A DNA stretch of 61,073 bases, from positions 1-61,073 of the forward strand of contig PEAR01000001.1 of assembly GCA_002753745.1 (NCBI GenBank), read 5' to 3'. The DNA is from Candidatus Omnitrophota bacterium. GTDB taxonomy: Bacteria > Omnitrophota > Gorgyraeia > Zapsychrales > Fredricksoniimonadaceae. The notes below the pieces were generated by a model. That model did not search any database. It worked only from the letters and a program-made list of their open reading frames with translations, and had not been told where the DNA came from. Within the stretch, counting starts at the first letter, position 1. Every line of letters begins with the position of its first letter. Below, piece after piece: positions 1-61,073 of the stretch. Both the position numbers and the translations under genes were made by a program.

Positions 1-2
1 AA

Positions 3-719
3 GCAGATACTGTTCACCATTGCGACGATTCAACCGCCGGCCAATACGCCATCACCGTCAATTACACCGACCTGGCCACCGGCTGGACCGAACAGCGAGC
101 GGTCTGGGGTAAAGGCGAACAAGGCGTCTTGAGGCAAACCGGACACGTTGAGCAATCCTTACCCTTCCTCCTTCGAGGATTCGACGCGGATAATGGCAGC
201 GAGTTTATCAATGAGCACCTGCTGAAATACTTAACTCAGCACCGCGGACAGCCCATTCAATTCACGCGGTCCCGCGCTTACAAGAAGAACGACAACGCCC
301 ACATTGAACAAAAGAACTGGACCCATGTCCGACAATGGCTCGGATACAATCGTTTTGACAATCCTGTTGTGGTTCCATTCCTTAACGAACTTTACACTTC
401 TGAATGGAACCTTTATCACAACTTCTTTATCCCCTCCGTCAAACTCATTGACAAAAAACGCGACCACTCTAAGATCATCAAAAAACACGACAACCCCAAA
501 ACGCCGTATCAGCGCATCCTGGAAACCGACAGCTCGATAGTCCCTGAATCCAGAAAAAAACAATTAAGAACGCTTTACGCATCCTTAAACCCATTTACTT
601 TGAGAAAAGCCATGGAAGCCAAGATCGCCAAAGTCCTTCGCCTCGCTTCCAAATCCGGTAACATCAATTCTGAGGCAACGATTCCGCTCCCCGACCTCAC
701 AGGTAACATTGTTCAATGA
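3..719 (+). CDS. DDE (rve/integrase-core) transposase, 5' end cut by the window edge
   Basis: Frame 3 is open from nt 3 (ADTVHHCDDS...). DDE-type motifs are present: DADNGSEF and NDNAHIEQKNW...VRQW, followed by a C-terminal tail. This resembles ISNCY/IS481-like integrase-core transposases. Confidence 0.75.
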   Translation, partial: ADTVHHCDDSTAGQYAITVNYTDLATGWTEQRAVWGKGEQGVLRQTGHVEQSLPFLLRGFDADNGSEFINEHLLKYLTQHRGQPIQFTRSRAYKKNDNAHIEQKNWTHVRQWLGYNRFDNPVVVPFLNELYTSEWNLYHNFFIPSVKLIDKKRDHSKIIKKHDNPKTPYQRILETDSSIVPESRKKQLRTLYASLNPFTLRKAMEAKIAKVLRLASKSGNINSEATIPLPDLTGNIVQ

Positions 720-814
720 GTCAACTGGAGATTACAAACATATATAATATAAGTATCTGCGCTATAAAAACTTGTGGATGTTTCTAGATTGGCTTATTAC
801 TATATAATTCTCTA

Positions 815-1000
815 TTATTCTTGCTGTGCATTAAGATTCTCAGATATAACACTGCCTTCATCCTTCGCCATCTTCTCTCTCAGCCGCCACTCCCCACACG
901 ATGGATTATGGAACACCATTCTCTTGAAGTTGGCGCACCAGCCCTCATCGCCATTCTTTTGCGTCCAATTCTGACAACTTTTGCAGCCTGTCTTCATCAC
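815..1000 (-). CDS. small Cys-containing hypothetical protein (possible zinc-ribbon)
   Basis: 61 aa ORF with CKSC...WC...SCGEW. A strong SD (GGAGG) lies 3-6 nt upstream of tandem ATG codons. No homology recognised. Confidence 0.3.
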   Translation of the reverse strand: MMKTGCKSCQNWTQKNGDEGWCANFKRMVFHNPSCGEWRLREKMAKDEGSVISENLNAQQE

Positions 1001-1045
1001 CAGCCTCCATGAACCTATTGCGTAATTTTAGCACACCCGCATGCC

Positions 1046-1085
1046 AAAGAAAAAGCCCGCCATTTTCAGACGGGCTCTTTTTCGT
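1046..1085 (-). terminator. rho-independent terminator after the Met-rich gene
   Basis: Minus-strand hairpin AGCCCGUCUGAAAAUGGCGGGCU followed by UUUUUCUUU, about 20 nt after the stop at 1101. Confidence 0.75.
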
Positions 1086-1100
1086 AAAATCAAAACTCAA

Positions 1101-1571
1101 TTACTTCGAGGAACCACAACAAACAGGCGCATTGTTCATCATCATGCAGCAAGTGCAGCCTGACTCCATCATGGTCATCATGCACATGCAGCAATCCTGG
1201 ATCATCTTGGCGCACATCATGTCGCCGCTGGTGCACATCATGCACATGCCGTCCTTGGTCATTTCCATCTTGCACATACCCATCATCATGTTGCAGGTCA
1301 TCATGGTCATGCCGTTCATCATCATCTGAAAACTGACCATACCGCCGTTGAGCATCGTGCAAAGATTCTGCATCATGGCGGCACCCATCTCGTCGGAAGC
1401 CATGCACATGATCTTCATTCCGTCCTTCATCTTCTCCATCTTGAACATGCAGCGCGGGATCATCATCATGTCCATCGTTCCCATGGGCATCCCCGCCGGA
1501 GCCATGCTGGGCATTCCCATCATGTTACGCCCCATTGTCATCATCTGTTTCATTTTCATTTCTGATTTCAT
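1101..1571 (-). CDS. extremely Met- and Cys-rich protein (about 33% Met, 10% Cys), internally duplicated
   Basis: The ORF is open to 1595. The ATG at 1571 has an SD (GGAG, 7 nt spacing). By hand count, 54 Met and 16 Cys in the 164 aa ORF. Two repeats share KME..KDGM..MC..D.M.A.M.Q..C. It has its own terminator and a promoter/operator region. Confidence 0.6.
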   Translation of the reverse strand: MKSEMKMKQMMTMGRNMMGMPSMAPAGMPMGTMDMMMIPRCMFKMEKMKDGMKIMCMASDEMGAAMMQNLCTMLNGGMVSFQMMMNGMTMMTCNMMMGMCKMEMTKDGMCMMCTSGDMMCAKMIQDCCMCMMTMMESGCTCCMMMNNAPVCCGSSK

Positions 1572-1738
1572 CTTGCTTCTCCATTTATCTACCATTGGTA
1601 TGGTAAGAATTCTTTTCGGTGATAAACATATAGCGCTCGTGACTATTTTGCTTCACCGACATGATGAAAGAATAACAAACAACAGACACAATGTCAAGAG
1701 ATATTTGCTGTAAGTCGTTTATTTTCAATACATTATAT

Positions 1739-1763
1739 ACTATATCCCCACTAGGAGAAGTAG
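1739..1763. promoter_or_regulatory. operator-like box ACTATATCCCCACTAGGAGAAGTAG in the divergent intergenic region
   Basis: Near-identical to the minus-strand box CACTATCCCCACTGGGATAGTAGTG at 14831-14856. Lies just downstream of a candidate minus-strand promoter: TTGAAA at 1789-1794, 17 nt spacer, TTAATA at 1766-1771. Confidence 0.45.
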
Positions 1764-1804
1764 ATTATTAATGATTCTCAAAAATAAATTTCAATAATCC
1801 ACGC

Positions 1805-1832
1805 TTGACAAATCCAATAAACAATATATACT
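1805..1832 (+). promoter_or_regulatory. sigma70-like promoter of the Rrf2 gene
   Basis: TTGACA (1805-1810), 16 nt spacer, TATACT (1827-1832), about 30 nt before the ATG at 1865. It overlaps the second copy of the 12 nt direct repeat TATATACTATAT (1734-1745 and 1825-1836). Confidence 0.55.
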
Positions 1833-1864
1833 ATATTAAATCAATAGGAATTATAGAGTAAAAT

Positions 1865-2305
1865 ATGAAAATTACACACAAAGGCGATTACGCGTTAAAA
1901 GCAATTCTGGACATGTCCGTGCATTACGATGAAGGGTTGGCGACGATCCAGGAAATCGCCAAACGCATCGATGCCCCGGGAAAATTTCTGGAACAGGTAT
2001 TGCTGGAGTTAAAGAAAGGCGGATTCATCGAGAGTCGTCGGGGAAAGATTGGCGGGTATCAGCTGTCCCGGCCCCCTAAGCAGATCACATTGGGTCAAGT
2101 TATTCGCTTCGTCGATGGCCCTCTCGAGCCGATTGCCTGTATCAATGAATGCTACTCCGACTGCGGCGACCTTCATCAATGCGCCTTCCGCCTCATCTGG
2201 CAGCAGGTGTTTCAGGCAACTTCAAATATCGTCGATAACATTACGTTCGCGGATCTGGCCAAAAAGATTGAAGCCGCATCCAAAGTGCCTACATATTCAA
2301 TTTAA
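1865..2305 (+). CDS. Rrf2-family transcriptional regulator with Cys cluster (IscR/NsrR-like)
   Basis: N-terminal winged-helix signature (KGDYALKAILDM...IQEIA...PGKFLEQVLLELKKGGFIESRRGKIGGYQL). Cys cluster CINECYSDCGDLHQC. Confidence 0.9.
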   Translation: MKITHKGDYALKAILDMSVHYDEGLATIQEIAKRIDAPGKFLEQVLLELKKGGFIESRRGKIGGYQLSRPPKQITLGQVIRFVDGPLEPIACINECYSDCGDLHQCAFRLIWQQVFQATSNIVDNITFADLAKKIEAASKVPTYSI

Positions 2306-2316
2306 AGGTGACCTTC

Positions 2317-2541
2317 ATGTCTCGAATAGACAAATACTTCAACCAGACCTCTGATAACTTTACATCCGAACCTTCACTGGATGCCTTCGTGATCTGCCCG
2401 GCCTCCCTGTTCCCTGAGATGACGCCTGAGCAATTCGCTGCAACACAGCAAATCTACAAAGCCGCCTATGAAAAGGCCTGGGCGAAAGTCTACGGGAACG
2501 GTTCAAATCCCGACGACTTTGATCTGGGTAGTGGAATTTAA
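2317..2541 (+). CDS. hypothetical small protein
   Basis: ATG at 2317 preceded by AGGTGA (5 nt spacing). No recognisable domain. Its stop overlaps the convergent HPr-like gene by 4 nt. Confidence 0.35.
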   Translation: MSRIDKYFNQTSDNFTSEPSLDAFVICPASLFPEMTPEQFAATQQIYKAAYEKAWAKVYGNGSNPDDFDLGSGI

Positions 2542-2801
2542 ATCCCCGCGCCATCCTGGAATGTATGGGCAATCTCCCTCATCGCTTCCTTTTCATCAGC
2601 TCCCTCGATAACCAGAGTCACTTCTGAATTTTGCGGCACACCCAGGGAAAGCACATCCAGGATCGATCGCGTGTCCGCCTTGGCTGAATTATGCCAAAGC
2701 TGAATTGTAGAAGTGAATTTCTTCGCGATGGTCACAATACGAGCTGCCTCCCGTAAATGAAGACCATGAAGAGCAAGAATACGTATCTTTTTAGTTTCCA
2801 T
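2538..2801 (-). CDS. HPr-family phosphocarrier-like protein
   Basis: 87 aa. GLHLREAARIV matches the HPr His-15 region, RSILDVLSLGV matches the Ser-46 region, followed by the EGADE motif. Confidence 0.65.
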   Translation of the reverse strand: METKKIRILALHGLHLREAARIVTIAKKFTSTIQLWHNSAKADTRSILDVLSLGVPQNSEVTLVIEGADEKEAMREIAHTFQDGAGI

Positions 2802-2837
2802 AATCAGAATCCAGTCCAGCGCCAGTCATGGCAATAT

Positions 2838-3056
2838 TTAAAGCTCCCGAAACGATTTCTTCGGCTTATTAGGCGCAACCGGCTTCTTGTTCGAGTATTG
2901 GGCTATCCACGCTTCTGCGTGATGATCAAGCCAGTCGCGAGAGGCCTTCTCTAAGCCGATATCGTGACCGGCCTTCTCACTTTCAACCCACTTAAACCTG
3001 TTGATCTCCTCGACGACTTTCCTGTCTTTTAATAATTCTGAATGAATATTCCCCAT
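2838..3056 (-). CDS. small conserved hypothetical protein (KWVESEKAGHDIG motif)
   Basis: 72 aa. SD AAGGGGGA upstream. Starts 21 nt after the stop of the giant gene, so it is probably co-transcribed. Confidence 0.55.
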   Translation of the reverse strand: MGNIHSELLKDRKVVEEINRFKWVESEKAGHDIGLEKASRDWLDHHAEAWIAQYSNKKPVAPNKPKKSFREL

Positions 3057-3077
3057 AAAAATTCCCCCTTTTTACAA

Positions 3078-6000
3078 TTAAACCGCTGACAGTTCCGACG
3101 CTATTTTCAATTCAGATAAAACCGGCATGTTAAGCGGCGTCATAGGCATAATACTTCTGATTACCGGCTCAAGACCGCGAATATCGATCATCGCCGGATC
3201 CTGAAACTGAACCGGCAACGGAACGCCAGCACCATCGACCTTAATGTTGATCTTCAAATTCGAGCTATCCAGATCAATACCGCCAAGGGGCGTTTGTGCC
3301 GAGTCCGTGTTTGTCGGCGGCAACAAAAGATAGGGAAATAAATGCGGAAGAATGACTTCCCCGGCTCGACGAATCGCGATTGAATTGTAATTGCGATGAT
3401 TCCCGATTCCCGTGACATCACCTTGCGGCACAACCAGCACACCGGAAACGCTCTCATCACCGTCTTTGATATCCAGAATCGTTATATCCGCTCCCTCGTC
3501 CAACGGGTGCTCACCGCGTCTGATTCCTTCCGTGTTAACCCACGCGACCTTTGATTTGTAAGCATTCGCCTTGATCGACTGAATAACACGCCTTGCCTCC
3601 AGACCGTCTTCATCAACAAGAACATAATCAGCATCCTTGTCAAACGCCGATGAGCGCAAGAAGCCCTGGTCATCCGTGTTAACTGTCACGAACTCAACTC
3701 TTTCATTCCCAGAGAGATTAAAAAGATGCCCGTCACCCTCCTGAAACTCCTTCGTTAATCGCTCCAGATCAGATCCCTGCTTTGTCGCCACCACTATGCG
3801 GATCGGATCCCCATTCTCTTTTTTGGGCGTATCAAACACCCAATGCTTGAGGAGAATATTAACAGCGCTGGTAAAAGACGGCGTCGAGATCCCCTGATAC
3901 TCCTGACTAAACGCTCGACGGGCACCTGCTTCAGCCAACGCCAAAAGCAATTGCACCGTTGCACTGGCCGGACTTCCAAAACGTCCATAAGTCCGATACG
4001 ATCCTTGAGGTAAATACGGCCCCTTGTCCGGATTTCCAGCAACGCCATTCCAGCCAAATCCCGCCTTGAGATCATCCGGATCATCAGCGCGATAGGCATT
4101 GGACGGATTCCCGCCGCTAGCGACCAGTGACCGGTGATCGCCGCTCAACAACCCCCAAATAGCCGTGTGATGAATCAGCAATGTATGCGGATTGTATTTG
4201 GTGATTAATGTTGATTCATGGATCAGACGTGCTGCTTCCTTAATGCGTGCAGACGTAAACGGAACATATCCGCCGATATCAGCAATTCCTTTAAGAATAT
4301 CCGGCTCAACGTTGTATCCTTCTTTTTTTGCGCGCTTGATGACCGGATATTTGCGCAACGCGTAACCAGTCTTTCCGTCGACATTAGTCGTCGGCTGCAT
4401 AAAGATCGCATCGAGCTGATCGTAAGGAATCTTGTCGAACTTCCCATCGTATAGCTTCAGGATCTGAAAAATTGCCCCCAACTCCCGCAAGACATCTTTT
4501 GTGTCCTCAATACCCACGGCCCAACGGATGCCTCCACGCGTCACGCCGCCTTGCCGCAACTGTTCATCCGTCAGCCCTGACAGCGCCCCGTATCCTGGCA
4601 TCTGCATAAGATTACGAACATCCCCAAGGCTCACAGCATGTTCGATGGTCCTGAAATATCGCAGAAGCGCCATGAACGCCTTGGCCCGCTCTTCCGTCTC
4701 CAGATCAAAATAAATCATGTGCCCCGGATTATTCATCTGCCTTTGCGCAATACCATATTGCGGATGCGATTCATCCCCGGGATATCGGACGAATTTCACC
4801 TGCGGGTTCTTCTTCAGCCATTCAACATAAACCCGGGCGTTTTCCTGCTGCTTAAAGAATCTTTTCTCCAGCGTCGGTAAGCCATAACGAAGAAGTTTCT
4901 TCGCATCATCCTCATTAATCGGCTCGGTCCGAAGACCTTTCAATTCTTCAACAATCTCCTTCTTGGCAACCACAACAGCGCCAAAGACATTGCCGTCGCC
5001 GGAAAGCCCCTTGGTCACGACCTGCACAACAGCATCGATCCCATACTCCAGCGGCTGCTGCCCGAGTGATGTAGCGAATGAACCGTCAAAGATAATAAAC
5101 GCCTCCGGCGATTTTGAATTCCGAACCGTACGCACCACCCTTTCCATATCAACAACCGGCAGCGACGGATTCGCCGGTGTCTCAAAAATTACTGCAGCGG
5201 TATTTCTTGACAACTCCTCAACCAGCTGATTCTCAGGATCAGACACAATCCTGACCTTAAGGCCGTACTTTCGATACAGCTCCACATCGCCTTCCGTCCC
5301 GCCATAGGCAGGACGCACCAGAACGATTTCAGGCGTACGTCCGGGATATTTAAGCGCGAACTGTTTCAAGGCATACCGAAGCGGAAGATGAACACCAGCA
5401 ACACCGGACGCCACGCTAACGCCTGCATACTGCTCTGACAGCAAATTCTGTGTTTCCAGATCAGCAACTGCCCTCTCCACTTGCTCAACCACACTCCTGC
5501 CTTGGCGCTTATCATCAACAAGAGGTAAATCAGGCCCGGATCCGCTAACAACCGGCGATGTATTGACCGTGCGGCGCTCCGGAATAATAGAAGATGGCGA
5601 AACCCCTTCCGGCGTTGTTAAAACAATCCCCAAATCATCAGCAATCTCAACAGGAATAGCCTTTCTATCTTTCTTCTGCGGCAGCCGGATCTCATTAATA
5701 CCGACAACGGTTGCCCCAGCTGGGACATCTTTGGAGACCGTTGCGTTAGCGCCTATCTTGGCGCCATCACCAATAGTGACTGTTCCCACAATACTGGCTC
5801 CAGCACCCAGCAAAACACCATTACCAACAATCGGATGTCTTCTGCCATCTGCCGTGACTTTTCCATTCGACCCCAGCGTCACCCCATGAAGAAAATACAC
5901 ATCATCGCCGACAATCGCGGTCTCGCCGACAACAACACCAATTCCATGATCAATAACAACACCCTTACCAATTGTCGCTCCGGGATGAATATCCACACCA

Positions 6001-8312
6001 AAGGCAATCGAAACCCGGCTCTGAAATCGCAAAGCAAGTTCCTGTCGACCGTTCAACCACAGCCAATGCGCCACGCGATACGCCGCCAGCGCATGAAAAC
6101 CCTTAAAGTTTAAAAACGGCGTCGAAAGCTTGTCAGATGCCGGATCACGCTCAAGTACGGCAAGCAGATCGCGACGAATGGCATCAAGAATATCCGGGGA
6201 AGCACTCAACGCTTCTTTCACCGTTGTCCTGACATCCTCGGCGTCCATGTGTTCCGACGCCAATTTGTTTGCCAACAAATAAGAAATCGCCGACTCCAGA
6301 TCCGGTTGATCAAGAATCGTTTTCTTGAGGTACTCTGCAAGCTGCCGCTCTTTCTTCGCAATCGAATCGGCTTCCTCGTACAAACGGCTCCAGACCGGAT
6401 CAGAAGACACAGTCGTCCTGGGAGATGCTTTTAAGGATGATGTCCTTACGCCTGCTGGCGCACTCTTCTTCCGTACTTGCTGTGGCTTTTCCTTCTTCTC
6501 TGGTGTTCTCGAAGAAACAGCAACCTCCTTCTTCAGCGCATCCAACCGCTGCCACGCCTCCTGCGGATGAATAGGTGCAACCTGACGGGTATCCCGATGT
6601 TGCCGCAAATCCTTTGAGATGGTCTCATCAGAAACAACAATCAACCCCTGAATACCGTTTTGCTTTGCTCTCTCATCAGTTCTGCTAATTGCATCACTCT
6701 GTTCGACACGAGCTGCACTGAACGCAAGAAGCGTCTGGGGGCTTTTTACACCAGCAGTCCGAGAAACTTCATCAAAACGTTCTGACTTGGAAAACGGAAA
6801 AAACACAATCGCTGTCTGTTTAGATAACGCATCCTGCAAATCATCAAAATTTGTCACAATCCGTGCTTCATTCGGATTTTGTCTGGCGTACAGGACAAAC
6901 ACATTATCTGCGGGTGATTCCGGCGGAATATAAAATACAGCTTCGCCATTGCCTTGCTCAATCCCGGACCGCTCCTTGGCAAAATGGATCAAATTGGCAA
7001 CTGCCGCCAGCTTTGTTGAATAACTGACCCCGTCGAATTTTCCCTCTTCCCCCTGAAAATGGACTCGCGCCGTCAGCTGCTCAACAGCTCTCACTGTTTC
7101 ATCATTCAAATCTTTTCTGCGGGCCACGAGATCAGCATGTGTTTTCTCAATTGCCCTGACCAAGTCAGTATCAACAATCTCTCGTCCGGGCTTGGACAAG
7201 AACTCCGTTGCCGAACCCTGACTCGCATCCGATATAATCTCAGGCGCGACGCCTACCATGCCGCCGGAGAAATATTTTCTCGGCAGAGTCTCGTGCGTTA
7301 AAGGATCTTCTTCCTCCTTGATATAGTTGAACACGCCAACCTTAAACGCCTCCAGATACCTCTCGTAGATCTTATCCTTTGCCTTCGGGTCATCGACCTC
7401 AACACCAGCGACCTTGTTTTTATCCGTGTAGACTTGGTTAACAAGACTTGCCTTAAGCGCCTGTTTAAACCATGTCGCCAGGATCATGGCATTATAAATC
7501 TGACGCAGCGGAGCAAAATTCTCTCCCTCGTTCACTTCTTTCTCAATGATCGGCAGAATAATTTCCCGGACAGCATTGACCGTAAATTCCTTCTTCCCTT
7601 CAACGCCATCCGCTGAATCTGAAATCTGAACATCAGATGACAGCTCATGGCTGGCTTTCTCCGCCAGATAATCTTTCTCCAGCATGACCTTTAAATGACT
7701 CTTCACAAGAAACGCAGCGCCATCTTTCTGATAAACCTCTGCCTTGTCTGCCCGAACCCAAATCTTGTTAAATGTATCAACCGGAATATCAGTTGTGCCC
7801 AATTTATCGTAGGCTTGAGCATATACTTTCCGCCAAAAGCCTCTGCCCACATCCTCTTCGGGATACATCAATGATGCCGTAAACTGCTTGAGGACATAAT
7901 CCTGACCCAACAACTCCTGACCGGTACTTGTCTGGGCAAAGCTGTTGCCAATAATGCGATGCGCTTCATAGGGCGACAGATTGACCCACACATCCTTATT
8001 GGGGATTGTCAGCGACGCCAAAAAATGCCTGATAAGCCGACTGTATTCTTGCTTCTTTTGCGTGTCTGACAATGGACGGTCACCCTGATCAACGACAAAA
8101 TAGAAATGAAAGGGATTATGCTGATCCACCTTTAACCCGACAATCTGGGGAGGATTAAAGGCATTCGTTGGAGAAAGACGCACGCCGGGAACCGGTAGCG
8201 GCAGCACCACCTGCGCGTAACCGGATTGAACTGGTATTGCGCTCAACATGGCTGTGATAAGTCCAACAGCGATGAAACGGAAAATGGATGTCTTTTGAAT
8301 TTGATGCAACAT
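3078..8312 (-). CDS. 1744 aa signal-peptide protein: shared N-module + unknown region + serine O-acetyltransferase domain + Cys/Met-metabolism PLP domain + degenerate PLP-like region + shared GGIDL C-module
   Basis: Uninterrupted ORF with SD AGGAG 7 nt upstream. Signal peptide ends GYAQ. Domain evidence is given in the sub-features below. Confidence 0.9.
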   Translation of the reverse strand: MLHQIQKTSIFRFIAVGLITAMLSAIPVQSGYAQVVLPLPVPGVRLSPTNAFNPPQIVGLKVDQHNPFHFYFVVDQGDRPLSDTQKKQEYSRLIRHFLASLTIPNKDVWVNLSPYEAHRIIGNSFAQTSTGQELLGQDYVLKQFTASLMYPEEDVGRGFWRKVYAQAYDKLGTTDIPVDTFNKIWVRADKAEVYQKDGAAFLVKSHLKVMLEKDYLAEKASHELSSDVQISDSADGVEGKKEFTVNAVREIILPIIEKEVNEGENFAPLRQIYNAMILATWFKQALKASLVNQVYTDKNKVAGVEVDDPKAKDKIYERYLEAFKVGVFNYIKEEEDPLTHETLPRKYFSGGMVGVAPEIISDASQGSATEFLSKPGREIVDTDLVRAIEKTHADLVARRKDLNDETVRAVEQLTARVHFQGEEGKFDGVSYSTKLAAVANLIHFAKERSGIEQGNGEAVFYIPPESPADNVFVLYARQNPNEARIVTNFDDLQDALSKQTAIVFFPFSKSERFDEVSRTAGVKSPQTLLAFSAARVEQSDAISRTDERAKQNGIQGLIVVSDETISKDLRQHRDTRQVAPIHPQEAWQRLDALKKEVAVSSRTPEKKEKPQQVRKKSAPAGVRTSSLKASPRTTVSSDPVWSRLYEEADSIAKKERQLAEYLKKTILDQPDLESAISYLLANKLASEHMDAEDVRTTVKEALSASPDILDAIRRDLLAVLERDPASDKLSTPFLNFKGFHALAAYRVAHWLWLNGRQELALRFQSRVSIAFGVDIHPGATIGKGVVIDHGIGVVVGETAIVGDDVYFLHGVTLGSNGKVTADGRRHPIVGNGVLLGAGASIVGTVTIGDGAKIGANATVSKDVPAGATVVGINEIRLPQKKDRKAIPVEIADDLGIVLTTPEGVSPSSIIPERRTVNTSPVVSGSGPDLPLVDDKRQGRSVVEQVERAVADLETQNLLSEQYAGVSVASGVAGVHLPLRYALKQFALKYPGRTPEIVLVRPAYGGTEGDVELYRKYGLKVRIVSDPENQLVEELSRNTAAVIFETPANPSLPVVDMERVVRTVRNSKSPEAFIIFDGSFATSLGQQPLEYGIDAVVQVVTKGLSGDGNVFGAVVVAKKEIVEELKGLRTEPINEDDAKKLLRYGLPTLEKRFFKQQENARVYVEWLKKNPQVKFVRYPGDESHPQYGIAQRQMNNPGHMIYFDLETEERAKAFMALLRYFRTIEHAVSLGDVRNLMQMPGYGALSGLTDEQLRQGGVTRGGIRWAVGIEDTKDVLRELGAIFQILKLYDGKFDKIPYDQLDAIFMQPTTNVDGKTGYALRKYPVIKRAKKEGYNVEPDILKGIADIGGYVPFTSARIKEAARLIHESTLITKYNPHTLLIHHTAIWGLLSGDHRSLVASGGNPSNAYRADDPDDLKAGFGWNGVAGNPDKGPYLPQGSYRTYGRFGSPASATVQLLLALAEAGARRAFSQEYQGISTPSFTSAVNILLKHWVFDTPKKENGDPIRIVVATKQGSDLERLTKEFQEGDGHLFNLSGNERVEFVTVNTDDQGFLRSSAFDKDADYVLVDEDGLEARRVIQSIKANAYKSKVAWVNTEGIRRGEHPLDEGADITILDIKDGDESVSGVLVVPQGDVTGIGNHRNYNSIAIRRAGEVILPHLFPYLLLPPTNTDSAQTPLGGIDLDSSNLKINIKVDGAGVPLPVQFQDPAMIDIRGLEPVIRSIMPMTPLNMPVLSELKIASELSAV
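3081..3287 (-). other. shared C-module (GGIDL...DPAM...P.I..I.PMT)
   Basis: LGGIDLDSSNLKINIKVDGAGVPLPVQFQDPAMIDIRGLEPVIRSIMPMT aligns with the C-termini of the 1033 aa and 1415 aa proteins. Confidence 0.8.
4458..5465 (-). other. Cys/Met-metabolism PLP-dependent enzyme domain (CGS/OAH-sulfhydrylase family), aa ~950-1285
   Basis: VIFETPANPSLPVVD, IIFDGSFAT, a VTKGLSGDGNVFGAVVV candidate PLP-lysine motif, VRYPG..SHPQY..A.RQM, VSLGD..NL...P and IRWAVGIED. Confidence 0.7.
5697..6404 (-). other. serine O-acetyltransferase (CysE-like) domain, aa 637-872
   Basis: SATase N-terminal helical region (FLNFKGFHALAAYRVAHWLW..GR..LA). Left-handed beta-helix hexapeptide repeats (GVDIHPGATIGKGVVIDHGIGVVVGETAIVGDDVYFLHGVTLG...RHPIVGNGVLLGAGASIVG.VTIGDGAKIGANATV). 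Confidence 0.8.
7260..8210 (-). other. shared N-module (aa 35-351) of the giant protein
   Basis: Aligns by eye with the N-termini of the 1033 aa and 1415 aa proteins. Shared blocks: NPF.F.F..D.G, R.I..FLAS.T.P.KD.WVNLSPYE, GQ/RDLL.QDY.LKQ.TAS, FW.KVY, D.PVDTFNK.W, KEVNEG.NF..LRQ.Y, Y.EAFK.G..NYI, RKYFSGG. Confidence 0.85.
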
Positions 8313-8335
8313 AACTACTCCTGTGTTTAATAAAA

Positions 8336-8494
8336 CATTGGCTTACGTGACCCCGTTCAGCTTGCAGGAACTGTAAGTTCCTGGCGTAGCCTCAGGGGTA
8401 TTTGCCAAGAATCCTTGGCAAATAAATAAGCCCAAAACATTCCGGGATTTCTTCCCGAACATTCTGGGCTTCCAGTTATCTGGTCAGACCTGTT
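8336..8494 (-). promoter_or_regulatory. conserved leader/attenuator RNA, copy 2 (between the CBS-type gene and the giant gene)
   Basis: Minus-strand RNA ACAGGUCUGACCAGAUAACUGGAAGCCCAGAAUGUUCGGGAAGAAAUCCCGGAAUGUUUUGGGCUUAUUUAUUU. This is a CCAG/CUGG hairpin followed by a terminator-like hairpin and a U-tract. It is followed by the palindromic hairpin UUUGCCAAGGAUUCUUGGCAAA and a further nested hairpin, the same order as in copy 1. Confidence 0.55.
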
Positions 8495-8510
8495 AGAAAG
8501 GCTCTATGTT

Positions 8511-9881
8511 CTACACATCTCTTTTCCTCTTCAGATAATTCAATAAATCAATTCTTGTGACAACACCGTAAAACTTGTCCTCATCCTGAATGATCGCTGT
8601 ATAACCTTTCTTCAAAACCGCAACAAGGCTCTTCAAATCTTCCCGCGGACTCAACACTTCCGGGTCGGTAGCCATGTAATGCGCGACTTTCTCTTCAAAC
8701 TTGTGTGTATCCAAATCTTCAAACGCCAAAAGAAGGTCGGATTCATCAATAATCCCAACAGCTTTTCCATGATCAATAACAGGAAGCTGCGAAATGTCAT
8801 ACAACTTCATTCGCGAATAAGCGGTTGCGACTGAATCTTCCGGGCGAACGGAGACAACGCTATTTGAACTGTACGTCCGGGTAATCAGATCCCTGAGATC
8901 CCCCTCTTCTTTCCGTTCCAAGAGCCCCTGATCCAGAAGCCAATGATCGTTGTAAACCTTGGACAAATATTTATTCCCACTGTCACAGACAAACGTCACA
9001 ATATTTTTGGGTGTCTTCTGTTCTTTAGCATAACGGATCGCAGCCCCGAGCAAAACGCCCGTCGATGAACCCGCCAGAATTCCTTCCTTGCGCAAGAGAT
9101 CACGCAAGATCAAAAAGGCCTCTTTATCAGAAATCGAATACGCCTTCTTTACCAAAGAAAAATCAGCCTGAGCCGGAATAAAATCTTCTCCTATGCCCTC
9201 GACCCGCCAGCTTCCGGCTGTGCCAAACTTTCCTGTCGTCACATGATCGACCAGCACGGAGCCTTCCGGGTCAGCCAAAACAAACTCGATCCCCGGATGC
9301 ACCTTCCTGAAATAATCCGTCAGCCCTCTGATCGTCCCGGCAGATCCAACACCGACAGAGATGGCATCCACCTTGTGATCCATCTGTTCCCAGATCTCAG
9401 GCCCTGTTGTCGTAACATGTGCCAGCGGATTAGCCGGGTTATTGAACTGATCTACAAAGAACGAATTCGGGATCTCCTTTGAGAGCCTGAGAGCATAGTC
9501 CTGATAATACTCCGGATGGCCCTTCTCGACGTCAGAACGCGTCATGACGATCTCGGCACCCATCGCCTTCAGGCAGGCTATTTTCTCCTGACTCATTTTG
9601 TCAGGGATGACTAGCAAAAGCCGGTAGCCTTTTCGTGCCGCGACCAGAGCCAGCCCAAGACCCGTATTCCCAGCCGTAGCTTCAATCAGCGTATAACCTT
9701 TCTTTATCTTACCCTCTCGCTCTGCCGCCTCGATCATGGACAAACCGATCCTGTCCTTGATGGCACCAGATGGGTTCAGGTTCTCAAGCTTGAGAAATAA
9801 CCGGCATACCCCGACGTCAAAACTTTTGACCTCAACAATAGGCGTGTGCCCGATCAGCTCAAGAATATCCTTGTAGATCAT
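8511..9881 (-). CDS. cystathionine beta-synthase / cysteine synthase family PLP enzyme with C-terminal CBS-domain pair
   Basis: PALP-fold motifs (NLNPSGAIKDR, EATAGNTG, GVGSAGT, SSTG). About 130 aa C-terminal tandem CBS region. Confidence 0.8.
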   Translation of the reverse strand: MIYKDILELIGHTPIVEVKSFDVGVCRLFLKLENLNPSGAIKDRIGLSMIEAAEREGKIKKGYTLIEATAGNTGLGLALVAARKGYRLLLVIPDKMSQEKIACLKAMGAEIVMTRSDVEKGHPEYYQDYALRLSKEIPNSFFVDQFNNPANPLAHVTTTGPEIWEQMDHKVDAISVGVGSAGTIRGLTDYFRKVHPGIEFVLADPEGSVLVDHVTTGKFGTAGSWRVEGIGEDFIPAQADFSLVKKAYSISDKEAFLILRDLLRKEGILAGSSTGVLLGAAIRYAKEQKTPKNIVTFVCDSGNKYLSKVYNDHWLLDQGLLERKEEGDLRDLITRTYSSNSVVSVRPEDSVATAYSRMKLYDISQLPVIDHGKAVGIIDESDLLLAFEDLDTHKFEEKVAHYMATDPEVLSPREDLKSLVAVLKKGYTAIIQDEDKFYGVVTRIDLLNYLKRKRDV

Positions 9882-11191
9882 GCAGCCTTTCCTACTGACT
9901 TCTCAAAAGCCTGTCCGAGGTCCCACAGAAGATCCTCAATATCTTCCGTTCCAACAGATAAGCGGATCTGTTCCGGCTTGACCCCTGCCAAACGCTGTTC
10001 TGCCTCCGTCAACTGTCCATGAGTCACGGTTGCCGGATGCACGATGAGCGATTTTGAATCTCCGACATTAGCAAGAAACGAGAATATCTTTACCGATTCA
10101 ATAAACTTCTTGGCTCGCTCCAGTCCACCCTTGACACCGAAGGTCAAGATAGATCCCGGCCCTTTAGGCAAATACTTCTTGGCCAAAACATAATGCGGAC
10201 TGCTCTTCAATCCCGGATAATTAACCCAGGCCACATCAGGATGACTCTCCAGAAACTCAGCGACACGCTGGGCATTGGCAACCGCTCTTTGCAGACGGAA
10301 AGAAAGCGTCTCCAAGCCCTGCAGGAACAAAAACGCATTAAACGGACTCATGCATGCGCCAAAATCACGAAGATAGTGCAAGCGAACTTTGATAATGTAG
10401 GCGATATTGCCAAGCCCCGGGTAATTGCCCCACTTATCCCAATGGACAAAACCGCTGTACGCTTGGTCCGGTGTCGTGAAATCCGGAAACTTGCCGCTCG
10501 CCCAGTTGAAATTCCCACCGTCGACAATCAATCCGCCGATACTGGTGCCATGCCCGCCGATATATTTGGTCGCCGAATGCACAACGATGTTGGCGCCATA
10601 ATCAAACGGACGAAAAAGAAACGGCGTCCCAAAAGTGTTATCAACAATAAGCGGAATGCCGTTCGCGGCCGCAATCCTGGCCACAGCCTCAAAATCGATC
10701 ACATTAATGTCAGGGTTGCCGATGGTCTCAACAAAAATAGCGCGTGTTCGCTGATTGATCGCCTTCCTGAAATTCTCCGGATCTGCCGGGTCAACCAAAA
10801 CAGTCTTCACGCCATGTTTGGGCAGCGTGTTGACAAAAAGATTGAACGAACCGCCATACAGCGTTTTGGCCGCGACGATCTCCTCCCCGGTATGTGTGAT
10901 GTTCAAGATCGAATACGCGGTCGCCGCCGAGCCTGACGCCACCGACAAGGCCCCGCTCCCGCCTTCCAGCGCGGCAATCCGGTTTTCCAGAACCTCGTTG
11001 GTCGGGTTCGTGATCCGGGAATAATCGAAACCGAATTCCTCAACGGAACTGATCGCCTTGGCCTGGGCAAAATTCTTGAATACAAATGATGTCGTCTGAT
11101 AAATAGGCACCGCCCGGGATCCTGTTGCCGGATCGGGCACCTGGCCCGCGTGGAGCTGTAATGTATCAAACCCTAATTTTCTTTCACTCAT
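9878..11191 (-). CDS. metY: O-acetylhomoserine/O-acetylserine sulfhydrylase (paralog 1)
   Basis: [40 protein letters not shown] (PLP lysine), [13 protein letters not shown]. Confidence 0.9.
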
Positions 11192-11763
11192 ACTCTTTCT
11201 CCATAATGTGATGAGCCCGCAAAAGCGACCTCGGGTTGGATCTGATACGCATCCAACGATTCATCCAGATCGACCTGCAACGCACCATTAAACACATTGT
11301 TGACGATCATAAGCGCCCCGAAGACCGTCAGATCAACAATCTGCTCAGGACCTAAGAATTCCTCCAATTTCTTAAAAAGCGTATCGGTCACGCGATTCGG
11401 ATTGGCAGCCAATTGTTTTCCGTAAGCAATGATCGTCTGATCACGCTCATCCAGTTTTAAAGCCCTGGGATCCTCTCCGCCCTTGATGATGGCCCGATTC
11501 ATAAAAGTTGCGCAAAGCGTGCACGCATTTTCTCTCGAGATCGCATCACAAAAAAGGATAGTCCGGCGATCTCCCAAGACCGGCTTGACCTTGGCGTAAA
11601 GGGAATACCATTCAAGCACGGCACGCGACGCTATCGGTGAATGCAGCAGAGTGGCTTTCATATTCGTAACAACTCCGTGCTCTTTGACCACCTTGTCGTA
11701 CTCCGCCTTAATCTCCGGCGAAGCACCTTCATATCGAATCAGAGGAATCCGTCCCATTAACAT
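11188..11763 (-). CDS. carboxymuconolactone decarboxylase (AhpD-like) family protein
   Basis: 191 aa with a CTLC redox motif in the AhpD-like context (ENACTLCATFM). Confidence 0.6.
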   Translation of the reverse strand: MLMGRIPLIRYEGASPEIKAEYDKVVKEHGVVTNMKATLLHSPIASRAVLEWYSLYAKVKPVLGDRRTILFCDAISRENACTLCATFMNRAIIKGGEDPRALKLDERDQTIIAYGKQLAANPNRVTDTLFKKLEEFLGPEQIVDLTVFGALMIVNNVFNGALQVDLDESLDAYQIQPEVAFAGSSHYGERV

Positions 11764-11778
11764 CTCTCCTTGTTCTTG

Positions 11779-13143
11779 TTAATCAATTCTTATCGCTTCC
11801 GTAACAGCTTCCTTGACACTCCGGGCGATGTGATCAATATCCCGCTCGCTGATAACTAACGGAGGCGCAAGACAGATCACATCATCGAGAACGCGCGTCA
11901 AAACCCCTCGCGCCAAAAGCTCCTGACGCACGCGTTTGGCCACCCCCAAGTCCGATGAAAAGCGCTCCTTGGTCTTTTTATTAGCGACAAACTCGACCCC
12001 CACAAGAAGCCCCAGACCACGGACCTCCCCGATATGCGGATGCTTTTCAAGTGGCTTCAAGCCTCTAAGCAAACGACGCCCCAGTTTCTCTGACCTTTTT
12101 ACGAGACGCTCTTTCTCAAGGATACGCAAGTTAGTCAATGCCACCGCACAGCCTACCGGATGGGCTGACGCCGTATACCCATGCCACCAACGCTTCCCGG
12201 ACTCAACAGAATCCAATGTCTTTTTGATCTCTTTCGACACGCCGATTCCGCCGAGCGGAAAATAACCGCTCGTGATCCCCTTGGCAAACTGAACAATGTC
12301 CGGCTGAACACCCCAATGCTCGAGCGCAAACCAGCGGCCAGTCCGGCCAAACCCCGTGATCACTTCATCACTGATCAAAAGAACGTTGTACTTGTCGCAG
12401 ATCTTTCTGATACGCGGAAAATAATCGTCCTGGGGAACAAGAATGCCCCCGCCCCCGCCCTGAACCGGCTCCGCGATAAAGGCCGCAACCGTTTCTGGGC
12501 CTTCACGAAGGATCGCCTCCTCAAGCAAGTCGGCAGCTGCTACTCCCGGTGAAACATCTTTTCTTGTGGTCGTAAAACGATACGGATTCGGCGATTCAAT
12601 GTGCAAGAATCCCGGCAGCCTCGGCCCAAACCCTTGAGAAAACTCCTCAACGCCCGTTGCTGATGCCGCACCAACTGTTGAGCCGTGATAACTGAGCTTG
12701 CGCGCAATGATCTTCTGTTTCCCGGGCTTACCCCTAGCCTGCCAATAGAACCTCGCCGTCCTGATAGAGGTATCCGTGGCATCCGAACCACCGAGCGTGA
12801 AATAAAACGCCTCAATATTCGGATAGATCAGCCGCTTGAGTGTCTTCACCAACTCAACCGCCGGTTCATTGGTAGCGCCGGCATAAGCTGTCGCGAATGC
12901 CAGTTGTTTCAGCTGACGATGCGCAGCAGCGGCCAGCTCCTTGCGGCCGTGGCCAAGGTAAACGTTCCACATGCTGCTAAGTCCGTCGATAAATGTCTGG
13001 CCTTCGATATTCGTCAGCCTGACACCCTTTCCCGAGACCCAAACCTGCGGATCCTGATGCTCGCTCGGATGATGCTGCGGATGGATCAGATGACGAAGGT
13101 CGCTTTGAACCAATGCTTTCTTTAGGTTTTTCTTATGACTCAC
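11779..13143 (-). CDS. class-III (omega) aminotransferase
   Basis: LISDEVITGFGRTGRWFA, FAKGITSGYFPLGG (PLP lysine), SYHG, EPVQGGGG. Confidence 0.85.
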   Translation of the reverse strand: MSHKKNLKKALVQSDLRHLIHPQHHPSEHQDPQVWVSGKGVRLTNIEGQTFIDGLSSMWNVYLGHGRKELAAAAHRQLKQLAFATAYAGATNEPAVELVKTLKRLIYPNIEAFYFTLGGSDATDTSIRTARFYWQARGKPGKQKIIARKLSYHGSTVGAASATGVEEFSQGFGPRLPGFLHIESPNPYRFTTTRKDVSPGVAAADLLEEAILREGPETVAAFIAEPVQGGGGGILVPQDDYFPRIRKICDKYNVLLISDEVITGFGRTGRWFALEHWGVQPDIVQFAKGITSGYFPLGGIGVSKEIKKTLDSVESGKRWWHGYTASAHPVGCAVALTNLRILEKERLVKRSEKLGRRLLRGLKPLEKHPHIGEVRGLGLLVGVEFVANKKTKERFSSDLGVAKRVRQELLARGVLTRVLDDVICLAPPLVISERDIDHIARSVKEAVTEAIRID

Positions 13144-13161
13144 AACTGTGCCTTTTCTTTC

Positions 13162-14601
13162 TTATATTCCGTCACCAAAACGTGCGTTAATCGCTCGGGA
13201 ATCTTCACGGATATCCTCAACAACATTAGGCTGTGCTTTATGAATGAAGGCGATCCAAGCAACACCCGCGAGCCAGATCCCAAGGAAGATGTACGGCAAA
13301 ATGTTATACGGCGCCGGAGGAACAGGATAAAGATTCCCCAAAATAGCCAAGCCTAGTGTAAAAACAGCCAACCCCGATATAACCAGATGCTGAATCTTCA
13401 ATTCACCTCGACGTTTGAGATACACCGGTGCTGCAATGGAAATAATGATATACGTCACAATAAACCCAAGCGTCGCAATCGTCCCCACCCAGCCGTAAAT
13501 ATCAAAATCACCCGTACCATTGATCGAAAGGATCACCGCAGGAATCACTGCCAAAATTGAGGAAATTGTGACTGCGATATGCGGCGTTTCATTCTTATGG
13601 TGAGCATCACCGGCGGAAGAATGAAATAATCCATGACGGCTCATTAAAAACAAAACACGCGCACCGGCATTAATACTTGCCAAGACACAGGCAAAGAAAC
13701 TGATGATCGCGCCAATATCAATGAGCAGACCAAGAGATGAAAGACCGGCCTTGTCCGCCAGAACACTAAGAGGCGCGCTGCTTTTATCCAATGTTTCAGC
13801 GTTCCCATAAAACCCAATAACCTGAGCATAAGAAGAAACCACAAATAACGCACCAACGATCAAGGCGCTGCGAACAATAGCTCTCGGAATACTCTGCAAT
13901 GGATTCTTGGCCTCTGAACCAAGTGCGGCTGCACTTTCAAACCCGACGAAGCTGAAGATCGCAAGCACCAAACCGCCACGTAATCCATCCAGCCCGGCAC
14001 CTTTGAGCGTCAACTGAGCCCAATCCAATTTCCATCCATACCGATAGAGTGTCACGCCCACCAGAAGAACAATGAGAGAAACCGAAAAGAACTCCAAAGC
14101 CAGAGATACACGCGTCGAAAGCTTAATGTCCTTATACGCGATATACCACGCAATCAACACGCTGAGCGCGATCAAAATAGCTGCCGGGACTTTAAAATGA
14201 AACACGCTATCAAGGAAGACGTTGGTATAGTTAGAAACACCGGATGTCACCGCAGAGGCGCAACCGATATACGCAATAAGCAATGCCCAACCGGTCACAG
14301 AGCCCCAGAACGGCCCCAGACCCGTAATAGCATAAGAGTAGAACGAACCCGGAGATGCCGAACGTCGTGCAAACTGATTAATACTAGCCGCCACCAACAA
14401 GATGCTCACAGTGGCGAACAAATATGCCAGCCATGTTGCCCCACCGGATAACGCGAATACCAGCGGAATAACAATTGTAGGCGTTGCTGTTGGCGCGATA
14501 TTGGCGATCGATTGACCCAACGTTTCCAGTGGTGTCAATGTTTCGGACTTCAAGCCGTAGGAATGGCCCCCGCGATTTACTTCTTTTGATTTGGCGCTCA
14601 T
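13162..14601 (-). CDS. APC-family amino acid permease
   Basis: About 12 hydrophobic segments. Start set at ATG 14601 (SD AGGAAG). The ORF is open to 14640. Confidence 0.8.
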   Translation of the reverse strand: MSAKSKEVNRGGHSYGLKSETLTPLETLGQSIANIAPTATPTIVIPLVFALSGGATWLAYLFATVSILLVAASINQFARRSASPGSFYSYAITGLGPFWGSVTGWALLIAYIGCASAVTSGVSNYTNVFLDSVFHFKVPAAILIALSVLIAWYIAYKDIKLSTRVSLALEFFSVSLIVLLVGVTLYRYGWKLDWAQLTLKGAGLDGLRGGLVLAIFSFVGFESAAALGSEAKNPLQSIPRAIVRSALIVGALFVVSSYAQVIGFYGNAETLDKSSAPLSVLADKAGLSSLGLLIDIGAIISFFACVLASINAGARVLFLMSRHGLFHSSAGDAHHKNETPHIAVTISSILAVIPAVILSINGTGDFDIYGWVGTIATLGFIVTYIIISIAAPVYLKRRGELKIQHLVISGLAVFTLGLAILGNLYPVPPAPYNILPYIFLGIWLAGVAWIAFIHKAQPNVVEDIREDSRAINARFGDGI

Positions 14602-14644
14602 ACGCTTCTTCCTTTCATTGTTTTTTATATCGAAATCCACTTCG

Positions 14645-14790
14645 GCCCCGGAAGCCCTTTAGGCTTCCAGGAGGCCTTCGGGATGTTTTTGAAAGAATTC
14701 TTTCAAAAACAAAAAGGCCCAAAACAAGTCCGGGATTAACCGGAAATATTTTGGGCCTCCAGATGTCTGGTGAGCCTGTCTACTGATTGC
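14645..14790 (-). promoter_or_regulatory. conserved leader/attenuator RNA, copy 1 (5' UTR of the permease operon)
   Basis: GACAGGCUCACCAGACAUCUGGAGGCCCAAAAUAUUUCCGGUUAAUCCCGGACUUGUUUUGGGCCUUUUUGUUUUU, then the palindromic hairpin UUUGAAAGAAUUCUUUCAAA and the nested hairpin GGAAGCCUAAAGGGCUUCC. Lies between a consensus promoter and the CDS. Confidence 0.6.
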
Positions 14791-14830
14791 ACCCGGAGCG
14801 TAAAGAATACCGCCCCTTAATTCAGCAAAT

Positions 14831-14885
14831 CACTACTATCCCAGTGGGGATAGTGGAAATATAACACATCAATAACGTTTGTCAA
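14831..14885 (-). promoter_or_regulatory. sigma70-like promoter plus inverted-repeat operator
   Basis: Minus strand: TTGACA (14880-14885), 16 nt spacer, TATATT (14858-14863), then the inverted repeat CTATCCC-N4-GGGATAG (14836-14853) 4 nt downstream of the -10. Confidence 0.6.
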
Positions 14886-14957
14886 GTTTATTTTTCAATT
14901 ATCCCCGAGATAACGGAACATTCCGTCGGGAAGAATCCATGTATGCATCGCGCAATT

Positions 14958-15641
14958 TTATCCGATGAACAACCCTTCGATCCTTATCTGGGTGAAATCT
15001 TTCCTCTTGTTGATGAAATTGATCAACCCGCTATGGCGCCACTGAAGCATACACCGATGCGGCAAAAACCAATAGCGCATCCCGATCTTGAGCTCCTTAT
15101 TGGTAGCCCTCACCAACCCATCATAAGCTTCCGCGGAATAATAACCCACATCCTTATGTTCTTTCGAGCGCGGATTCAAAGGTCCAGTGACGCACCAGAC
15201 AATGACCCCGTTCACATAATCAGCGCTGACCACAACGCCGCAATGAGTAATGGGGCAGCCGCACGACATCCCCAAAGGCCTGCCGATAATAATATCCCCC
15301 GGCTTAAGCCCCAGCTCTTTGGTCCGGGCGGGATTATGCGGGATGATCGTCTCACGCGGACCCGCTTCATTCGGGAATGTATCCAGAATGAAATCAAATT
15401 CGCGGCCGAGAGAATCCTTCCAGTTTAATTTTGACTCAAGAGGCTTATCCGACGAACAACTGCCGCAGACAGCCTTGCAATCAACCTTTTCTACCGCGAT
15501 CGTTTCAGTATTATTCATGTGAACGCACTTGACGATCTCTTTAGGATTCTTTGCGATCACCTCCGCGAATTGTCGGCATGTCCTCTGCCCGCATGAACCA
15601 CAATCCAACCCTGGCAATTGAGTTAATAATTCTTCTGGCAT
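14958..15641 (-). CDS. Fe-S-binding protein (RnfB-type N-terminal Cys motif) with uncharacterised C-terminal domain
   Basis: LPGLDCGSCGQRTCRQFAE resembles the 4Fe-4S-binding N-terminus of RnfB and CODH/ACS subunits. Further Cys motifs: CGSCSS, CGCPITHC. Confidence 0.55.
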   Translation of the reverse strand: MPEELLTQLPGLDCGSCGQRTCRQFAEVIAKNPKEIVKCVHMNNTETIAVEKVDCKAVCGSCSSDKPLESKLNWKDSLGREFDFILDTFPNEAGPRETIIPHNPARTKELGLKPGDIIIGRPLGMSCGCPITHCGVVVSADYVNGVIVWCVTGPLNPRSKEHKDVGYYSAEAYDGLVRATNKELKIGMRYWFLPHRCMLQWRHSGLINFINKRKDFTQIRIEGLFIG

Positions 15642-15732
15642 ATGACCCCCTCTTAATAAATTTTTCTATTAAATTTTTTAACTCCTAGACACCTCGACAG
15701 CTATACAAGCTGACGGACGGATGGGAGCTTCC

Positions 15733-16899
15733 TCAATACACTGATGTTAGCGGTTTCAAGCATCCCAATACTTGCGAAAGTTTATAAAGAAAAACATTCA
15801 CTTCATCTTCCGTGTTAAAGCGTCCCAACGAAATTCGAAGCGCACCACGGGCCCTGACAGGATCCAGCCCTATGGCCGAAAGCACATGCGAGGTCTTATG
15901 CCCGCCGCCATTCGAAGAACAGGCCGAGCCACTGGACACCGCGATCCCCATTTCATCGAGCTCCAATAAAAGCCTGATCGCGTCTCCTTCCAGACCGGCA
16001 AACCCGAAACTGATATTGTTCGGCAAGCGGCGATCCCGATGGCCGTTCAAATAAGCAAATGAATAGTCGTTAAGAACGGCATCAATGATCTTTTCCCTCA
16101 ATCTTAACTCTCTCCTGGCCTCGACGACCATCTCCTGAACACACAATTCAGCAGCCTTGGCAAAGCCCACGATGGCCGGAATGTTCTCTGTTGCCGACCT
16201 CAGTCCCATTTCATGCCCGCCGCCCTGCTGCCAGGGCATGATCTTCGTCCCTTCCCTGATAAATAACGCGCCAATTCCTTTGGGGCCATAGATCTTATGC
16301 GCGTTGATGGTTAGCAAGTCTAAGCATTGCTCGTTGACGTCAATAGGTATCCGACCGAACGATTGACAGGCATCACTATGAAAATAGATCCCGCGTGCCC
16401 GGCAAATCTTGCCCACTTCGCTAATCGGCTCGATCGTGCCAATCTCGTTATTGGCATTCATCACCGAAACAATGATCGTTTCTTTCCTGATCACCTTTTT
16501 CAGATCGTTGATATCGATCAATCCGTCTTCATCAACGGGCAAATAGGTAACCGCAAATCCCTGCCCTCTGAGCCATTCGCAGGGTCCGATCACCGAGTCA
16601 TGCTCGATCGCCGAAACAATGATGTGATTCCCCTTTTCCCTATTGGCAAAAGCAATACCCTTTAGGGCGAAGTTGTTCGATTCCGTCCCGGAAGAAGTAA
16701 ATACAATTTCCTGAGGTTTAGCCCCGATCACCGAGGCGATCTTCGCGCGAGAACTTGCCATTACCTCTTTAACTTCCCGGCCAAAACCATGCAAGCTTGA
16801 AGCATTTCCGTAAAATTCCGAGAAATACGGTAGCATTGCCTCAACCACTCGGAGATCTGTCCTTGTACTTGCGCTATTGTCCAGATATATCCTTTTCAC
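15733..16899 (-). CDS. nifS: cysteine desulfurase (NifS/IscS class V aminotransferase)
   Basis: YLDNSASTR, TSSGTESNN, INAHKIYGPKG (PLP lysine), SSGSACSS active-site loop. Confidence 0.9.
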   Translation of the reverse strand: MKRIYLDNSASTRTDLRVVEAMLPYFSEFYGNASSLHGFGREVKEVMASSRAKIASVIGAKPQEIVFTSSGTESNNFALKGIAFANREKGNHIIVSAIEHDSVIGPCEWLRGQGFAVTYLPVDEDGLIDINDLKKVIRKETIIVSVMNANNEIGTIEPISEVGKICRARGIYFHSDACQSFGRIPIDVNEQCLDLLTINAHKIYGPKGIGALFIREGTKIMPWQQGGGHEMGLRSATENIPAIVGFAKAAELCVQEMVVEARRELRLREKIIDAVLNDYSFAYLNGHRDRRLPNNISFGFAGLEGDAIRLLLELDEMGIAVSSGSACSSNGGGHKTSHVLSAIGLDPVRARGALRISLGRFNTEDEVNVFLYKLSQVLGCLKPLTSVY

Positions 16900-17601
16900 T
16901 TATTCCCCCTGGTAAAAGATATCGCCTTCAAGCGGCCTGACCACGCCAAAATGCTGCTGCCAGCCGATCTCTTTCTTCCCGACGCACACCGTACAGGTTC
17001 CTACCGGCGGATTCCCTCGCAAAATCAAAGGATCAGCTATCTCGGATGAAGCCTGAATCTTCTTCACCACGGAATCAATACCGATACCATAGAGCGCGTT
17101 CGTCTCACAGATCGAAATATCACTCGCCGCGCTGATGACCCTCGCCCGGAAAACCTCGCGCTCCGCTTGCGAGATCAGATCGATCTTGGTGACGACCGCG
17201 ACATCGGCCAACGTGAGCATCGGACCTATCTTTCGCGGCAAATTCATACCGCTCGTGGCCTCCAGAACAACGATACCGAGCGACCCTTCAATATAAGGAG
17301 AACAACGCAAGCACAAGCCAGCCGTTTCAACCAGCAAATATTCCGCATTATTCTTCTGAGCCCAGGTAATGGCATCACCCAAAACCATCACATTACAATG
17401 ATCAGGGCATAATTCGCCTGAATAGACTTTTTTGACAGGAATGCCAAATTCTTTCTTGAACATCTCGTCTTCAACGGCATACTGAACATCGATCTTCAAA
17501 TAAGCGACCTGTGAGCCAGCGGCAATAAGCCGTTTCGTCACTTGTTTTAAAACTGTCGTTTTTCCTGTTGTCGGCGGTCCTGCGCAAATAACTACTTTCA
17601 T
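16900..17601 (-). CDS. G3E-family P-loop NTPase (HypB/UreG/CobW-like metallochaperone-type)
   Basis: GPPTTGKTT Walker A, ETAGLCLRC, VVTKIDL (NKxD-like), CPDHC motif. Confidence 0.6.
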   Translation of the reverse strand: MKVVICAGPPTTGKTTVLKQVTKRLIAAGSQVAYLKIDVQYAVEDEMFKKEFGIPVKKVYSGELCPDHCNVMVLGDAITWAQKNNAEYLLVETAGLCLRCSPYIEGSLGIVVLEATSGMNLPRKIGPMLTLADVAVVTKIDLISQAEREVFRARVISAASDISICETNALYGIGIDSVVKKIQASSEIADPLILRGNPPVGTCTVCVGKKEIGWQQHFGVVRPLEGDIFYQGE

Positions 17602-17682
17602 ATTCCAACCTCTTTCTTAAACGGTTTTATCCCGCACCCAGACTAAAGTCGGGCGGGATTCCGCTCCACTATTCGTGGAGCT

Positions 17683-18489
17683 TCACTTTCCAGCATAGCC
17701 CAACGCTGAAAGCCTCTCTTCCAGCATATCCCCATCCAATTGCTCGCCATTTCTGATCAACTGCCTGAAATGCAAAATAACGTCATCAAGTTTTTTGATC
17801 TCTTCGGCAACCACCAATTCCTCTTTGTTAGAATGGACGATTCCAACCATCGCACCATTTTTCATCACAACCCGAAAATCCGATAATAATGCGATACGGG
17901 GATCATGGGTGACGAAAATGAAGATCTTGTCGTATTTCTTCAGTAATTCCAACGCCTTGGTGCGGTGAATCCCCGCATTCTCGATCTCATCAAGCAGAAT
18001 GATCGGTGAATTGCCAATAATAACTGCATCCGCGATCAAAAGTGCGCGGGTCTGCCCACCAGACAGGTCTGTCATCCCGTTTGCAGGGTTGATCGGCTCG
18101 CCGGTCAACTGATTGGCAAAATCAAGCGTTTCCTCAATAACAGCCGCAGCATTGCCCCTCTGGCGTATCCCGGCGTGAATTTCAAGGAATTCATTAACAG
18201 GCAGATCTGAAAGAAAATTCGTATGCTGAGTAATAAACGCGATCGGATTCTTGGACGGGTCTGTCATGAACTCATCAGGGGCAACAGCTCCGTTGATCAG
18301 TACCCGACGGTTTGTAGGCGTGTTTTTATTAGCAAAAAGGGCGATATCATCGATCAGGGTCGTTTTCCCTGAACCCGTCGGCCCCACGATACTGATCACA
18401 TCACCCATCTTTAGAGAAATATCTTCCACTAAATCAGGCTGATTGTTTTTTCCGACGCCGCCAAGGATCCTCAATTCATCAATATGCAT
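17683..18489 (-). CDS. soluble ABC-type ATPase with no adjacent permease
   Basis: GPTGSGKTTL Walker A, LSGGQ signature, ILLDEIE Walker B, VTHD H-loop. Confidence 0.8.
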   Translation of the reverse strand: MHIDELRILGGVGKNNQPDLVEDISLKMGDVISIVGPTGSGKTTLIDDIALFANKNTPTNRRVLINGAVAPDEFMTDPSKNPIAFITQHTNFLSDLPVNEFLEIHAGIRQRGNAAAVIEETLDFANQLTGEPINPANGMTDLSGGQTRALLIADAVIIGNSPIILLDEIENAGIHRTKALELLKKYDKIFIFVTHDPRIALLSDFRVVMKNGAMVGIVHSNKEELVVAEEIKKLDDVILHFRQLIRNGEQLDGDMLEERLSALGYAGK

Positions 18490-18599
18490 TTGGCTTCCTT
18501 TCTAATTGTTATGGTATCCATTTCGTTTCCTACTAAAATGGTAGATTACTTTGTTATCCTATGGGATTAGTCATATAACATACCAAAAAAATATACCCA

Positions 18600-19001
18600 C
18601 TAAACCAGATCCGCCAACGTTGTATTCTCAAGCTTCTTGGATACATAATCCCTGATCTCCTTAAATACCCGGATCAAACTCTTCTCCTTCTCTATTGGAG
18701 TATGTTCAAAGAAATATACGCTGACCGACTCTGTTGGCGCAAGAGCGCCGTCAAACAAACGCACCACCTCTGCCAGACTGATCTTGTCAGCCGACTTCCC
18801 CAGCGCATATCCCCCGTGCTGACCTTTAGAACTTTTCAGATATCGGGCTCTTTTGAGAGTAAGCAGAATTTGCTCAAGAAACTTTGGGGGAATGGCTTGC
18901 GCCTTGGCAATTGTATCAACCGAAACAAGGACGTCTGCTTCCTGACGGGCAAGATAAAGAAGAGCTAGCAATGCATATTCGCTGCGTGATGTGAGCTTCA
19001 T
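18600..19001 (-). CDS. Rrf2-family regulator lacking the Cys cluster (CymR-like)
   Basis: SRSEYALLALLYLAR...IPPKFLEQILLTLKRARYLKSSKGQHGGYAL. No Cys ligands. Confidence 0.9.
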   Translation of the reverse strand: MKLTSRSEYALLALLYLARQEADVLVSVDTIAKAQAIPPKFLEQILLTLKRARYLKSSKGQHGGYALGKSADKISLAEVVRLFDGALAPTESVSVYFFEHTPIEKEKSLIRVFKEIRDYVSKKLENTTLADLV

Positions 19002-19026
19002 TTATCAATCTCCAAATATGACAAAA

Positions 19027-19055
19027 AATATAGGATAACTCACATTAAATGTCAA
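19027..19055 (-). promoter_or_regulatory. sigma70-like promoter of the Cys-less Rrf2 gene
   Basis: Minus strand: TTGACA (19050-19055), 17 nt spacer, TATATT (19027-19032). The spacer contains GTTATCC. SD GGAG precedes the ATG. Confidence 0.6.
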
Positions 19056-19105
19056 GGAAATAAAATATTAATAACTGAAAATTCTGCCCAATCGACGATG
19101 GAATA

Positions 19106-19918
19106 TCACTCGATAGGGATAACAGCACCCTTATATCGCTCTTTTATAAACTGCATAATTTGATCAGAATGTAAGACCGTCAGCAGTTCCTTAATCTCCG
19201 GGCGATCCTCATCGCCCTTGCGCACAGCCACAAGATTGGCATACGTTTTAGCGGCGATCGATGTCGATGATTCGGATGCCAAAGCATCTGTCAGCGGAGA
19301 GAGCCCGGCGTCAATGGCATAATTGCCATTGATGACTGCGGCCGATACACTGCCCAGTACTCGTGGCAATTGCGCGGCCTCGATCTCAACAAGCTCAATC
19401 TTGACACTGTAACTTGCTATATCCTTTATCGACGCGTTCAAGTCACCAGGACTTTTTAATTTTATGATCCCGTTATCCTGCAAAAGAATTAATGCTCTCG
19501 CCTCGTTAGACACATCATTAGGAATAGCAACTTTTTCTCCTGCTTGTAATTCCTTCAAATCCTTAATTTTCTTTGAATATATTGCCAACGGCTCATAGTG
19601 GACGGTCCCAGCCGATACGAGCTGCGATTTATTAGCATTATTGAAATCCTCTAAATAAGGAAGATGCTGAAAATAATTAGCATCAAGACTTTTGTCGTTT
19701 AGCGCCAGATTCGGTGTCATATAGTCGGTAAACACCTTGATCTGAAGATTAACTCCCTTTGCCGCCAACAGCACCTTTGCCTTTTCAAGTATCTCGGCAT
19801 GCGGAACCGGTGTTGCACCGATAACCAGAACTAAGTCCTTGGACTGGGCATGGGAAATCACCCCAAAAACAATGGCCACGATCAAAACGGCAACACTCAA
19901 TATTCTTTTCCGATTCAT
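19106..19918 (-). CDS. metQ: methionine ABC transporter substrate-binding protein (MetQ/NlpA family)
   Basis: Signal peptide MNRKRILSVAVLIVAIVFGVISHA with no lipobox Cys. NlpA-family body. Start set at ATG 19918, which removes the overlap with metI. Confidence 0.85.
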   Translation of the reverse strand: MNRKRILSVAVLIVAIVFGVISHAQSKDLVLVIGATPVPHAEILEKAKVLLAAKGVNLQIKVFTDYMTPNLALNDKSLDANYFQHLPYLEDFNNANKSQLVSAGTVHYEPLAIYSKKIKDLKELQAGEKVAIPNDVSNEARALILLQDNGIIKLKSPGDLNASIKDIASYSVKIELVEIEAAQLPRVLGSVSAAVINGNYAIDAGLSPLTDALASESSTSIAAKTYANLVAVRKGDEDRPEIKELLTVLHSDQIMQFIKERYKGAVIPIE

Positions 19919-19934
19919 AACACCCCCGCCTTCA

Positions 19935-20600
19935 TTATTTCTTATCTGCATCCCGCGCGATCTTGTCGCCAATAATCTGTATGACCTGAACAATAATGAT
20001 CAGCACCACGACCGTAACAAGCATGACATCTGTCCGATACCGGTAATAACCGAAACGGATCGCCAGATCTCCAACCCCGCCGCCGCCCACGATCCCGGCC
20101 ATAGCAGAATAGCCAACCAAGCTGATCGCCGTAACCGTAACACCGCGAACAAGGCCGGGAAATGCCTCCGGCAACAGAACCTCCTTAATAATCTGGAAAG
20201 GGCTTGCGCCAAACGCTGTAGCCGCCTCGATCACGCCGCGATCAACTTCGCACAATGATGCCTGCACAAGCCGCGCGTAGAACACAATCGCCGCGACGGT
20301 AAGCGACACTGACGCGGCAACAGGGCCGATCGTCGTTCCTGTCAACCTCTGTGTCAACGGCAACAATAACACCAGCAAAATAACAAACGGCGTCGAACGG
20401 ATAACATTGATCAAGAAACCACTTATATTATGCAAAAGACGGTTTTCCCAAAACAGACCCCGATCAGAAGCAAACAAGAGAAGTCCAAGAACAAACCCCG
20501 CATCGATCGACAACACCAGCGAAATTCCCAGCATCTGAAATGTTTCCCAAAACGCTTTCAGAAAATCAGGCCAAAGAGATAACAAATATTGATTACCCAT
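19935..20600 (-). CDS. metI: methionine ABC transporter permease
   Basis: About 5 TM segments, EAA-like loop (EAATAFGASPFQI). Lies between metN and metQ. Confidence 0.9.
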   Translation of the reverse strand: MGNQYLLSLWPDFLKAFWETFQMLGISLVLSIDAGFVLGLLLFASDRGLFWENRLLHNISGFLINVIRSTPFVILLVLLLPLTQRLTGTTIGPVAASVSLTVAAIVFYARLVQASLCEVDRGVIEAATAFGASPFQIIKEVLLPEAFPGLVRGVTVTAISLVGYSAMAGIVGGGGVGDLAIRFGYYRYRTDVMLVTVVVLIIIVQVIQIIGDKIARDADKK

Positions 20601-21600
20601 GAATGACCTCCACTGAGGCTGTTCGTGTTCTCAAGTATTCGATCGTCTGACCGACTCCCTGCTCATTCCCGGTAATATTCAGGATCAGGACACCCAACGG
20701 CTGATCATTGATGTACTCGATCTTCCCGTGCAACACATTGATGCCCACCCCGAATTCCCGAATCGCGTCAGATAAAACCGGCTCTTCAGCCTTGATCCCT
20801 TTATAAACAGCTTTGACCAAAGCCCCCTTCGCGCTACCCAAAACTCTTTCTGGCAGCTCAAGATCAAGAGAATGCGCCACCAATGACTGCGTCAAAGAAT
20901 GCTGTGGCGAGGCAAAGATGTTATACACATTCCCCTCTTCAACAACAACGCCTTCAGACATCACAGCAACCCTCGTACACACCTTCTTGATCACACTCAT
21001 CTCATGTGAAATAAGGAGCATCGTTATACCCAACTTACGATGAATACCCTTAAGCAGGTCCAGGATCGCGTTGGTCGTTTCCAAATCAAGCGCGGAAGCC
21101 GGTTCGTCGCATAACAGGATCCGCGGATCATTGGCAAGCGCACGCGCTATGCCCACCCGCTGCTTCTGCCCGCCGGAGAGTTTTGAAGGATAGGCATATA
21201 TTTTGTCCAACAGCCCGACAAGCTCCAAAAGATAAAGCACTCTTTTTGCTATTTCCGTTTGCGGCTTCCCGGCAATCCTCATCGGAAACGCCACGTTATC
21301 AAAAACGGTCTTAGTGTGGATCAGATTAAACTGCTGAAAGATCATCCCGATCTTCTGACGAACCCGCCGAAGATCAATCCCTGAATAACACGTAATATCC
21401 ACCGAATCGATAACAACACGGCCGAAAGTCGGCTTTTGCAAAAGATTGATCGTCCGCAAGAGCGTGCTCTTCCCGGCACCACTGGTCCCGACAATGCCGA
21501 AAACATCCCCCTCACGAATAGAAAGACTGACGCCATTGACGGCCCTGAGCAGCCGCTGGGTTCCATGAAATTCAACAGACACATTATCAATCGTTACCAT
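20593..21600 (-). CDS. metN: methionine ABC transporter ATPase with C-terminal NIL domain
   Basis: GTSGAGKSTL, LSGGQKQRVGIARAL, LLCDEPASALD, and a C-terminal NIL-like region. Confidence 0.9.
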   Translation of the reverse strand: MVTIDNVSVEFHGTQRLLRAVNGVSLSIREGDVFGIVGTSGAGKSTLLRTINLLQKPTFGRVVIDSVDITCYSGIDLRRVRQKIGMIFQQFNLIHTKTVFDNVAFPMRIAGKPQTEIAKRVLYLLELVGLLDKIYAYPSKLSGGQKQRVGIARALANDPRILLCDEPASALDLETTNAILDLLKGIHRKLGITMLLISHEMSVIKKVCTRVAVMSEGVVVEEGNVYNIFASPQHSLTQSLVAHSLDLELPERVLGSAKGALVKAVYKGIKAEEPVLSDAIREFGVGINVLHGKIEYINDQPLGVLILNITGNEQGVGQTIEYLRTRTASVEVIHG

Positions 21601-21601
21601 G

Positions 21602-22846
21602 TCAAAATAAACTCGCCGTAGAGAACCTGTTCAAGATTAATTGTTTATACCCATAATATAGAGCCATCAGGCCAATGACTATCAGTGCAATTCTGGAGGT
21701 AAAATAAATCAACATCCCCAGGAATAATGCCCCAAGCAATAAGCCGCCGATCCTGACAAAGCAATTTTTCGTCATCACGATTCCCGCCGCAACACCTATC
21801 AGAACATTGACAAGAAAGAACCCGTTTGCAAAAGCGATCAGCTTTTCTATATTAAAATATCCGAAATTCACAAACGTCAGCATGATCAAATGAAGGAGCC
21901 CGATCACCAAAACGGCAAATACAGGCGCGTTTTGCTTAGATCTTCGTGATATAAATTCCGGCAGAACCTTTTCGTCCGCAAGACCTGCCATCATCCGGGT
22001 TGTTCCGCCAACAAAGAACAGATATGTAGAACTGCACAACAAGACAGTCAGAATCGCCATCACCCAATGACTTGCTCCTCTAAATACTGGGAAGATAATG
22101 GTGGTTATCGTAACATCCCCATGCGACACCCTCCCGACGCCTCCCCACTGGATCGCCGCTGCGATCACCAGATCAATAATGACAATAATGACCGTGCTTA
22201 ATACGATCGACCGTGTAATGGTTTTTCGGGGTTCCCTTACCTCCGCGCTGTAATTGCCAATAATTTCCCAGCCAAAGAGGGTCCAGAACAATAACAAAAG
22301 CGCATAACCAAATTGATACGGTTCAAACTTACTCTCAATGATGAACGGCCGGTGTCCTGAAATTAATGTCACAATCCCTCCCAATAACAGGACCGCAGCC
22401 GACAGCAATGACATTATTGAAACCAGTTTCCCAAGGAAGGTCAGCTTCTTTAACAAAAAGAACAGGCAAACCGCCAAAAGAGAATACTCAATCACCGGTT
22501 TCGTTGCAAAACCCAACTTCACCACATACTGAGCCGCCGTCATCAAGACAGCCACCGGGCCAAACATAACGCCAATGACCAGGTAAAACGAAGCCAGTTG
22601 TTTTATGTACTTGCCAAAAACATTTTCGATCGCGTTAGTAACTCCGCCATCTCCCGGGAATTGAATAGATAAAAAGCCAAATATCAAAGCAAAAAGAGCA
22701 CCAATGGCTATTATTGCCAGCCACGCAATAATAGACCACTCCTTGATAAGGCCATAAACGATCGGAGGCAATATCAAAATGCCTGATCCCAGGATCGGCC
22801 CGACTGTCAAGCCGGTCAATGTTAACGCGCCAATTTCCTTCTTCAT
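21602..22846 (-). CDS. APC-superfamily transporter
   Basis: 414 aa polytopic membrane protein with an N-terminal GPILGSGILILP motif. Confidence 0.7.
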   Translation of the reverse strand: MKKEIGALTLTGLTVGPILGSGILILPPIVYGLIKEWSIIAWLAIIAIGALFALIFGFLSIQFPGDGGVTNAIENVFGKYIKQLASFYLVIGVMFGPVAVLMTAAQYVVKLGFATKPVIEYSLLAVCLFFLLKKLTFLGKLVSIMSLLSAAVLLLGGIVTLISGHRPFIIESKFEPYQFGYALLLLFWTLFGWEIIGNYSAEVREPRKTITRSIVLSTVIIVIIDLVIAAAIQWGGVGRVSHGDVTITTIIFPVFRGASHWVMAILTVLLCSSTYLFFVGGTTRMMAGLADEKVLPEFISRRSKQNAPVFAVLVIGLLHLIMLTFVNFGYFNIEKLIAFANGFFLVNVLIGVAAGIVMTKNCFVRIGGLLLGALFLGMLIYFTSRIALIVIGLMALYYGYKQLILNRFSTASLF

Positions 22847-22855
22847 TTCATCGTC

Positions 22856-23653
22856 TCAAAAGTCACACTCAAACAGATCCGATTTTGGCAGATCAATAAT
22901 TAAAGGACGCTCTCCGCAGACAGGACAATCAGGATTCCTTTGAAAATTTACCGTCCGAAAGGTCATCCCCTGGGCATCAAACCTGAGAAGCCGGTTAACC
23001 AAGAGATCTCCGGTTCCAATAATATAGCGCAACGCCTCTGTTGCCTGGATCGCGCCTAGAATGCCAACAACAGCCCCAAAGACACCCATCTCGGCACATG
23101 TTGGCATTGCCCCGACAGGTGGCGGCGTGTCAAAAATACAGCGAAAACATGTAGCCCCAGGCACATAGGTCAACGTTTGGCTTTCAAATGCCATCACGCC
23201 ACCATGTGAAAACGGCTTCTTGCCCAACACACAAGCATCATTGATCAGAAACTTGGCTACAAAATTATCCGTCCCATCAATAACAAAATCATAATCCCTG
23301 ATGATATCCGCAATGTTGGCTCCTTCCACCCATGTATCATGCGTCACAACCTTGACTTCAGGATTGATCGCCGTGATCCTGTCTCTTGCACTAGCCGTCT
23401 TCAATCGGTCAATATCAGCCGTTGAATGAATGACCTGACGTTGCAAATTTGAAACATCGACCTTATCGCCATCAGCAAGACCGATCGTGCCGACCCCGGC
23501 AGCCGCCAGATACAATGCTGCTGGTGACCCTATCCCGCCAATCCCAATGATCAAAACCTTTGAAGCGCAAATCTTCTCCTGCCCATGAACACCAACGTCC
23601 TTCATGATCGTATGACGCTTATATCTCTGCCGCTGTTCCTCGGTCAACCCCAT
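22856..23653 (-). CDS. ThiF/MoeB/HesA-family E1-like adenylyltransferase
   Basis: RYKRH, GIGGIGSPAALYLAAAGVG nucleotide-binding loop, D.V..SNLQRQ, two CxxC pairs (CFRC, CPVC). Confidence 0.9.
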   Translation of the reverse strand: MGLTEEQRQRYKRHTIMKDVGVHGQEKICASKVLIIGIGGIGSPAALYLAAAGVGTIGLADGDKVDVSNLQRQVIHSTADIDRLKTASARDRITAINPEVKVVTHDTWVEGANIADIIRDYDFVIDGTDNFVAKFLINDACVLGKKPFSHGGVMAFESQTLTYVPGATCFRCIFDTPPPVGAMPTCAEMGVFGAVVGILGAIQATEALRYIIGTGDLLVNRLLRFDAQGMTFRTVNFQRNPDCPVCGERPLIIDLPKSDLFECDF

Positions 23654-23664
23654 GCACCTTCACC

Positions 23665-24669
23665 TTATATCCTGAGCAAATTCAAATCATTTTCTGATAA
23701 CGGAAAAGATGGGATCACCTCTACATTGGCCTCGCCGACCACCGCATGAGAAATATCCGCGCTCAAACGAGCATTCAGATCCGAATACCAGCAAACCGTC
23801 CTGGCGGCAAATTCAATATGTTCCAACGAAAGAACCCCACGGCCAAGAGCTACCGGCCCCGGAATATCAATCGTCTTAAATATATGCTCGCCTGGCTTGG
23901 CAACACGTAAAAGATAATTATTCTCCTGCTCATTACGCCCAACAACCAGCTTGGCCTGCCTTGATAAACGGAAATGCCGTCCAACCTTAAGGATTTCGAT
24001 ATTAGGCATATCAAAAGGACCGTAAACTTTCAGATCTTTGACCCGTTTCGCAAAACCGGGATCAGTCAAAAGACAACCACCAGCTGCACAAGGATAGTCG
24101 TTAAGACCCAATTCCTTGGCCAGCATCACCTGAGGCTTGCGTGAACGCCCCGACATACTTAATAAATGATCGCGGTTGATCCACCCCTTCTCTTCAGGAA
24201 TGCTGGGAGGCAAAAGCTTGGCCGACAAAGGCCGCACAACCATCCCCTCCAGCCCGGATTCTTTCTCGATCAGTGTTAATTGACGCTTAAGCTGGCTCAT
24301 CGGACGCTGCCCAACAACCTCACCGGTAATAATAAATGAGGCTCCAATCTCCTCCATGATCTCCTTGGCCTTCCTGAAGAACAAGATGCGGCAGTCCTGA
24401 CACGGATTCATATTCGCCCCGTATCCATGCTTCGGATGCTGAAGGATCTTCAGGAAATCCTCACCGGCATTGATCACACGGCACTTGATACCAAGCCGAC
24501 TGGCCACAGTCAAAGCGGTATGGGCACACCCATGCACGCCCTTCTTGTCACACTGACAGAAGGGTGTCTTGTAATTGACGGCCAAAAGCTCGATTCCCTC
24601 TTTGACCATCATTTCGCCAACAAGCGTACTGTCGAGTCCGCCGGAAAGCAATAAAACTGCTTTCATCAT
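23665..24669 (-). CDS. PP-loop ATP pyrophosphatase, ThiI-like sulfurtransferase lacking a THUMP domain
   Basis: SGGLDS PP-loop, NPCQDCRILFF, ITGEVVGQRPMSQ, VVRPL. Confidence 0.6.
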   Translation of the reverse strand: MMKAVLLLSGGLDSTLVGEMMVKEGIELLAVNYKTPFCQCDKKGVHGCAHTALTVASRLGIKCRVINAGEDFLKILQHPKHGYGANMNPCQDCRILFFRKAKEIMEEIGASFIITGEVVGQRPMSQLKRQLTLIEKESGLEGMVVRPLSAKLLPPSIPEEKGWINRDHLLSMSGRSRKPQVMLAKELGLNDYPCAAGGCLLTDPGFAKRVKDLKVYGPFDMPNIEILKVGRHFRLSRQAKLVVGRNEQENNYLLRVAKPGEHIFKTIDIPGPVALGRGVLSLEHIEFAARTVCWYSDLNARLSADISHAVVGEANVEVIPSFPLSENDLNLLRI

Positions 24670-25754
24670 GCCAACGCCTCGAAAGCAGCCCAGTCAAATC
24701 GGGAGATTGGGTGGGCACGGAGGACAATCTTGATCAGATCTACAATACGATTTGAATAACCCCATTCATTGTCATACCAGAAGACAAGACGAAACAATTG
24801 CTTCTCCCCCTCAACATTGCTTTGTAATGTCGCCGAAGAATCGAAGATAGACGAATGACTGTCATGAACAAAATCGGTCGAAACCAACTCTTCACGGGTG
24901 TACCCCAAATACCCTTTAAGATATGTCTCGGATGCGCGCCGCATCAAGTTATCAATCTCTATAACTGAAGAATTTCTCACCGAACGAAATGTCAGGTCCA
25001 CGACCGAAACATCCAGTGTTGGAATACGGAATGACAAACCTGAAACCCTGCCTCGTAATCCCGGAAAAACGTCGAGTGCTATCTTTGAAGCGCTTGTCTG
25101 TGACGGAATGATGTTAGCGGCAGCCGCGCGGCCGCTTCGCCAGTCCCTTTTTGAAAAACCATCAGTGATCTTCTGACTGGCCGTATAACTGTTGAGCGCC
25201 GTAATAATACCGGACTCGATCCCAACTCCCTCATCAATCAATACCTTGAGAGGGATAGCCAGACAGTTTGCCGTGCAGCTCGCCGCCGAGATGACGTGGT
25301 GTATTTCCTCATCGTACTCATGCTCATTAACACCCACAATAATCGTCTTTACCTCTCCCTGCGCCGGAGCCGTAATGATGACCTTCCGGGCACCAGCTTT
25401 AAGATGCCCTGCCGCCATGTCCCCATTCGTAAATAATCCGGAAGCCTCCAGAACAACCTCGACCCCAAGCTCGCGCCACGGTAATCCCGACGGATCATTA
25501 GCAGCAGGGATACATCTGATTTTCTGGCCATCAACAACCAAAGTATCAGCGCTTATTGCCGCCACCTCACAAGGAAACTTTCCATGAACGGAATCATGCT
25601 TGAGAAGATAGGCAAAATACTCCGCATCAGTCGACACATCAGCCACAGCAACGACCTCGATCTCGCGCCCCAAGACCCTCTGTTCGGCGGCCGCCCGAAG
25701 AATCAACCGGCCAATACGGCCAAATCCGTTAATCGCAACTTTTAAACCCATCAC
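24666..25754 (-). CDS. glyceraldehyde-3-phosphate dehydrogenase family protein (Gap or Epd-like)
   Basis: INGFGRIGR, SAASCTANCL active-site Cys, WYDNEWGYS. Confidence 0.8.
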   Translation of the reverse strand: MMGLKVAINGFGRIGRLILRAAAEQRVLGREIEVVAVADVSTDAEYFAYLLKHDSVHGKFPCEVAAISADTLVVDGQKIRCIPAANDPSGLPWRELGVEVVLEASGLFTNGDMAAGHLKAGARKVIITAPAQGEVKTIIVGVNEHEYDEEIHHVISAASCTANCLAIPLKVLIDEGVGIESGIITALNSYTASQKITDGFSKRDWRSGRAAAANIIPSQTSASKIALDVFPGLRGRVSGLSFRIPTLDVSVVDLTFRSVRNSSVIEIDNLMRRASETYLKGYLGYTREELVSTDFVHDSHSSIFDSSATLQSNVEGEKQLFRLVFWYDNEWGYSNRIVDLIKIVLRAHPISRFDWAAFEALA

Positions 25755-26902
25755 TACGCTCCAATCGCAGCCAAAGCGTTTTCCAGATCCTGTTTTAAAT
25801 CATCCTTATGCTCAATCCCCACCGAAATCCGCAAAAATTCATCCGTAATACCCCGACGGTACCTCTCCTCGCGCGAAATTGAGCCGTGAGACATCTTTGC
25901 CGGGTACGTTACCAGCGATTCAACTCCGCCAAGGCTCTCCCCCAGAACAAAGATCTTAAGTTCCTTTGTGAATGCCTCAACCGCCGCAATCCCGCCATGA
26001 AGCTCGATCGAAACAATGCCCCCAAACCCGCTCATCTGCTTTTTAGCCAACTCATGCTGCGGATGCGATGAAAGACCGGGGTAAATCACTTTCTTCACCT
26101 GAGGATGCCCCTCCAGAAAATGAGCCAGAAAAAGCGCATTTGCCGAATGCTCCCTCATCCGAAGAGAAAGCGTCCGCAATCCCCGGATCACCAGCCAGGA
26201 ATCCCATGGACCGGGCGTTGCTCCAGTAGCATTCTGGTAAAACTTTAACTCCTGATAAAGCTTCTCATCATTAACGACCAAAGCGCCGCCAATGATGTCG
26301 CTATGTCCGGCAATATATTTTGTCGTTGAATGAACCACTATATCCGCACCTGAAAGAAGCGGTTTTTGTAAATAAGGGCTGGCAAAAGTGTTGTCCACCG
26401 CAAGCAATACCCCGGCATCTTTGGTGATCTTGCTAAGAGCCTTCAAATCTACCAGTTTCAACAAAGGATTCGTTGGCGTTTCAACCCAGACGAGTTTTGT
26501 GTTATTGCGGATCTGCTTCTTGAAAGAAGCTGGATCATCGATCTGGGCGTATGTGGCATCAATCCCAAACTTACGAAAAACCTTCTCAAACAGCCGATAT
26601 GAACCGCCATAAAGATCATCCCCAACCACAATATGGTCTCCGCTCTGAAACAGCGTAAGAACCGCAGCGCTGGCCGCCAATCCCGAGGCATAAGCAAGAC
26701 CGAATTTCCCCTCTTCCAAAGACGCGATCGCTGTCTCCAGGGCCGTACGCGTTGGATTTCCAGTGCGCGAATATTCATACCCCCTATGAACACCGAGACC
26801 ATCCTGCTGATACGTCGATGTTTGATAAACAGGAACAATGACCGCTCCGGTCTGCGGATCCGGCTGTTGCCCGTCATGAATTGCGCGCGTTTCAAATTTC
26901 AT
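25754..26902 (-). CDS. cystathionine gamma-synthase/gamma-lyase family PLP enzyme
   Basis: YSRTGNPTRTALE, HSTTKYIAGHSDIIGG (PLP lysine), LRISVGIEH. Start set at ATG 26902 (SD GAGG, 6 nt spacing). Confidence 0.9.
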   Translation of the reverse strand: MKFETRAIHDGQQPDPQTGAVIVPVYQTSTYQQDGLGVHRGYEYSRTGNPTRTALETAIASLEEGKFGLAYASGLAASAAVLTLFQSGDHIVVGDDLYGGSYRLFEKVFRKFGIDATYAQIDDPASFKKQIRNNTKLVWVETPTNPLLKLVDLKALSKITKDAGVLLAVDNTFASPYLQKPLLSGADIVVHSTTKYIAGHSDIIGGALVVNDEKLYQELKFYQNATGATPGPWDSWLVIRGLRTLSLRMREHSANALFLAHFLEGHPQVKKVIYPGLSSHPQHELAKKQMSGFGGIVSIELHGGIAAVEAFTKELKIFVLGESLGGVESLVTYPAKMSHGSISREERYRRGITDEFLRISVGIEHKDDLKQDLENALAAIGA

Positions 26903-26922
26903 TTGCCGCCTCTTTCGTTTTA

Positions 26923-27639
26923 TCAACCCACTAAATCTTTCATTTCCCGCACTGCCCGGTCTAATCCCACAAAAACAGCCCGGGCAATAATCGAGAATCC
27001 TATGTTCAGCTCCTCAATGCCCGGGATTGAAGCAATCGCACTTACATTGTGATAATCAAGTCCGTGACCAGCGTTTACCTGAAGCCCAAGCTGTTGGGCA
27101 AGACCTGCCGCGATCTTTAACCGCTCCAATTCCTTGTTTCTTCGTTTGATATCAAAAAAAACTCGCGCATACGACCCCGTGTGCAATTCAACAACATCCG
27201 CTCCAACATCAACAGCCGTACGAACCTGAAGCTCATCCGGATCAATAAACAGGCTCGTCCGAATTCCCGCTTTCTTCAAACGCTTCACCGCAGAATAAAG
27301 TTTTGATTTCTGACGCGACACATCAATTCCACCCTCCGTCGTCAATTCCTTGCGTTTCTCCGGAACAAGACAAACGTCTTTTGGCTTGATCAAGACAGCA
27401 AACCTTAAAATGTCCGGCGAAACGGCCATCTCCAAATTCAGCTTAGTCGACAGTATCTGGCGAAGCAACCGCACATCCCTCTCCTGGATATGCCGCCGGT
27501 CTTCACGTAAATGCGCCGTTATGCTATCCGCGCCCGCCAACTCGCAAATACCAGCCGCCACAACCGGATCAGGCTGTTGCTCACGCCGAGCCTGACGAAT
27601 AGTGGCGATATGGTCTATGTTGACTCCAAGTTTTGGCAT
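26923..27639 (-). CDS. pdxJ: pyridoxine 5'-phosphate synthase
   Basis: [37 protein letters not shown]. Confidence 0.95.
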
Positions 27640-27642
27640 AAT

Positions 27643-28272
27643 TTAGACTGCCACCTTTGATGAAATCAGAAATAACCCGGTTTGGGCAAACACATTCGGG
27701 AAAAAGTCAATCCGCCTCTCGCCATCCAGAAAAATCTTTTGTTCGATCCTTATCTTTCTCGAACGGCAATAATCAAAGAAATCTGAAATGCTGAAGAAAT
27801 GCAAGTTCGGCGTTTCATACCACTGGTACGGCAACGACTCATTCACAGGGGTCTTGCCCCCAAAGAAAATCTGAACACGCGACCGGAAATAAGCAAAATT
27901 CGGGAAACCGACAATTACCTTCTTCCCAACCCGCAAAGCATCCTTGATCACCGCATCCACCGAACGGATCTGCTGAAGACTCTGATTAAGGATCACATAA
28001 TCAAAGGATTGATTCTTGTAATCAGACAAACCCTTCTCGATGTCGCCATGCAAAATATTCAGCCCCTTGGCCACACATTTATAAATCTCCTGCTCATTGA
28101 TCTCCAGCCCTTGCCCGCGGACTTTCTTGGCCTTGATCAAAACATACAAGAGGTCACCGTTGCCGCAACCAAGGTCCAGCACTGCCGAGTTAGGGCTTAC
28201 CCACTGCGAAATGATCTGATGATCAAGCTGTATGTTCTCACGCCCCATAGCCACCTGTGACCGCATATTCAT
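27643..28272 (-). CDS. metW: methionine biosynthesis protein MetW (methyltransferase fold)
   Basis: VLDLGCGNGDLL SAM-fold motif. About 200 aa, directly downstream of metX. The start is uncertain because it overlaps the end of metX by up to 35 nt. Confidence 0.85.
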   Translation of the reverse strand: MNMRSQVAMGRENIQLDHQIISQWVSPNSAVLDLGCGNGDLLYVLIKAKKVRGQGLEINEQEIYKCVAKGLNILHGDIEKGLSDYKNQSFDYVILNQSLQQIRSVDAVIKDALRVGKKVIVGFPNFAYFRSRVQIFFGGKTPVNESLPYQWYETPNLHFFSISDFFDYCRSRKIRIEQKIFLDGERRIDFFPNVFAQTGLFLISSKVAV

Positions 28273-29398
28273 AAAACACTTTCTTCAAGAAATGTTCGAT
28301 CAGGTGCGTTTCTTCATCAACTTCCAGCAAGAAAGCGTCGTGCCCATATGTCGAATGCACTTCACAATAAGTGGTTTCAACCCCGGCGATCTTGCAGGCG
28401 CGAACAATTTCCTGCGATTGATACGCTGGATAAAGCCAGTCCGACTTGAATGCGATCACCAGAACCTTGGCCGAAACATTCCCGAAAGCCTCCTGAATCG
28501 GCCTGCCGTCAAAAGCATCGAACAGATCCATGGCTTTGGTGATATATAAATAGGAATTGGCGTCAAACCGACGGACAAAACTGTCACCCCGATAGCGCAA
28601 ATAGCCTTCCACTTCAAAATCAGCACGGAATTTTGTGCCCGGCGTATTCTCTTTCTTCTGCCGCCCGAACTTCTCGGCCATGGAAACGTCGCTCATGTAG
28701 GTAATATGCCCGATCATCCTCGCCACTGATAATCCTTTATCCGGAGGATTACTATCATAATAATTTCCCTGCCTCCATTCCGGATCAGCCATAATGGCCT
28801 GACGACCAGCCTCGTTAAAAGCGATCTGCTGAGGCGAATGCTTGGCCGTCGTTGCAATCGGGATCGCACTTCGAACCTTGTCCGGATATTTGACCAGCCA
28901 AGACAAAGCCTGCATCCCGCCCATAGAACCGCCAACAACAGACAATAATCGGTCGATCCCCAGATGATCGATAAGATGCTTTTGACTCTCAACCATATCG
29001 CCTATCGTGATCAAGGGGAAATCCAGGGCATAACGCTTGCCTGACCGGATATCTATACTGGATGGCCCGGTTGAACCTTTGCAGCCCCCTAATACATTCG
29101 AGCAGATCACAAAGTATTTATCTGTATCAAACGCCTTACCCGGGCCAATCAAGGCATTCCACCAGCCGGGGTCCTTATCGCCCTCATGATAACCTGCAGC
29201 ATGCGCATCACCGGAGAAAGCATGAAGCACAAGAATAGCGTTCGCCCGCTCCTCATCCAGCTGACCATAGGTCTCATAGGCAATGGTCATTGAATCAAGC
29301 GTTTCACCGTTCTCAAGCAAAAGGCGAGGGATCGTAAAATACTCTGTTTGAACAATACCCAGGTCACCCTGAAGCATCGCTCCCGAAACTACTGTCAT
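28238..29398 (-). CDS. metX: homoserine O-acetyltransferase
   Basis: [27 protein letters not shown] nucleophile elbow, GHDAFL. Confidence 0.95.
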
Positions 29399-30330
29399 GC
29401 TTTAACCTCTTGAAACAACCATGTCGAAAGATACCGCTCACCAGTATCAGGGATAACAACAACGATCGTTTTCCCTTTGTTCTCCGGACGCTTGGCCACC
29501 TGCACTGCGGCCCACACTGCTGCGCCGCCAGAGATACCAGCAAGAATACCTTCCTGCCGCGCCAATTGCCGCGCTGTAACGCCAGCATCATCGGTCTTGA
29601 CCTGAACGATCTCATCAATGATCTTCGTGTTTAAAACACCTGGAACAAACCCGGCACCAATGCCCTGAATCTTATGCGGACCAGGCTTCCCCCCAGAAAG
29701 AACCGGGGAATCAACAGGCTCAACAGCGATCGCCTTAAACGTTGGCTTATGCTTCTTGATAACCTCAGCAACTCCGGTAATCGTCCCGCCAGTACCAACA
29801 CCGGCGACAATAATGTCAACCTTGCCATCCGTATCTTTCCATATCTCTTCCGCCGTTGTCTTGCGGTGAATTTCCGGATTGGCCGGATTGGCGAACTGCT
29901 GTAAAAGAATCGAATTGGGCGTTGATGCCGCCAATTCCTCTGCCTTCTTGACCGCGCCCTTCATCCCCTCAGATCCTGGCGTGAGAACAAGCTGAGCACC
30001 AAAGATCGCCAACAGCTGGCGACGTTCGATCGACATGGTCTCCGGCATGGTCAGGATCAGCTTATAGCCCTTGGCTGCTGCAACAAAAGCCAGCGCGATA
30101 CCGGTGTTCCCGCTCGTCGGCTCAATGATCACGGAATCCTTCTTCAAGGCTCCGCGCTTCTCGGCGTCCTCGATCATTGCCAGACCAATACGGTCCTTCA
30201 CGCTTGATAATGGATTGAACGATTCGACCTTGGCCAAAACGATACCACCAGCGTCCTCTGTAATACGATTCAATCGGACAAGAGGCGTGTGTCCGATCGT
30301 CTTTGTAATATCACTGTAGATGTTACTCAT
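29395..30330 (-). CDS. cysK: cysteine synthase A (O-acetylserine sulfhydrylase)
   Basis: [21 protein letters not shown] (PLP lysine), [15 protein letters not shown]. Start set at ATG 30330 (SD AAGGAG). Confidence 0.95.
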
Positions 30331-30444
30331 AACCTTTCTCCTTGTTTGACCTCTACTCACCTGACACCCGCTCTCTGTCTTAAAAGTCAACCCAACGGGG
30401 ATCTCATCAGACAAAGAACAGGTGTCAGGCCAGAGGTAATATTC

Positions 30445-31890
<1,446 letters not shown>

Positions 31891-31894
31891 TTAG

Positions 31895-31942
31895 ACTCCC
31901 GACCGCCACGACAGCCCGACAGGCTGACGGGCGGCCGGGAGT
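31895..31942 (-). terminator. GC-rich hairpin downstream of the OMP gene (terminator or processing site)
   Basis: CUCCCGGCCGCC...GGCGGUCGGGAG followed by CUAACAAUUUUU. Lies 40 nt before the metY paralog 2 start. Confidence 0.45.
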
Positions 31943-31951
31943 TTCCTTTCA

Positions 31952-32818
31952 TTAGAAAGCGTAATTTGCGCTCAGGACGAAACCATCGCCAAGACCAAAC
32001 TTACTCGTTGTATTGTGCAATGAATCTTTGCCTGTGTTTACATATGCCGCAACCAGCGTCAGGTTTTTGTTCGCCAACCATGCTGCATGAATATCATAGT
32101 AATCAGCATTCTTGGTTGAAGCAGTGCTTCCAACATTAGCCCCTTGTTCATATTCATATCCAACTGCAACATTCCACGGAAGAATCACATCAACATTGCC
32201 AAAGCCAACCGTATCCCGCTTTGTCCCAAAACCAAGCACGCCTGTAGCAATGCCTTTCGTGGAACGAACGCCACCGGATACCAAAACTGGCAACGGAAGT
32301 TGAGTGATCAGCTTGGTCGCCACGGCATAATAATCCTGATCAGATTTATCTGCCGCCCCCTTATAGGATGTCTCCTTGTCGATGACACCCACCGCAACAG
32401 CCGGAATCCACTTGGTATCAAAAGAATTCTCCTTCACTAATAAACCCTTGAGACCAAGATTCTGCTTATGGATACCATCGAAACCATTAACCGAGACAGT
32501 CTCACTGCCATAAGATGTTTCCAAACGGCCAAAAAGTGTCGTCGCCACGCTCTCTGTAGTCCAGTCAGCCTTGGCCTTATTCAAACGAATGCGCCAGATA
32601 CCGAACTGCGGTTTGTTTATAGCGTCCTTGAGAACGCCGATACCCGTTGCCTTATCCTTGTCATCAAACGGTGTTCCCGCTGTATACGCCAATGGGTTGA
32701 ACGCAATTCCGCCAACACCCTCAACGTTGTTCAAAGGCACGCCAGCATGCGCCGTGCTGACACCGACCAAAAGAACTACACCTGCAACTACTGTTTGAAT
32801 TATGCTCTTGCTCTTCAT
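31952..32818 (-). CDS. outer-membrane beta-barrel (porin-like) protein
   Basis: Signal peptide ending AHA-G. Alternating amphipathic strands. C-terminal ...LSANYAF with a terminal Phe. Confidence 0.65.
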   Translation of the reverse strand: MKSKSIIQTVVAGVVLLVGVSTAHAGVPLNNVEGVGGIAFNPLAYTAGTPFDDKDKATGIGVLKDAINKPQFGIWRIRLNKAKADWTTESVATTLFGRLETSYGSETVSVNGFDGIHKQNLGLKGLLVKENSFDTKWIPAVAVGVIDKETSYKGAADKSDQDYYAVATKLITQLPLPVLVSGGVRSTKGIATGVLGFGTKRDTVGFGNVDVILPWNVAVGYEYEQGANVGSTASTKNADYYDIHAAWLANKNLTLVAAYVNTGKDSLHNTTSKFGLGDGFVLSANYAF

Positions 32819-32949
32819 TTTCGTACCCTTTCAGGTTTGAGCGCGAGGACTAGCCCAGTGGTCTGGTGATGCCTTGCAAAATTATCTATTAGGTTTTTGA
32901 ACTCTCTCCGCTTCCGGCAAACCGGTAAACGGCGCTGCCATCCAGTTGT

Positions 32950-33147
32950 TTAGATCCCCCCTCCTTCCTGAACCGTCCAGACGTCGTCGAAACGGCTCTT
33001 TTGAGAGACCTCGATCTGGACTATCTTTGAATTATGTACAGTTATCGTCACAGTTCCGAAACTTATCCCGTGAATTGACTCGCTAATATTTTTAATGATC
33101 CCATCGTTAACAATATTTTTATTTACCTGTTTCTGCTGAGTTCCCAT
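32950..33147 (-). CDS. YezD/DUF2292-family small protein
   Basis: FGTVTITVHNSKIVQIEVSQKSRF matches the DUF2292 core (GSV.I.V.D..V.QIE..EK.R). Confidence 0.6.
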   Translation of the reverse strand: MGTQQKQVNKNIVNDGIIKNISESIHGISFGTVTITVHNSKIVQIEVSQKSRFDDVWTVQEGGGI

Positions 33148-33196
33148 TTTCCTTCTCCCCTATATTTATAATTTTGCCCAGCAGTGTTTTTCGCAA

Positions 33197-33220
33197 AACC
33201 ACTGCCTTCGGGCAGTGGTT
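33197..33220 (-). terminator. hairpin after the Rrf2 gene (possible terminator/attenuator)
   Basis: AACCACUGCC-CGAA-GGCAGUGGUU followed by UUGCGAAAAA. An alternative pairing GCCC.GCAGUG/CACUGC.GGGC is possible. Confidence 0.4.
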
Positions 33221-33325
33221 GTCACTTTTAAATCAACAGCGTCGCATCCACCCGCCCCCGGTCATTGTCATGGGACACATGCACATTATTGGATTTCTGT
33301 TCTTTCTAAACATCTGGCTTCCCTA

Positions 33326-33754
33326 TTAAATGGCATAATCAACTTGCTCTAATCTCTGCTTTTGCTCTGCCGCAATGGCTTCCAGCGTAAAGGAACCCAA
33401 TGCATGCACAACTGATCCCCTGGCTCTTTCCCAAAAACTATTTTCGACCTCGACCCTTTGATGCCCAATAAATTCATCGCCATCATTCAAAAAGATTGGC
33501 CCTTCAACTGCGGCAATTATGTCCGCTAGCGTGATCCTGGACGCCTCTTTTGCTAAGGCAAGACCTCCATGTGAACCACAAGTTGCGCGGATTAAGCCTG
33601 CGGTCTTTAATTGCGATGCCAGAGCCCCAATATATTTCTCGGATATTTCCTGCCTGCGTGCCGCATCTTTCAAGAAAACAAAACTACCGTTGCCATAAAC
33701 AGCCAAATCAATCATCAATCGTGTGCTGTAGCGCCCCTTAGTCGAAAGCCTCAT
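33326..33754 (-). CDS. Rrf2-family transcriptional regulator
   Basis: LSTKGRYSTRLMIDLA...ISEKYIGALASQLKTAGLIRATCGSHGGLAL. Confidence 0.9.
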   Translation of the reverse strand: MRLSTKGRYSTRLMIDLAVYGNGSFVFLKDAARRQEISEKYIGALASQLKTAGLIRATCGSHGGLALAKEASRITLADIIAAVEGPIFLNDGDEFIGHQRVEVENSFWERARGSVVHALGSFTLEAIAAEQKQRLEQVDYAI

Positions 33755-33795
33755 ATCATTGCAATCGTGAACGTTTTAATCTTCATCCAATCTCC

Positions 33796-33870
33796 AAAAA
33801 GAAAAAGGTCAAGAATCCTCCCGATATTCATCGAGGGCACTCTTGACCTCCAGATGTCTGGTCAGTCATT
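33796..33870 (-). promoter_or_regulatory. conserved leader/attenuator RNA, copy 3 (5' UTR of Rrf2-yezD-OMP-metY...)
   Basis: AUGACUGACCAGACAUCUGGAGGUCAAGAGUGCCCUCGAUGAAUAUCGGGAGGAUUCUUGACCUUUUUCUUUUU. Confidence 0.55.
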
Positions 33871-33904
33871 TATGTCTGATTTTATGAATCGATAGAATCC
33901 CTAT

Positions 33905-33953
33905 TAACTCTGTCGAGTTAGTAGAAATATAACATGCAGATAAATAATGTCAA
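33905..33953 (-). promoter_or_regulatory. sigma70-like promoter plus inverted-repeat operator
   Basis: Minus strand: TTGACA (33948-33953), 16 nt spacer, TATATT (33926-33931), then the inverted repeat TAACTC-N4-GAGTTA (33905-33920) 5 nt downstream. Confidence 0.6.
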
Positions 33954-34106
33954 GGGGATTTTTTCAATGACAGTAAATTTTGAATGATATCTAAAATTTT
34001 GGAATAAAACAGACAGGAAACGTCTTACTGGCAGAATACTTTATAGTTTTCGAGGAAATGTCAAATCTTCAATACGTAACAAGACGACAATGTTGCATCT
34101 CCTTTC

Positions 34107-34307
34107 TTACTGCACAAAATGATCCATCGATTTCTTTAAGACCTTTGAGATCTTGCTCATTGTCTCAAGTGACGGCGTAGAAGTGCCGTTCTCGTACATA
34201 GAAACATTCTTCTGCTTGACCCCGATCTTTTCAGCCAATTCGGTCTGATTCATATCGAGTTCCACCCGCGCCAGTTTGATCTTCTTACCTACTGATTTTG
34301 GATCCAT
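34107..34307 (-). CDS. XRE-family helix-turn-helix regulator
   Basis: IKLARVELDMNQTELAEKIGVKQKNVSMYENG is a classic HTH_3 motif. Confidence 0.85.
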   Translation of the reverse strand: MDPKSVGKKIKLARVELDMNQTELAEKIGVKQKNVSMYENGTSTPSLETMSKISKVLKKSMDHFVQ

Positions 34308-34331
34308 AACTTCCTCCTCCCACCAGGGGGC

Positions 34332-34360
34332 TTGACATATTATCCCATGTATGGTATATT
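34332..34360 (+). promoter_or_regulatory. consensus sigma70-like promoter
   Basis: TTGACA (34332-34337), 17 nt spacer, TATATT (34355-34360). Confidence 0.65.
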
Positions 34361-34418
34361 TTATTCATAGCCGCAAAACGGGCTTTCATAAACGCATTAT
34401 GAATAATATATGCCTTAA

Positions 34419-34616
34419 ATGGGATTATTCAAGAAGAATATGCGAGACAAAACCATCACAAATCCCAGTGTTTCCGAAATATCCGCAGCCAATCTCTGCT
34501 GGAAGGACTCCCCTCCTGTCCAGCAGCTTTTGGATGCTGTAGCTAGGATCATTGCCTCTGAATATGCTGCCGTGGCCAAAGAGAACCCCGCCCTCTTCTC
34601 TACAGGAAAGGGGTAA
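34419..34616 (+). CDS. hypothetical small protein upstream of the recombinase
   Basis: Its stop lies 3 nt before the recombinase ATG, suggesting coupling. No homology recognised. Confidence 0.3.
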   Translation: MGLFKKNMRDKTITNPSVSEISAANLCWKDSPPVQQLLDAVARIIASEYAAVAKENPALFSTGKG

Positions 34617-34619
34617 GCC

Positions 34620-36353
34620 ATGCGCGCAGCCATCTATGCCCGATATTCATCTGAAAATCAGAGCGAAAAGAGCATTGATGACCAGATCCGTGTATGCAAG
34701 AAATACTGCGCAGAACATGATATTACTGTCGCGGAAAACAGCATCTTCATTGATGAGGCAACATCAGGGTCCCTGGTCAAACGTCCAGGGCTAAGCGCTT
34801 TTGAGAATGCTGCTGAAAACAAAGAATTTGAAGCACTCGTTGTCGATGATCTTTCCCGTCTCTCCAGAAGCAACCACCAGATGCTCACCCTGGTCTTAAA
34901 ATTCAACTACCTCCAGGTAAAGCTCATTTCTGTATCAGACGGCATCATTACCGACGACGAAAACTCCAAACTCGGCATCCAGATGCGCGGGCTTATCAAT
35001 GAACTCTACCTTGATGATTTAAAGAAGAAAACAATGCGCGGCCTTGAGGGGCAGAAACTGCGGGGATTTAGCGTCGGAGAGAATGTTTACGGCTACGTAA
35101 CACAGCCCGTTGGCGAGCTTAAGATCAACAAAAAGGGCGTAGCCAAATACGACGGTAAAGTTCATAAGATCAATCCCGAAGAAGCAGACGTTGTAAAAAG
35201 GATCTGCCTGGACTTTACCTCTGGAAAAAGCATCAACAAGATCGTCGAGCAGCTGAATACTGAAAAGATCCCGACAAAGAAGCATATGGCCGGCGGCTGG
35301 AGCATTTCAACGATCAGCCGTATCCTCAAGAGCGCTAAATACGTCGGTATATGGAAATGGAAAACAAGTAAAAGCGTTCGAGACCCCATGTCAGGAAAAA
35401 GAAAATCTGTGTCCCGACCTGAAAGCGAGCATCTATCCTTTCTTCGGGAAGACCTGATCATCATCGACAAAGAACTCTGGAACAAGGCACAGAAGCGCTG
35501 GGCAGATATCAAGGGCACCTGGCCTGTCAGCAAGAAAAAGAAGGGCTTCTATAAGCAAAAGAGTTACGCCCATACCAGCCCCACCTACCTCCTGTCAGGT
35601 CTTATGAAATGCCAGTCTTGCGGTGGAGCGGTCATTCTTATCAGCGGCAAAGGATCAGGATATTACGGATGCTACAACGCCCGGCGGAAGTCATGCCACA
35701 ACACCCTGCTTGTCCCCCGCAAGAGGATCGAGCAGATTATCATCCAAGAGCTCCAGCAAAAACTCCTGACAACGGAGAATCTTGAATACATCTTCAAGAA
35801 CATTGAGAAGCTTGCCGCAGCAGGGCTTAATGAAGTTCCTGAGCTGACCCAAAAGAAGAAGGCTCAAATGGAAAAGCTTAAGATAGAAATTCAGAATTAC
35901 ATGAACTTCATCAGGACGGGAAATATATCGAAGACAGTATCAGAAGCATTATCTGAAGCGGAAAAGAAGAATGAAGAACTGAAACACGATATCGAAGGTT
36001 TGGAATTTCAGAAGAATAATACTTTTAAGACCCCACCCAAGGAGTGGATCGATCACAGACTGGGCAGCCTGCGGGACACGCTCAATAAAGACACGGTCAA
36101 CTCTGCCTTAGCCCTGAAGGAACTGCTCGGGACGGTGACGCTCGAACCTATACTAACAAAGGAAAGTGACTATTACAGGCTGTTTGAGGGGACGGACCGG
36201 AACTTTAAGCCTTACTACGTGGCCCATACAAAAATTCAAACCCTTGCCCTCCTCGAGGAGAAAGACAAGGGTTCGAATTGGTGCCAATGGTGGAGGTGCC
36301 GGGAATCGAACCCGGGTCCTTCAGTGTCAAAGATTAAGCATCTACATGCGTAG
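34620..36353 (+). CDS. large serine recombinase
   Basis: Resolvase catalytic N-terminus AAIYARYSSENQSEKSIDDQ, recombinase domain, Cys4 zinc ribbon (CQSCGG...CYNARRKSC), coiled-coil C-terminus. Confidence 0.9.
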   Translation: MRAAIYARYSSENQSEKSIDDQIRVCKKYCAEHDITVAENSIFIDEATSGSLVKRPGLSAFENAAENKEFEALVVDDLSRLSRSNHQMLTLVLKFNYLQVKLISVSDGIITDDENSKLGIQMRGLINELYLDDLKKKTMRGLEGQKLRGFSVGENVYGYVTQPVGELKINKKGVAKYDGKVHKINPEEADVVKRICLDFTSGKSINKIVEQLNTEKIPTKKHMAGGWSISTISRILKSAKYVGIWKWKTSKSVRDPMSGKRKSVSRPESEHLSFLREDLIIIDKELWNKAQKRWADIKGTWPVSKKKKGFYKQKSYAHTSPTYLLSGLMKCQSCGGAVILISGKGSGYYGCYNARRKSCHNTLLVPRKRIEQIIIQELQQKLLTTENLEYIFKNIEKLAAAGLNEVPELTQKKKAQMEKLKIEIQNYMNFIRTGNISKTVSEALSEAEKKNEELKHDIEGLEFQKNNTFKTPPKEWIDHRLGSLRDTLNKDTVNSALALKELLGTVTLEPILTKESDYYRLFEGTDRNFKPYYVAHTKIQTLALLEEKDKGSNWCQWWRCRESNPGPSVSKIKHLHA

Positions 36354-36699
36354 ACCGTCTTTATTGTCGACTGGCGTGTTTCAACGGACAAACCCGCGCC
36401 AGACCAGCACTCTAAAATCTCGTCTTAAGAACAAGTGCGATCCTTAAGACCAGCCTGTTTGGTTCCAATGATAAAGCGACAGACTCCCTTTACCACAGGG
36501 CTTAGCCTAATTAATTAGGCTAAGACGAGGTCGTCGGCTCCGACGGGCGCAACGCTGTTCGCGCAGGCCAGATCGAAGTCGGCAGTCGTTAACGTAGTTT
36601 CGTTAGCGTTTATTGTTTGATGGAACTTTAACGAGGCCAACCATCATCCTCGGCATGCCACCTAACCCCGGCTCACTCAAGTCGAGGCCAATCACCCCC
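36288..36699 (-). ncRNA. ssrA: tmRNA (ssrA)
   Basis: 5' end GGGGGUGAUUGGCCUCGAC. 3' end GGACCCGGGUUCGAUUCCCGGCACCUCCACCA (T-arm, acceptor, encoded CCA). The internal tag frame ends ...DDLVLA-UAA inside the palindrome UAGCCUAAUUAAUUAGGCUA. smpB is adjacent. Confidence 0.9.
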
Positions 36700-36821
36700 A
36701 AATTATAAAAGAACAATCGCTGCAAAAGCCTGGCGAAATATTTTCATCGCACATACATTACAAAAGAAGTGTACCGCAAAGCAGCGAAAAACTCAAACCA
36801 TTTTATCGACGGGGATTAAAC

Positions 36822-37274
36822 TCAGCGGTAACTGCGGGTGGCGCGGGCCATCTCCCGCTTGACCTCGCGGTCCTTGATGTCCGCGCGCTTGTCATAAAGC
36901 TTCTTGCCCTGGGCAAGCGCGATCTCCACCTTCACCAGCCCCCGGGAGGTGATGTAGATCTTGGTAGGGACACAATTCAGCTGTTTCTGGGTCAACACCC
37001 CGAACAGACGCTTGATCTCTTTTTTATTCATCAGGAGCTTGCGCTTGCGATCGGGGTCTTCGTTGAGATAACTCGCCTGGGCATAAGGTGCGATGTGCAA
37101 ATTGAACAGCCACACCTCACCCTCTTCCACCCGCACATAGGAATCCTTGAAATTGACCTCGCCGGCACGCACAGACTTTACTTCACCGCCTTTGAGCTCG
37201 ATCCCGCATTCCCATTTGTCGGTCAAAAAATAATTATGGTAGGCTTTCTTGTTTGAAGCGATGGGGTCTGACAT
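36822..37274 (-). CDS. smpB: SsrA-binding protein
   Basis: NKKAYHNYF, GIELKGGEVKS.R, LFNLHI.PY, RKRKLL..K.EI. Start set at ATG 37274 (151 aa). Confidence 0.95.
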   Translation of the reverse strand: MSDPIASNKKAYHNYFLTDKWECGIELKGGEVKSVRAGEVNFKDSYVRVEEGEVWLFNLHIAPYAQASYLNEDPDRKRKLLMNKKEIKRLFGVLTQKQLNCVPTKIYITSRGLVKVEIALAQGKKLYDKRADIKDREVKREMARATRSYR

Positions 37275-37281
37275 AAATGCA

Positions 37282-37869
37282 TTAAGTCCGGAAGAACTTG
37301 AGCGTCTTCTCCAGGTCAACAACCTTCTGTTTAAGATCCGCGAACTGCCGGCGCTTGTTCTCGTCCAGACCGGCATCATTGATCGAATGAATATCCTTCT
37401 GGGCCGCCGAGAGGCGCTGTTCGGCCAGACGGACTTTTTCGCGGATCACCGTGATCATCTCGTTAAACTCATCGCTGAACGCCAGCAGCTCATCACCCTT
37501 ACGCAGTTTCACTTGATTAGTAAAATTGCCCGCCACAAGCTCCTTAAGCGTTTCTTTAAACCGGAACAATGGCCCGGCGATGCGATGCGACATATAAAGA
37601 GTTACCACCACCGTCGCCACCCCGACCAGAGCAGTTACAATGATCACCGTCTGGGCCAAAAAGGGCAGCAAAAAATCAGTTGTGGTCATGACCCGCACCC
37701 GGGCCTGGATAATGGAGACCGTCGTTGAGTGTTCGCAAAAAGTATAAAGTAAAGCAATGGTCGCCAACGCGCCTAACACCACCAGAAAACAAAAACGGAC
37801 AATGAACTTAAGCTGGAATTCCTGGCTTATATAATAATTGCTGCGCTTATATGCCGGTGTGGATTCCAT
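37282..37869 (-). CDS. membrane protein with HAMP domain
   Basis: Two TM segments followed by SHRIAGPLFRFKETLKELVAGNF...LRKGDEL..FSDEFNEM. Confidence 0.65.
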   Translation of the reverse strand: MESTPAYKRSNYYISQEFQLKFIVRFCFLVVLGALATIALLYTFCEHSTTVSIIQARVRVMTTTDFLLPFLAQTVIIVTALVGVATVVVTLYMSHRIAGPLFRFKETLKELVAGNFTNQVKLRKGDELLAFSDEFNEMITVIREKVRLAEQRLSAAQKDIHSINDAGLDENKRRQFADLKQKVVDLEKTLKFFRT

Positions 37870-37880
37870 GAATTTTCTCC

Positions 37881-38438
37881 TTATGGCTTCATCTTGAGCA
37901 AGTTCTTGTTGATGTCAATGGTGGCGCCTGACCGCAGCGACTTGATCCACTCATCCAGCAAACGCGACTCCATCTGCTTTTGCGCCTGCGCCTTGATCTG
38001 CGGATAAACATCCTCATACGACTTGGTGGTTATCCCGGACTTGACCATGTTCTCGTAAAAACGGCGAATTTCCTGCTCGCTTAACGTCAGCCCGCTATCG
38101 ATCTCGCGCAGCTTGCGGCCCACCGCCATCGTCGAGAGCGATTGTTCCCACAGATGCTCGATTGACTTGAGAAATTCCTTGTCCTGGTCGAGCCCTTTCT
38201 TCTGGGCATCCAGCAGGATCAGTTTCTGATTGATCAGCTTCTCGGCGTATTCCGCGCGGGCCTGGTCGATATCCTCCCGGTCGGCATAATCCGACCGATC
38301 AAAACCTTCATTGAATTCCGCCAGGGTAACATTGTACCCGTTAACAGTAAACATCACCAGTCCCGTCGGTTTTGAGCCAGACCCGCAGCCTGCCAGCAGC
38401 GCCGTACACACCAAAACAGCAACATATTTCAGGTTCAT
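37881..38438 (-). CDS. lipoprotein, SurA N-terminal-domain-like chaperone
   Basis: Lipobox LLAGC. Helical SurA_N-like body. Confidence 0.55.
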   Translation of the reverse strand: MNLKYVAVLVCTALLAGCGSGSKPTGLVMFTVNGYNVTLAEFNEGFDRSDYADREDIDQARAEYAEKLINQKLILLDAQKKGLDQDKEFLKSIEHLWEQSLSTMAVGRKLREIDSGLTLSEQEIRRFYENMVKSGITTKSYEDVYPQIKAQAQKQMESRLLDEWIKSLRSGATIDINKNLLKMKP

Positions 38439-38628
38439 AGACCATCCCCTTTATGGTTAACGCCTGTATTCTACTATCAGCCGGGCAAAAAATAATTTAT
38501 TTCTTTCTAAAATAAAAATATTATCGCAGTTACAGCATCTCCCATTGACATCGAAAATCAAAATCAGTATACTATGGCACAATTCGCCGGCCTTTTCAGG
38601 CCGCTCGCTCTTGATCCTTAGATATTTT

Positions 38629-38713
38629 GCGGAAGTGGTGAAATTGGCATACACGTAGGTCTCAGAAGCCTATGGCGCAAGCTGTGAGGGTTCAAGTCCC
38701 TCCTTCCGCACCA
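38629..38713 (+). tRNA. tRNA-Leu (anticodon CAG), CCA encoded
   Basis: Cloverleaf folded by hand. Acceptor GCGGAAG/CUUCCGC, anticodon arm UAGGU-CUCAGAA-GCCUA, long variable arm, T-arm GAGGG-UUCAAGU-CCCUC. Confidence 0.9.
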
Positions 38714-38724
38714 TTTTAATATTG

Positions 38725-38763
38725 CAAAAAAACCTCACTTACCTTAGGCGTGAGGTTTTTTTG
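38725..38763 (+). terminator. rho-independent terminator (bidirectional shape)
   Basis: AAAAAAACCUCAC-loop-GUGAGGUUUUUUU. Confidence 0.8.
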
Positions 38764-39111
38764 CTTTTATGGGAAAAAATGGTGCCCCCGGTGAGGCTCC
38801 GCCGAACCGGGGTTGCATATTCACAAATTAAAATATCCTGACCTAGCCTCTGAAAACAGATCCAGAAGTTTTGATAGACTTTTGGCCAGCAACTTTGCAG
38901 GTCGCCGGATGAATTTAAGGTTTGGAGCCAAAATCTCGACCACACTGAGGTCATAACGACATTTCTCAATTACGGCAAACTACCCTAACACCGTCAAAGC
39001 GAACTCATCAAGAACTGAAGAACAGAAGTCCGTACACCTCAAAGGAAGACCTCAAGGAGCTGATTGCGCTCATTAAAGAAAGGAATGGAATCGCTTGATG
39101 GGATATTGCCC

Positions 39112-40461
39112 TTAAACTTCCCAATGCCCGCCCTTGTCAGGACCAATGCGCCTCAAGAACCCCTTTTCCTGTAATTGCTTCAATTGCTTCTTAACACCGC
39201 TATCGCTCAATCCTGTCGCCTGGGCAATCTCGGCCCTTGTGATAGCTTTGTTCTGCGCTATAATCTCCAAGATCTTCTGGGCAGTTTTCTGGGCACCTTT
39301 CTGGGCACTTTTCTGGGCACCTTTCACCCTACCCTTATCTCCCAACCCTTCCCCCTCTTCCCACTTAGGTCGGTAAAACATCACCACAAAGCCGGTCTTG
39401 AGTTTCCTAAACTCCACCCTGACCCCCGCAGACACGCACTCGTCATGGATGCGCTTGATCCCACTGCCCCAGCGTTCAATATCTTTCGATTTATACATTG
39501 TCTCTGCGACCAGGGGATTCCGAAGAATCGAATGCTCATTGCCACTGAAAAAATCTTCGGGATTTACCCCGTCAGGAAAGAATCCGGGATTATAGATCTC
39601 AACCCGGTCCTTGAATATGGCAACCTCATTACCCTTAGGATTAGCAAAGTCTCGATGGCACAATGAATTTCCAATCGCCTCACGAAGAGCGTCAACAGGA
39701 ATCTCAGGAATCTCTTCCCGCGGGCCGCTCGTGATCACGGCGCGCCACTTCATGTGCTCTTTGACATAGATCTCTGCCTGCTGGCGGAGACTGAACAGAT
39801 TCCCTTTGAACGACTTTATATCCAGGAAGGTCAACTTATCCGTCCCGGCGAAAATGGCCGCCTGGACTTCCATGGAGTTCTCATCGCAAAAAAGAACTTC
39901 CGCCGCCCTGGTCAAGTCGCCCCGATCCAAAAGACCAAGCTTGTTAAGCGTCGTCTTAACGTCAACGAAATCAAAGTCGATGCGCTTGGCCTCCTTTGCC
40001 TTACGCATAAAGCTTTTAACCGCGTCTTCATTGACGTCAGCACGCGTCTTTCTGGAGATCTCACTCTCCCAGTGGAGTTTCTTCTTATTCTGCATCCGCG
40101 TCTCAAGCTCATGCGCGCTCATGGCCTTGTCTGATTCGCCAACGCGGACATACGCCCTGCCATAAGCCAGGTAAGGACCATTGGCCCCCTTAGCCTCGAT
40201 CACGACACAATCTTTCCCGTCGATATTCTTGACCTCAACATTCGGGAAGATCTTGGGCTCAGTGTTGTCCACCACCGCTTGCGTGACATCCCTGAGCGTC
40301 GTTGAGCCAATGGTCAACCCCAGGACCTTACCGCTATCATCAATGCCGAAATATACCTCGCCCCGTCCGTGCTTATTGAGCATCGCCACGATCGAAACGA
40401 CTCCGGCTTTCAGCTCAGCGGTGGACTTCTTAAATTCAACTGTTTCTGTTTCTTTTAACAT
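39112..40461 (-). CDS. AlbA_2 (Schlafen-like) DNA-binding + ATPase-like + C-terminal wHTH protein
   Basis: ETVEFKKS...HGRGEVYFGIDDSGKVLGL (AlbA_2), NSLCHRDF region, C-terminal HTH (ITRAEIAQATGLSDSGVKKQLKQLQEKGFL). Confidence 0.75.
   Translation of the reverse strand: MLKETETVEFKKSTAELKAGVVSIVAMLNKHGRGEVYFGIDDSGKVLGLTIGSTTLRDVTQAVVDNTEPKIFPNVEVKNIDGKDCVVIEAKGANGPYLAYGRAYVRVGESDKAMSAHELETRMQNKKKLHWESEISRKTRADVNEDAVKSFMRKAKEAKRIDFDFVDVKTTLNKLGLLDRGDLTRAAEVLFCDENSMEVQAAIFAGTDKLTFLDIKSFKGNLFSLRQQAEIYVKEHMKWRAVITSGPREEIPEIPVDALREAIGNSLCHRDFANPKGNEVAIFKDRVEIYNPGFFPDGVNPEDFFSGNEHSILRNPLVAETMYKSKDIERWGSGIKRIHDECVSAGVRVEFRKLKTGFVVMFYRPKWEEGEGLGDKGRVKGAQKSAQKGAQKTAQKILEIIAQNKAITRAEIAQATGLSDSGVKKQLKQLQEKGFLRRIGPDKGGHWEV
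39275..39322. repeat. 4 x 12 nt in-frame tandem repeat (TTCTGGGCANNT)
   Basis: Encodes the GAQKSAQKGAQKTAQK linker in the AlbA_2 protein. Confidence 0.9.
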
Positions 40462-40580
40462 CCTCTCCAAGCCCCCTTCAAAACATCTTGCTTCATGTGC
40501 GGGCAATTATAATTGAAAAGCCTTCGCCCGGCTATAAATACTTGGCCAAGCGAAGACCGCAAAACCCCTGATTATCAAGT

Positions 40581-43500
40581 TTAGCGAACAGCAACCATCT
40601 TTGGCGCCTCCTCACTCAGCCCCAGGAACATTGGCACAGTCGTTGTCATCGGCCGAATGTCGATGATGACCGGCGTGAGGCCGGAAGCGTTCTGCAGTTG
40701 TTCAATCATGGTAGGATCAATCTTAAACTCAACGCCTTGCCCCTCGTTTTGGACCTCAAGGCCAATTTTTTTGCGGGTGAGATCAATACCACCGGTATCC
40801 CCTCCAGGTGACTGCCTATTTAATTTGCTGGCCTCTCTTTCTCTGAATTTCTCACTTGCTGCATTAACAAGAATACGATTCGACTCCATAATATCTTCTC
40901 CAAAGATCTTCGCATAGGCCCGCCCAAGTGGAGCGCCCGGATCTCCCGAACTGTTAAACAAACAGTACCTCGCCGCTTCGTTAAACTCTTCGAGTGTCAT
41001 AGGACGAAAAAAATAACCCTCATCGAATACAGCGGCAAAAAGAGGATTTTCGCCATCTGAGATTATCCTGTATTTGTTTCCATCGCGTACATACTCTATG
41101 ACATACTTTGTTCTTTGAGGGATCCCAGACTCACCTGTTATCTTCACCTGTGGCAAAGAATCTTTCTCCTTTGGTCCATTGGACAAATGAACAACAGGAA
41201 CCCCCAACTTGTTTGCCGCTCTCAATATCGGTTCAACAAGCCCTCTAGAAGCCACAGGCCTGCCTTTAGGGGAAACCTTTAAGAAAACTCCTGCGATGCC
41301 GAGCTTCTTTCCGGGATCGTCTGGATGCTGACCAGCTATTTCTAACTCGTTATACTGCCCCGGTCGCGTCAACGCTAATAAGCGCTCTGGGGTCATAAGG
41401 TTGCGATTCTTTAACTGCTTCCTGACCCAAGCTTTCCCTTTCCAAATAGGTGCTCCTACATCTTGAGGACTTGTCGCAAAAATATTTTCAGAAGGAACAC
41501 TAAGAATAAATCCGACTTCCCCCCATGTTTCAGTATTCGTAAAACTGATATACGATGCGGATATTCTCGAATACTCACTTATCCTTTCCGGCTCATACAA
41601 AAGATTTATATTTCGGCTCGGGTCGATTTCTTCACCTGCTTGGATAGCGGCTCGGATCACATCCCCACGGGTCTCACTATGGTAAAACTCATCCTGAATA
41701 CCATGCACAATATATGTCCATGACGCTTCTGTGTGCAATCTTGGATCAGTGACAGCCACGTCCCATTCGGTCGTTGCCCCGGTTCCTTGGCGGCGCCAGT
41801 CCTCCAATCCTAATATAGAAGCAGTCGGCGCGCCAGAAGAGCTCAATGTGTTTTGATTATCGGCATCTCCACTCTCGACAGGATCTTCCTTAATTCCCGG
41901 AACGCGATGTTTTTCCAAGAACGAACGAATGATATGCCCCGGAATGACTGCCTGACGAAGGTCAACCGATAATCCCTGATGCCGTTCTAATGATCCCTGC
42001 AACATGGCGTAAAACGCACCGTTCTGCTCATCTAGGACAGGCCCGCCGGACCATCCATTAGTCACATCAAAGTTGATATGCTCTCCAAAAGCCCCTAAAG
42101 ACGTTTCGGCGATTACTGGGTTGCCATGGGTGTTATATCCGTAAATTTTAAGTCCTACTCTTCTGTCCAAAGTTACTGGCACAGTTGTAAAGACAGCTTT
42201 CTGAAATGATTGGTCGCTGGTCTTTGACAGCTTTACTAGCGCAATATCATTTTCAGGATCTGCGGCAACATAATGCCCCTCTTCTAATAGCCAAGCACCT
42301 GACCTCGGCGAGGGACCAATACGAATTTTGTCCTTGAACTTAAATCTTCTTAGAATATCGGAGGCTCTGCCATTCCGTCCCTTTCTATCTGGACGAAGCA
42401 CATGATAATTTGTCAGCAAATAGTAATTCGCCTCATCTTCACCAACAATGAACGCCGTGCCCCTCGATTCGCCATCCTTTTGATTTACTCTAATCGAAAA
42501 AATGCTTACTTTTTCATCAGATTGGGGTAGCATGCCCGCATCGCCTGTCATCGACGCATCAAGTTTTGTATGAACCACCAAGGCATGTTCAGAAATGCCT
42601 TTTGGCAATTGAGCAGGATCGTTGGTCATTTGAGCCGCGTCACGGATCTTATCGAACCCGAACCCTCCAGAGAAATATTTGCGAGTGACGATCTCTTCCG
42701 TTGCCGGATCGTAATCCTCATTAATGTAATTGTACGCGCCTTTCTTGAACGCCTCCACATACTGCGCCCAGATCTTTTCTTTTTCCGCCTTATCCTCAAT
42801 GTCCACGCCACCCGTCTTCTTCTGGTCAACGTAAGCTTTGCCGAATATGCTCTCCTTGACCTTGTCCTTGTACCAGACCGCCAAGATGAGCGAGTGATAA
42901 ACCTGCCTGAGCTGGGCAAAGTTCTTACCTTCGTTGACTTCCTTCTCAAGAACGGGGATGACGACTTCCCGGACGATAGCAGAGCCAAGTTTGTTTGATC
43001 CCTCCGGCTGCGCTGCGCCGCTTTTCTCAAGCGCCAAATAATCCTGTTCAAGCATCACCTTGAGCTTGCTTTCAACAACGTACGCCGAGTCCCTAGTTTC
43101 ATAAACAACGGCCTTCTCTGGCACGATCCAAACCTTGTTAAATGTGTCGACTGGGACATCAGCCGAACCGTACCGCTTTTGAGCCTCGGCGTACACCTTA
43201 GCCCAAAACGCCTTGCCTACCTCGCCTTCAGGATAGATCACGGACGCGGTGATCTGCTTGAGCAAATAATCCTGCGCCAGAAGATCACGCCCCATTTCCG
43301 TCACGCCAAAAGCATCAGGGACAATACGATCTTTCTCATAAGGAGACAAGTTGACCCACAGATCCTTCTCAGGAACGGTGATAGAGGCCAGAAAATACTT
43401 AATCAGGCGAGTGGACTCAATCTTTAATTGTTCCACCGAATCGCTAGAGTTACCTTTGTCGAGAATGAAATCCAACCGAAAAGGATTATCCGAATAAACC

Positions 43501-43682
43501 TTAACACCATCAAGCATCGGCGGGGTAAAGGATTCACTTAAAGACGCCATCACCCCAGGTGCAGGCATTAAAACGACGTTCTGGGCATACGATATCTCCA
43601 CGGATCCCGCAGCAAAGATCATTGCCAGAAATCCAGAAACAAACTTTTTCCAGTAGATACCCCTTAAAAGTGATATTGTCAT
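40581..43682 (-). CDS. 1033 aa signal-peptide protein: shared N-module + trypsin-like serine protease + unknown region + shared GGIDL C-module
   Basis: Signal peptide ends SYAQ. The N- and C-modules align with the 1744 aa and 1415 aa proteins. Confidence 0.9.
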   Translation of the reverse strand: MTISLLRGIYWKKFVSGFLAMIFAAGSVEISYAQNVVLMPAPGVMASLSESFTPPMLDGVKVYSDNPFRLDFILDKGNSSDSVEQLKIESTRLIKYFLASITVPEKDLWVNLSPYEKDRIVPDAFGVTEMGRDLLAQDYLLKQITASVIYPEGEVGKAFWAKVYAEAQKRYGSADVPVDTFNKVWIVPEKAVVYETRDSAYVVESKLKVMLEQDYLALEKSGAAQPEGSNKLGSAIVREVVIPVLEKEVNEGKNFAQLRQVYHSLILAVWYKDKVKESIFGKAYVDQKKTGGVDIEDKAEKEKIWAQYVEAFKKGAYNYINEDYDPATEEIVTRKYFSGGFGFDKIRDAAQMTNDPAQLPKGISEHALVVHTKLDASMTGDAGMLPQSDEKVSIFSIRVNQKDGESRGTAFIVGEDEANYYLLTNYHVLRPDRKGRNGRASDILRRFKFKDKIRIGPSPRSGAWLLEEGHYVAADPENDIALVKLSKTSDQSFQKAVFTTVPVTLDRRVGLKIYGYNTHGNPVIAETSLGAFGEHINFDVTNGWSGGPVLDEQNGAFYAMLQGSLERHQGLSVDLRQAVIPGHIIRSFLEKHRVPGIKEDPVESGDADNQNTLSSSGAPTASILGLEDWRRQGTGATTEWDVAVTDPRLHTEASWTYIVHGIQDEFYHSETRGDVIRAAIQAGEEIDPSRNINLLYEPERISEYSRISASYISFTNTETWGEVGFILSVPSENIFATSPQDVGAPIWKGKAWVRKQLKNRNLMTPERLLALTRPGQYNELEIAGQHPDDPGKKLGIAGVFLKVSPKGRPVASRGLVEPILRAANKLGVPVVHLSNGPKEKDSLPQVKITGESGIPQRTKYVIEYVRDGNKYRIISDGENPLFAAVFDEGYFFRPMTLEEFNEAARYCLFNSSGDPGAPLGRAYAKIFGEDIMESNRILVNAASEKFREREASKLNRQSPGGDTGGIDLTRKKIGLEVQNEGQGVEFKIDPTMIEQLQNASGLTPVIIDIRPMTTTVPMFLGLSEEAPKMVAVR
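40584..40796 (-). other. shared C-module
   Basis: TGGIDLTRKKIGLEVQNEGQGVEFKIDPTMIEQLQNASGLTPVIIDIRPMT. Confidence 0.8.
41913..42500 (-). other. S1/trypsin-like serine protease domain (aa ~395-590)
   Basis: Candidate catalytic triad: TNYHVL (His427), ENDIALVKL (Asp479), GWSGGPV (Ser545). Confidence 0.75.
42663..43580 (-). other. shared N-module (aa 35-340)
   Basis: ESTRLIKYFLASITVPEKDLWVNLSPYEKDRIVPDAFG.TEMGRDLLAQDYLLKQITAS...RKYFSGG. Confidence 0.85.
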
Positions 43683-43850
43683 TCCACTGCTATCCCTTTA
43701 GGCACACTAGTCTCTTAGATATATTCTAAATATAAAATATTATTTCTAATAATGCGAATTTATTTGGGGATAGCCGCTCTGAAATCGATCAGCAGAACGC
43801 CTTCCGCCGAACATATCCAACGCCCCAATACATATGTCCGGCCGGGCTGC

Positions 43851-43892
43851 AAAATAAAAAAGCCTTTATCCAATCCGGATAAAGGCTTTTTG
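43851..43892 (-). terminator. rho-independent terminator after the response-regulator operon
   Basis: AAAGCCUUUAUCCGGAUUGGAUAAAGGCUUU followed by UUUAUUUU. Confidence 0.8.
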
Positions 43893-43918
43893 CTTCTCAG
43901 ATAAAAAAGAGCCCTGCA

Positions 43919-44698
43919 TTACTTGATCCCGAATTCCTCCACCTGCTCCAAAAACGTCGCTGAATCAAATCGGCCGATATATTTATTGGCGCCAGCCTGT
44001 AAGCAATCCTTGATCACCTGCTGGAAACTATGCATCAACGGCGCGCTCATCATCTCCTCAGGCGGATTGCTGGAATAAACAAGAATATTCGCATGTTTGA
44101 AAAATTCATAAACCCGCAATGACCGGACGATCTCTTTTGTTGACGCATAATCCTGGGTGTGGATATCCATAATGATCACCTGCGGATTGGTCAAGAAACA
44201 CCGCATGCCGATCTCTATGACCTTGCTAACAGGAACCACGATACAATTAACCTGCTCCAGCTGTTTTCTCATCTTGTCGAGCACATCTTCATTAGGGCCA
44301 ATCACGACCACTTTATGAAAAACGCGCTTGGCAAGGACATACGATTCAATCTTGCGAATCTTGTCCTTCAGATCTTCCATGTTAAACGGTTTGGGCGAAT
44401 ACAACTCCACGCCAAGTGACGAGAAAGATTCCTTAAAAACTTCTTTATCCGTCACAATAATGACCGGCAAGTTGGACGTTGACGGACGATTCTTAAGCTC
44501 CATATAAAGGTCAACGCCGTCCATTTCCGGCATCACCACATCGGTGATCAACAGGTCGATCCTCTCCGACAGGATAATCTTCAACGCCTCAACCCCGTTG
44601 CCGGCCGTCCAGACTTTATAACCGTCCTTCTCCAGGGAGCGCACCAACAGTAAGGCGCTACTGCGTTCGTCGTCAGCCACCACAATATTTTTGATCAT
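43919..44698 (-). CDS. response regulator with a receiver domain plus a second receiver-like domain, no output domain
   Basis: VVADDE, LLITDVVMPEMDG, PVIIVTDK. A second half carries IIMDIH. Start set at ATG 44698 (SD GGGGA). Confidence 0.8.
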   Translation of the reverse strand: MIKNIVVADDERSSALLLVRSLEKDGYKVWTAGNGVEALKIILSERIDLLITDVVMPEMDGVDLYMELKNRPSTSNLPVIIVTDKEVFKESFSSLGVELYSPKPFNMEDLKDKIRKIESYVLAKRVFHKVVVIGPNEDVLDKMRKQLEQVNCIVVPVSKVIEIGMRCFLTNPQVIIMDIHTQDYASTKEIVRSLRVYEFFKHANILVYSSNPPEEMMSAPLMHSFQQVIKDCLQAGANKYIGRFDSATFLEQVEEFGIK

Positions 44699-44706
44699 AT
44701 CATCCC

Positions 44707-45879
44707 CTATGTAGACGCCATTTGCGCGTTGAGTAAACACCCTCGGGAAACACTTAAGAAAGGATCCGTCGCCATTCTGGCATCATTGATCTGAACACCC
44801 AGATCGACCGATCTCATTTCTTTGCGGACAACATCAATAAAACCGCCCACCATCGATGACCCGCCGGCAAAAACGATATCCACCGGCTTGTCATACCGCG
44901 CTGCTGTATCCGGTGTATGCAGAACTTTTGCGATCTGCTCCAGGAAATAGCGAATATACTGCCGGTAATAGATCGCAATAGATTCTTCCTCCCGATTCTC
45001 GGGCCGCAGAATGCTCATGCCGCGCTCCTTGGCGATCAGGATCTTGTTAACTGAGATATCAACCGCGCTGGCCGCATGCTGGTCGATCCAGTCCCCGCCG
45101 CGGGCAATCGAGAATTCAGCGATCACGATCGATGAATACGTAATACATACATTTACCATCCCGCCGCCGCAGGAAACCCCGATACCTGTAAATTTCTGCT
45201 CTTTCAATTCCGCCAATACTACCGCAAACGCCTCATTAATAGGCATGGGCTCATAACCAAAGCAGCTTAACATCGTTTCAATAACATTTTTGTGATAAGT
45301 AATATCGATCAGACTGTCGACCGGCTGGCCGGGCAGGGAAAAACTGCAGATCTCGTTGGGAACCCGGGGTTCCCACAGCATTTTCTTGACAATCAAATTG
45401 ATCACATGGATCGCTTCCCTTTCCAGGGGATTGATCACGCCAATATTCATCGACCGCTGAGTACGACGGTCAAAATAATTCGAGAAATCGAATGCATTCT
45501 TGCCGACCACACAAAGCTTGCCGTTAATCACCTGCTGAGGAATGTTCATCCGGGTTAAAAGCTCTTTGGTCGTATCATCATCACGGACGTACAAAAAAGC
45601 ATTCTTGCTGACCACCGAGTTCTCGCCCTTTTCCGTCATACGAGCGGCCACCAGATTCGAAGTGCCCACATCAAGCCCAACGCCGATGCATTTACTGGTA
45701 ATGCCCAGGCCAACAACCTTGTCAGAAGATGACGCCACAACCGTCACCGCGGATTTTGCAAACTTCCTGGCAGATCGAAGAGCCTGCGGCTTTTTTACGA
45801 GCGCTTTATTCTTCTTGGCCGCGCTTTTGGTCTTGACCGGGGCTTTTTTACGGCCGGGCTTGGCTTTTTTGGTCGGCAT
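44707..45879 (-). CDS. actin-like ATPase (MreB/ParM/MamK superfamily) with Lys/Ala/Pro-rich basic N-terminal tail
   Basis: GLDVGTSN (phosphate 1), GVSCGGGMVNV (phosphate 2), GGDWID, FAGGSS (adenosine). ATG 45879 has SD AGGAG at 6 nt. The tail reads PTKKAKPGRKKAPVKTKSAAKKNKALVKKP. Confidence 0.75.
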   Translation of the reverse strand: MPTKKAKPGRKKAPVKTKSAAKKNKALVKKPQALRSARKFAKSAVTVVASSSDKVVGLGITSKCIGVGLDVGTSNLVAARMTEKGENSVVSKNAFLYVRDDDTTKELLTRMNIPQQVINGKLCVVGKNAFDFSNYFDRRTQRSMNIGVINPLEREAIHVINLIVKKMLWEPRVPNEICSFSLPGQPVDSLIDITYHKNVIETMLSCFGYEPMPINEAFAVVLAELKEQKFTGIGVSCGGGMVNVCITYSSIVIAEFSIARGGDWIDQHAASAVDISVNKILIAKERGMSILRPENREEESIAIYYRQYIRYFLEQIAKVLHTPDTAARYDKPVDIVFAGGSSMVGGFIDVVRKEMRSVDLGVQINDARMATDPFLSVSRGCLLNAQMAST

Positions 45880-46910
45880 GCTGTTCTCCTGTGCGCTGCA
45901 CATTGACGAATAAAATGACTGCTCCCGTCGTTAACGGCCCCGATCAGGCATCCGCGGGCGATCGCGTATAAAGGATCTTTCGCCAGTGAAACCTGGTCGA
46001 CCCTTAACGGGAATCTTGCTTTCTTGAGTTCACTTCTTAAAATGGCAATAAAGCCGGCCGGCAATGCGGTCCCGCCCGCACAAACAATATTAACCGGGCC
46101 ATCAAAATGTGAAACCCTGCCGCTATCGTGCCACCGGTCCTTGATGCATTCAACCACATACTGAATAAGATCTTTATAATAAATCGCGAGCGCATTCTCG
46201 GTACGATCCTGAGGAGACAATAAATTCAAGCCGCCCTCTTTAACAAGCATGACCTTATGTGCCGGCTCCCCGATCGCTTTGGAGGCATTATCATCGATCC
46301 AGTCCCCGGCACGGTCGATCGCAAAAGCATCCAGGACCTGTGCCTTACGGCTTAAACAGACATTGATCAACCCGCATCCGCAGGATATCCCGATCCCGGT
46401 AAAATGTCGGTCGGCCAGGCCGCTGTAAATAACGGCCAGGCCTTCGTTGACCGCAACCGCTTTATAACCAAGATCCTCGAGGATCGTATGGATGATCCCG
46501 GAATGATATATCACGCGTTTTTCACGCTGGAATGGTTCGGCAGGAATGGAATAATAACAGATCGCGCCTTCACCCTGGGCCTTACCCACCAGAGCCTCGA
46601 TCAAGAGTTTTAAAATGATCTCAGCTCTTGGCTCTTTGGGATTAAGCACACCGTCCTGCATCGGACGGCTGACATCCTTGCCCGTGATCCCGGCCATTTT
46701 AAACGCCGAATCCCCAAGGGCGTATAGATCCTCCCCGATCTCAGCATATTGCAATTCTTCCTGCTTAAGAAATTGGGACATCGACTGTTCGACGTGAATC
46801 TTTAAAAAAGCATTTCGTATTTTCTTAAAACGGATCCGGCAATCAGCAGACACCGAGGCACTGATTACATGCATGGTACCGATATCCAGGCTCTTTATTT
46901 CATGATCCAT
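45795..46910 (-). CDS. actin-like ATPase paralog
   Basis: LDIGTMH, GISCGCGLINV, AGDWID, CAGGTA. About 45 aa of the C-terminal tail is read in an alternative frame across the start of the next gene. Confidence 0.75.
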   Translation of the reverse strand: MDHEIKSLDIGTMHVISASVSADCRIRFKKIRNAFLKIHVEQSMSQFLKQEELQYAEIGEDLYALGDSAFKMAGITGKDVSRPMQDGVLNPKEPRAEIILKLLIEALVGKAQGEGAICYYSIPAEPFQREKRVIYHSGIIHTILEDLGYKAVAVNEGLAVIYSGLADRHFTGIGISCGCGLINVCLSRKAQVLDAFAIDRAGDWIDDNASKAIGEPAHKVMLVKEGGLNLLSPQDRTENALAIYYKDLIQYVVECIKDRWHDSGRVSHFDGPVNIVCAGGTALPAGFIAILRSELKKARFPLRVDQVSLAKDPLYAIARGCLIGAVNDGSSHFIRQCAAHRRTACRPKKPSPAVKKPRSRPKARPRRIKRS

Positions 46911-46929
46911 CAACAGAACCCTTTTTGTT

Positions 46930-47241
46930 TTACTTGATCACATTGGAAATGGCGCTGATAAACCTGCCAACCGCATAAAAGGCGATCCCCAGAATTCCTC
47001 TGGAGGCTTCGGGCACAGCCGGACGCTTTATGCTGGTATGGCGCTTGAGCTTGTCGGTCTTAACATGCAGCTTTATTTCAGGTTTAGGCTGATGCTGTTG
47101 ACGTTTAGGCTTTTGGTGCAGCCGGCCCAGCGCTTTGGCATCGCTCTCGATTATGTCAACACCCGTGACCTTCGTCGGAATATTCACCAGGTGCACACTT
47201 TTGACTTTATCTGAAGCGGCCTCAGGCAAATGTTCAGACAT
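46930..47241 (-). CDS. hypothetical protein with basic middle and hydrophobic C-terminal helix
   Basis: Its start overlaps the cheY-like stop (ATGTCTGA), indicating translational coupling. Confidence 0.45.
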   Translation of the reverse strand: MSEHLPEAASDKVKSVHLVNIPTKVTGVDIIESDAKALGRLHQKPKRQQHQPKPEIKLHVKTDKLKRHTSIKRPAVPEASRGILGIAFYAVGRFISAISNVIK

Positions 47242-47632
47242 TGATCTTTTCCTTGATCTTGTTTAAGATCTGCTCATTTTTAAAAGGCTTAAGAAGATAA
47301 TCATCGCACCCGCCGTCAAAGGCATCCATCCAGGATTCCTTGCTCGCGGTCAACATGATAATCGGGATCGAACTGCCGTAACCATACTTGATCCCCCGTG
47401 ATTTTTCCTCTTCCCGGATCTTTTTTAACACCTCAATGCCACTCATATCGGGCATAACAATATCAAGCAGGATAAGATCAAAAGGCGATTTGCCGATCGA
47501 ATCAAAATAAGCTTTGACCCCTTTGGTGCCATTATCAACAGTGACAACTTCAAACTGATCGCCTTTCAGCAGATTCTTGATCAGTTTCTGATTGATAGTT
47601 TCATCGTCGATGACCAGGATCCGTTTGGGCAT
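47234..47632 (-). CDS. single-domain CheY-like response regulator
   Basis: ILVIDDE, LILLDIVMPDMSG, IIMLTA, DDYLLKPF. Confidence 0.9.
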   Translation of the reverse strand: MPKRILVIDDETINQKLIKNLLKGDQFEVVTVDNGTKGVKAYFDSIGKSPFDLILLDIVMPDMSGIEVLKKIREEEKSRGIKYGYGSSIPIIMLTASKESWMDAFDGGCDDYLLKPFKNEQILNKIKEKINV

Positions 47633-47895
47633 AAAAACTCCTTAAAATATTTTATCTTCAGGATATGATGACAGCCGAAGGACATCATCTGCTTATCCCG
47701 TAGATCATAAATTGTATTCTACATATTATGGGGCAATTATTAAGGATTCTTTTGTGTATTTTCCTCTTACACAGTCCTTTGGGCCCAAAAAAGACCGCAG
47801 AACCTATTAAACTAATCCGCCAACCAACCTCGTTAACATTTACCAATGTAATATCCCCCCTTTATATACGACCAAGTAACCAGAAAGGAGTTTGT

Positions 47896-50568
47896 ATGCC
47901 CGATGAAGAATTACCGCTGATCCCCGTAAACCAGGAAGAGCTCCATGACTGGATGGACTCCCTGGACTATGTTTTAAAGAATGAAACGCCCGAGCAGGTC
48001 CAATACATCCTGCAGCAGTTGCAAATACGCGCCCAGGAAAACGGCATCACAGCTCCTTTTACCTACAACACGCCCTATATCAACACTATCCCCCTGAACA
48101 AACAACCGCCCTTTCCCGGCGACAGGATCATGGAACGGCAGATCAAGAACATCATCCGCTGGAATGCCATGGCCATGGTCATCCGCGCCAATAAACATGA
48201 AGCCGGGATCGGCGGGCACATTTCATCCTTTGCCTCCGCGGCAACACTGTACGAGATCGCGTTCAATCATTTTATCCATGGCAAGCAGGAAAACGGCTGC
48301 GGCGACATGGTTTATATCCAGGGGCATTCATCCCCAGGCATTTACGCCCGGGCTTTTCTGGAAGGGCGTCTGTCGCAGGAACAGCTGGAAAATTTCCGGC
48401 GGGAACTGGCCAAAGGCGGCGGGCTTTCATCCTACCCTCACCCGTGGCTCATGCCGTCATTCTGGGAATTTCCGACGGTGTCGATGGGGCTGGGGCCCAT
48501 CATGGCCATTTACCAGGCCCGGTTCAATAAATACCTGGAAAATCGCGGGCTCAAGAAACCGGGCAATGAGAAAGTCTGGGCCTTTCTGGGTGACGGCGAG
48601 GTTGATGAACCGGAATCGCTCGGGGCCATTACTCTCGCCTCCCGCGAAAAACTGGACAACCTGATCTTTGTGATCAACTGCAATCTCCAGCGGCTGGACG
48701 GGCCAGTGCGCGGCAATGGCAAGATCATCCAGGAACTGGAAGCCAATTTCCGCGGGGCGGGCTGGAATGTGATCAAGGTCATCTGGGGCGCTGACTGGGA
48801 TCCACTGCTTGAAAAAGATACCCAGGGACTGCTGGCCCGGCGCATGGCGGAGATCGTCGATGGAGAATATCAGAAATATGTCGTTGAATCCGGTAAATAC
48901 ATCCGCGAGCATTTCTTCGGCAAAGACCCCCGGCTGCTGGCCATGGTGGCCCATCTCAATGATCAGCAATTGGAAACGATGCGCCGCGGCGGGCATGACC
49001 CGGAGAAAGTCTATGCTGCATTTAAAGCCGCCTCGGAATTCAAGGGTGCGCCAACTGTCGTGCTGGCCAAGACCATCAAAGGCTATGGCCTGGGCGAAAG
49101 CGGTGAAGGCAAAAACATCACCCATCAACAGAAAAAACTGAACCTGGAAGAACTCCAAGAGTTTCGTTCACGGTTCAGCGTCCCGGTCCCGGACAATGCC
49201 ATTGAAGATGCGCCCTTTTATCGCCCGGCAGATGATTCTCCCGAGATCCGCTACCTCAAGGAATGCCGGCGTAAGCTCGGCGGTCCCAGCCCTTCGCGGC
49301 GTGAAAAAACAGTCCCCCTCCCCGTCCCCGGCGATGAGGTGTTCGAAGAATTTTATAAAGGCACGGAGGGGCGCGAGGTATCCACGACCATGGCCTATGT
49401 CCGGATCCTTTCCAAGCTGCTCCAGAATATCCATATCGGAAAGTATATCGTGCCCATCATCCCCGACGAAGCGCGCACCTTCGGGATGGAAACTTTCTTC
49501 CGGCAGTTCGGGATCTATGCCAGCACCGGGCAGCTGTACGAACCGGTCGATTCGGAAAGCCTGATCTACTACAAAGAGAGCAAGAACGGCCAGATCCTGG
49601 AAGAAGGGATCAATGAAGCCGGGTCCATGTCATCGTTCATCGCGGCGGGAACAGCTTACTCCACCCACAATATCCCGATGATCCCGTTCTACACCTATTA
49701 TTCGATGTTTGGACCTCAGCGGATCGGCGACCTGATCTGGGCATCGGCCGACCTGCGCTGCCGGGGATTTCTGGTAGGCGCCACCTCCGGACGCACCACC
49801 CTTAACGGTGAAGGGTTGCAGCATCAGGACGGTCACAGCCATATCCTGCTGTCAACAGTACCAACCCTTAAATCCTATGATCCGGCTTTTGCTTATGAGA
49901 TCGCGGTGATCATTAAAGAAGGCCTGAAAAGAATGTATACCGACCAGGATTCCTGCTCGTATTACTTAAGCGTCAGCAATGAGAATTACGCCCAGCCGGT
50001 CATGCCGGAGAATGTCTTCGAGGGGATCATTAAGGGCGCTTATCTCTTTAAGAGATCCGAAAGGCAGTCTCCCCTGGTTGCCAATTTACTGGGCAGCGGA
50101 TCGATCATGAATCAGGTCCTGGCCGCTCAAAAGATCCTGGAAGAAAAATTCAACGTAACCGCTAATGTCTACAGTGTGACCAGTTACAATGAATTGCGTC
50201 GTGAGGCGCTCACCATTGAACGTGATAACATGCTTAAACCTTTTGCCGACCAGCGCAACCCGTATATTACAACATTACTTGAAAAAACACCGGGTGTGGT
50301 GGTAGCCGCTTCCGATTACATGAAAGCACTGCCCGATTCAATACGGCCATGGGTCCCGGCATCCATGCTCACGCTCGGGACCGACGGCTTCGGACGCAGC
50401 GAATCCCGGGAAGCTTTGCGCGATTTCTTTGAAGTTGACGCCAAACACATTGTCTGGGCGGCACTTGTCCTTTTATACCGGGCTAAAACGATCTCCGGGA
50501 CGCTCTTATCCGACGCGCTGCAAGAGCTGGGGATCAACCCGGAAAAAGCCAACCCCATGACATCATAG
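47896..50568 (+). CDS. aceE: pyruvate dehydrogenase E1 component (homodimeric AceE type)
   Basis: RWNAMAMV, GGHISSFAS, GDGE.DEPES, LQRLDGPVRGNGKIIQELE. Start set at ATG 47896 (SD AAAGGAG). Confidence 0.95.
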   Translation: MPDEELPLIPVNQEELHDWMDSLDYVLKNETPEQVQYILQQLQIRAQENGITAPFTYNTPYINTIPLNKQPPFPGDRIMERQIKNIIRWNAMAMVIRANKHEAGIGGHISSFASAATLYEIAFNHFIHGKQENGCGDMVYIQGHSSPGIYARAFLEGRLSQEQLENFRRELAKGGGLSSYPHPWLMPSFWEFPTVSMGLGPIMAIYQARFNKYLENRGLKKPGNEKVWAFLGDGEVDEPESLGAITLASREKLDNLIFVINCNLQRLDGPVRGNGKIIQELEANFRGAGWNVIKVIWGADWDPLLEKDTQGLLARRMAEIVDGEYQKYVVESGKYIREHFFGKDPRLLAMVAHLNDQQLETMRRGGHDPEKVYAAFKAASEFKGAPTVVLAKTIKGYGLGESGEGKNITHQQKKLNLEELQEFRSRFSVPVPDNAIEDAPFYRPADDSPEIRYLKECRRKLGGPSPSRREKTVPLPVPGDEVFEEFYKGTEGREVSTTMAYVRILSKLLQNIHIGKYIVPIIPDEARTFGMETFFRQFGIYASTGQLYEPVDSESLIYYKESKNGQILEEGINEAGSMSSFIAAGTAYSTHNIPMIPFYTYYSMFGPQRIGDLIWASADLRCRGFLVGATSGRTTLNGEGLQHQDGHSHILLSTVPTLKSYDPAFAYEIAVIIKEGLKRMYTDQDSCSYYLSVSNENYAQPVMPENVFEGIIKGAYLFKRSERQSPLVANLLGSGSIMNQVLAAQKILEEKFNVTANVYSVTSYNELRREALTIERDNMLKPFADQRNPYITTLLEKTPGVVVAASDYMKALPDSIRPWVPASMLTLGTDGFGRSESREALRDFFEVDAKHIVWAALVLLYRAKTISGTLLSDALQELGINPEKANPMTS

Positions 50569-50580
50569 GAAACAAAATAT

Positions 50581-51924
50581 ATGGCCGACATCCTCGTCCC
50601 TCAGCTCAGCGAAAACATTACCTCCGGCACCGTGACGAAAATTTCGGTCAATGTCGGTGAAGCTGTAACCAAAGGACAAACTCTGTTCGAACTTGAAACG
50701 GAAAAGGCCGTGCTGGAAGTGCCCTCACCGGAGAACGGCACAGTTGAAGCAATTTTGATCAAGGTTGGCGACCCGGTCAGCCCCGGACAGGCGGCCTTTC
50801 GTTTCGGCGGCGCAACAACCGCGGCCGTTCCAACGGCAAGTGCTCCGGCGGCCGTTTCTACAGTCGTGCCGGCAGCCGCGCCAGCGCCCGCACCCGTGCC
50901 CTTGCCGCAAACAGCTGCGGCTAAACCACAAGCCGAAACCCCACCCCCTCCGGCACCGCCGACCACCAATGTGGCCGCAGCGCCGTCGGTACGTCATTTT
51001 GCGCGAGAACTTGGAATAAACATCACCGAAGTCCCTTCGACGAACGAACACCATCGCATTTCCATTGACGATGTCAAAACCTATGCCAAACACTTGCTTT
51101 CAACAATTCCTGGTAGCGAATACACGCTTCATGCAAACGCGCAGCGAGCGGGTGACGCCGGAGGCGGGGCCCCCGGTCGCCCGCAGTCAACGAAGTTAGA
51201 CGAGGACGAACGGGGTGCCGCAGGCGGCAGGACCCGTGAGCGATCAAGCGTAACTAAAATGACGGCCATCCGCCTGAAGACCGCGGAACACATGGCCCGC
51301 AGCTGGTCAACTATCCCGCATGTCACCCAGTTTGCCAACGCCGACATCACGGAAGTGGATAAGCTCCGTCAAAAATCATCAACACCGGAACTTAAACTGA
51401 CCATTACCCCTTTTGTCATCAAAGTAATCGCCTCAGCCCTGAAGCATTTTCCCAAATTCAATGCCTCGATCGACATGGTAAACCAGGAAATCATCACCAA
51501 AACCTATATCAATATCGGTATTGCCGTTGACACGGTCAACGGATTGCTGGTTCCGGTCATCAAAAACGCGGATCAGAAATCCATCCTGATGATCGCCGCT
51601 GAAATGCAAACCCTCGCTGAAAAAGCCCGCGCACGTAAACTGACCCTGGATGACATGCAGGGAGGCACGTTCACGGTCACCAACCTTGGCGGGATCACCA
51701 GCGGCCATTTCACCCCCATCATCAACGCGCCGGAATCAGCTATTTTAGGAATTTCTCGCGCTCAGCTTTCGCCATGTTACAATAATGGCCAGGTTTGCGC
51801 TCCGCGCCTGATGCTGCCGTTAAGCCTTTCTTACGACCACCGGCTTATTGACGGCGCCGACGGTGCACGGCTCATCGAATGGATCGCTGACGCTATTGAA
51901 CAACCTTTAATGCTGGAACTTTAA
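50581..51924 (+). CDS. aceF: dihydrolipoamide acetyltransferase E2
   Basis: Lipoyl domain (LETEKAVLEVPSP), Ala/Pro linkers, E3-binding domain (PSVRHFARELGI), catalytic core ending SYDHRLIDGADGARL. Confidence 0.95.
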   Translation: MADILVPQLSENITSGTVTKISVNVGEAVTKGQTLFELETEKAVLEVPSPENGTVEAILIKVGDPVSPGQAAFRFGGATTAAVPTASAPAAVSTVVPAAAPAPAPVPLPQTAAAKPQAETPPPPAPPTTNVAAAPSVRHFARELGINITEVPSTNEHHRISIDDVKTYAKHLLSTIPGSEYTLHANAQRAGDAGGGAPGRPQSTKLDEDERGAAGGRTRERSSVTKMTAIRLKTAEHMARSWSTIPHVTQFANADITEVDKLRQKSSTPELKLTITPFVIKVIASALKHFPKFNASIDMVNQEIITKTYINIGIAVDTVNGLLVPVIKNADQKSILMIAAEMQTLAEKARARKLTLDDMQGGTFTVTNLGGITSGHFTPIINAPESAILGISRAQLSPCYNNGQVCAPRLMLPLSLSYDHRLIDGADGARLIEWIADAIEQPLMLEL

Positions 51925-51925
51925 T

Positions 51926-53341
51926 ATGGCTCTTGAAACTCAGCTTGCCATCATCGGCGCCGGACCGGGCGGTTACGCGGCCGCCTTCCATGCGGCCGAC
52001 ATGGGATTATCCGTCACCCTTATTGACCGGGACCAGAATCCCGGCGGCGTCTGCCTTTACCGCGGGTGTATCCCCTCCAAAGCGCTGTTGCACGCCGCCA
52101 GGATCATTTCCGAAGCCGAAGACGCCAAAAATATCGGTATTGATTTCGGCAAACCGGTTGTCAATATTGAAAAGCTCCGCTCCTGGAAAGAAGGGGTCGT
52201 TTCAAAACTCACCGGCGGGCTCGGCCAATTGACCAAACAGCGCAAGATCACCTATATTCAAGGTGAAGCCGCATTTTCCAGCTCCAACTCTCTGAACATT
52301 AAAAAAACCGACGGGACAACAGACACTCTTTCTTTCAAAAAAGCGATCATTGCCACCGGATCACGTCCGATCGAGCTGCCCTTCCTGCCAAAATCTCCAA
52401 AAATTTGGGATTCCACAGGAGCTTTAACACTGCCTTATGTTCCGCCCACACTGCTTATTATCGGCGGAGGATATATCGGGATGGAATTAGGCAGCGCCTA
52501 TGCCGCGCTGGGGGCAAAAGTTTCGGTGGTAGAAGCACTGCCGCAACTGTTGAGCGGCGCTGACCGCGATCTGGCGGATATTGTTATTCGCCGCCTGAAG
52601 AAAAATTTTACCAGGATCATGCTGGAAACAAAGGTCATTAAAGCTGAAGAGAATGCCGACGGCGTGATTGTCACTTTCCAGGACGCCAGGGGGCAGTCAT
52701 CCACGGAATCATTTGCCCAGGTCCTTACCTCGATCGGCCGCAAGCCTAACACCGATGGCCTGGGCCTCGAAAAAACCAAGATCAAACTCGACGCCAAAGG
52801 CTTCATCACGGTCAATGCCCAACGCTGCTCGGAGGATGAATGTCTTTACGCCATCGGCGATATTACCGGCCAGCCCATGCTGGCCCACAAGGCATCGGCT
52901 GAGGCCAAAGTCGCCGCCGAAGCCATTGCCGGACACAAAACTGCCTTTGAACCCAAAGCCATCCCGGCCGTTGTGTTTACCGACCCGGAACTCGCCTGGG
53001 CAGGGATCACTGAAACCGAAGCCAAAGCGCAGAACCTGGACATCACCGTCTTTAAATTCCCCTGGGCCGCCTCGGGCCGCGCGATGACCCTGGATCGAAT
53101 GGACGGCGTCACCAAACTCATTGCCGACACTCAAACCAAACGCATTTTAGGGATCGGCATCGCAGGCATTGGCGCAGGCGACATGATCGCGGAAGGTGTT
53201 CTCGCCATCGAAATGGGCGCCGTCGCCGAAGACCTGGCGCTTACCATCCACCCTCACCCGACACTGTCTGAAACCATCATGGAAACGGCGGAAGGGCTGT
53301 TTGGACAGCCAACGCACATTTCTCGGTCTAAGAAGATATAA
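51926..53341 (+). CDS. lpd: dihydrolipoyl dehydrogenase E3
   Basis: GAGPGGY, GGVCLYRGCIPSKALL redox disulfide, HPHPTLSE. Confidence 0.95.
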   Translation: MALETQLAIIGAGPGGYAAAFHAADMGLSVTLIDRDQNPGGVCLYRGCIPSKALLHAARIISEAEDAKNIGIDFGKPVVNIEKLRSWKEGVVSKLTGGLGQLTKQRKITYIQGEAAFSSSNSLNIKKTDGTTDTLSFKKAIIATGSRPIELPFLPKSPKIWDSTGALTLPYVPPTLLIIGGGYIGMELGSAYAALGAKVSVVEALPQLLSGADRDLADIVIRRLKKNFTRIMLETKVIKAEENADGVIVTFQDARGQSSTESFAQVLTSIGRKPNTDGLGLEKTKIKLDAKGFITVNAQRCSEDECLYAIGDITGQPMLAHKASAEAKVAAEAIAGHKTAFEPKAIPAVVFTDPELAWAGITETEAKAQNLDITVFKFPWAASGRAMTLDRMDGVTKLIADTQTKRILGIGIAGIGAGDMIAEGVLAIEMGAVAEDLALTIHPHPTLSETIMETAEGLFGQPTHISRSKKI

Positions 53342-53346
53342 CCAGC

Positions 53347-53375
53347 TAAAAACAAAACCGATCCCTTAAGGGTCG
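53347..53375 (-). terminator. weak terminator after the 1415 aa gene
   Basis: CGACCCUUAAGGGAUCG hairpin followed by GUUUUGUUUUU on the minus strand. Confidence 0.45.
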
Positions 53376-53397
53376 TCCGGGAATATACATGAATTTA

Positions 53398-56300
53398 TTA
53401 TCTAAGAAACAGATCCAGATCCTGGATCTGTTGAATACTGATAATGCGCGGCGTGAACCCGGGAGAATTTTGAAGCTGCTGGAACATGGCCGGGTCAAGA
53501 TCGAACAATATCTCCTCTCCAGAAGACCCACGGGTTTCAAGGTCCATATCGCGGCTGTTGAGGTCAATACCACCAGTATAATCAAACGGTGCCGCAGGAT
53601 CTCCGAATTGCCCCGTTCCCGAACTGGCCGGGTCCCCTGCACCTTTTAATTTCACTCCATTCTTTGACCCTGCATGAATCTTGTCAACCTCGGCCAAACC
53701 TTTTTCTTTTAATCTTTCATACTCGTAATGAAGATCTGTAACTTCAAAACCCAAACCGCCGCGAAGGCCCACGATCTCCTTGGCGAGCGCCATGATCATC
53801 GGAACATCCTGTTTCTCAATAGCCCCGTTCATCTGATCTCTTATCTTTACAAACATGGAAACCAGTTGCGTCCGTAAAATGATACGGGCCAACTGCTCCT
53901 TTAATTGCGGATCCCGAGTTTGCGGCAGTAACAGCATGGCTGACTTCATGACGGCGGCATAATGCTCGGGAAAAGTTGCCGCATGAAATGCCTCCACTAC
54001 CTCTTTTTCATACCGGTCCCACGCCTCTTGGGAATGGCGCTCCCGGCCTGAATTGGCTTTATCCCATGCCTGATACACACTAAAGAACCAGTCTTCAAAA
54101 CGCTCTGCACTTAAGAACTCTTCCGCCAGCCAATACGAACGTGCCGCGTCAACCGCGCGTTCGTAAGCTTTATCGAAAATGGCCGCCTCAAACGGCGAGT
54201 CTTTTAATCTTGATCTAATGAACGTTTCTGATCTCTCACGGGACTCAACCAACGCAATGATGGCCCCAGCAGCCGGAGTGCTTGGCTTAAAACCCGTTGT
54301 AACCCGGGCGCGTTCGCTGCTTTTAAGTTTTTCGGCCCCAAACATCTCTTCAGGAAGGTCTTTGACCGCATTTACAAGCCAATCTCTAATCTGGTTGCTC
54401 GGCATGGAAACCAGAGCACTGACCTGCACATCCGATAACGACTTTAATATGCTGCCTACCTTTGGCCCAAACCCTTCTCGCCGCGTCTGCACTGTCGGCA
54501 GGGTATAGTCGCGAAAAAAATGATGCAGCCGGATCACAGCGCTTTCCCGCTTAAACAGGTGAAGAAGCTCATCTCTCTCATCAGACGTCAGTTCGTGCGG
54601 TGCGTTCAGGGCCTTAACGACCAGCGGCAGGTCCCAGTTCGAAGACTCCACGGGGCGTTCAATGTTACCCCGCTTAAAACCGGTCGCTTTTTCTGTCTCA
54701 TCCATGGCTGACAGCAGCCCCCGTTCATGCTGATACCCCCTGTAAACAACAATCTTGGCGCCAGGATAAGCCCTCATCAAGAAACTGCTCTGACGGGCCA
54801 GAGCTTCATCGCGGATCTCATTTGATATTTTCATATATTTGATCGAATCAAGATGCGCTGTAAAATACGCTTCATCATCTCGCTTTTCCAGAGCTTCACT
54901 CGCTCGCTCGCTCGCTTGAAAAGCCCGTTTGGCCCAAACCGCACTATGAGCAGGCGCCATTTCATTAACCGCCATGATCCCCGGATGAGACGTATATGTA
55001 TTGAGCGCCTGTCCGGCGACTTCCGCGGCATAGGGGTTATGGAGTAAATATCTAGCTTCGTGCAGGGCGGTCGGCAAGCCGCTGACAACCGTAAACTTAG
55101 CATCACTGCTGCCCGTCCTGTCATCTGTCCGCTTCTGGACCAGATCTGTTACCAGATCCGGGGATGTCAAAAGCGCCGGATTAATTTCATCCAGGATCCC
55201 GAGATCAGGGGCAGATTCGTACAGCAGAATAACCTGACTATTCTCTAAACGAACCTTGGCCAGATAGTCAGCAAAGCGAAGCTGTTCTTCCGGATAATGC
55301 GAAACAAAATAATAATCGATCGAACTCGAACCCGGCGGCGACTGAAGAAATGACCGGAAAGGAACGGAGCGTTCAAGAATATAGCTGTGAAAGTCGTCCA
55401 CCGTCTTGATCCGACCTTCCTTGACAGCCTCCCTGGCATCCGACGATAGCGCACGCAGGTCATCATCAGCAGGCACAGTCCGGCCATTGGCGAAAAGCAT
55501 CCGTCTGATAAAATCAGGGTCCAGCTTTGCCGCCATCGTCCCGATGGGCGCGGGCTTGACCGTTGGTTCAAATGTAAACGTTGTGCCGGGAAGCTTGTCC
55601 ATAGACCGAATAACGAGCGTCAGTTCCTTGTCCAGACCCTCATCTCTGCGATTGCCTTGCTCGCTTGTTACATATCCAAACCCATCCACTCCTTTAAAAA
55701 TGATTATTGGCTCAGCTGTAATAACTCCTTGTGTATCCTGATAAAAGGATCCAGTAAACTGAATACCCTCCACCGTTGAAGACACCCGGAACAGATGATT
55801 CACCCTGTCGATCTCTGGATCCAATAGAAATGGCCTGGCCGTCGACGAAGGTGATTCTCCAAAATAGGAGGGATGCACGCTGGACATCGTTCGGGAGCGG
55901 TTCCGCGGCAAAGGGATACCATAAAACCTGACCGCGCCTTGCTCCTGCACAACCGTGATCGCCAACCCCTCTTTGTTATCTTTTCTCTCGACAATGCCGC
56001 AGGCCTGGATCTGACCGTACGTCTGCAGCTTCACCCCGGCCGCTTCCAGCGCCTCGGCAGCATATAACCGCAGGTAGGTCACGTTCAGCGCGTCTTCCGC
56101 GACCATAAAGCCATAATCAAGCGGCGCCTCTTCCGAAAAAAGACTCCTGATAACCAATGCCGGATAATTGCGAAATTTAAACCAGGCACTATCCTGGTCT
56201 TTTCCCGAACTTAAAATTTGCCCTGCAGCTTCGGCCAGTTGATGCTTAGCATGACTGATATTCTCCGCTGTCACAGGCATGTCCGCCGGCAGGGTCGCAG

Positions 56301-57618
56301 CATATTCCGGCACCGTCAACCAAATCCTCCCGGCGACGGCCAAACCTGTAACAATACCCGATAACACCGCCAATTTCTTCCCTGTAACCATAGCGGCATT
56401 GGTTCTCAGATCAAATCCCGGCATTCCCGGGGCGCCGCTCCCGGCTCCCTTGCCTGGAAGCAGCTTCGACGGCTGCGAAAAAACCAGCACAGCCGCCACA
56501 TCCAGCATTTGACCCTTGTTAAGCGTCATGACTCCGTCGCGAGTGCTAACGACGCTCATCGCCTGGTTGAGTGCCAGCGAACATCCCCCGGAAAAGTATC
56601 TTCGCGGGATCGTTTCAGCATTTAAAACATCTTGTTCCTCCTTAATGTAGTTATAGGCTCCTTTCTTGAATGCCTCGACGTAACGCTGCCAAATCTGTTC
56701 GGCTTCTTTGGGATCATTAACATGAACTCCCAAAATCTTGTTCTGATCAACATAACCCCGGCTCAACAAACTACGTGACATCTTCTTCTTGAACCATGCC
56801 GCAAGAATAACCGATTGATAAACCTGGCGCAGCTGGACAAAACCCTTCCCCTCATTGACTTCTTTTTCAAGAATGGGCACAATGATCTCACGGAGAACCG
56901 CCGCAGTTATCCCGTCTTGAGATGCCGCCGGTTGTTCCAGGGCACGCGGCCCCCCTTCCCCTGCCGCATTACTCTCAAGAGCCTTGTAATCCGTATCCAG
57001 CATGACCTTGAGCCGGCTTTCCACAACATACGCCGTTCCCGCACCAGCATTCTCATAGACCACAGCCCTGTCAGGAATAATCCAGACTTTATTGAACATA
57101 TCGACCGGCACATCTGTTGTTCCATATTTCTCAAATGCGGCCTTGTATACTTTTGCCCAAAACTTCTTTCCGGACTCACCCTCCGGATAAGTCACAGATG
57201 AAGTGATCTGCTTAAGCAGATAATCCTGTGCCAAAAGATCGCGCCCCATTTCCGTCCGGCCGAAAGCCTCCGGCACAATGCGGTCTTTTTCATACGGGGA
57301 GAGGTTAACCCAAAGATCTTTCTCGGGAACGGTAAGCGAGGTGAGGAAATATTTGATAAGACGGGTGGATTCGACCTGAAACGAATCTCCCGAACGGGCA
57401 TCTCCCCGATCGAGTATAAAATTAAAACGGAAGGGATCATCGCGATACACTTTGATGCCCTTAAGAACCGGAGGATTAAACGGCTGACTTAAGGGCACCA
57501 TGATTCCGGGCGCAGATAGATCATGCACCCCCTGGGCATATGCAGGAGCAAAACTTGCGCTCACGAACGCCGCCAATGTTATGCCGCCAATAATCTGTTT
57601 AAAAAAGATCCGATCCAT
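53398..57618 (-). CDS. ~1406 aa signal-peptide protein: shared N-module + ~1000 aa uncharacterised region + shared GGIDL C-module
   Basis: The ORF is open to GTG 57645. The ATG at 57618 gives MDRIFFKQIIGGITLAAFVSASFAPAYAQ. The N- and C-modules align with the other two family members. Confidence 0.9.
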   Translation of the reverse strand: MDRIFFKQIIGGITLAAFVSASFAPAYAQGVHDLSAPGIMVPLSQPFNPPVLKGIKVYRDDPFRFNFILDRGDARSGDSFQVESTRLIKYFLTSLTVPEKDLWVNLSPYEKDRIVPEAFGRTEMGRDLLAQDYLLKQITSSVTYPEGESGKKFWAKVYKAAFEKYGTTDVPVDMFNKVWIIPDRAVVYENAGAGTAYVVESRLKVMLDTDYKALESNAAGEGGPRALEQPAASQDGITAAVLREIIVPILEKEVNEGKGFVQLRQVYQSVILAAWFKKKMSRSLLSRGYVDQNKILGVHVNDPKEAEQIWQRYVEAFKKGAYNYIKEEQDVLNAETIPRRYFSGGCSLALNQAMSVVSTRDGVMTLNKGQMLDVAAVLVFSQPSKLLPGKGAGSGAPGMPGFDLRTNAAMVTGKKLAVLSGIVTGLAVAGRIWLTVPEYAATLPADMPVTAENISHAKHQLAEAAGQILSSGKDQDSAWFKFRNYPALVIRSLFSEEAPLDYGFMVAEDALNVTYLRLYAAEALEAAGVKLQTYGQIQACGIVERKDNKEGLAITVVQEQGAVRFYGIPLPRNRSRTMSSVHPSYFGESPSSTARPFLLDPEIDRVNHLFRVSSTVEGIQFTGSFYQDTQGVITAEPIIIFKGVDGFGYVTSEQGNRRDEGLDKELTLVIRSMDKLPGTTFTFEPTVKPAPIGTMAAKLDPDFIRRMLFANGRTVPADDDLRALSSDAREAVKEGRIKTVDDFHSYILERSVPFRSFLQSPPGSSSIDYYFVSHYPEEQLRFADYLAKVRLENSQVILLYESAPDLGILDEINPALLTSPDLVTDLVQKRTDDRTGSSDAKFTVVSGLPTALHEARYLLHNPYAAEVAGQALNTYTSHPGIMAVNEMAPAHSAVWAKRAFQASERASEALEKRDDEAYFTAHLDSIKYMKISNEIRDEALARQSSFLMRAYPGAKIVVYRGYQHERGLLSAMDETEKATGFKRGNIERPVESSNWDLPLVVKALNAPHELTSDERDELLHLFKRESAVIRLHHFFRDYTLPTVQTRREGFGPKVGSILKSLSDVQVSALVSMPSNQIRDWLVNAVKDLPEEMFGAEKLKSSERARVTTGFKPSTPAAGAIIALVESRERSETFIRSRLKDSPFEAAIFDKAYERAVDAARSYWLAEEFLSAERFEDWFFSVYQAWDKANSGRERHSQEAWDRYEKEVVEAFHAATFPEHYAAVMKSAMLLLPQTRDPQLKEQLARIILRTQLVSMFVKIRDQMNGAIEKQDVPMIMALAKEIVGLRGGLGFEVTDLHYEYERLKEKGLAEVDKIHAGSKNGVKLKGAGDPASSGTGQFGDPAAPFDYTGGIDLNSRDMDLETRGSSGEEILFDLDPAMFQQLQNSPGFTPRIISIQQIQDLDLFLR
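53401..53577 (-). other. shared C-module
   Basis: TGGIDLNSRDMDLETRGSSGEEILFDLDPAMFQQLQNSPGFTPRIISIQ. Confidence 0.8.
56584..57531 (-). other. shared N-module
   Basis: ESTRLIKYFLTSLTVPEKDLWVNLSPYEKDRIVPEAFGRTEMGRDLLAQDYLLKQITSS...RRYFSGG. Confidence 0.85.
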
Positions 57619-57723
57619 ACCTTGCCCTTTTGCATTCTTAGACACAAAGCCACACCGCTATAGGAAGTATACACTGTAAAATACTGGAATACTATGATGG
57701 GTGATTTATGGAGAACGGGCAGG

Positions 57724-58158
57724 CTAATTCCAGCGCAGCTGGTCGCCGGTCTGAATGCCGCTTTCATCCGCCTGGCCAGCGGCGACTTCAAGGACATACA
57801 GAGCTTTGGACTGCGGTGAGTACACCGGGCAGGGATCTTTTTCACACGGAGGGACACCTAATTCGACGTGAACAACACGTTTATCCTGATCCAGCCAGAC
57901 CATATCGATCGGGAAAGACATGTTCTTCATCCAGAATGAATATTCAGCCGGTTCATCGAAAATGAAGAGCATCCCCTGGTCTTCAGCCAGACTGGCACGA
58001 TACATCAGTCCCTTCTCACGGCCTTCCGGGGTGGACATGACTTCAGACTGAAAACATTTCGTATCCGTGCAGACTTCACGTATCTCTACGGCTGCCGCGA
58101 TTTCGGATCGGCAAATAAAAATACCTGTCAACAATAAAAGTATTGCGACCACTCTCAT
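57724..58158 (-). CDS. DUF192-family exported protein
   Basis: Signal peptide. GMLFIF......FWMKNM.FPIDMVWLD motif. Confidence 0.8.
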   Translation of the reverse strand: MRVVAILLLLTGIFICRSEIAAAVEIREVCTDTKCFQSEVMSTPEGREKGLMYRASLAEDQGMLFIFDEPAEYSFWMKNMSFPIDMVWLDQDKRVVHVELGVPPCEKDPCPVYSPQSKALYVLEVAAGQADESGIQTGDQLRWN

Positions 58159-59525
58159 TTGTCTTTCCCCAATTGTTCACCGGTACTGCGGACATAATCG
58201 CGAAACGTCAGGTCCTGCTTGATCGCCTGGTTAGCCGCGGCCAGGCGCTGATGCACATACGGATGGTCGCGGGCATACATTTTCGGACGGATTGGCTGCT
58301 TCTCATCATACTTTTGCAAAGCTTCCAGCATCCGGATCATCCCCTGCGGATCATACCCGGCGGCTGTCATGTATTTCACCCCCAGAGCGTCTGCCTGCAG
58401 CTCGTCCTGCTGGGAATAATCAAAGAACATCGATTCCGTCGCCATGCTGATACCGCCGGCCAAAGCGCCGTTGGTCGTCATGGCCGCCAGAACCGCCACC
58501 AGGCTGCCGTAGGAAGCCTGAAGCCGCTTAATGCTGTGCCGCGCCGTCACGTGAGCTACTTCGTGCGCAATCACCGCGGCCAACTCATCGTCATCCTTGA
58601 TATAATCCAGCAATCCCTTGTAAACGTAAACATAACCGCCGGGCAAAGAGAACGCATTGACGGTCGGGCCGTTATCTTGCGGTTTTTTTTCTTCCACGAC
58701 CTTGGCAATATAAACGAGCTCTTGACGGTCGCAAACCTGCGCAATCTTCTGCGTTATCCGATCAACCCGTTCATTCAACGCAACATCATCGAGCACTTTT
58801 AATTCCTTTTCCATCCCGGCAGAAACCGAAGCGCCCAATTCCTGCTCCCGCTCCGTTGAATACATGGTCGTTTCCTGATTCCCCGTCGCAGTATTGAAAT
58901 TGCTGGATATGCCGCCGCAACCGTACACAGAGATCATCATCACCAGCATCAGCACATGCACGCCGAATTTCTTAAGCATCTGGGCAAGCTTGGCCACCGG
59001 CAAACCGACCACATTGAAGTAACAGCCTTCGATCCGGGGAATAAAAACCCCTCCCCGGCCCTCGATATCGAATCCCCCGGCCTTATCCAGCGGCGAAACA
59101 TGCTGGTGATAGCGATCAATCTCTTCATCGGTCATCTGGTTCATGAAAACCTTGGTCTTGTCATGATCCACCAAAACCGTCTTGTCTTCGGTATCGATCA
59201 CGGCAAGCCCGGTATAGACCCAATGCGGTTCAGACATCAGCATCTTGAGATTCTTCTTGGCTTCCTTGAGATCTTTAGGCTTGATCACCAGACGGGATTT
59301 GGCATAAACGACCGTATCCGCCCCGATCACGATCGCAGGCTCTTTCATCTGCTCGGCGATATCAATGGCCTTGAGGAGAGCATTATCCTTCACCAGGTCG
59401 GAAACCGTGGTGGTGATCGTGTCCTTTTCCTGCGCCGTCGATCGGCGCACCGTGAACGGGACCTTCAGGAGTTTCATCAGGTTCTTGCGTTGAGGCGACG
59501 CTGAGGCGAGAATGATCTTTTTCAT
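58155..59525 (-). CDS. Maf nucleotide pyrophosphatase fused in frame to a TM/lipoprotein-like segment and an M48 metallopeptidase
   Basis: N-terminus ILASASPQRKNLM...GADTVV...GGFDIEG (Maf). Residues 183-203 are MLKKFGVHVLMLVMMISVYGC. The peptidase part carries HEVAHVTARH (HExxH). Confidence 0.8.
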   Translation of the reverse strand: MKKIILASASPQRKNLMKLLKVPFTVRRSTAQEKDTITTTVSDLVKDNALLKAIDIAEQMKEPAIVIGADTVVYAKSRLVIKPKDLKEAKKNLKMLMSEPHWVYTGLAVIDTEDKTVLVDHDKTKVFMNQMTDEEIDRYHQHVSPLDKAGGFDIEGRGGVFIPRIEGCYFNVVGLPVAKLAQMLKKFGVHVLMLVMMISVYGCGGISSNFNTATGNQETTMYSTEREQELGASVSAGMEKELKVLDDVALNERVDRITQKIAQVCDRQELVYIAKVVEEKKPQDNGPTVNAFSLPGGYVYVYKGLLDYIKDDDELAAVIAHEVAHVTARHSIKRLQASYGSLVAVLAAMTTNGALAGGISMATESMFFDYSQQDELQADALGVKYMTAAGYDPQGMIRMLEALQKYDEKQPIRPKMYARDHPYVHQRLAAANQAIKQDLTFRDYVRSTGEQLGKDK

Positions 59526-60088
59526 CAGGCTTTCAGGAATTCCGCAGCAGTGAATAATGAAACCAGCTCAACCCCGCGGGCGGCCACGGCTTCTTTGGCG
59601 CCGTCCTGACGGTCAATGATGCACACACACGCAACAGGTTTTAACCCGTCCTGGGCCAGGGCATCGATCGAATGGATGAACGCCTTGCCGGTGGTGGCCA
59701 CATCGTCAATCACCACGATCCGGTCGGCCGCGGTAAGCTCGGGACCCTCTACCATCCGGCCCTTGCCGTGGCCTTTAGCTTCCTTGCGAATGATAAACGT
59801 TTTCACGGGCTGTTTCTCCAGAAAGCTGACCGCGCCAATCGCGCCCACCATCGGGTCAGCGCCCAGCGTCGGCCCGCCAATAGCGGTAGGATTCTTGTCT
59901 TTTACCAGCTCCCGCATCAATTTCCCGCAAAGGAAAGCGCCTTCCGCAGACAACGTCACCAGCCGGGCATCCAGATAATAATTGCTCTTCTTCCCCGACG
60001 ATAAGGTAAAATCGCCCTTAAAAAACGCCTGGGTCTTAATGATCTCGAACAACCTTTTTTTACAATCTACAACAGACATATTTAACAT
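59525..60088 (-). CDS. pyrE: orotate phosphoribosyltransferase
   Basis: F.LSSG..S.YY.D and the VVIDDVATTG PRPP-binding motif. Confidence 0.9.
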   Translation of the reverse strand: MLNMSVVDCKKRLFEIIKTQAFFKGDFTLSSGKKSNYYLDARLVTLSAEGAFLCGKLMRELVKDKNPTAIGGPTLGADPMVGAIGAVSFLEKQPVKTFIIRKEAKGHGKGRMVEGPELTAADRIVVIDDVATTGKAFIHSIDALAQDGLKPVACVCIIDRQDGAKEAVAARGVELVSLFTAAEFLKA

Positions 60089-60102
60089 ACCGACTCCACC
60101 AT

Positions 60103-60423
60103 TTAGTTGACAGCCGGAGGGATTTCCAGCTTGCGACGATTGATCTCCATGAGGATCCTTAAGCGATATTTTACCAGATCCTTGTACGTATCATACTCTT
60201 TCGCCGAGAATCCGATCGTCATGTGCAGCATGCGCTGGGCTTCGATCTCGGCGATCGTGTTGATATATGTATCCAAAAGCTTATCGTCCGCTAATGCCGC
60301 GATGCCGGTAACATCCAGGATCTCAAAGCTCACCGGCGGCGCCGTGAAGGCCCTTGCCAGCGAGGATGTTAACAACATTCCCGCGACGAGTATCACCCCT
60401 GCGCTCAAACGAATTGTTTTCAT
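60103..60423 (-). CDS. exported hypothetical protein
   Basis: ATG 60423 follows SD GGAGG. Signal peptide MKTIRLSAGVILVAGMLLTSSLARA. Confidence 0.5.
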   Translation of the reverse strand: MKTIRLSAGVILVAGMLLTSSLARAFTAPPVSFEILDVTGIAALADDKLLDTYINTIAEIEAQRMLHMTIGFSAKEYDTYKDLVKYRLRILMEINRRKLEIPPAVN

Positions 60424-60433
60424 CTTGCCTCCG

Positions 60434-61073
60434 TTAGAATCCGACACCAAGCCGGATCCCGGCTTCGGTCGTCACATTGCTTGGCTCATAACCATACAAA
60501 CATTCCGAACTGGAACAAACAACAGAACCATTGACAGTGACCGGTTTAATATCGGAATTCTCGATATTCCAATACCTCACAAAAGGCTCGGCAAACACGC
60601 TCAGCCGGGTATTAATATCCTTGGAAACTTTCACCGACCCCCGCACCCCAAAGCCTTCCCTCTGGGTGTTTACCAGGGGATCCACGTTTGAATAAACATC
60701 CTCAAGATGACTGGTTTGTTCCCCGCTGAGGAGCTTGTCGTATTCAAGGTTCATCGACAAACCCCAGCCGTCACCAACGTGCGTGCGCAAATCACCGCCG
60801 ACAGGAAGATAAATATACCTGGATTCGCGATTATACCCGCCGGGCGTATATTTTTCAAAACCATCATTCAAATATCTATAGCCAAGCCCCAAATAAGGAA
60901 TCGCTGCCGAGCTGTCATTGATCTTGAAATTCTTGGCCATCAAGCCTCTTAGTTCAAACACCCCATCATGGATCCCGCTGAACGTGCCGCTGCCGGTATA
61001 ATCCACATTGCCGCCAGCCAAGCGCCCCTGAACACGAAATTCATCAACAAACAAAAACTGACTGCTGATCCAC
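60434..61073 (-). CDS. outer-membrane beta-barrel protein, 5' end beyond the window
   Basis: The frame is open to the window edge. Alternating beta-strand pattern. C-terminus ...GIRLGVGF with a terminal Phe. Confidence 0.6.
   Translation of the reverse strand, partial: WISSQFLFVDEFRVQGRLAGGNVDYTGSGTFSGIHDGVFELRGLMAKNFKINDSSAAIPYLGLGYRYLNDGFEKYTPGGYNRESRYIYLPVGGDLRTHVGDGWGLSMNLEYDKLLSGEQTSHLEDVYSNVDPLVNTQREGFGVRGSVKVSKDINTRLSVFAEPFVRYWNIENSDIKPVTVNGSVVCSSSECLYGYEPSNVTTEAGIRLGVGF

Follow-up and report, generated by a model that had tools for sequence, protein, structure and literature searches.

Among the described systems closest to the protein considered here are small, sulfur-rich metal binders. 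Csp1 and Csp3 (Pfam DUF326) combine a small, stable fold with core sulfur ligands for many Cu(I) ions; Csp3 is cytoplasmic, and the cores of Csp proteins hold Cu(I) on sulfur ligands. Bacterial metallothioneins (SmtA/BmtA and MymT) are small and Cys-rich, with CC, CxC, and CxCC motifs, few His or aromatic residues, and no signal peptide. Periplasmic Cu(I) sites tend toward Met and His, while cytoplasmic ones tend toward Cys. On the regulatory side, the Rrf2 family includes CymR (cysteine metabolism) and IscR (iron-sulfur assembly), and some of its members sense redox state or iron-sulfur clusters; in Bacillus subtilis, cymR, yrvO, and mnmA are adjacent. Sulfur-rich seed storage proteins, such as maize delta-zeins and Brazil-nut 2S albumin, provide a further parallel in that their extreme Met (+Cys) content is tied to sulfur supply (PMC3420316; PMC4227475).

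A protein resembling each of these systems in part is encoded in a 61,073-nt stretch of DNA from an Omnitrophota bacterium (hereafter the window, meaning the whole stretch that was analyzed). Whereas Csp proteins are four-helix bundles employing Cys only, the window protein is a beta/alpha repeat with a Met:Cys ratio of ~3:1. Compared with bacterial metallothioneins it is ~2–3 times larger, is dominated by Met (34%), and, unlike them, is predicted to fold without metal (pLDDT >90). The locus shares with the CymR and IscR regulons a divergent Rrf2 gene, Cys/Met enzymes, and palindromic promoter boxes, and we know of no Rrf2 regulon that contains a Met/Cys-rich protein of this kind. The likeness to seed storage proteins, which are eukaryotic, routed through the secretory pathway, and unrelated in sequence, is one of composition and gene context. 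The features of the locus are as follows.

1055–1071, minus strand: intrinsic terminator hairpin followed by a T-run, from a terminator scan
1101–1571, minus strand: coding sequence of the Met/Cys-rich protein, 156 aa plus stop (GenBank MBF0594126.1)
1104–1283, minus strand: Repeat 2, residues 97–156, predicted beta-hairpin, helix, beta-hairpin, bearing the CC/CxC motifs
1284–1460, minus strand: Repeat 1, residues 38–96, beta-hairpin, helix, beta-hairpin in the AF2 model
1464–1571, minus strand: N-terminal tail, residues 1–36, Met/Gly/Pro-rich and predicted to be disordered
1572–1662, minus strand: 5′ leader of ~91 nt, conserved in four Omnitrophota genomes, its start inferred from the position of the −10 hexamer
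1580–1583, minus strand: Shine-Dalgarno sequence GGAG, 8 nt before ATG 1571, conserved as AGGAGAAG in L003–L005
1669–1697, minus strand: sigma-70-type promoter of the Met-rich gene, 10/12 matches in a consensus scan, hexamers conserved in orthologs
1734–1745, minus strand: palindromic 12-mer ATATAGTATATA, copy 1, abutting the box
1744–1756, plus strand: operator-like box ATCCCCACTAGGA, centered ~88 nt ahead of the inferred start of transcription, conserved in L003–L005
1825–1836, minus strand: palindromic 12-mer ATATAGTATATA, copy 2, overlapping the −10 hexamer of the Rrf2 promoter, conserved in orthologs
1865–2305, plus strand: divergent Rrf2-family regulator (Pfam Rrf2, 5.5e-38), with its promoter at 1805–1832(+)
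14835–14854, minus strand: the box again, in this copy as a perfect 8-4-8 palindrome, ACTATCCC-CACT-GGGATAGT

Translation of the ORF at 1101–1595(−) yields 164 residues, including 54 Met (32.9%) and 16 Cys (9.8%), exactly the composition counted by hand in an earlier, sequence-only reading of the same DNA, and the Met/Cys runs and both duplicated segments quoted there are all found in the translated ORF. The start was described less accurately: the Shine-Dalgarno sequence before ATG 1571 stands, while the 164-aa ORF from 1595 gives way to a 156-aa protein. ATG 1571 and the GGAG 8 nt upstream are kept in four Omnitrophota orthologs, ATG 1595 is replaced by TTG in ortholog L005, and the GenBank annotation also gives 156 aa; on this comparison ATG 1571, not ATG 1595, is the true start. 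The 156-aa form (17.4 kDa) possesses 53 Met and 69 sulfur atoms (12.7% S by mass), and ~44% of its residues are Met or Cys (34% and 10%, respectively). Among the 100 window ORFs of at least 100 aa the median contents are 2.0% Met and 1.1% Cys, and the runners-up in Met are shadow frames of the Met/Cys-rich gene itself. The protein thereby displays the extreme Met/Cys content of sulfur-rich storage proteins and, to our knowledge, is among the most methionine-rich natural proteins. It also carries the metallothionein-like motifs CC, CxC, and CxCC. His is rare (0.15%), as are Phe, Trp, and Tyr (each <0.3%), and Cys accounts for 10% of the window protein versus 19% of the family core.

The Met/Cys-rich ORF is a real, conserved gene under purifying selection in its own frame. 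Against orthologs, dN/dS in this frame is 0.04–0.19, and substitutions fall mostly at codon position 3 (e.g., 4/2/23 by position). Purifying selection among homologs had been proposed earlier as a check on the frame, and it upholds the annotated one. Many Cys and Met positions are nearly invariant across the family, and the non-sulfur residues P39, G51, G87, N86, and TSGD are invariant or nearly so. The conserved Cys are Cys41/56/71/93 and Cys100/113/127/128/139/151/152.

AlphaFold predicts a disordered tail followed by a confident two-repeat domain in which the order hairpin-helix-hairpin occurs twice. Residues 8–36 of the tail have pLDDT <50, and across the family the tail spans 19–75 aa with 35% Met and 15% Gly. 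Repeat 1 (E40-48, E51-58, H61-73, E79-85, E88-94) is modeled with pLDDT >90, and Repeat 2 is composed of E99-105, E108-114, H118-136, E140-145, and E148-154. The internal duplication, already noted from the letters of the sequence, has statistical support: HHalign matches one half of the family profile to the other with 97% probability (E=5e-11), and the observed score is reached by 0 of 2000 composition-preserving shuffles (z=6.7). Met and Cys occupy 37 of the 53 columns that are hydrophobic in relatives of normal composition, versus 9 of 53 polar columns. About one residue in three is Met in a protein with a confident predicted fold and no solved structure alike. A Foldseek search of the model against the PDB returned nothing at E≤0.001 (best TM-score 0.27), the top matches, TEAD2 and Ig-like folds (TM ~0.25), being treated as noise, and a profile search of PDB sequences gave no match even at E≤10. 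The likeness to Csp proteins is one of concept; no Pfam DUF326 match, no PDB structural match, and no four-helix bundle in the AF2 model were found.

An exhaustive profile search over 1.84 billion representative proteins retrieved 192 matching clusters at 50% identity, and relatives are encoded in 191 species genomes, mainly of Planctomycetota. Carriers include the culturable Singulisphaera acidiphila, Limnoglobus roseus, Paludisphaera soli, and Clostridium kluyveri, which makes the family testable; a second copy is present in few genomes only (L. roseus and P. soli). Across the family the contents of Met and of Cys vary inversely (r=−0.65), their sum remaining near 43%, and conserved Cys positions, when replaced, become mostly Met (35% of replacements). 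Many proteins of the Met-rich clade, and many of its Cys-rich, Met-poor sister clade, conserve a motif near the N-terminus, M-x-[ST]-x-M-M-x-E-R. The window protein matches no Pfam or NCBIfam model at E≤0.01, metallothionein models of the SmtA/BmtA type included, and three relatives likewise lack an NCBIfam match. In the full-text literature nothing relevant was found on such Met/Cys-rich proteins or on the copper-operon relatives described below; the one paper on bacterial sulfur metabolism in which "methionine-rich" and Rrf2 both appear proved unrelated. On these searches the family is bacterial, so far undescribed, and matches no characterized family, as the sequence-only reading had suspected, and the homologs and genomic contexts that it had recommended seeking could be surveyed at 90 Met-rich loci. 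No plasmid copies were found by BLAST with the low-complexity filter on. A word-index search with alignment of the normal-composition relatives P0212 and P0182 returned only 6 proteins, and the gene contexts of these two relatives were uninformative.

The same profile search reached P0259 (hmmsearch, E=2e-8), which, along with its relatives, belongs to a set of secreted YHS-domain proteins, some of which also contain an HMBD domain. Proteins of this type carry a Met/Gly-rich linker followed by 1–3 copies of a module with the consensus MMMKDVExKVENTKDGxxxTxTSKNPETVKMIQDH. The module aligns with Repeat 2 at 95.6% probability (HHalign, E=1.2e-8) and with Repeat 1 at 44%, and AF2 models it as a hairpin plus a helix in the order seen in the window protein. 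Common to both families are this hairpin-plus-helix unit, the motif K.E.TKDG...T.TS.D....KMIQ, a Met/Gly-rich low-complexity stretch with MMM just before the module, and, past the helix, a Gly-Cys motif. In the alignment, Cys127 of the window protein (in MIQDCC) stands opposite the His of MIQDH in the YHS module. Genes for these proteins (P0259 and P0291–P0310, annotated only as "YHS domain-containing protein") directly follow CopA-type P-type ATPases in two unrelated contexts, namely CsoR-CopA-P0259 and CopA-P0302, the latter pair being separated by 58 nt. The repeat of the Met/Cys-rich family is, by these profile comparisons, remotely homologous to a copper-operon module that is itself uncharacterized and that may serve as a mere scaffold.

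The two families also differ. The YHS proteins, encoded in csoR-copA operons, are made with a signal peptide and have normal hydrophobic residues, usually a single module, and a YHS domain that HMBD accompanies in some of them; they use Met and His rather than Cys. In contrast, the window protein lacks a signal peptide, contains two full hairpin-helix-hairpin repeats, and reaches 44% Met+Cys; its N-terminal tail has no signal-peptide-like hydrophobic stretch (maximum 12-residue hydropathy averaging 0.76, versus 3.0 in the YHS family), and Pfam finds no YHS domain in it. Its neighbors are Rrf2 and Cys/Met genes instead of copper operons, and a CopA-type ATPase or CsoR adjacent in the YHS manner was not encountered at the 90 Met-rich loci, where C. 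kluyveri alone has a P-type ATPase.

A 23-kb Cys/Met island, at whose edge the Met-rich gene is found in the window, contains a serine acetyltransferase-lyase fusion, CBS, O-acetylhomoserine sulfhydrylase, two amino-acid permeases, a NifS-like enzyme, and the methionine importer MetNIQ. The divergent regulator is, as the sequence-only reading had stated, an Rrf2 protein with a Cys cluster: Cys92, Cys100, and Cys106 form an IscR-like triad that is kept in relatives, and the protein does not reach the equivalog cut-off that NCBIfam sets for CymR, nor the one for IscR. Two Rrf2 subtypes, a three-Cys form and one lacking these residues, accompany the Met-rich gene in different lineages.

Among 212 close neighbors at 87 loci, Rrf2 is the commonest Pfam family and no metal-homeostasis family recurs, other recurrent neighbors being cysteine dioxygenase, CBS, Cys/Met PLP enzymes, and NifS-like enzymes. 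Of 90 loci, 23 have Rrf2 beside the Met-rich gene, and these are spread over Omnitrophota, Isosphaeraceae, Gemmataceae, Chitinispirillaceae, and one unassigned contig; 8 of the 90 contain cysteine dioxygenase, 8 contain CBS, and 9 contain Cys/Met PLP enzymes. At least one of Rrf2, cysteine dioxygenase, CBS, Cys/Met PLP enzymes, NifS-like cysteine desulfurase, and serine acetyltransferase is found in 29 of the 90 loci, covering at least three phyla (Omnitrophota, several planctomycete families, and Chitinispirillaceae). This sulfur context is missing from roughly two in three Met-rich loci, and most have no Rrf2 gene within 8 kb. In Isosphaeraceae the gene stands between an Rrf2-CDO-FAD group and a cystathionine lyase-CBS pair. 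In Chitinispirillaceae a NifS-like gene lies downstream of it on the same strand, and Rrf2 directly adjoins mnmA, with the NifS-like gene ~4 kb off. Clostridium kluyveri presents a different setting: 1.5 kb downstream of the gene are encoded two HMA_2 proteins and a P-type ATPase, the only such ATPase nearby among the 90 loci (L088 and L089), and a thioredoxin-domain protein is encoded just upstream. Homologs of CopZ, CueR, CsoR, SmtB, and CusF were found at none of ~170 loci, a weak negative, and MsrA/MsrB were found near no family member, likewise a weak negative. The Cys-rich, Met-poor sister clade has no Rrf2 or Cys/Met enzyme neighbors in 80 loci; its recurrent neighbor, DUF4142, is itself uncharacterized, and a peroxiredoxin-like gene adjoins one Cys-rich relative.

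The control region had also been outlined from the sequence. The terminator was detected by scan as a hairpin at 1071–1055(−) with a T-run, and promoters were located for both the Met-rich gene (TTGACA 1697–1692, a 17-nt spacer, and TATTCT 1674–1669, all on the minus strand) and the Rrf2 gene. Of the operator box said to be shared with a "sulfur-permease operon," the box holds up, while the permease is a general amino-acid permease of the APC type (PF00324). A pattern search of the window places ATCCCCACTRGGA with zero mismatches only at 1744–1756 and 14839–14851, and the second copy lies just after the −10 hexamer of the promoter of the permease/aminotransferase/O-acetylhomoserine sulfhydrylase/CBS operon. 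Judged by its sequence and position, the 13-nt box common to the promoters of the Met-rich gene and the Cys/Met operon is real and operator-like. The palindrome ATATAGTATATA occurs in two exact copies in the window, where 0.08 would be expected, and a TGATGATCA-type upstream motif in Isosphaeraceae proved limited to a few loci. Within the leader, two segments could form hairpins, GTCGGTGA...TCACCGA and TTACCAT-N4-ATGGTAG. Rfam gave no match to region 1540–1900 even at E≤10; with the gathering threshold applied, it reported no riboswitch for the window or for two other loci. Because the leader alignment comprises four sequences and displays no covariation, RNA structure and DNA operator are indistinguishable in it.

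Gene context and homology thus point different ways, the former to sulfur supply and the latter to copper. Both roles offered in the sequence-only reading, which made no choice between them, lead after this analysis: a store or sink for Met and Cys, and a metallothionein-like binder of soft metals. Tentatively, and with a good deal of doubt, we favor a cytoplasmic binder of Cu(I) or another soft metal whose expression is tied to Cys/Met supply. The protein would be small and cytoplasmic, with a core of tandem hairpin-helix-hairpin units in which hydrophobic positions are almost all Met thioethers and Cys thiols; these sulfur ligands would bind and sequester soft metal ions, most likely Cu(I). 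It would thereby be a functional analogue of metallothioneins and Csp proteins with an unrelated fold and Met as the dominant ligand. The neighboring Rrf2 protein would control its synthesis together with the genes for cysteine/methionine uptake and biosynthesis, because a protein of 44% Met+Cys needs such a supply, and it is plausible that a three-Cys Rrf2 of this sort signals when iron-sulfur clusters or thiols are damaged. Metal binding, the choice of metal, the cellular location, and the regulatory logic are all what we infer from the following observations.

The homology of Repeat 2 to a module encoded directly after CopA pumps in two unrelated contexts favors this metal-binding role, as do the Met/Gly/Pro-rich tail, MMM, hairpin, and helix present in both families. 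The swap of His for Cys127 is fitting for a protein with no signal-like N-terminus, where the YHS family has one. Consistent with soft-metal ligation are also the CC/CxC/CxCC motifs, the near absence of His, the few aromatics, the near-invariant Cys and Met, and a sulfur-filled core as in Csp proteins, while the constraint on the sequence, invariant non-sulfur residues included, exceeds what a pure store would need. C. kluyveri contributes one direct metal neighborhood. Against metal binding, it is Rrf2 and Cys/Met enzymes rather than any metal-homeostasis family that recur near the gene, the copper and metal regulators and chaperones queried were not found (a weak negative), the YHS module may be only a scaffold, and a Met+Cys content held near 43% despite the Met-Cys trade-off fits a sulfur-content reading equally well. 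Moreover, we know of no copper sensor in the Rrf2 family, and the described cytoplasmic Cu(I) proteins known to us rely on Cys, not on 25–33% Met. If it does bind metal, the family would represent a third structural route to cytoplasmic copper buffering, after metallothioneins and Csp proteins, the first copper buffer relying mainly on thioethers, and a link between copper handling and cysteine/methionine regulation via Rrf2 proteins.

The main rival, which we regard as somewhat unlikely, is a Met/Cys reserve or sink, made in plenty under Rrf2 control and degraded in sulfur shortage, in effect a bacterial counterpart of sulfur-rich seed storage proteins. The recurrence of Rrf2 and Cys/Met-metabolism neighbors in several phyla keeps this sulfur reading alive, and the Isosphaeraceae layout, the position at the edge of the Cys/Met island, and the operator-like box common to the gene and a Cys/Met operon all accord with it. 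So do the sulfur content by mass, the steadiness of Met+Cys across the family, and the replacement of Cys mostly by Met. High Met is kept in GC-rich genomes although ATG is disfavored there, which speaks against mutation pressure. As a difference from seed storage proteins, whose Met content is ~18–27%, the window protein has 33–34%. Storage proteins, however, usually evolve fast and have no need of a precise fold, at odds with the strong constraint at many non-sulfur positions, and the homology of the repeat to a copper-export operon module fits poorly as well. Further evidence against a reserve comes from the sister clade without Rrf2 or Cys/Met enzymes, from the two thirds of Met-rich loci that lack a sulfur context, from the scarcity of second copies, and from literature searches that yielded no bacterial precedent. 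A sulfur store would constitute a new kind of bacterial nutrient reserve. A broader version, in which the stable fold of a copper-binding ancestor had its core rewritten in Met and Cys to give the first ribosomally made sulfur reserve or gauge known in prokaryotes, is a shade less probable still; such a protein would belong to the Cys/Met regulon, be made only while Met and Cys both abound, store them, and possibly signal their sufficiency to Rrf2. A soluble, folded protein with 34% Met could aid methionine enrichment of feed and crops, for which delta-zeins have had limited success (PMC4227475).

Distinctly less probable is a sacrificial redox protein or sulfur carrier that soaks up HOCl or peroxide, carries sulfane sulfur or persulfide produced by the desulfurases and lyases nearby, or holds iron-sulfur material. 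The IscR-like triad of the window Rrf2, the same-strand NifS-like gene behind the Met-rich gene in Chitinispirillaceae, the thioredoxin-domain neighbor in C. kluyveri, and the peroxiredoxin-like gene beside one Cys-rich relative would suit such a role, and CBS and lyase enzymes can produce H2S. Yet MsrA/MsrB were found near no member (the weak negative above), a CxxCxxC...CP-type iron-sulfur motif is absent, most Met and Cys sit at core rather than surface positions, a poor fit for an oxidant sink, and homology leads to copper proteins.

Very improbable, in our estimate, is a regulatory gauge that is translated only when Met and Cys are plentiful, 44% of its codons needing Met-tRNA or Cys-tRNA, and that then acts on the adjacent Rrf2 as a partner, after the model of CysK and CymR, to signal sufficiency. 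The divergent Rrf2 pairing conserved in several phyla, a strong constraint consistent with a specific binding surface, and the conserved M-x-[ST]-x-M-M-x-E-R motif would agree with this proposal, but most loci have no Rrf2 within 8 kb, the Cys-rich clade has no Rrf2 neighbor at all, and the copper-operon homology is left unexplained.

The idea that there is no gene here, whether because ATG/CAT-rich DNA happens to be open in this frame or because the true gene is one of the long alternative ORFs that overlap it in other frames, has a negligible probability and is refuted by the selection analysis (low in-frame dN/dS, changes mostly at codon position 3), with matches amounting to 112 clusters at 90% identity as well as those at 50%, relatives in 191 species genomes, a confident AF2 model, and a promoter, ribosome-binding site, and terminator that are conserved or detected all speaking against it. 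Of the transposase fragment reported as adjoining the gene (129–719), a weak IS3-like match is all that stands, and it is not conserved beside the gene; a different, DDE_5 gene recurs near the Met-rich gene in Gemmataceae.

The sequence-only reading had singled out an ORF at 1101-1595(-) as unusually rich in Met and Cys, and its translation is exactly as described: 164 aa, with 54 Met (32.9%) and 16 Cys (9.8%). The ATG at 1571 is the probable start; the resulting 156-aa protein contains 53 Met and 16 Cys. The Shine-Dalgarno sequence proposed for this codon, GGAG 8 nt upstream, is kept together with the ATG in four Omnitrophota orthologs, and ATG 1595 is replaced by TTG in one of them (L005). 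The GenBank product, from a Candidatus Omnitrophica MAG (MBF0594126.1, "hypothetical protein"), is also 156 aa long. Sulfur contributes 69 atoms, or 12.7% of the 17.4 kDa mass; the median Met content of the 100 ORFs of ≥100 aa in the window is 2.0%, with shadow frames of the Met-rich gene itself as runners-up. The anticipated promoter, ribosome-binding site, and terminator were all located. Comparison with three Omnitrophota orthologs in this frame gave dN/dS values of 0.04-0.19, and substitutions against such orthologs cluster at third codon positions (e.g., 4/2/23 by position), which settles the reading frame. A chance open frame is excluded as the explanation of the ORF.

The suggestion that no characterized family resembles this protein held up, with no match in Pfam, NCBIfam, or PDB sequences and nothing on the family in full-text literature searches. 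A word-indexed protein search at the 90% identity level retrieved 112 clusters, almost exclusively of 140-180 aa; those that a source names are "hypothetical" without exception, and all are devoid of Pfam domains. An exhaustive profile search of 1.84 billion representatives returned only 192 clusters at E ≤ 0.001, and relatives are encoded in 191 GTDB species genomes. The main home of the family is Planctomycetota (Gemmataceae, Isosphaeraceae, Singulisphaera, Limnoglobus, Paludisphaera), with sporadic members in Omnitrophota, Clostridium (arbusti and kluyveri), Abditibacteriota, and Chitinispirillaceae. Two further kinds of relative emerged from the profile search, namely a Cys-rich sister clade (~21% Cys, 4% Met) and rare proteins of ordinary composition.

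An AlphaFold2 model built with a 102-sequence alignment (mean pLDDT 81.6) predicts disorder for residues 8-36 and two successive hairpin-helix-hairpin units for residues 37-156 (pLDDT >90). The internal duplication noticed by eye is borne out by alignment of the family-profile halves (97% probability, E = 5e-11; z = 6.7 against composition-preserving shuffles). Foldseek found no solved structure matching the model at E ≤ 0.001, the best TM-score being 0.27. Across the family the tail is 19-75 aa long and contains 35% Met and 15% Gly; it lacks a signal-peptide-like hydrophobic stretch, so the Met-rich protein is probably cytoplasmic. In 100 full-length members, the core comprises 24 ± 5.6% Met and 19 ± 3.0% Cys (43 ± 4.4% combined), the two contents being inversely correlated (r = -0.65). 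Where a conserved Cys is replaced, Met is the most common substitute (35% of replacements); conserved Met positions mostly give way to Leu, Cys, Val, or Ile. When alignment columns were labeled by the ordinary-composition relatives, Met/Cys in the window protein occupied 37 of 53 hydrophobic columns versus 9 of 53 polar ones. The protein is predicted to be an ordinary small fold whose hydrophobic core has been recast in sulfur residues. Near-invariant positions across phyla are numerous, the non-sulfur ones being P39, G51, G87, N86, Q68-N69, and T114-S115-G116-D117. A motif at or near the N-terminus, M-x-[ST]-x-M-M-x-E-R, is kept in numerous members of the Met-rich and the Cys-rich clade alike (e.g., relatives P0015, P0047, P0113, and P0118) within an otherwise variable tail and could be a recognition or degradation tag.

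A connection to copper came from the exhaustive profile search, which found the relative P0259 at E = 2e-8 over three matched stretches. Like its 25 relatives, P0259 is a secreted protein: the signal peptide is followed by one or two YHS domains, in some cases an HMBD heavy-metal-binding domain, and a linker rich in Met/Gly(/His/Cys). The module MMMKDVExKVENTKDGxxxTxTSKNPETVKMIQDHxxxM comes next, in one to three copies, and after it there is often a Gly-Cys motif. HHalign matched this module to repeat 2 of the Met-rich family (residues 97-156 of the window protein) with 95.6% probability (E = 1.2e-8) and to repeat 1 (residues 38-96) with 44%, and AlphaFold2 predicts a hairpin plus helix for it. 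Both groups display a Met-rich tail, "MMM", hairpin, and helix in the same order, and the His of MIQDH in the YHS proteins aligns with Cys127 in MIQDCC of the Met-rich protein. In copper biochemistry, a ligand change from Met/His to Cys is expected on going from periplasm to cytoplasm. Genes for the YHS proteins directly follow a CopA-type ATPase in two unrelated contexts, once with CsoR ahead. The YHS proteins are themselves uncharacterized, and the Met-rich protein shares one module with them but lacks the YHS domain, signal peptide, and copper-operon context.

Within the window, the Met-rich gene lies at the margin of a 23-kb Cys/Met island containing the following genes:

1865-2305 (+), Rrf2 regulator, divergent from the Met-rich gene
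3078-8312 (-), 1744-aa fusion of serine acetyltransferase and Cys/Met PLP enzyme
CBS-type enzyme
O-acetylhomoserine sulfhydrylase-like enzyme
class-III aminotransferase
two amino-acid permeases
NifS-like enzyme
18600-19001 (-), second Rrf2, without Cys
19106-21600 (-), adjoining MetQ/MetI/MetN methionine importer (NlpA lipoprotein, permease, ATPase with NIL domain)

The divergent Rrf2 had been described as carrying a Cys cluster, and its Cys92/Cys100/Cys106 triad is indeed kept in relatives. The Cys-less Rrf2 leads a cluster of an ABC ATPase, a CobW-like GTPase, the NifS-like enzyme, and a small Fe-S protein; this cluster and the importer make the first 23 kb of the contig a single sulfur amino-acid island. 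The 1744-aa protein, an unusual joining of two cysteine-pathway enzymes, consists of ~630 unmatched aa, SATase_N plus hexapeptide, the Cys/Met PLP enzyme, and ~460 unmatched C-terminal aa, with orthologs at the Omnitrophota loci L003 and L005 (39-69% identity over parts).

Similar neighbors recur among 90 Met-rich loci: Rrf2 at 23, Cys/Met PLP enzymes at 9, an associated FAD protein (NAD_binding_9) at 9, and cysteine dioxygenase (CDO) and CBS at 8 each. Rrf2 or any searched Cys/Met-related family (NifS-like and serine acetyltransferase included, FAD protein excluded) occurs at 29 of 90. Planctomycete genomes usually hold, by estimate, only a handful of Rrf2 genes, so 23 loci in ~1.1 Mb of flanking DNA represent an estimated enrichment of tens of fold. 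Rrf2 also ranks first in an unbiased Pfam tally of 212 close neighbors, which contains no recurrent metal-homeostasis family. Two Rrf2 subtypes, with and without the three-Cys motif, accompany the gene. Isosphaeraceae display the order FAD-CDO-Rrf2, with the Met-rich gene on the opposite strand and a lyase-CBS pair converging on it. In Chitinispirillaceae, a NifS-like gene follows the Met-rich gene, and a RuBisCO-like protein, MnmA, Rrf2, and a Cys/Met PLP enzyme lie within ~6 kb. No copper regulator was seen near any family member; in C. kluyveri, the genes for two HMA_2 proteins and a P-type ATPase have the Met-rich gene 1.5 kb upstream of them. The Cys-rich clade (L095-L174), mostly from soil metagenomes, has no Rrf2 or Cys/Met enzyme neighbors. 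It repeatedly converges on a ~300-350-aa protein that matches DUF4142 twice and DUF305 weakly (e.g., L101:665-1567(-), L173:1167-3061(-)); at ~3 loci the convergent genes are cysW and cysA, of the sulfate ABC transporter.

A shared regulatory box had also been proposed, and the mismatch-free 13-nt box ATCCCCACTRGGA occurs at only two sites in the window. One precedes the Met-rich gene's inferred transcription start by ~88 nt; the other, immediately downstream of the -10 of the permease-aminotransferase-sulfhydrylase-CBS operon, is part of a perfect 8-4-8 palindrome. In 4/4 Omnitrophota genomes the box is kept, as are both promoter hexamers and the ~91-nt leader of the Met-rich gene. This leader, 1572-1662(-), has no Rfam match and could fold into two hairpins, of which the downstream one (TTACCAT-N4-ATGGTAG) immediately precedes the ribosome-binding site; the four sequences show no covariation and do not separate an RNA structure from a DNA operator.

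By sequence and fold, the protein belongs to no metallothionein, Csp, Pfam, or NCBIfam family. In concept it resembles the Csp proteins, with their sulfur-lined core, and sulfur-rich seed storage proteins; the family shares CC, CxC, and CxCC motifs with metallothioneins and has almost no His or aromatic residues. We rate it as a sulfur-ligand-rich small binding or storage protein. Three traits distinguish it: its predicted fold is new, Met dominates its composition, and its association with Rrf2 and Cys/Met gene clusters is without precedent. Beyond this, we infer that it binds metal, as well as the metal concerned, its location, and its regulation. In our preferred but tentative reading, the protein would be a cytoplasmic sponge for Cu(I)/soft metals whose expression Rrf2 would couple to Cys/Met supply, as its synthesis would consume much of both amino acids. 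The copper homology, positional constraint, and metallothionein-like motifs argue for a specific ligand-binding role, and the multi-phylum Rrf2 and Cys/Met context together with the shared box argues for a tie to Cys/Met homeostasis. The main rival, in which a copper-binding ancestor gave rise to a Met/Cys reserve, is judged somewhat unlikely. A redox or sulfur-carrier role seems improbable and a regulatory gauge highly so; the remaining probability is reserved for roles not yet conceived. On the copper-sponge reading, the window's Rrf2 would be a plausible sensor, since it has an IscR-like Cys triad: Rrf2 proteins of this kind bind iron-sulfur clusters, which are poisoned by copper.

Additional DNA elements were noticed. 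The leaders of the permease operon, 14641-14850(-), and the 1744-aa fusion, 8313-8515(-), share a ~130-nt element (68% identity) with two hairpins, one of them terminator-like (GGCCCAAAAT...GTTTTGGGCC plus a T-run). The element has no Rfam match and might represent an attenuator or riboswitch, so far undescribed, of Cys/Met operons. Isosphaeraceae loci (L016, L025, L029, L044, L065, L071) carry AT-rich repeats of the TGATGATCA...ATCATGATCA type ~150 nt upstream of the Met-rich gene and the motif CTATCGACTTAAT beside the Rrf2 start. The latter resembles CCTATTGATTTAAT in the window's Rrf2 leader (1841-1854) and may be a conserved Rrf2 auto-operator.

Several accompanying genes deserve mention. 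At 20 Gemmataceae loci, a secreted ~222-aa protein without Pfam or PDB match (e.g., L033:1279-1950(+)) is found near the Met-rich gene, directly downstream on the same strand where the gene is called. At four, a secreted ~390-aa protein with one very Cys-rich and one Met/Pro-rich segment (L033:2059-3243(-)) converges on it. Twelve Gemmataceae loci (L052:6385-7377(+) and 11 others) have a DDE_5 transposase-like gene upstream of the Met-rich gene and on its strand; in L052 and L076 it lies between the Rrf2 and Met-rich genes. This element may have been domesticated or inserted long ago. In the window, a 61-aa ORF with a CxxC...C...C pattern (815-1000(-)), just downstream of the Met-rich gene's terminator, has no homolog in any of the loci compared and no Pfam match and may be spurious. 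The Rrf2 gene is followed by a conserved 77-aa ORF (2308-2541(+)), present in L003 and L005, on which an HPr-like gene (2538-2801(-)) converges; after the latter comes a small ORF that weakly matches DUF4032 (2838-3056(-)). The Chitinispirillaceae contig L085 likewise has an HPr-like gene close to the Met-rich gene. Farther along, the window carries an ordinary tmRNA gene (36288-36699(-), 174 bits) and an ordinary tRNA gene (38629-38710(+)).

Follow-up and report, generated by a model that had tools for sequence, protein, structure and literature searches.

Three ORFs in the window analyzed here (the whole 61,073-nt stretch of contig PEAR01000001.1) belong to a very large, hitherto undescribed protein family of Omnitrophota, in which an N-terminal module of ~310 aa and a C-terminal module of ~60 aa enclose unrelated cargo. 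No description of the family or of its motifs was found in the literature on Omnitrophota. The reading that we favor, plausible if just short of probable, is that these are Sec-exported carrier proteins whose carrier unit is split by the inserted cargo.

The Omnitrophota, a widespread phylum, are uncultured and for the most part ultra-small bacteria that are thought to depend on hosts. Two recent preprints raise the puzzle of why giant proteins of the phylum unite signal peptides with "cytoplasmic" metabolic domains (bioRxiv 10.1101/2023.11.21.568195; 10.64898/2026.06.07.730766). The present family poses this paradox in proteins that are easier to study: they are of normal size, come in thousands of natural cargo variants, and have two sharply bounded modules with short motifs at the boundaries, and one natural member has no cargo at all. 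Should the modules serve as a tag for export or delivery, the effector repertoire of the phylum could be read from sequence, and the tag would point to a new sorting route; if they do not, enzymes of cytoplasmic type, a conserved serine acetyltransferase among them, are put somewhere unexpected. Either way a Pfam-style definition of the family is warranted, and the family could act as a natural scaffold for arbitrary cargo.

Three window proteins with shared ends

The three ORFs, here called A, B, and C, were found exactly where an earlier note on this DNA had placed them, all on the minus strand, and tblastn revealed no additional family copy in the window. Their features are listed below; an arrow marks the predicted cleavage site.

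3078-8312 (-): protein A, 1744 aa
8214..8312 (-): signal-peptide-like N-terminus of A, aa 1-33, ...SGYA↓Q (sequence and family-wide heuristics)
7260..8213 (-): N-module of A, aa 34-351, end RKYFSGG (BLASTP to B and C, E 1e-97 to 1e-101)
3285..7259 (-): cargo of A, aa 352-1676 (Pfam/NCBIfam, PDB phmmer)
5691-6395 (-): serine acetyltransferase of A (SATase_N/Hexapep), aa 640-874 (Pfam/NCBIfam)
4476-5507 (-): Cys/Met PLP enzyme of A (Cys_Met_Meta_PP), aa 936-1279 (Pfam/NCBIfam)
3081..3284 (-): C-module of A, aa 1677-1744 (profile E 5e-11; BLASTP to B, E 1e-4)
8511..32818 (-): co-oriented Cys/Met sulfur amino-acid cluster around A (Pfam)
40581-43682 (-): protein B, 1033 aa
43584..43682 (-): signal-peptide-like N-terminus of B, aa 1-33, ...ISYA↓Q (family heuristics)
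42663..43583 (-): N-module of B, aa 34-340 (BLASTP; AF2 model)
40794..42662 (-): cargo of B, aa 341-963 (Pfam)
42006-42461 (-): trypsin-like serine protease of B, aa 408-559 (Pfam Trypsin_2, E 1e-8)
40584..40793 (-): C-module of B, aa 964-1033, GGIDL...DPTMIEQLQNASGLTPVIIDIRPM...FLGL (profile E 2e-26)
53398-57645 (-): protein C, 1415 aa
57535..57645 (-): signal-peptide-like N-terminus of C, aa 1-37, ...PAYA↓Q (sequence)
56584..57534 (-): N-module of C, aa 38-354 (BLASTP)
53575..56583 (-): cargo of C, aa 355-1357, about 1000 aa (no detectable family)
53401..53574 (-): C-module of C, aa 1358-1415 (profile E 9e-18)

The N-terminal block of ~315 aa that had been aligned by eye was borne out by BLASTP: A and B shared 47% identity over 354 aa (E 8e-101), A and C 48% over 349 aa (E 4e-97), and B and C 59% over 343 aa (E 1e-129). 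The common C-terminal block was confirmed as well. A profile built from 89 homologues, with the window proteins excluded and Z set to 1e6, recovered all three tails (E 5e-11 to 2e-26), and in pairwise BLASTP B and C were 44% identical over 54 aa (E 3e-9) and A and B 37% over 62 aa (E 1e-4); the A/C pair fell below significance. The letters proposed for the block had to be amended slightly, since the tail of A is a variant type (LGGIDL...GAGVPLPVQFQDPAM...PVIRSIMP) without LQN, and B has DPTM, not DPAM. Each of the three N-termini begins with positive charge, continues into a hydrophobic stretch, and reaches ...YA↓Q, in keeping with the signal peptide ending in YAQ that had been noted, and the cargo regions were confirmed to have no mutual similarity. 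As an explanation, coincidental similarity or a fault of assembly or annotation has virtually no probability; it was refuted by E-values down to 1e-129 and by thousands of independent homologues in many assemblies, and no support for it was found.

The cargo identities suggested earlier (CysE plus a PLP enzyme in A, a serine protease in B, and no recognizable family in C) agreed with the profile matches. The acetyltransferase domain of A matched PDB entries at E 9e-72 with its DIHP and DH motifs aligned, and the PLP domain matched methionine gamma-lyase at E 6e-45, where the "TK" motif of the PLP lysine was aligned too (phmmer); by these alignments both sets of catalytic motifs are intact. Two further stretches of the A cargo remained without family assignment, and a DSAQ motif lies 7 aa upstream of GGIDL. 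In B, a linker with DAAQ, DPAQ, and LDASM motifs follows the N-module to about nt 42555. The B protease domain weakly resembled those of LmuA and RT-Protease in PADLOC, and the cargo outside it is unassigned, with no PDB relative for the second half of the B cargo. Protein B and gene 1 of L001 were 72% identical through residue 375, where similarity ended; the cassette boundaries between the two are sharp. In C, the junction motifs NQAM and NAAM come after the N-module, and the cargo gave no match in Pfam, NCBIfam, PADLOC, or PDB. The true start of C is probably the ATG of Met10 instead of the listed GTG.

The cluster around A encodes PALP+CBS, three Cys_Met PLP enzymes, PALP, MetX, MetW, PdxJ, a NifS-like protein, ThiF, a ThiI-like protein, an ABC importer for methionine, two permeases, and a DUF3034 protein (Pfam). 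An orthologue of A at locus L082 showed the same Cys/Met linkage, with adjoining importer and envelope genes, making two genomes in which the CysE-PLP member lies in a Cys/Met cluster. A and its orthologue were the only serine acetyltransferases (SAT) seen within that cluster. The position of A among cytoplasmic Cys/Met enzymes is easier to reconcile with a role in nutrition or metabolism than with a weapon.

Family scale and cargo exchange

The N-module matched 1,382 protein clusters, and all of the named ones belonged to Omnitrophota. At least 587 genomic loci of the family were recorded; the 80 loci that were fetched all came from Omnitrophota-type MAGs, and a single MAG carried at least nine family genes. 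C-module carriers numbered 6,545 cluster representatives; among the best 150 of these, the module almost always reached to about 10 aa or less from the C-terminus. Tandem arrays were common. Some members exceeded 3,000 aa; at the other extreme, P0003, with 438 aa, naturally lacks cargo.

The pattern proposed from the three window proteins, with constant ends and exchangeable cargo between them, proved to be the rule in the family. At the fetched loci, ~63 ORFs were intact at the 3' end and 55 of these carried both modules; C-modules without an N-module were split or truncated genes. Cargo similarity of any kind was detected in 33 of 4,950 protein pairs, and 208 pairs had unrelated cargo at >75% N-module identity. 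An N+C alignment was made from 50 proteins bearing both modules. Sequence divergence of the two modules was correlated (Spearman 0.54), which could reflect simple co-inheritance. The cargo classes included SAT, PLP lyase, kinases, radical SAM proteins, and helicases. Most cargo consisted of HEAT, TPR, or WD40 repeats, methyltransferases, dehydrogenases, and biosynthetic enzymes, and some members carried toxin-like cargo (Zeta toxin, trypsin-like protease, GDSL lipase, kinases).

Conserved neighboring secretion or sorting genes, which the earlier note had proposed to look for, were not found: clustering of neighbors at the 80 loci (8-10 kb flanks) revealed no conserved secretion, sorting, or immunity gene, and the commonest neighbor family occurred at 7 of 80 loci. 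No downstream ORF family recurred at these loci, a test that cargo-specific immunity genes would escape. The window neighbors of the family genes were metabolic or regulatory.

Signal peptides, boundary motifs, and module structure

Across the family the predicted N-termini have the properties of Sec (SPase I) signal peptides. By heuristic count, the n-region was net positive in 119 of 128 N-termini and the hydrophobic run had a median length of 13 aa. The -3 position of the A↓Q site was V, S, or A (or P), and Gln followed the site in 93 of 106 sequences. The ~20 aa after the hydrophobic run were uncharged, and a second TM segment was absent.

Short motifs mark the cargo boundaries, namely YFSGG and GGIDL together with [DN]xA[MQ]. 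The latter was present after YFSGG in 183 of 255 sequences and before GGIDL in 137 of 273, against a background of about 2% in each case. The Met of DxAM was considered as an internal start giving cytoplasmic isoforms; this was judged unlikely from the sequences, because the motif, which often has Gln for Met, also precedes and sits inside the C-module, and because the fixed Asp and Ala codons make no Shine-Dalgarno sequence.

Neither end is a named domain, in agreement with the earlier note. No match to the N- or C-module was obtained in Pfam or NCBIfam (all matches at E <= 0.1 lay within cargo), in PADLOC, in profile searches of PDB, or in a phage search; P0003 likewise had no family match over the module. 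The AF2 model of the B N-module (pLDDT 79, pTM 0.75) matched no PDB fold, and P0003 was predicted as a single compact fold (pTM 0.78). The modeled N-module was alpha/beta-mixed, helix-rich with two beta-hairpins, and the C-module of P0003 (pLDDT about 80) was mostly of non-regular structure; no membrane-spanning or beta-barrel element was predicted in either module. Neither model had a Foldseek match in PDB or BFVD at E <= 1e-3, and weak matches to ClyA-type toxins, PX domains, and V-ATPase subunits (TM < 0.2) were taken as noise. The Omnitrophota C-module has neither the TM helix nor the basic tail of a sortase, exosortase, or rhombosortase-type sequence. A MAFFT alignment that placed C-modules on the N-module tail raised the idea that the C-module is a duplicate of this tail; it was rejected at an hhalign probability of 2%, with only SGG aligned to GGIDL.

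By tblastn, homologues of the N-module body were detected in Streptomyces (27-30% identity, E 5e-30), for example the plasmid-borne "hypothetical proteins" WP_121549542.1, WP_251091514.1, and WP_266737726.1. These are true but remote homologues, and have the invariant elements WVNLxP..E.DRI, GR.LL.AD..LK, FW, W[IV]xP, LRRVY, and GGVD[LF] in common with the family. Like the Omnitrophota proteins they have a signal peptide and are fused to variable domains; unlike the internal cargo of Omnitrophota, the variable domain is N-terminal of the body, the order being signal peptide, variable domain, GGIDF, homologous body, GGVD[LF], and an LAxTG or TM anchor. An LAxTG+TM+RRRR tail was present in two of five inspected homologues. 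Beyond GGVD[LF] there was no Omnitrophota-type C-module, and the C-module profile scored weakly (2-5 bits), only at the GGxD[LF] motifs. Neither the N-terminal domains nor the homologous body matched Pfam; by eye, two of three N-terminal domain types contained HxE...PCxxC, as in deaminases. The sortase or membrane anchors on these homologues place the N-module outside the cytoplasm.

Possible roles of the two modules

In the carrier reading that we favor, the signal peptide would be cleaved after ...A to leave Gln as the mature N-terminus, and the N- and C-modules would together make up a single conserved carrier unit associated with the envelope, with cargo inserted between the YFSGG end of the former and the GGIDL start of the latter. 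The carrier would take domains of cytoplasmic type through the inner membrane, and the periplasm, the cell surface, and a host or prey cell are candidate destinations. As most of the cargo needs ATP, SAM, acetyl-CoA, NAD, or Fe-S clusters, it could work in the cytoplasm of a host or prey cell or in a compartment fed by the host. The [DN]xA[MQ] and GG[IV]DL motifs that flank the cargo are candidate hinge or proteolytic-release sites, and new members may arise when one cargo takes the place of another while the ends stay the same. In this reading A would have a nutritional function as a fusion of SAT and PLP lyase that is exported, and its gene is linked to the cell's own genes for sulfur amino-acid uptake and assimilation. 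We infer export, N-C docking, cargo release, and destination; the docking is suggested by one AF2 model. Three observations sit poorly with export: no secretion or sorting gene is conserved near the family genes at the 80 loci, Fe-S and radical SAM cargo cannot mature after Sec export in a normal periplasm, and an acetyl-CoA-dependent SAT is conserved among enzymes without signal peptides, suggesting a role in the cell's own cytoplasm.

A further proposal, which we consider doubtful, is that the two modules are the address tag of a new sorting or delivery route that takes hundreds to thousands of cofactor-dependent enzymes of cytoplasmic type to prey or host or to a metabolically active extracytoplasmic compartment. 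In the prey or host case this would be effector delivery on the scale of the phylum, with proteolytic release at DxAM/GGIDL. With a compartment as the destination, the cell would carry out some of its own metabolism, for example the SAT step of cysteine synthesis, outside the cytoplasmic membrane. The archaeon Ignicoccus, with its intermembrane space, offers the sole known precedent for a compartment of this kind.

The cofactor dependence of the cargo could also point to the cytoplasm, where the hydrophobic helix would be an anchor or targeting helix and the two modules would localize enzymes of the cell's own metabolism on a membrane-tethered scaffold or in an internal compartment. The embedding of A and its orthologue, the only SAT seen there, in a Cys/Met cluster of signal-peptide-free enzymes is in line with this. 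We regard it as fairly unlikely, however, since the charge pattern, the conserved A↓Q, and the lack of a second TM segment predict translocation of everything downstream, the LAxTG sortase signals on Streptomyces homologues of the N-module work only outside the membrane, and no shell-protein or compartment genes recurred near the 80 loci. Those wall-anchored homologues would also suit surface display or adhesion, with modules anchored in the outer envelope and cargo that is never released and that, degenerate enzyme folds included, offers binding surfaces for host contact. Many cargo modules are of the repeat or binding type (HEAT, TPR, WD40), and Omnitrophota have been reported to be host-dependent nanobacteria with large surface proteins (PMC10066038; bioRxiv 10.1101/2023.11.21.568195). 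Display is nevertheless unlikely given the intact SAT and PLP motifs, the symmetrical placing of motifs around the cargo, more like processing or hinge sites, and the lack of a predicted membrane-spanning or beta-barrel element in the modules.

The earlier note had read the architecture as that of polymorphic effector, secretion, or sorting systems. Swappable cargo, Sec-like N-termini, and the Streptomyces anchors uphold part of this; the gene neighborhoods, the constant C-terminus, and the mostly non-toxin cargo do not. Its narrowest form, a toxin system acting between bacteria with the N-module for trafficking, the cargo as toxin, and immunity genes, is very unlikely: no small downstream gene recurs, the C-terminus is constant instead of a variable toxin tip, repeats, methyltransferases, dehydrogenases, and biosynthetic enzymes dominate the cargo, and the A type is conserved within a metabolic cluster. 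The toxin-like cargo of some members, the tandem arrays, the exchange of cargo between conserved ends, and the deaminase-like motif seen by eye in Streptomyces nonetheless count in its favor. MafB/DUF1020, LXG, and Rhs toxins also combine a constant trafficking module with swappable payload, tandem paralogues, and cassette replacement; their payload is C-terminal and accompanied by an immunity gene, whereas here it is internal, mostly non-toxin, and has no conserved partner. PADLOC did not place the family among anti-phage defence systems.

Other known systems resemble the family in part. Cargo proteins of the Bacteroidota T9SS likewise join a Sec signal and a small conserved C-terminal domain (CTD, ~80 aa) to unrelated exported enzymes, and the predicted mature N-terminus of the present family is often Gln, which recalls the "Q-rule" of Bacteroidota; in this family, however, the ~310-aa N-module is also obligatory and the cargo is cytoplasm-type. 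The last 100 aa of A, B, and C had no match to a T9SS CTD (Por_Secre_tail, type A/B) in NCBIfam, which presumably includes such models, and no T9SS genes were seen in the 61-kb window or the 8-10 kb flanks of the family loci. TPS exoproteins and CdiA also form large polymorphic families with a signal peptide, a conserved N-terminal domain of ~250-300 aa as the part that an export partner would recognize, and variable regions. Their TPS domain is a beta-helix (Pfam Haemagg_act) and their toxin tip is variable, whereas the N-module is predicted to be alpha/beta-mixed without a Pfam match and the family C-terminus is conserved; no TpsB-like (Omp85/POTRA) gene was adjacent to family genes at the 80 loci or in the window. 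In MARTX toxins conserved ends bracket variable effectors that act in the cytoplasm of another cell and are freed by proteolysis at short linker motifs, for which the family has candidates. MARTX toxins use a T1SS and have glycine-rich repeats and a CPD but no Sec signal, in contrast to the Sec-type N-terminus here; A, B, and C matched no RTX or CPD profile in Pfam or NCBIfam. Encapsulin and microcompartment cargo has a short targeting peptide and a shell gene, unlike the folded 310- and 60-aa units of the family.

A parallel in cargo is found within the phylum. Signal peptides are reported on the Archaeovorins and related giant proteins of Omnitrophota, and in the available parts of the two preprints no N-/C-module pair is described for them; by these descriptions they are set apart, with 10-150 kaa, many TM helices, and flanking T2SS/Tad genes, unlike the family. 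The domain repertoire is nevertheless shared, and includes methyltransferase, HATPase_c, GNAT, HAD, radical SAM, PPDK_N, AAA_5, HEAT, and TPR domains (bioRxiv 10.1101/2023.11.21.568195; 10.64898/2026.06.07.730766).

End modules and cargo of the protein family

Three paralogous proteins with common ends and unrelated middles had been described in the earlier note. The ORF listing of the window places their genes at the same positions and on the same strand:

3078-8312, minus strand: protein A (1744 aa)
40581-43682, minus strand: protein B (1033 aa)
53398-57645, minus strand: protein C (1415 aa)

In all three translations, a charged segment and then a hydrophobic stretch precede ...YA|Q at the N-terminus. 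The likeness of the N-module, the ~310-aa block that follows, is real: the first ~350 residues were aligned by BLASTP in all three pairs (A/B, 47% identity, E 8e-101; A/C, 48%, E 4e-97; B/C, 59%, E 1e-129). The C-module, in the final ~55-60 residues, matched between B and C (44%, E 3e-9) and between A and B (37%, E 1e-4). Although no significant BLASTP match was obtained for the A/C pair, a profile of 89 outside homologues matched every tail (E 2e-26, 9e-18, and 5e-11; Z = 1e6), and the module is common to all three. The intervening regions (cargo) are mutually dissimilar: that of A contains SATase_N/Hexapep and Cys_Met_Meta_PP domains and that of B contains Trypsin_2 (Pfam, NCBIfam), while neither library matched the cargo of C or the shared parts of A, B, and C. 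The description of shared end modules, neither of them a named domain, around unrelated middles is therefore confirmed. No fourth copy was detected in the window by tblastn.

The family has thousands of members. The N-module of B retrieved 1,382 protein clusters, the named ones all "hypothetical protein" of Candidatus Omnitrophota/Omnitrophica MAGs; since the search reports proteins up to ~1.75x the query length only, these are mostly fragments or small members. One genome per GTDB species was scanned, and at least 587 N-module loci were found. The 80 loci fetched were all from Omnitrophota-type MAGs (a few are labeled "uncultured Planctomycetales" or "Ca. Elulimicrobium"), and one single MAG holds at least nine family genes. 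The C-module profile, scored against 1.84 billion cluster representatives, matched 6,545 at E ≤ 1e-3, of which 3,416 passed E ≤ 1e-10; for the best 150 of the 6,545, the match almost always stops within ~10 residues of the C-terminus. Proteins in the 80 loci range from 736 to >3,080 aa, and their genes often form tandem arrays. Members of >3,000 aa that run past the fetched edge (L047 7809-16958, L061, L065, L068, L070, L072, L079, and L026) carry cargo including WD40 propellers, a kinase, and AAA_5. No description of the family was found in the literature searched.

Constant ends with swapped cargo are the rule across the family. The two modules nearly always occur together, because the C-module lies within 34 residues of the stop codon in 55 of the ~63 N-module ORFs whose 3′ end is intact (80 loci), and the rare C-module ORFs lacking an N-module are either directly downstream of N-only ORFs (split genes; L004, L035, and L046) or cut by a contig or locus edge. 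Among 100 full-length proteins, any cargo similarity was present in only 33 of 4,950 pairs, and 208 pairs had unrelated cargo despite N-modules >75% identical. N-module identity correlates with C-module identity (Spearman 0.54), and this holds for pairs whose cargo is unrelated. Protein B and the first gene of locus L001, for example, share 72% identity from the signal peptide through residue 375 and 58% over the C-module, yet the 620-aa protease cargo of B is unrelated to the 1,600-aa PPDK-like cargo of its counterpart. A natural member without cargo also exists (P0003, 438 aa, in tandem with a 1,110-aa family member), in which 15 residues link RKYFSGG to GGIDL.

The N-module ends in [RK]xYFSGG, often running on as GG[VIT]DL, and GGIDL opens the C-module. 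Both cargo boundaries are flanked by a short motif, [DN]xA[MQ] (50-72% of boundaries, against a background of ~2% in cargo). Of 255 proteins, 183 have it within 60 residues past YFSGG, frequently as two or three copies; of 273, 137 have it within 25 residues ahead of the C-module GGIDL, with a peak 7-11 residues upstream. DPAM is also found inside the C-module. The junctions contain DAAQ, DPAQ, and LDASM in B, NQAM and NAAM in C, and DSAQ ahead of GGIDL in A (window examples: 42609-42641, 56557-56568, and 56389-56400). Similarity of close N-modules ends at the last motif, which thus marks the cassette boundary. The motif could be a hinge at the base of the inserted domain or a site of proteolytic release.

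Module structure, signal peptides, and Streptomyces homologs

Both modules are new by sequence and fold with respect to the libraries searched. An AlphaFold2 model of the N-module, built from a 119-sequence alignment, is a confident mixed alpha/beta structure (pLDDT 79, pTM 0.75) with two beta-hairpins and about eight helices. P0003 was modeled from an alignment of 50 proteins having both modules (pLDDT 77, pTM 0.78). Its C-module reaches a pLDDT of ~80 despite being largely non-regular, which fits a packing of the conserved hydrophobic "PVIIxIxP" onto the N-module, as we infer from the model. Foldseek found no fold relatives of either model in PDB or BFVD at E ≤ 1e-3, and PDB sequence-profile searches with both modules gave no match. 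Origin of the C-module as a copy of the N-module tail was ruled out by hhalign.

A heuristic survey of 128 N-termini revealed a net-positive n-region in 119, an uncharged hydrophobic run (median 13 residues), and a conserved ...A|Q site 4-7 residues upstream of an invariant LPxPG, with Gln at +1 in 93 of 106. These features fit a predicted cleavable Sec signal peptide.

When plasmids were searched with the N-module (tblastn), homologs were found on six giant plasmids of Streptomyces; they align with 67-84% of the module at 27-30% identity, with a best E of 5e-30. Five encoded proteins (759-829 aa; four annotated "hypothetical," one record unannotated) were inspected:

L083, 6771-9092: Streptomyces homolog
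L084, 3696-5975: Streptomyces homolog (just upstream, the gene of a PrsW-family intramembrane protease)
L085, 3798-6179: Streptomyces homolog
L086, 3687-6137: Streptomyces homolog
L087, 3606-6092: Streptomyces homolog

Each consists of a signal peptide, a variable ~350-aa domain, GG[IV]DF, the homologous body, [YFV]GGVD[LF], a Pro/Thr-rich linker, and an anchor. The body keeps WVNLxP..E.DRI, GR.LL.AD..LK, FW, W[IV]xP, LRRVY, and W. The anchor takes one of two forms: LAxTG with a TM helix and RRRR (two proteins), a class-E sortase signal as in Actinobacteria, or a TM helix followed by an Arg-rich tail. The variable domains, none with a Pfam match in the five proteins, are of three unrelated types, two with HxE...PCxxC (deaminase-like by eye); the third appears PD-(D/E)xK nuclease-like by eye. 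This layout makes the body domain extracytoplasmic and envelope-anchored in a second phylum, beside swappable domains and bracketed by GGxD[LF]. As in P0003, the body runs to the next GGVD[LF] without cargo, which supports YFSGG...GGIDL as a single site of cargo insertion in Omnitrophota. This is suggestive; the C-module profile matches the Streptomyces proteins at the GGxD[LF] motifs only, with 2-5 bits.

Cargo, genomic context, and possible function

Pfam searches of 55 cargo regions, with precomputed and extra scans, identified repeats (HEAT, TPR, WD40), enzymes (several methyltransferase types, phosphoribosyltransferase, PPDK_N, radical SAM, HATPase_c, glutamate and alanine dehydrogenases, histidine phosphatase, GNAT, PP2C, HAD, sugar transferase), nucleic-acid and ATPase domains (SNF2 and ResIII helicases, AAA_5), and kinases and toxin-like domains (protein kinase, Zeta toxin, GDSL lipase). 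Most of these domains require ATP, SAM, NAD, PRPP, acetyl-CoA, or Fe-S clusters. The cargo of A looks catalytically competent, as its SAT domain can be aligned over the full length with serine acetyltransferases of solved structure (E 9e-72; DIHP and DH motifs retained) and its PLP domain with methionine gamma-lyases (E 6e-45; Schiff-base lysine motif retained). Giant Omnitrophota proteins are reported to combine signal peptides with the same repertoire (bioRxiv 10.1101/2023.11.21.568195; bioRxiv 10.64898/2026.06.07.730766); the available portions of these papers and of PMC10066038 do not describe the N- and C-modules.

The earlier note had suggested a search for conserved neighboring secretion or sorting genes. 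No neighbor family recurs in the 80 loci, the commonest being present in just seven, which indicates that the family genes have no secretion, sorting, or immunity gene dedicated to them next door. The genes around A, B, and C are as follows:

8511-32818: co-oriented 24-kb Cys/Met cluster, closed by A (PALP+CBS, three Cys_Met PLP enzymes, PALP, MetX, MetW, PdxJ, a NifS-like gene, ThiF, a ThiI-like gene, methionine ABC importer, two permeases, DUF3034)
39112-40506, minus strand: Schlafen/AlbA_2, HATPase_c_4, winged-HTH protein, directly downstream of B
43919-46913: two tandem actin-like Volactin paralogs (PF25216, E 6e-74 and 5e-77), next to a response-regulator gene and immediately upstream of B

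The C gene is convergent with pyruvate dehydrogenase E1/E2/E3 genes. The architecture of the Schlafen-type protein occurs in putative defense or regulatory proteins. Volactin has been described in archaea, and its presence in an Omnitrophota genome is unexpected.

On a metagenome contig (L082), an A-type ortholog with the N-module, SAT/PLP cargo (52% identity), and C-module lies in the middle of the same Cys/Met cluster (4795-22972), with the gene order shuffled. No stand-alone cysE is present in either cluster, and the only SAT is the cargo of A. Linkage in both genomes genuinely ties this cargo to sulfur amino-acid metabolism. Also part of this large conserved Cys/Met/sulfur-relay cluster are a GAPDH-like gene, a ThiF/ThiI-like pair, and the gene of a DUF3034 protein that bears a signal peptide.

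We tentatively favor a Sec-exported carrier made of the N- and C-modules, with cargo inserted between them, that would take cytoplasm-type domains out of the cell. The data establish the two-module architecture and its scale, the module coupling, the boundary motifs, the lack of known homologs, the Streptomyces link, and the synteny, while export, docking, release, and destination are inferred. Cargo could end up in the envelope; its cofactor requirements would also suit the cytoplasm of a host or prey cell, or a space that a host supplies. Protein A would have a nutritional role, together with the importers of its cluster. Signal peptides in that cluster are limited to A, the NlpA binding protein, and DUF3034, and the linkage of A cargo to enzymes without them is the main support for a scaffold or compartment tag on the cytoplasmic side, which we consider rather unlikely given the predicted Sec signal peptides. 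Surface display or adhesion, with cargo never released, would agree with the anchored Streptomyces homologs and is unlikely as well.

The likeness to polymorphic effector, secretion, or sorting systems holds for the general design, as a constant targeting part with swappable cargo has precedents in T9SS cargo, TPS/CdiA, MARTX, and MafB/LXG; however, each defining feature of these systems that was tested fails in the Omnitrophota family. Toxin-like cargo notwithstanding, a classical polymorphic toxin system is improbable, and a pure "weapon" reading is countered mainly by the link of A cargo to sulfur amino-acid metabolism. The chance that the family is an artefact is negligible.

Other features of the window

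Several further features were observed:

1101-1595, minus strand: 164-aa ORF, extremely rich in Met in its N-terminal part (MKSEMKMKQMMTMGRNMMGMPSMAPAGMPMGTMDMMMIP...); no Pfam match
32.8-34.6 kb: GC-poor region with no ORF of ≥150 aa
34620-36353, plus strand: large serine recombinase (Resolvase, Recombinase, Zn_ribbon_recom)
36288-36699, minus strand: tmRNA gene, its 3′ end overlapped by the recombinase gene
36822-37379: SmpB, adjoining
58155-59525, minus strand: one ORF joining a Maf-like nucleotide pyrophosphatase (aa 3-187) to an M48 peptidase (aa 251-433)

The Met-rich ORF may encode a metal (copper)-binding or periplasmic Met-rich protein. The recombinase, tmRNA, and SmpB genes are arranged in the classic manner of an island that has integrated into ssrA. 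Over the whole window, each 2-kb bin has a negative GC skew and the majority of genes lie on the minus strand, which fits a single replichore read against the leading strand.

Follow-up and report, generated by a model that had tools for sequence, protein, structure and literature searches.

The minus strand of this locus raises the question of whether a short RNA motif that recurs ahead of cysteine and methionine genes is a regulatory switch, and which factor might operate it. A first-pass annotation of the 61,073-nt stretch of DNA analysed here (the window) had described three minus-strand copies of a small CCAG/CUGG hairpin fused to an intrinsic terminator. A pattern search of the window matched ACCAGAYAWCTGGARG exactly at 8469-8484(-), 14756-14771(-) and 33847-33862(-), against a chance expectation of 0.13, and none of 100 shuffles equalled this number of matches. 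As described earlier, ACCAGAYAWCTGGARG runs directly into a long hairpin and then a U-tract in all three copies. Folding energies of the three lie between -34 and -37 kcal/mol (z-scores from -3.9 to -5.1). Two mismatches break the stem of a fourth match, at 60700-60715(-), which is probably due to chance; as a motif overlapping a Shine-Dalgarno (SD) sequence it was not convincing. The three copies consist of the following parts, with scores from our covariance model R1:

14754..14776, minus strand: copy 1, small (putative antiterminator) hairpin; P1 GGCU/GGCC, internal loop CA/A, P2 CCAG/CUGG, loop ACAU; 38.9 bits
14705..14757, minus strand: copy 1, intrinsic terminator; GGCCCAAAAUAUUUCCGG...CCGGACUUGUUUUGGGCC and a U-tract
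8466..8490, minus strand: copy 2, small hairpin; P1 GGUCU/AGCCC with one U-C mismatch, internal loop GA/A, P2 CCAG/CUGG, loop AUAA; 33.9 bits
8419..8470, minus strand: copy 2, terminator; AAGCCCAGAAUGUUCGGG...CCCGGAAUGUUUUGGGCUU, then an interrupted U-tract, AUUUAUUUG
33845..33867, minus strand: copy 3, small (putative antiterminator) hairpin; P1 GACU/GGUC, internal loop GA/A, P2 CCAG/CUGG, loop ACAU; 43.1 bits
33796..33848, minus strand: copy 3, terminator; GGUCAAGAGUGCCCUCGAU...AUCGGGAGGAUUCUUGACC and a U-tract

The outer helix P1 that had been proposed around the CCAG/CUGG stem is present in each copy. Its 3' strand supplies the first 4 nt of the copy 1 terminator, whose energy is -27.2 kcal/mol versus -10.0 kcal/mol for the small hairpin; the corresponding values for copy 3 are -24.2 and -10.6 kcal/mol. 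The span 14645-14790, originally assigned to copy 1, does contain the element, but about 60 nt downstream of the terminator lie outside its conserved part.

Copies 1 and 3 follow the two promoters that had been predicted for them, and Pfam agreed with the downstream genes as first named. The surrounding features are:

14858..14885, minus strand: copy 1 operon promoter of the form TTGACA-N16-TATATT, extended by a TG and agreeing with the consensus at 11 of 12 positions
14835..14854, minus strand: palindrome or 5' hairpin right after the copy 1 -10 box; ACTATCCC-CACT-GGGATAGT
13162..14601, minus strand: amino-acid permease (Pfam), first gene under copy 1
3078..8312, minus strand: 1744-aa protein with SATase_N, Hexapep and Cys_Met_Meta_PP domains (Pfam), under copy 2
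33926..33953, minus strand: copy 3 operon promoter, likewise TTGACA-N16-TATATT and extended by a TG
33903..33922, minus strand: counterpart of the palindrome at 14835..14854, after the copy 3 -10 box; ACTAACTC-GACA-GAGTTAAT
33326..33754, minus strand: Rrf2-family regulator, nearest to CymR (Pfam, NCBIfam), first gene after copy 3
32950..33147, minus strand: yezD, an ORF of 65 aa (DUF2292, OscA-related; NF033785 with E = 3e-10; homologues carry PF10055), whose product is a candidate trans-acting partner of the hairpin
32851..32873, minus strand: degenerate hairpin without a terminator, GGC-AUCA-CCAG-ACCA-CUGG-GCU, between yezD and a DUF3034 outer-membrane gene

After the permease, the copy 1 operon continues with a class III aminotransferase, a 191-aa protein, a Cys/Met PLP enzyme and a PALP+CBS protein (Pfam), down to position 8511. 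Copy 2 is intercistronic: 20 nt separate its start from the PALP+CBS stop codon, and about 105 nt separate its end from the start of the gene for the 1744-aa protein, whose orthologues P0002 to P0005 have the same motif upstream (loci L001, L002 and L004). A 30-nt pattern common to both palindromes is present only at the two promoters, and the palindrome at 33903..33922 was also found in the Omnitrophota relatives L004 and L096. The palindrome at 14835..14854 lies outside the conserved motif and is possibly an operator for an Rrf2/CymR-like regulator, or a 5' stem. The degenerate hairpin sits where the motif usually follows yezD. Its fold is no better than those of shuffles (z = 0.13), its counterpart in L004 (9079-9095) scored 14.6 bits, and its membership of the motif family is uncertain.

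The element is widespread rather than local to the window, and Rfam does not catalogue it. A genome scan, a YezD-anchored metagenome scan and a covariance-model search together added more than 130 copies, spread over at least 14 phyla. The carriers include Geobacter, Methylophilus, Bacillaceae, Actinomycetota, Nitrospirota, Treponema and uncultured Omnitrophota, and several are cultured, among Bacillota, Desulfuromonadota and methylotrophs; Geotalea, Geomonas (e.g. Geomonas silvestris), Methylophilus, Thermoactinomyces vulgaris and Peribacillus asahii are examples. Of 120 pattern matches from the genome scan, 61 had an unconstrained TGA immediately 5' (1.9 expected). The element always lies on the same strand as the downstream gene. 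Across phyla these genes belong to sulfur, cysteine and methionine metabolism: on the assimilation side cysE, sulfite reductase, ATP sulfurylase (sat), PAPS reductase (cysH) and metK; on the transport side sulfonate and sulfate transporters, NMT1-type binding proteins, ABC transporters and porins including Porin_O_P; and also rhodanese, SrpI encapsulin, NifH/NifB-like and corrinoid proteins. It is from this gene context that the proposed label "sulfur-responsive" may be drawn.

The consensus reads G-C-U-G-A / C-C-R-G / A-rich loop / C-Y-G-G / A-G-G-Y-C. Its architecture takes up about 24 nt: P1 has 3-4 bp and P2 has 4 bp (CCRG/CYGG), a 2x1 internal loop in which GA faces A lies between them, and P2 is closed by an A-rich loop with 4-5 nucleotides. 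Since CCAG..A.CTGGARGYC was fixed in the seed pattern, the conservation of these positions in the first 82 sequences is partly a product of the search. In these 82 sequences the G-C to A-U exchange first noticed in P1 recurred (column 8-28: GC 58, AU 17, GU 2, other 5), as did exchanges among U-G, C-G and U-A (column 10-26: UG 55, CG 13, UA 12). We then considered 66 covariance-model matches, about two thirds of which had been found without the seed pattern. Over both helices, 96% of cells were paired, six of the eight pairs showed double changes, and 35 cells were compensatory; none of 500 shuffles reached any of the five covariation measures. One P2 pair was AU in 45, GC in 13 and GU in 5 of these matches, and other P2 variants were CUAG/CUAG, CUGG/CCAG and CCGG/CCGG. 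A clear Cytobacillus copy scored just 8.6 bits with model R1, which was built from the pattern-biased seed and under-detects variants.

The proposal that the two folds are mutually exclusive was borne out, as the P1 3' strand is common to both. This strand, often together with the last nucleotides of P2, forms the base of a strong intrinsic terminator with a G+C-rich stem directly followed by a U-tract. The terminator stem begins within 2 nt of CUGGA in 62 of the 82 copies, and most of the others appear to start inside GAGG. At the median, the terminator has -23 kcal/mol versus -8.6 kcal/mol for the small hairpin. A P1 of 3-4 bp would be a weak antiterminator, which counts against the proposed switch. 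At some loci the P1 3' strand instead closes the base of a hairpin in which the ribosome-binding site or the start codon is hidden. Such SD-overlapping copies first seemed opposite in output to the terminator copies; this was resolved by folding L179 and L191, where the 3' half of the motif forms the 5' arm of a hairpin masking the SD or AUG (L180 is a weaker case, and L198 is not convincing). Since the sequestor in L179 and L191 uses the 3' half of the motif, a clamped hairpin would mean ON on both platforms.

We read the element as a probable ON switch because the small hairpin would lose to the terminator unless it is stabilised. In the unclamped RNA the terminator would prevail, and the downstream sulfur-acquisition, cysteine or methionine genes would stay off. 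A factor that clamps the small hairpin, presumably under sulfur limitation, would prevent the terminator base from forming beside the U-tract, RNA polymerase would read through, and the genes would be turned on.

No known RNA family accounts for the element. At gathering score, Rfam 15 placed nothing on the motif in the window or in 38 related loci; with E-values up to 10, copies 1 and 3 gave only spurious low-scoring matches to miRNA and unrelated families. None of the three copies could be assigned to a known family, in keeping with the earlier failure to match the motif by eye to a SAM, cobalamin or T-box consensus. The search itself works, because true SAM-I matches appeared elsewhere in the same loci. 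The covariance models of SAM-I/IV, SAM-II/V, SAM-III, SAM-VI, SAM/SAH and SAH riboswitches did not match the motif. The regulon of SAM-I (RF00162) overlaps with that of the element (metK, the cysH/sat sulfate-assimilation genes and methionine transporters), but the element lacks the SAM-I four-way junction. In L077, L165, L172 and L204, one operon carries SAM-I, yezD, the motif and sulfite reductase or cysH in this order. Because they stand in series, the two are distinct and probably read different signals. A T-box leader, which has a specifier loop and a UGGN bulge that pairs with the NCCA of a tRNA, was rejected as well: there was no Rfam T-box match, and the UGG of the element lies within P2. 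Pairing of UGGA with the UCCA of tRNA-Cys is ruled out since P2 covaries to CCGG and CUAG, the UGG changing to CGG or UAG together with its partner. The sul1 motif is known only from Alphaproteobacteria and is in Rfam, whereas no Rfam family matches the copies of our element at E-values up to 10. Found upstream of sulfate transporters and serine acetyltransferase, sul1 is a separate orphan cis-regulatory candidate (Weinberg 2017; PMC5737381). The Breaker-lab and Weinberg motif surveys that we examined do not describe the element.

Among protein-operated systems, an ANTAR target is a tandem pair of hairpins whose hexaloops have A as the first and G as the fourth nucleotide, and its second hairpin overlaps a terminator. 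The element has just one hairpin, with 4-5 nt in its A-rich loop, and no ANTAR domain was found in the neighbouring genes, so that this candidate was dropped. The nearer likeness is to RAT hairpins, which are bound by BglG, SacY, LicT or GlcT, the protein being needed for readthrough. Like these, the element is a short hairpin with an internal loop, shares sequence with the 5' arm of a terminator and has the weaker fold of the two. In RAT systems the regulator is often encoded immediately before its target, as in glcT-RAT-ptsG and licT-RAT-bglPH, and bglG sits between two terminators. However, RAT is about 29 nt long with two asymmetric loops, and the element does not resemble it in sequence or secondary structure. 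No CAT, PRD or CAT-PRD domain was found in any neighbourhood examined; moreover, RAT regulons comprise sugar/PTS genes instead of sulfur metabolism, and the candidate protein here is a DUF2292 domain of about 60 aa. The hut operon of Bacillus subtilis offers a similar order, a small regulator as first gene followed by a terminator, here yezD, hairpin/terminator and sulfur genes. HutP is encoded by the first gene of its operon and overcomes the terminator that follows; it is a 148-aa hexamer that recognises spaced UAG triplets and needs histidine. The element, by contrast, is a single hairpin without UAG repeats, and YezD has no similarity to HutP. We favour YezD as the candidate clamp; yezD lies 5' of the hairpin as hutP, glcT and licT precede their target terminators.

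How strongly is yezD tied to the RNA? The gene was present in 30 of 78 motif loci. Conversely, in a yezD-anchored sample the model matched 34 loci of the 77 that were usable, and visible variants were present in another 11 or more, giving 34 to 45 of 77 unbiased yezD loci. Nearly all these matches lay about 0-110 nt after the yezD stop codon, a few up to about 250 nt, and none of 80 sampled yezD loci had the motif upstream of the gene. The YezD/DUF2292 family comprises at least 2,571 clusters at 50% identity, including proteins with two domains in tandem. OscA is a sulfur-starvation and chromate-response protein co-transcribed with sbp (PMC2996968). We consider it possible, a little short of an even chance, that YezD/OscA, probably as a dimer and encoded just 5' of the hairpin in most yezD loci, is the factor that stabilises it. 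Because the element is tightly coupled to yezD/oscA, a protein effector is at least as likely as a metabolite. We did not find a recognisable RNA-binding fold in YezD, and the protein is not markedly basic. The structural model of the monomer was poor (pLDDT 64), while that of a tandem protein was good (pLDDT 83, pTM 0.71). Foldseek searches of the PDB with both models gave nothing significant (best E = 0.027, TM 0.26), and a PDB sequence search returned no relative of known structure. Within the 8-kb neighbourhoods considered, yezD is absent for many copies, e.g. all the Methylophilus cysE leaders. Its first position in operons could have a reason apart from RNA binding. A ThiS/MoaD-like sulfur carrier has been suggested by the conserved C-terminal G-x-G-I tail of YezD, but the predicted helix-strand-strand repeat looks unlike a beta-grasp, and the tail is missing from many members. 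In the literature collection searched, no paper links DUF2292 or YezD to an RNA element.

A very small ON riboswitch is the next explanation to be weighed, and we regard it as rather unlikely. A metabolite or ion of sulfur limitation (e.g. O-acetylserine or N-acetylserine), or another sulfur-pathway compound, would bind the internal loop and P2 and stabilise P1, and yezD would merely be a conserved first gene of the regulon. The architecture is compatible with a generic riboswitch: in adenine riboswitches such as pbuE/ydhL the closing helix P1 competes likewise with the 5' arm of the terminator. That natural aptamers can be tiny is shown by the guanidine-II hairpins, by preQ1-I and by the HMP-PP aptamer within a terminator, and ON riboswitches and mini-aptamers of this kind (guanidine-II, preQ1-I, HMP-PP/thiS) share with the element terminator and SD platforms, tandem units, wide distribution and an invariant core. 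The element has a very broad phylogenetic spread with near-invariant nucleotides and joins a single core to both transcriptional and translational platforms. Complete units occur in tandem, each with its own terminator (L016, L043, L100, L111 and L116). Many promoter-proximal copies, e.g. in Methylophilus and Geobacter, have just a non-conserved leader of about 10-25 nt and no yezD nearby, and the series with SAM-I resembles tandem riboswitches for different ligands. A small aptamer embedded in a terminator has been described (PMC6478431). Nevertheless, no validated metabolite aptamer is known to have so small and simple a core, and a hairpin of 8 bp, with 3 nt in its internal loop and a loop that varies, provides little for a pocket selective for an amino-acid-like ligand or an anion. 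The gene set names no ligand, as metK, cysE and the sulfate-assimilation genes are not all expected to share one inducer. A riboswitch would also leave unexplained the strong, fixed-orientation tie to one small protein gene, with the motif following yezD in at least 34 of 77 loci and never preceding it in that sample.

Improbable, in our judgement, is that the hairpin is clamped or opened by something else: another protein of the sulfur regulon, a trans-acting RNA, or a ribosome, through GGAGG or through termination of yezD translation nearby. The SD-like GGAGG does lie within the conserved 3' half, and in L149, L174, L183, L200 and L177 the yezD stop codon is a few nucleotides from the motif or is its UGA, so that translation could affect folding. 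However, most yezD stops lie about 19-36 nt before P1, beyond the footprint of a terminating ribosome, and we found no ORF upstream of the promoter-proximal copies. In the terminator-type copies a start codon never occurs at a consistent distance from GGAGG, on which ground a leader peptide and a true ribosome-binding site were both rejected. The changes of P2 to CCGG/CCGG and CUAG/CUAG rule out T-box-like pairing with a tRNA 3' end here too, and no gene family other than yezD consistently adjoins the motif in the neighbourhoods examined.

That there is no switch at all, the hairpin being a constitutive companion of ordinary terminators (a stability or processing signal, or a partial terminator setting polarity) or a DNA operator, we hold to be very improbable: CCAGNNNNCTGG is a DNA inverted repeat and a terminator after yezD could just end a yezD transcript, but wobble pairs that only RNA tolerates are abundant (one P1 pair is U-G in 50 of 66 sequences, and P2 contains G-U), which with the strict strand orientation rejects an operator, the P1 5' strand covaries with terminator-paired nucleotides, which only the use of both folds would explain, the operon behind a promoter-proximal leader would be silenced by a constitutive terminator of about -23 kcal/mol, and the same core is joined to SD-masking sequestor hairpins.

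A switch of this kind would matter well beyond this bacterium. In most phyla the control of sulfur assimilation is poorly understood apart from SAM, T-box and CysB/CymR-type factors, and the element would provide a compact, easily recognised RNA switch ahead of genes for the assimilation of sulfate, sulfonate and sulfite, of cysE and metK, and of nitrogenase-like genes for sulfur salvage. It would explain the second terminator that follows the S-box and yezD in some operons. A very small ON switch may also serve as a part for synthetic biology, and if a metabolite were the effector after all, no smaller metabolite riboswitch would be known, nor any earlier one for a signal of sulfur limitation. 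For YezD/OscA, a family known only from sulfur starvation and the chromate response, the association gives a first concrete hypothesis of function. With nearly even prospects, judged from sequence, DUF2292 may represent a new family of sulfur-status-dependent RNA-binding antiterminators, with the 24-nt hairpin as its operator and one sulfur-starvation regulon across at least 14 phyla.

Three exact matches to the pattern ACCAGAYAWCTGGARG were found in the window, each on the minus strand, against 0.13 expected by chance, which agrees with the three motif copies reported by the first-pass annotation:

14756-14771, minus strand, match in copy 1 (element at 14706-14780), ahead of genes for a permease, an aminotransferase, a Cys/Met PLP enzyme and PALP+CBS
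8469-8484, minus strand, match in copy 2 (8420-8494), ahead of the gene for a 1744-aa SATase_N-Hexapep-Cys_Met_Meta_PP protein
33847-33862, minus strand, match in copy 3 (33796-33870), ahead of genes for Rrf2, YezD, DUF3034, a Cys/Met PLP enzyme and PALP

A fourth match, at 60700-60715, carried two mismatches that disrupt the stem and was treated as chance. The long hairpin and U-tract claimed for each copy were seen directly 3' of all three, and the 96-nt copy regions had fold energies of -34 to -37 kcal/mol (z-scores -3.9 to -5.1). The promoters described ahead of copies 1 and 3 were near-consensus TTGACA-N16-TATATT with a TG extension; copy 2 came after the PALP+CBS stop codon and ahead of the 1744-aa SATase/PLP gene. 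The gene content also matched the sulfur and amino-acid functions named earlier.

By eye the motif had fitted none of the SAM-I to SAM-VI, SAM/SAH, cobalamin or T-box consensuses, and the Rfam scan then proposed bore this out. In the window, Rfam 15 at the gathering score returned just two RNAs, with no family on the element:

36288-36699, minus strand, tmRNA (173.9 bits)
38629-38710, plus strand, tRNA (57.1 bits)

At E-values as high as 10, nothing except spurious low-scoring miRNA and unrelated families was returned for the copy 1 and copy 3 regions. Across 38 related loci, true SAM-I riboswitches and tRNAs were detected and no family fell on the element. The element thus has no entry in Rfam 15, and we found no description of it in the literature searched, most subscription-journal articles lying outside that search. 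A sulfur context is common to the element here and the sul1 motif, which is treated as a motif of its own in PMC5737381. Sul1 is included in Rfam, and no Rfam family matches these copies. The likeness to RAT/BglG-type and HutP-type antitermination and to ON riboswitches lies in the way of working; the element was assigned to none of these systems, whose diagnostic sequences, structures and proteins, as far as they were tested, were absent from it.

A gapless alignment of 82 copies (A2) was used to examine the small hairpin. Seed conservation in A2 is partly inherited from the search pattern; independent evidence comes from the upstream GCUGA, the 5' strand of the outer helix (P1) and model-found copies. 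GCUGA was conserved across the 82 copies, outside what the pattern asked. The earlier claim that the outer helix covaries held for three P1 column pairs: 8-28 (GC in 58 copies, AU in 17, GU in 2, other in 5), 9-27 (CG in 77, UG in 4) and 10-26 (UG in 55, CG in 13, UA in 12). Because pairing fades further out, P1 comprises 3-4 bp. The proposed covariance-model search also yielded further covarying copies. Within the same loci, the model built from A2 (R1) recovered copies overlooked by the pattern, several with compensatory changes in the inner helix P2 (CCGG/CCGG in five, CUAG/CUAG in one) and others with 5-nt loops. In a second alignment of 66 R1 hits, about two thirds of them found without the pattern, 96% of cells were paired, six of eight pairs had changed on both sides, and 35 cells were compensatory. 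None of 500 shuffles reached any of the five measures, and slid controls were all far lower. The relaxed consensus reads G-C-U-G-A / C-C-R-G / A-(C/A)-A-A / C-Y-G-G / A-G-G-Y-C, and more divergent copies such as GA-CUGG-AAAA-CCAG-AGG were found too. R1 E-values are rough, and the model under-detects variants (a clear Cytobacillus copy scored 8.6 bits).

The terminator stem started no more than 2 nt after CUGGA in 62 of the 82 copies, and in most others it appeared to start inside GAGG (GAGGUC...GACCUC-UUUU). P1, and sometimes the last P2 pair, is therefore incompatible with the terminator, in line with the mutually exclusive folds suggested previously. Median energies were -23 kcal/mol for the terminator versus -8.6 kcal/mol for the small hairpin. 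By these predictions the terminator should form unaided, so that antitermination is possible only if some factor stabilises the small hairpin. A subset of copies had no terminator. At loci L179 (-25.8 kcal/mol, z = -4.4) and L191, a hairpin masks the downstream SD or AUG, and its 5' arm is formed by the motif's 3' half; L180 has a similar, weaker one. A clamped small hairpin would therefore turn genes ON in either arrangement. Tandem units, each with its own terminator, occurred at five loci (L016, L043, L100, L111 and L116). Methylophilus copies had a conserved -10 box, TATAGT, about 13 nt ahead of GCUGA, and Geobacter promoters lay about 20-25 nt ahead of it; the functional RNA therefore consists of hairpin and platform alone.

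One genome per GTDB species was scanned with CCAGNNANCTGGARGYC-N20-50-GRCYTNTTT, and at least 118 loci matched, against about 35 expected by chance on our own estimate. TGA, which the pattern did not require, stood immediately 5' of the motif in 61 of the 120 matches listed versus 1.9 expected; those listed without TGA are chance matches, most of them within coding sequence. Carriers included many Desulfuromonadota (Geobacter, Geotalea, Geomonas), Methylophilaceae, Methylococcales, Bacillota (Thermoactinomyces, Thermoflavimicrobium, Paenibacillus, Peribacillus, Bacillus, Alicyclobacillus, Thermincola, clostridia), Actinomycetota, Ktedonobacterales, Nitrospirota, Nitrospinota, Treponema, Armatimonadota, Rokubacteria, Methylomirabilales, Auribacterota and Omnitrophota. 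Among the copies listed, the first downstream gene encoded serine acetyltransferase in 7 loci (all the Methylophilaceae), corrinoid proteins in 5 and SAM synthetase in 2. Other first genes encoded ABC transporter ATPases, NMT1-type binding proteins, permeases, NifX/NifB-like, NifH-like and nitrogenase-like proteins, sulfite reductases, rhodanese, ATP sulfurylase and SrpI-type encapsulin. The window itself is from a Candidatus Omnitrophica/Omnitrophota MAG. On contigs with orthologues of the 1744-aa protein, the same hairpin and terminator preceded permease, CBS, giant-protein, DUF3034 and NMT1-type ABC transporter genes. The downstream set is a sulfur-acquisition, cysteine and methionine regulon; such genes are needed under sulfur limitation. 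In Geobacteraceae and Nitrospirota, the hairpin stood ahead of NifH-like, NifB-like, NifX-like and corrinoid/URO-D methyltransferase genes, loci that may serve sulfur salvage (cf. nitrogenase-like methylthio-alkane reductases) and not nitrogen fixation:

L032, 4250-4285, hairpin before Nif-like/corrinoid genes
L109, 5557-5592, the same
L094, 6176-6212, the same
L055 and L162, the same

The end of one small ORF recurred in the upstream flanks of the motif. This ORF is DUF2292/YezD, and among NCBIfam models it comes closest to OscA, the sulfur starvation response protein. The window's own yezD occupies 32950-33147 on the minus strand. An HMM search placed yezD in 30 of 78 motif loci, and in about 19 of these 30 the motif started 6-125 nt past the yezD stop. 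As an unbiased test, 80 loci from a YezD-anchored metagenome scan were searched with R1, 77 of them with enough downstream sequence. A same-strand match was found in 34 of the 77, nearly all about 0-110 nt from the stop, with a few as far away as about 250 nt, and at least 11 further loci in the sample had obvious variants. Downstream genes there included six Porin_O_P anion porins, three NirA/Sir sulfite reductases, a YeiH-type putative sulfate exporter, an NMT1 protein, MetK and OmpW. The motif was upstream of yezD in none of the 80 loci; a gene merely regulated by the element should lie 3' of it. The genes hutP, glcT and licT sit directly upstream of their own target terminators, a regulator-terminator order like that of yezD, fixed immediately upstream of the hairpin. 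At L149, L174 and L183, the yezD stop codon doubles as the motif's conserved UGA, with P2 in a flipped CUGG/CCAG form; a terminating ribosome would cover the hairpin, which may couple translation to RNA folding in this subgroup.

At 50% identity the YezD family forms at least 2,571 clusters, with many tandem two-domain forms, which imply a dimeric unit. AlphaFold predicted a tandem form as (helix-strand-strand)x2 (pLDDT 83, pTM 0.71). This model had no significant neighbour among PDB structures, so its fold speaks neither for nor against RNA binding. Many YezD C-termini end in G-x-G-I (EGGGI in Omnitrophota, GSGI in Geobacter, GLYGDGI in tandem forms; YezD alignments A3, A5 and A8), a tail missing from many family members, and the related L001 operon encodes ThiF-like and ThiI-like enzymes. 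Some connection with sulfur-carrier chemistry is conceivable. PMC2996968, citing Viti et al. 2009, describes OscA of Pseudomonas corrugata as a small protein whose inactivation causes chromate sensitivity, with a chromate-induced oscA-sbp transcription unit tied to sulfate starvation.

In Methylomirabilales-like contigs and Cytobacillus spongiae, a SAM-I riboswitch was followed by yezD, the hairpin with its terminator, and then sulfite reductase or cysH-sat-cysC genes. The C. spongiae SAM-I (86.6 bits) precedes an annotated 'YezD family protein', the variant GCUGA-CUAG-ACAAA-CUAG-AGGCG with terminator, and genes for PAPS reductase, a transporter, sat, cysC and sulfite reductase. The serial arrangement occurred in at least two lineages (L077/L165/L172 and L204):

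L077, 2761-2896, minus strand, SAM-I before yezD
L165, 2121-2257, plus strand, SAM-I before yezD
L172, 2132-2260, plus strand, SAM-I before yezD
L204, 3763-3868, plus strand, SAM-I before yezD

Two different RNA switches are therefore in series, which argues that the signal read by the element is not SAM.

On comparative grounds, the best-supported though still tentative reading makes the hairpin a protein-dependent antiterminator and YezD its candidate clamp. A riboswitch that binds a small ligand directly would suit the wide spread, invariant core, two kinds of platform, tandem units and copies with no yezD nearby; we consider it unlikely: no validated metabolite aptamer is known with so simple a core, and the orientation of yezD is left unexplained. 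Involvement of another factor or of the ribosome seems improbable. A constitutive element or DNA operator is very unlikely, and the wobble pairs, the strand specificity and the covariation with nucleotides also paired in the terminator speak against it. Under YezD-dependent antitermination, loci ordered promoter or S-box, yezD, hairpin and genes would form a feed-forward cascade, in which yezD would be transcribed first and its product would then let readthrough proceed.

Several further structures were observed around the window copies. In Omnitrophota copies, a second hairpin abuts the terminator U-tract and is bordered on its 3' side by an A-tract complementary to that U-tract (e.g. UUUUUGAAAGAAUUCUUUCAAAAA); these structures were absent in copies from other phyla:

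about 14680-14715, minus strand, window, second hairpin after U-tract
about 8395-8430, minus strand, window, the same
about 18960-19000, L003, the same
L096, the same

Copies 1 and 2 have one more long hairpin ahead of the start codon, likewise absent in copies from other phyla. A 10-bp G+C-rich hairpin at 33197-33220, AACCACUGCC-CGAA-GGCAGUGGUU, separates the Rrf2 gene from yezD; it was classed by the scan as terminator-like on the plus strand, and on the minus strand just a weak U-run follows it. In the giant protein (3078-8312, minus strand), the N-terminal 349 aa, with a signal-like start, and a C-terminal tail of about 60 aa form one module, common to more than 2,700 large Omnitrophota proteins with very different cores (phosphoglucomutase, M48 protease/UbiB, isocitrate lyase, response regulators and others). 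Finally, a 20-nt palindrome, ACTAnCnC-nnCn-GnGnTAnT, lies 3 nt past the -10 box at 14835-14854 and 33903-33922 (both minus strand), at both regulated promoters and no other site in the window, and recurs in L004 and L096, which are Omnitrophota relatives. It may serve as an operator for the Rrf2/CymR-like regulator whose gene follows copy 3, or form a 5' RNA stem; in both cases it would add a second control layer to the same operons.
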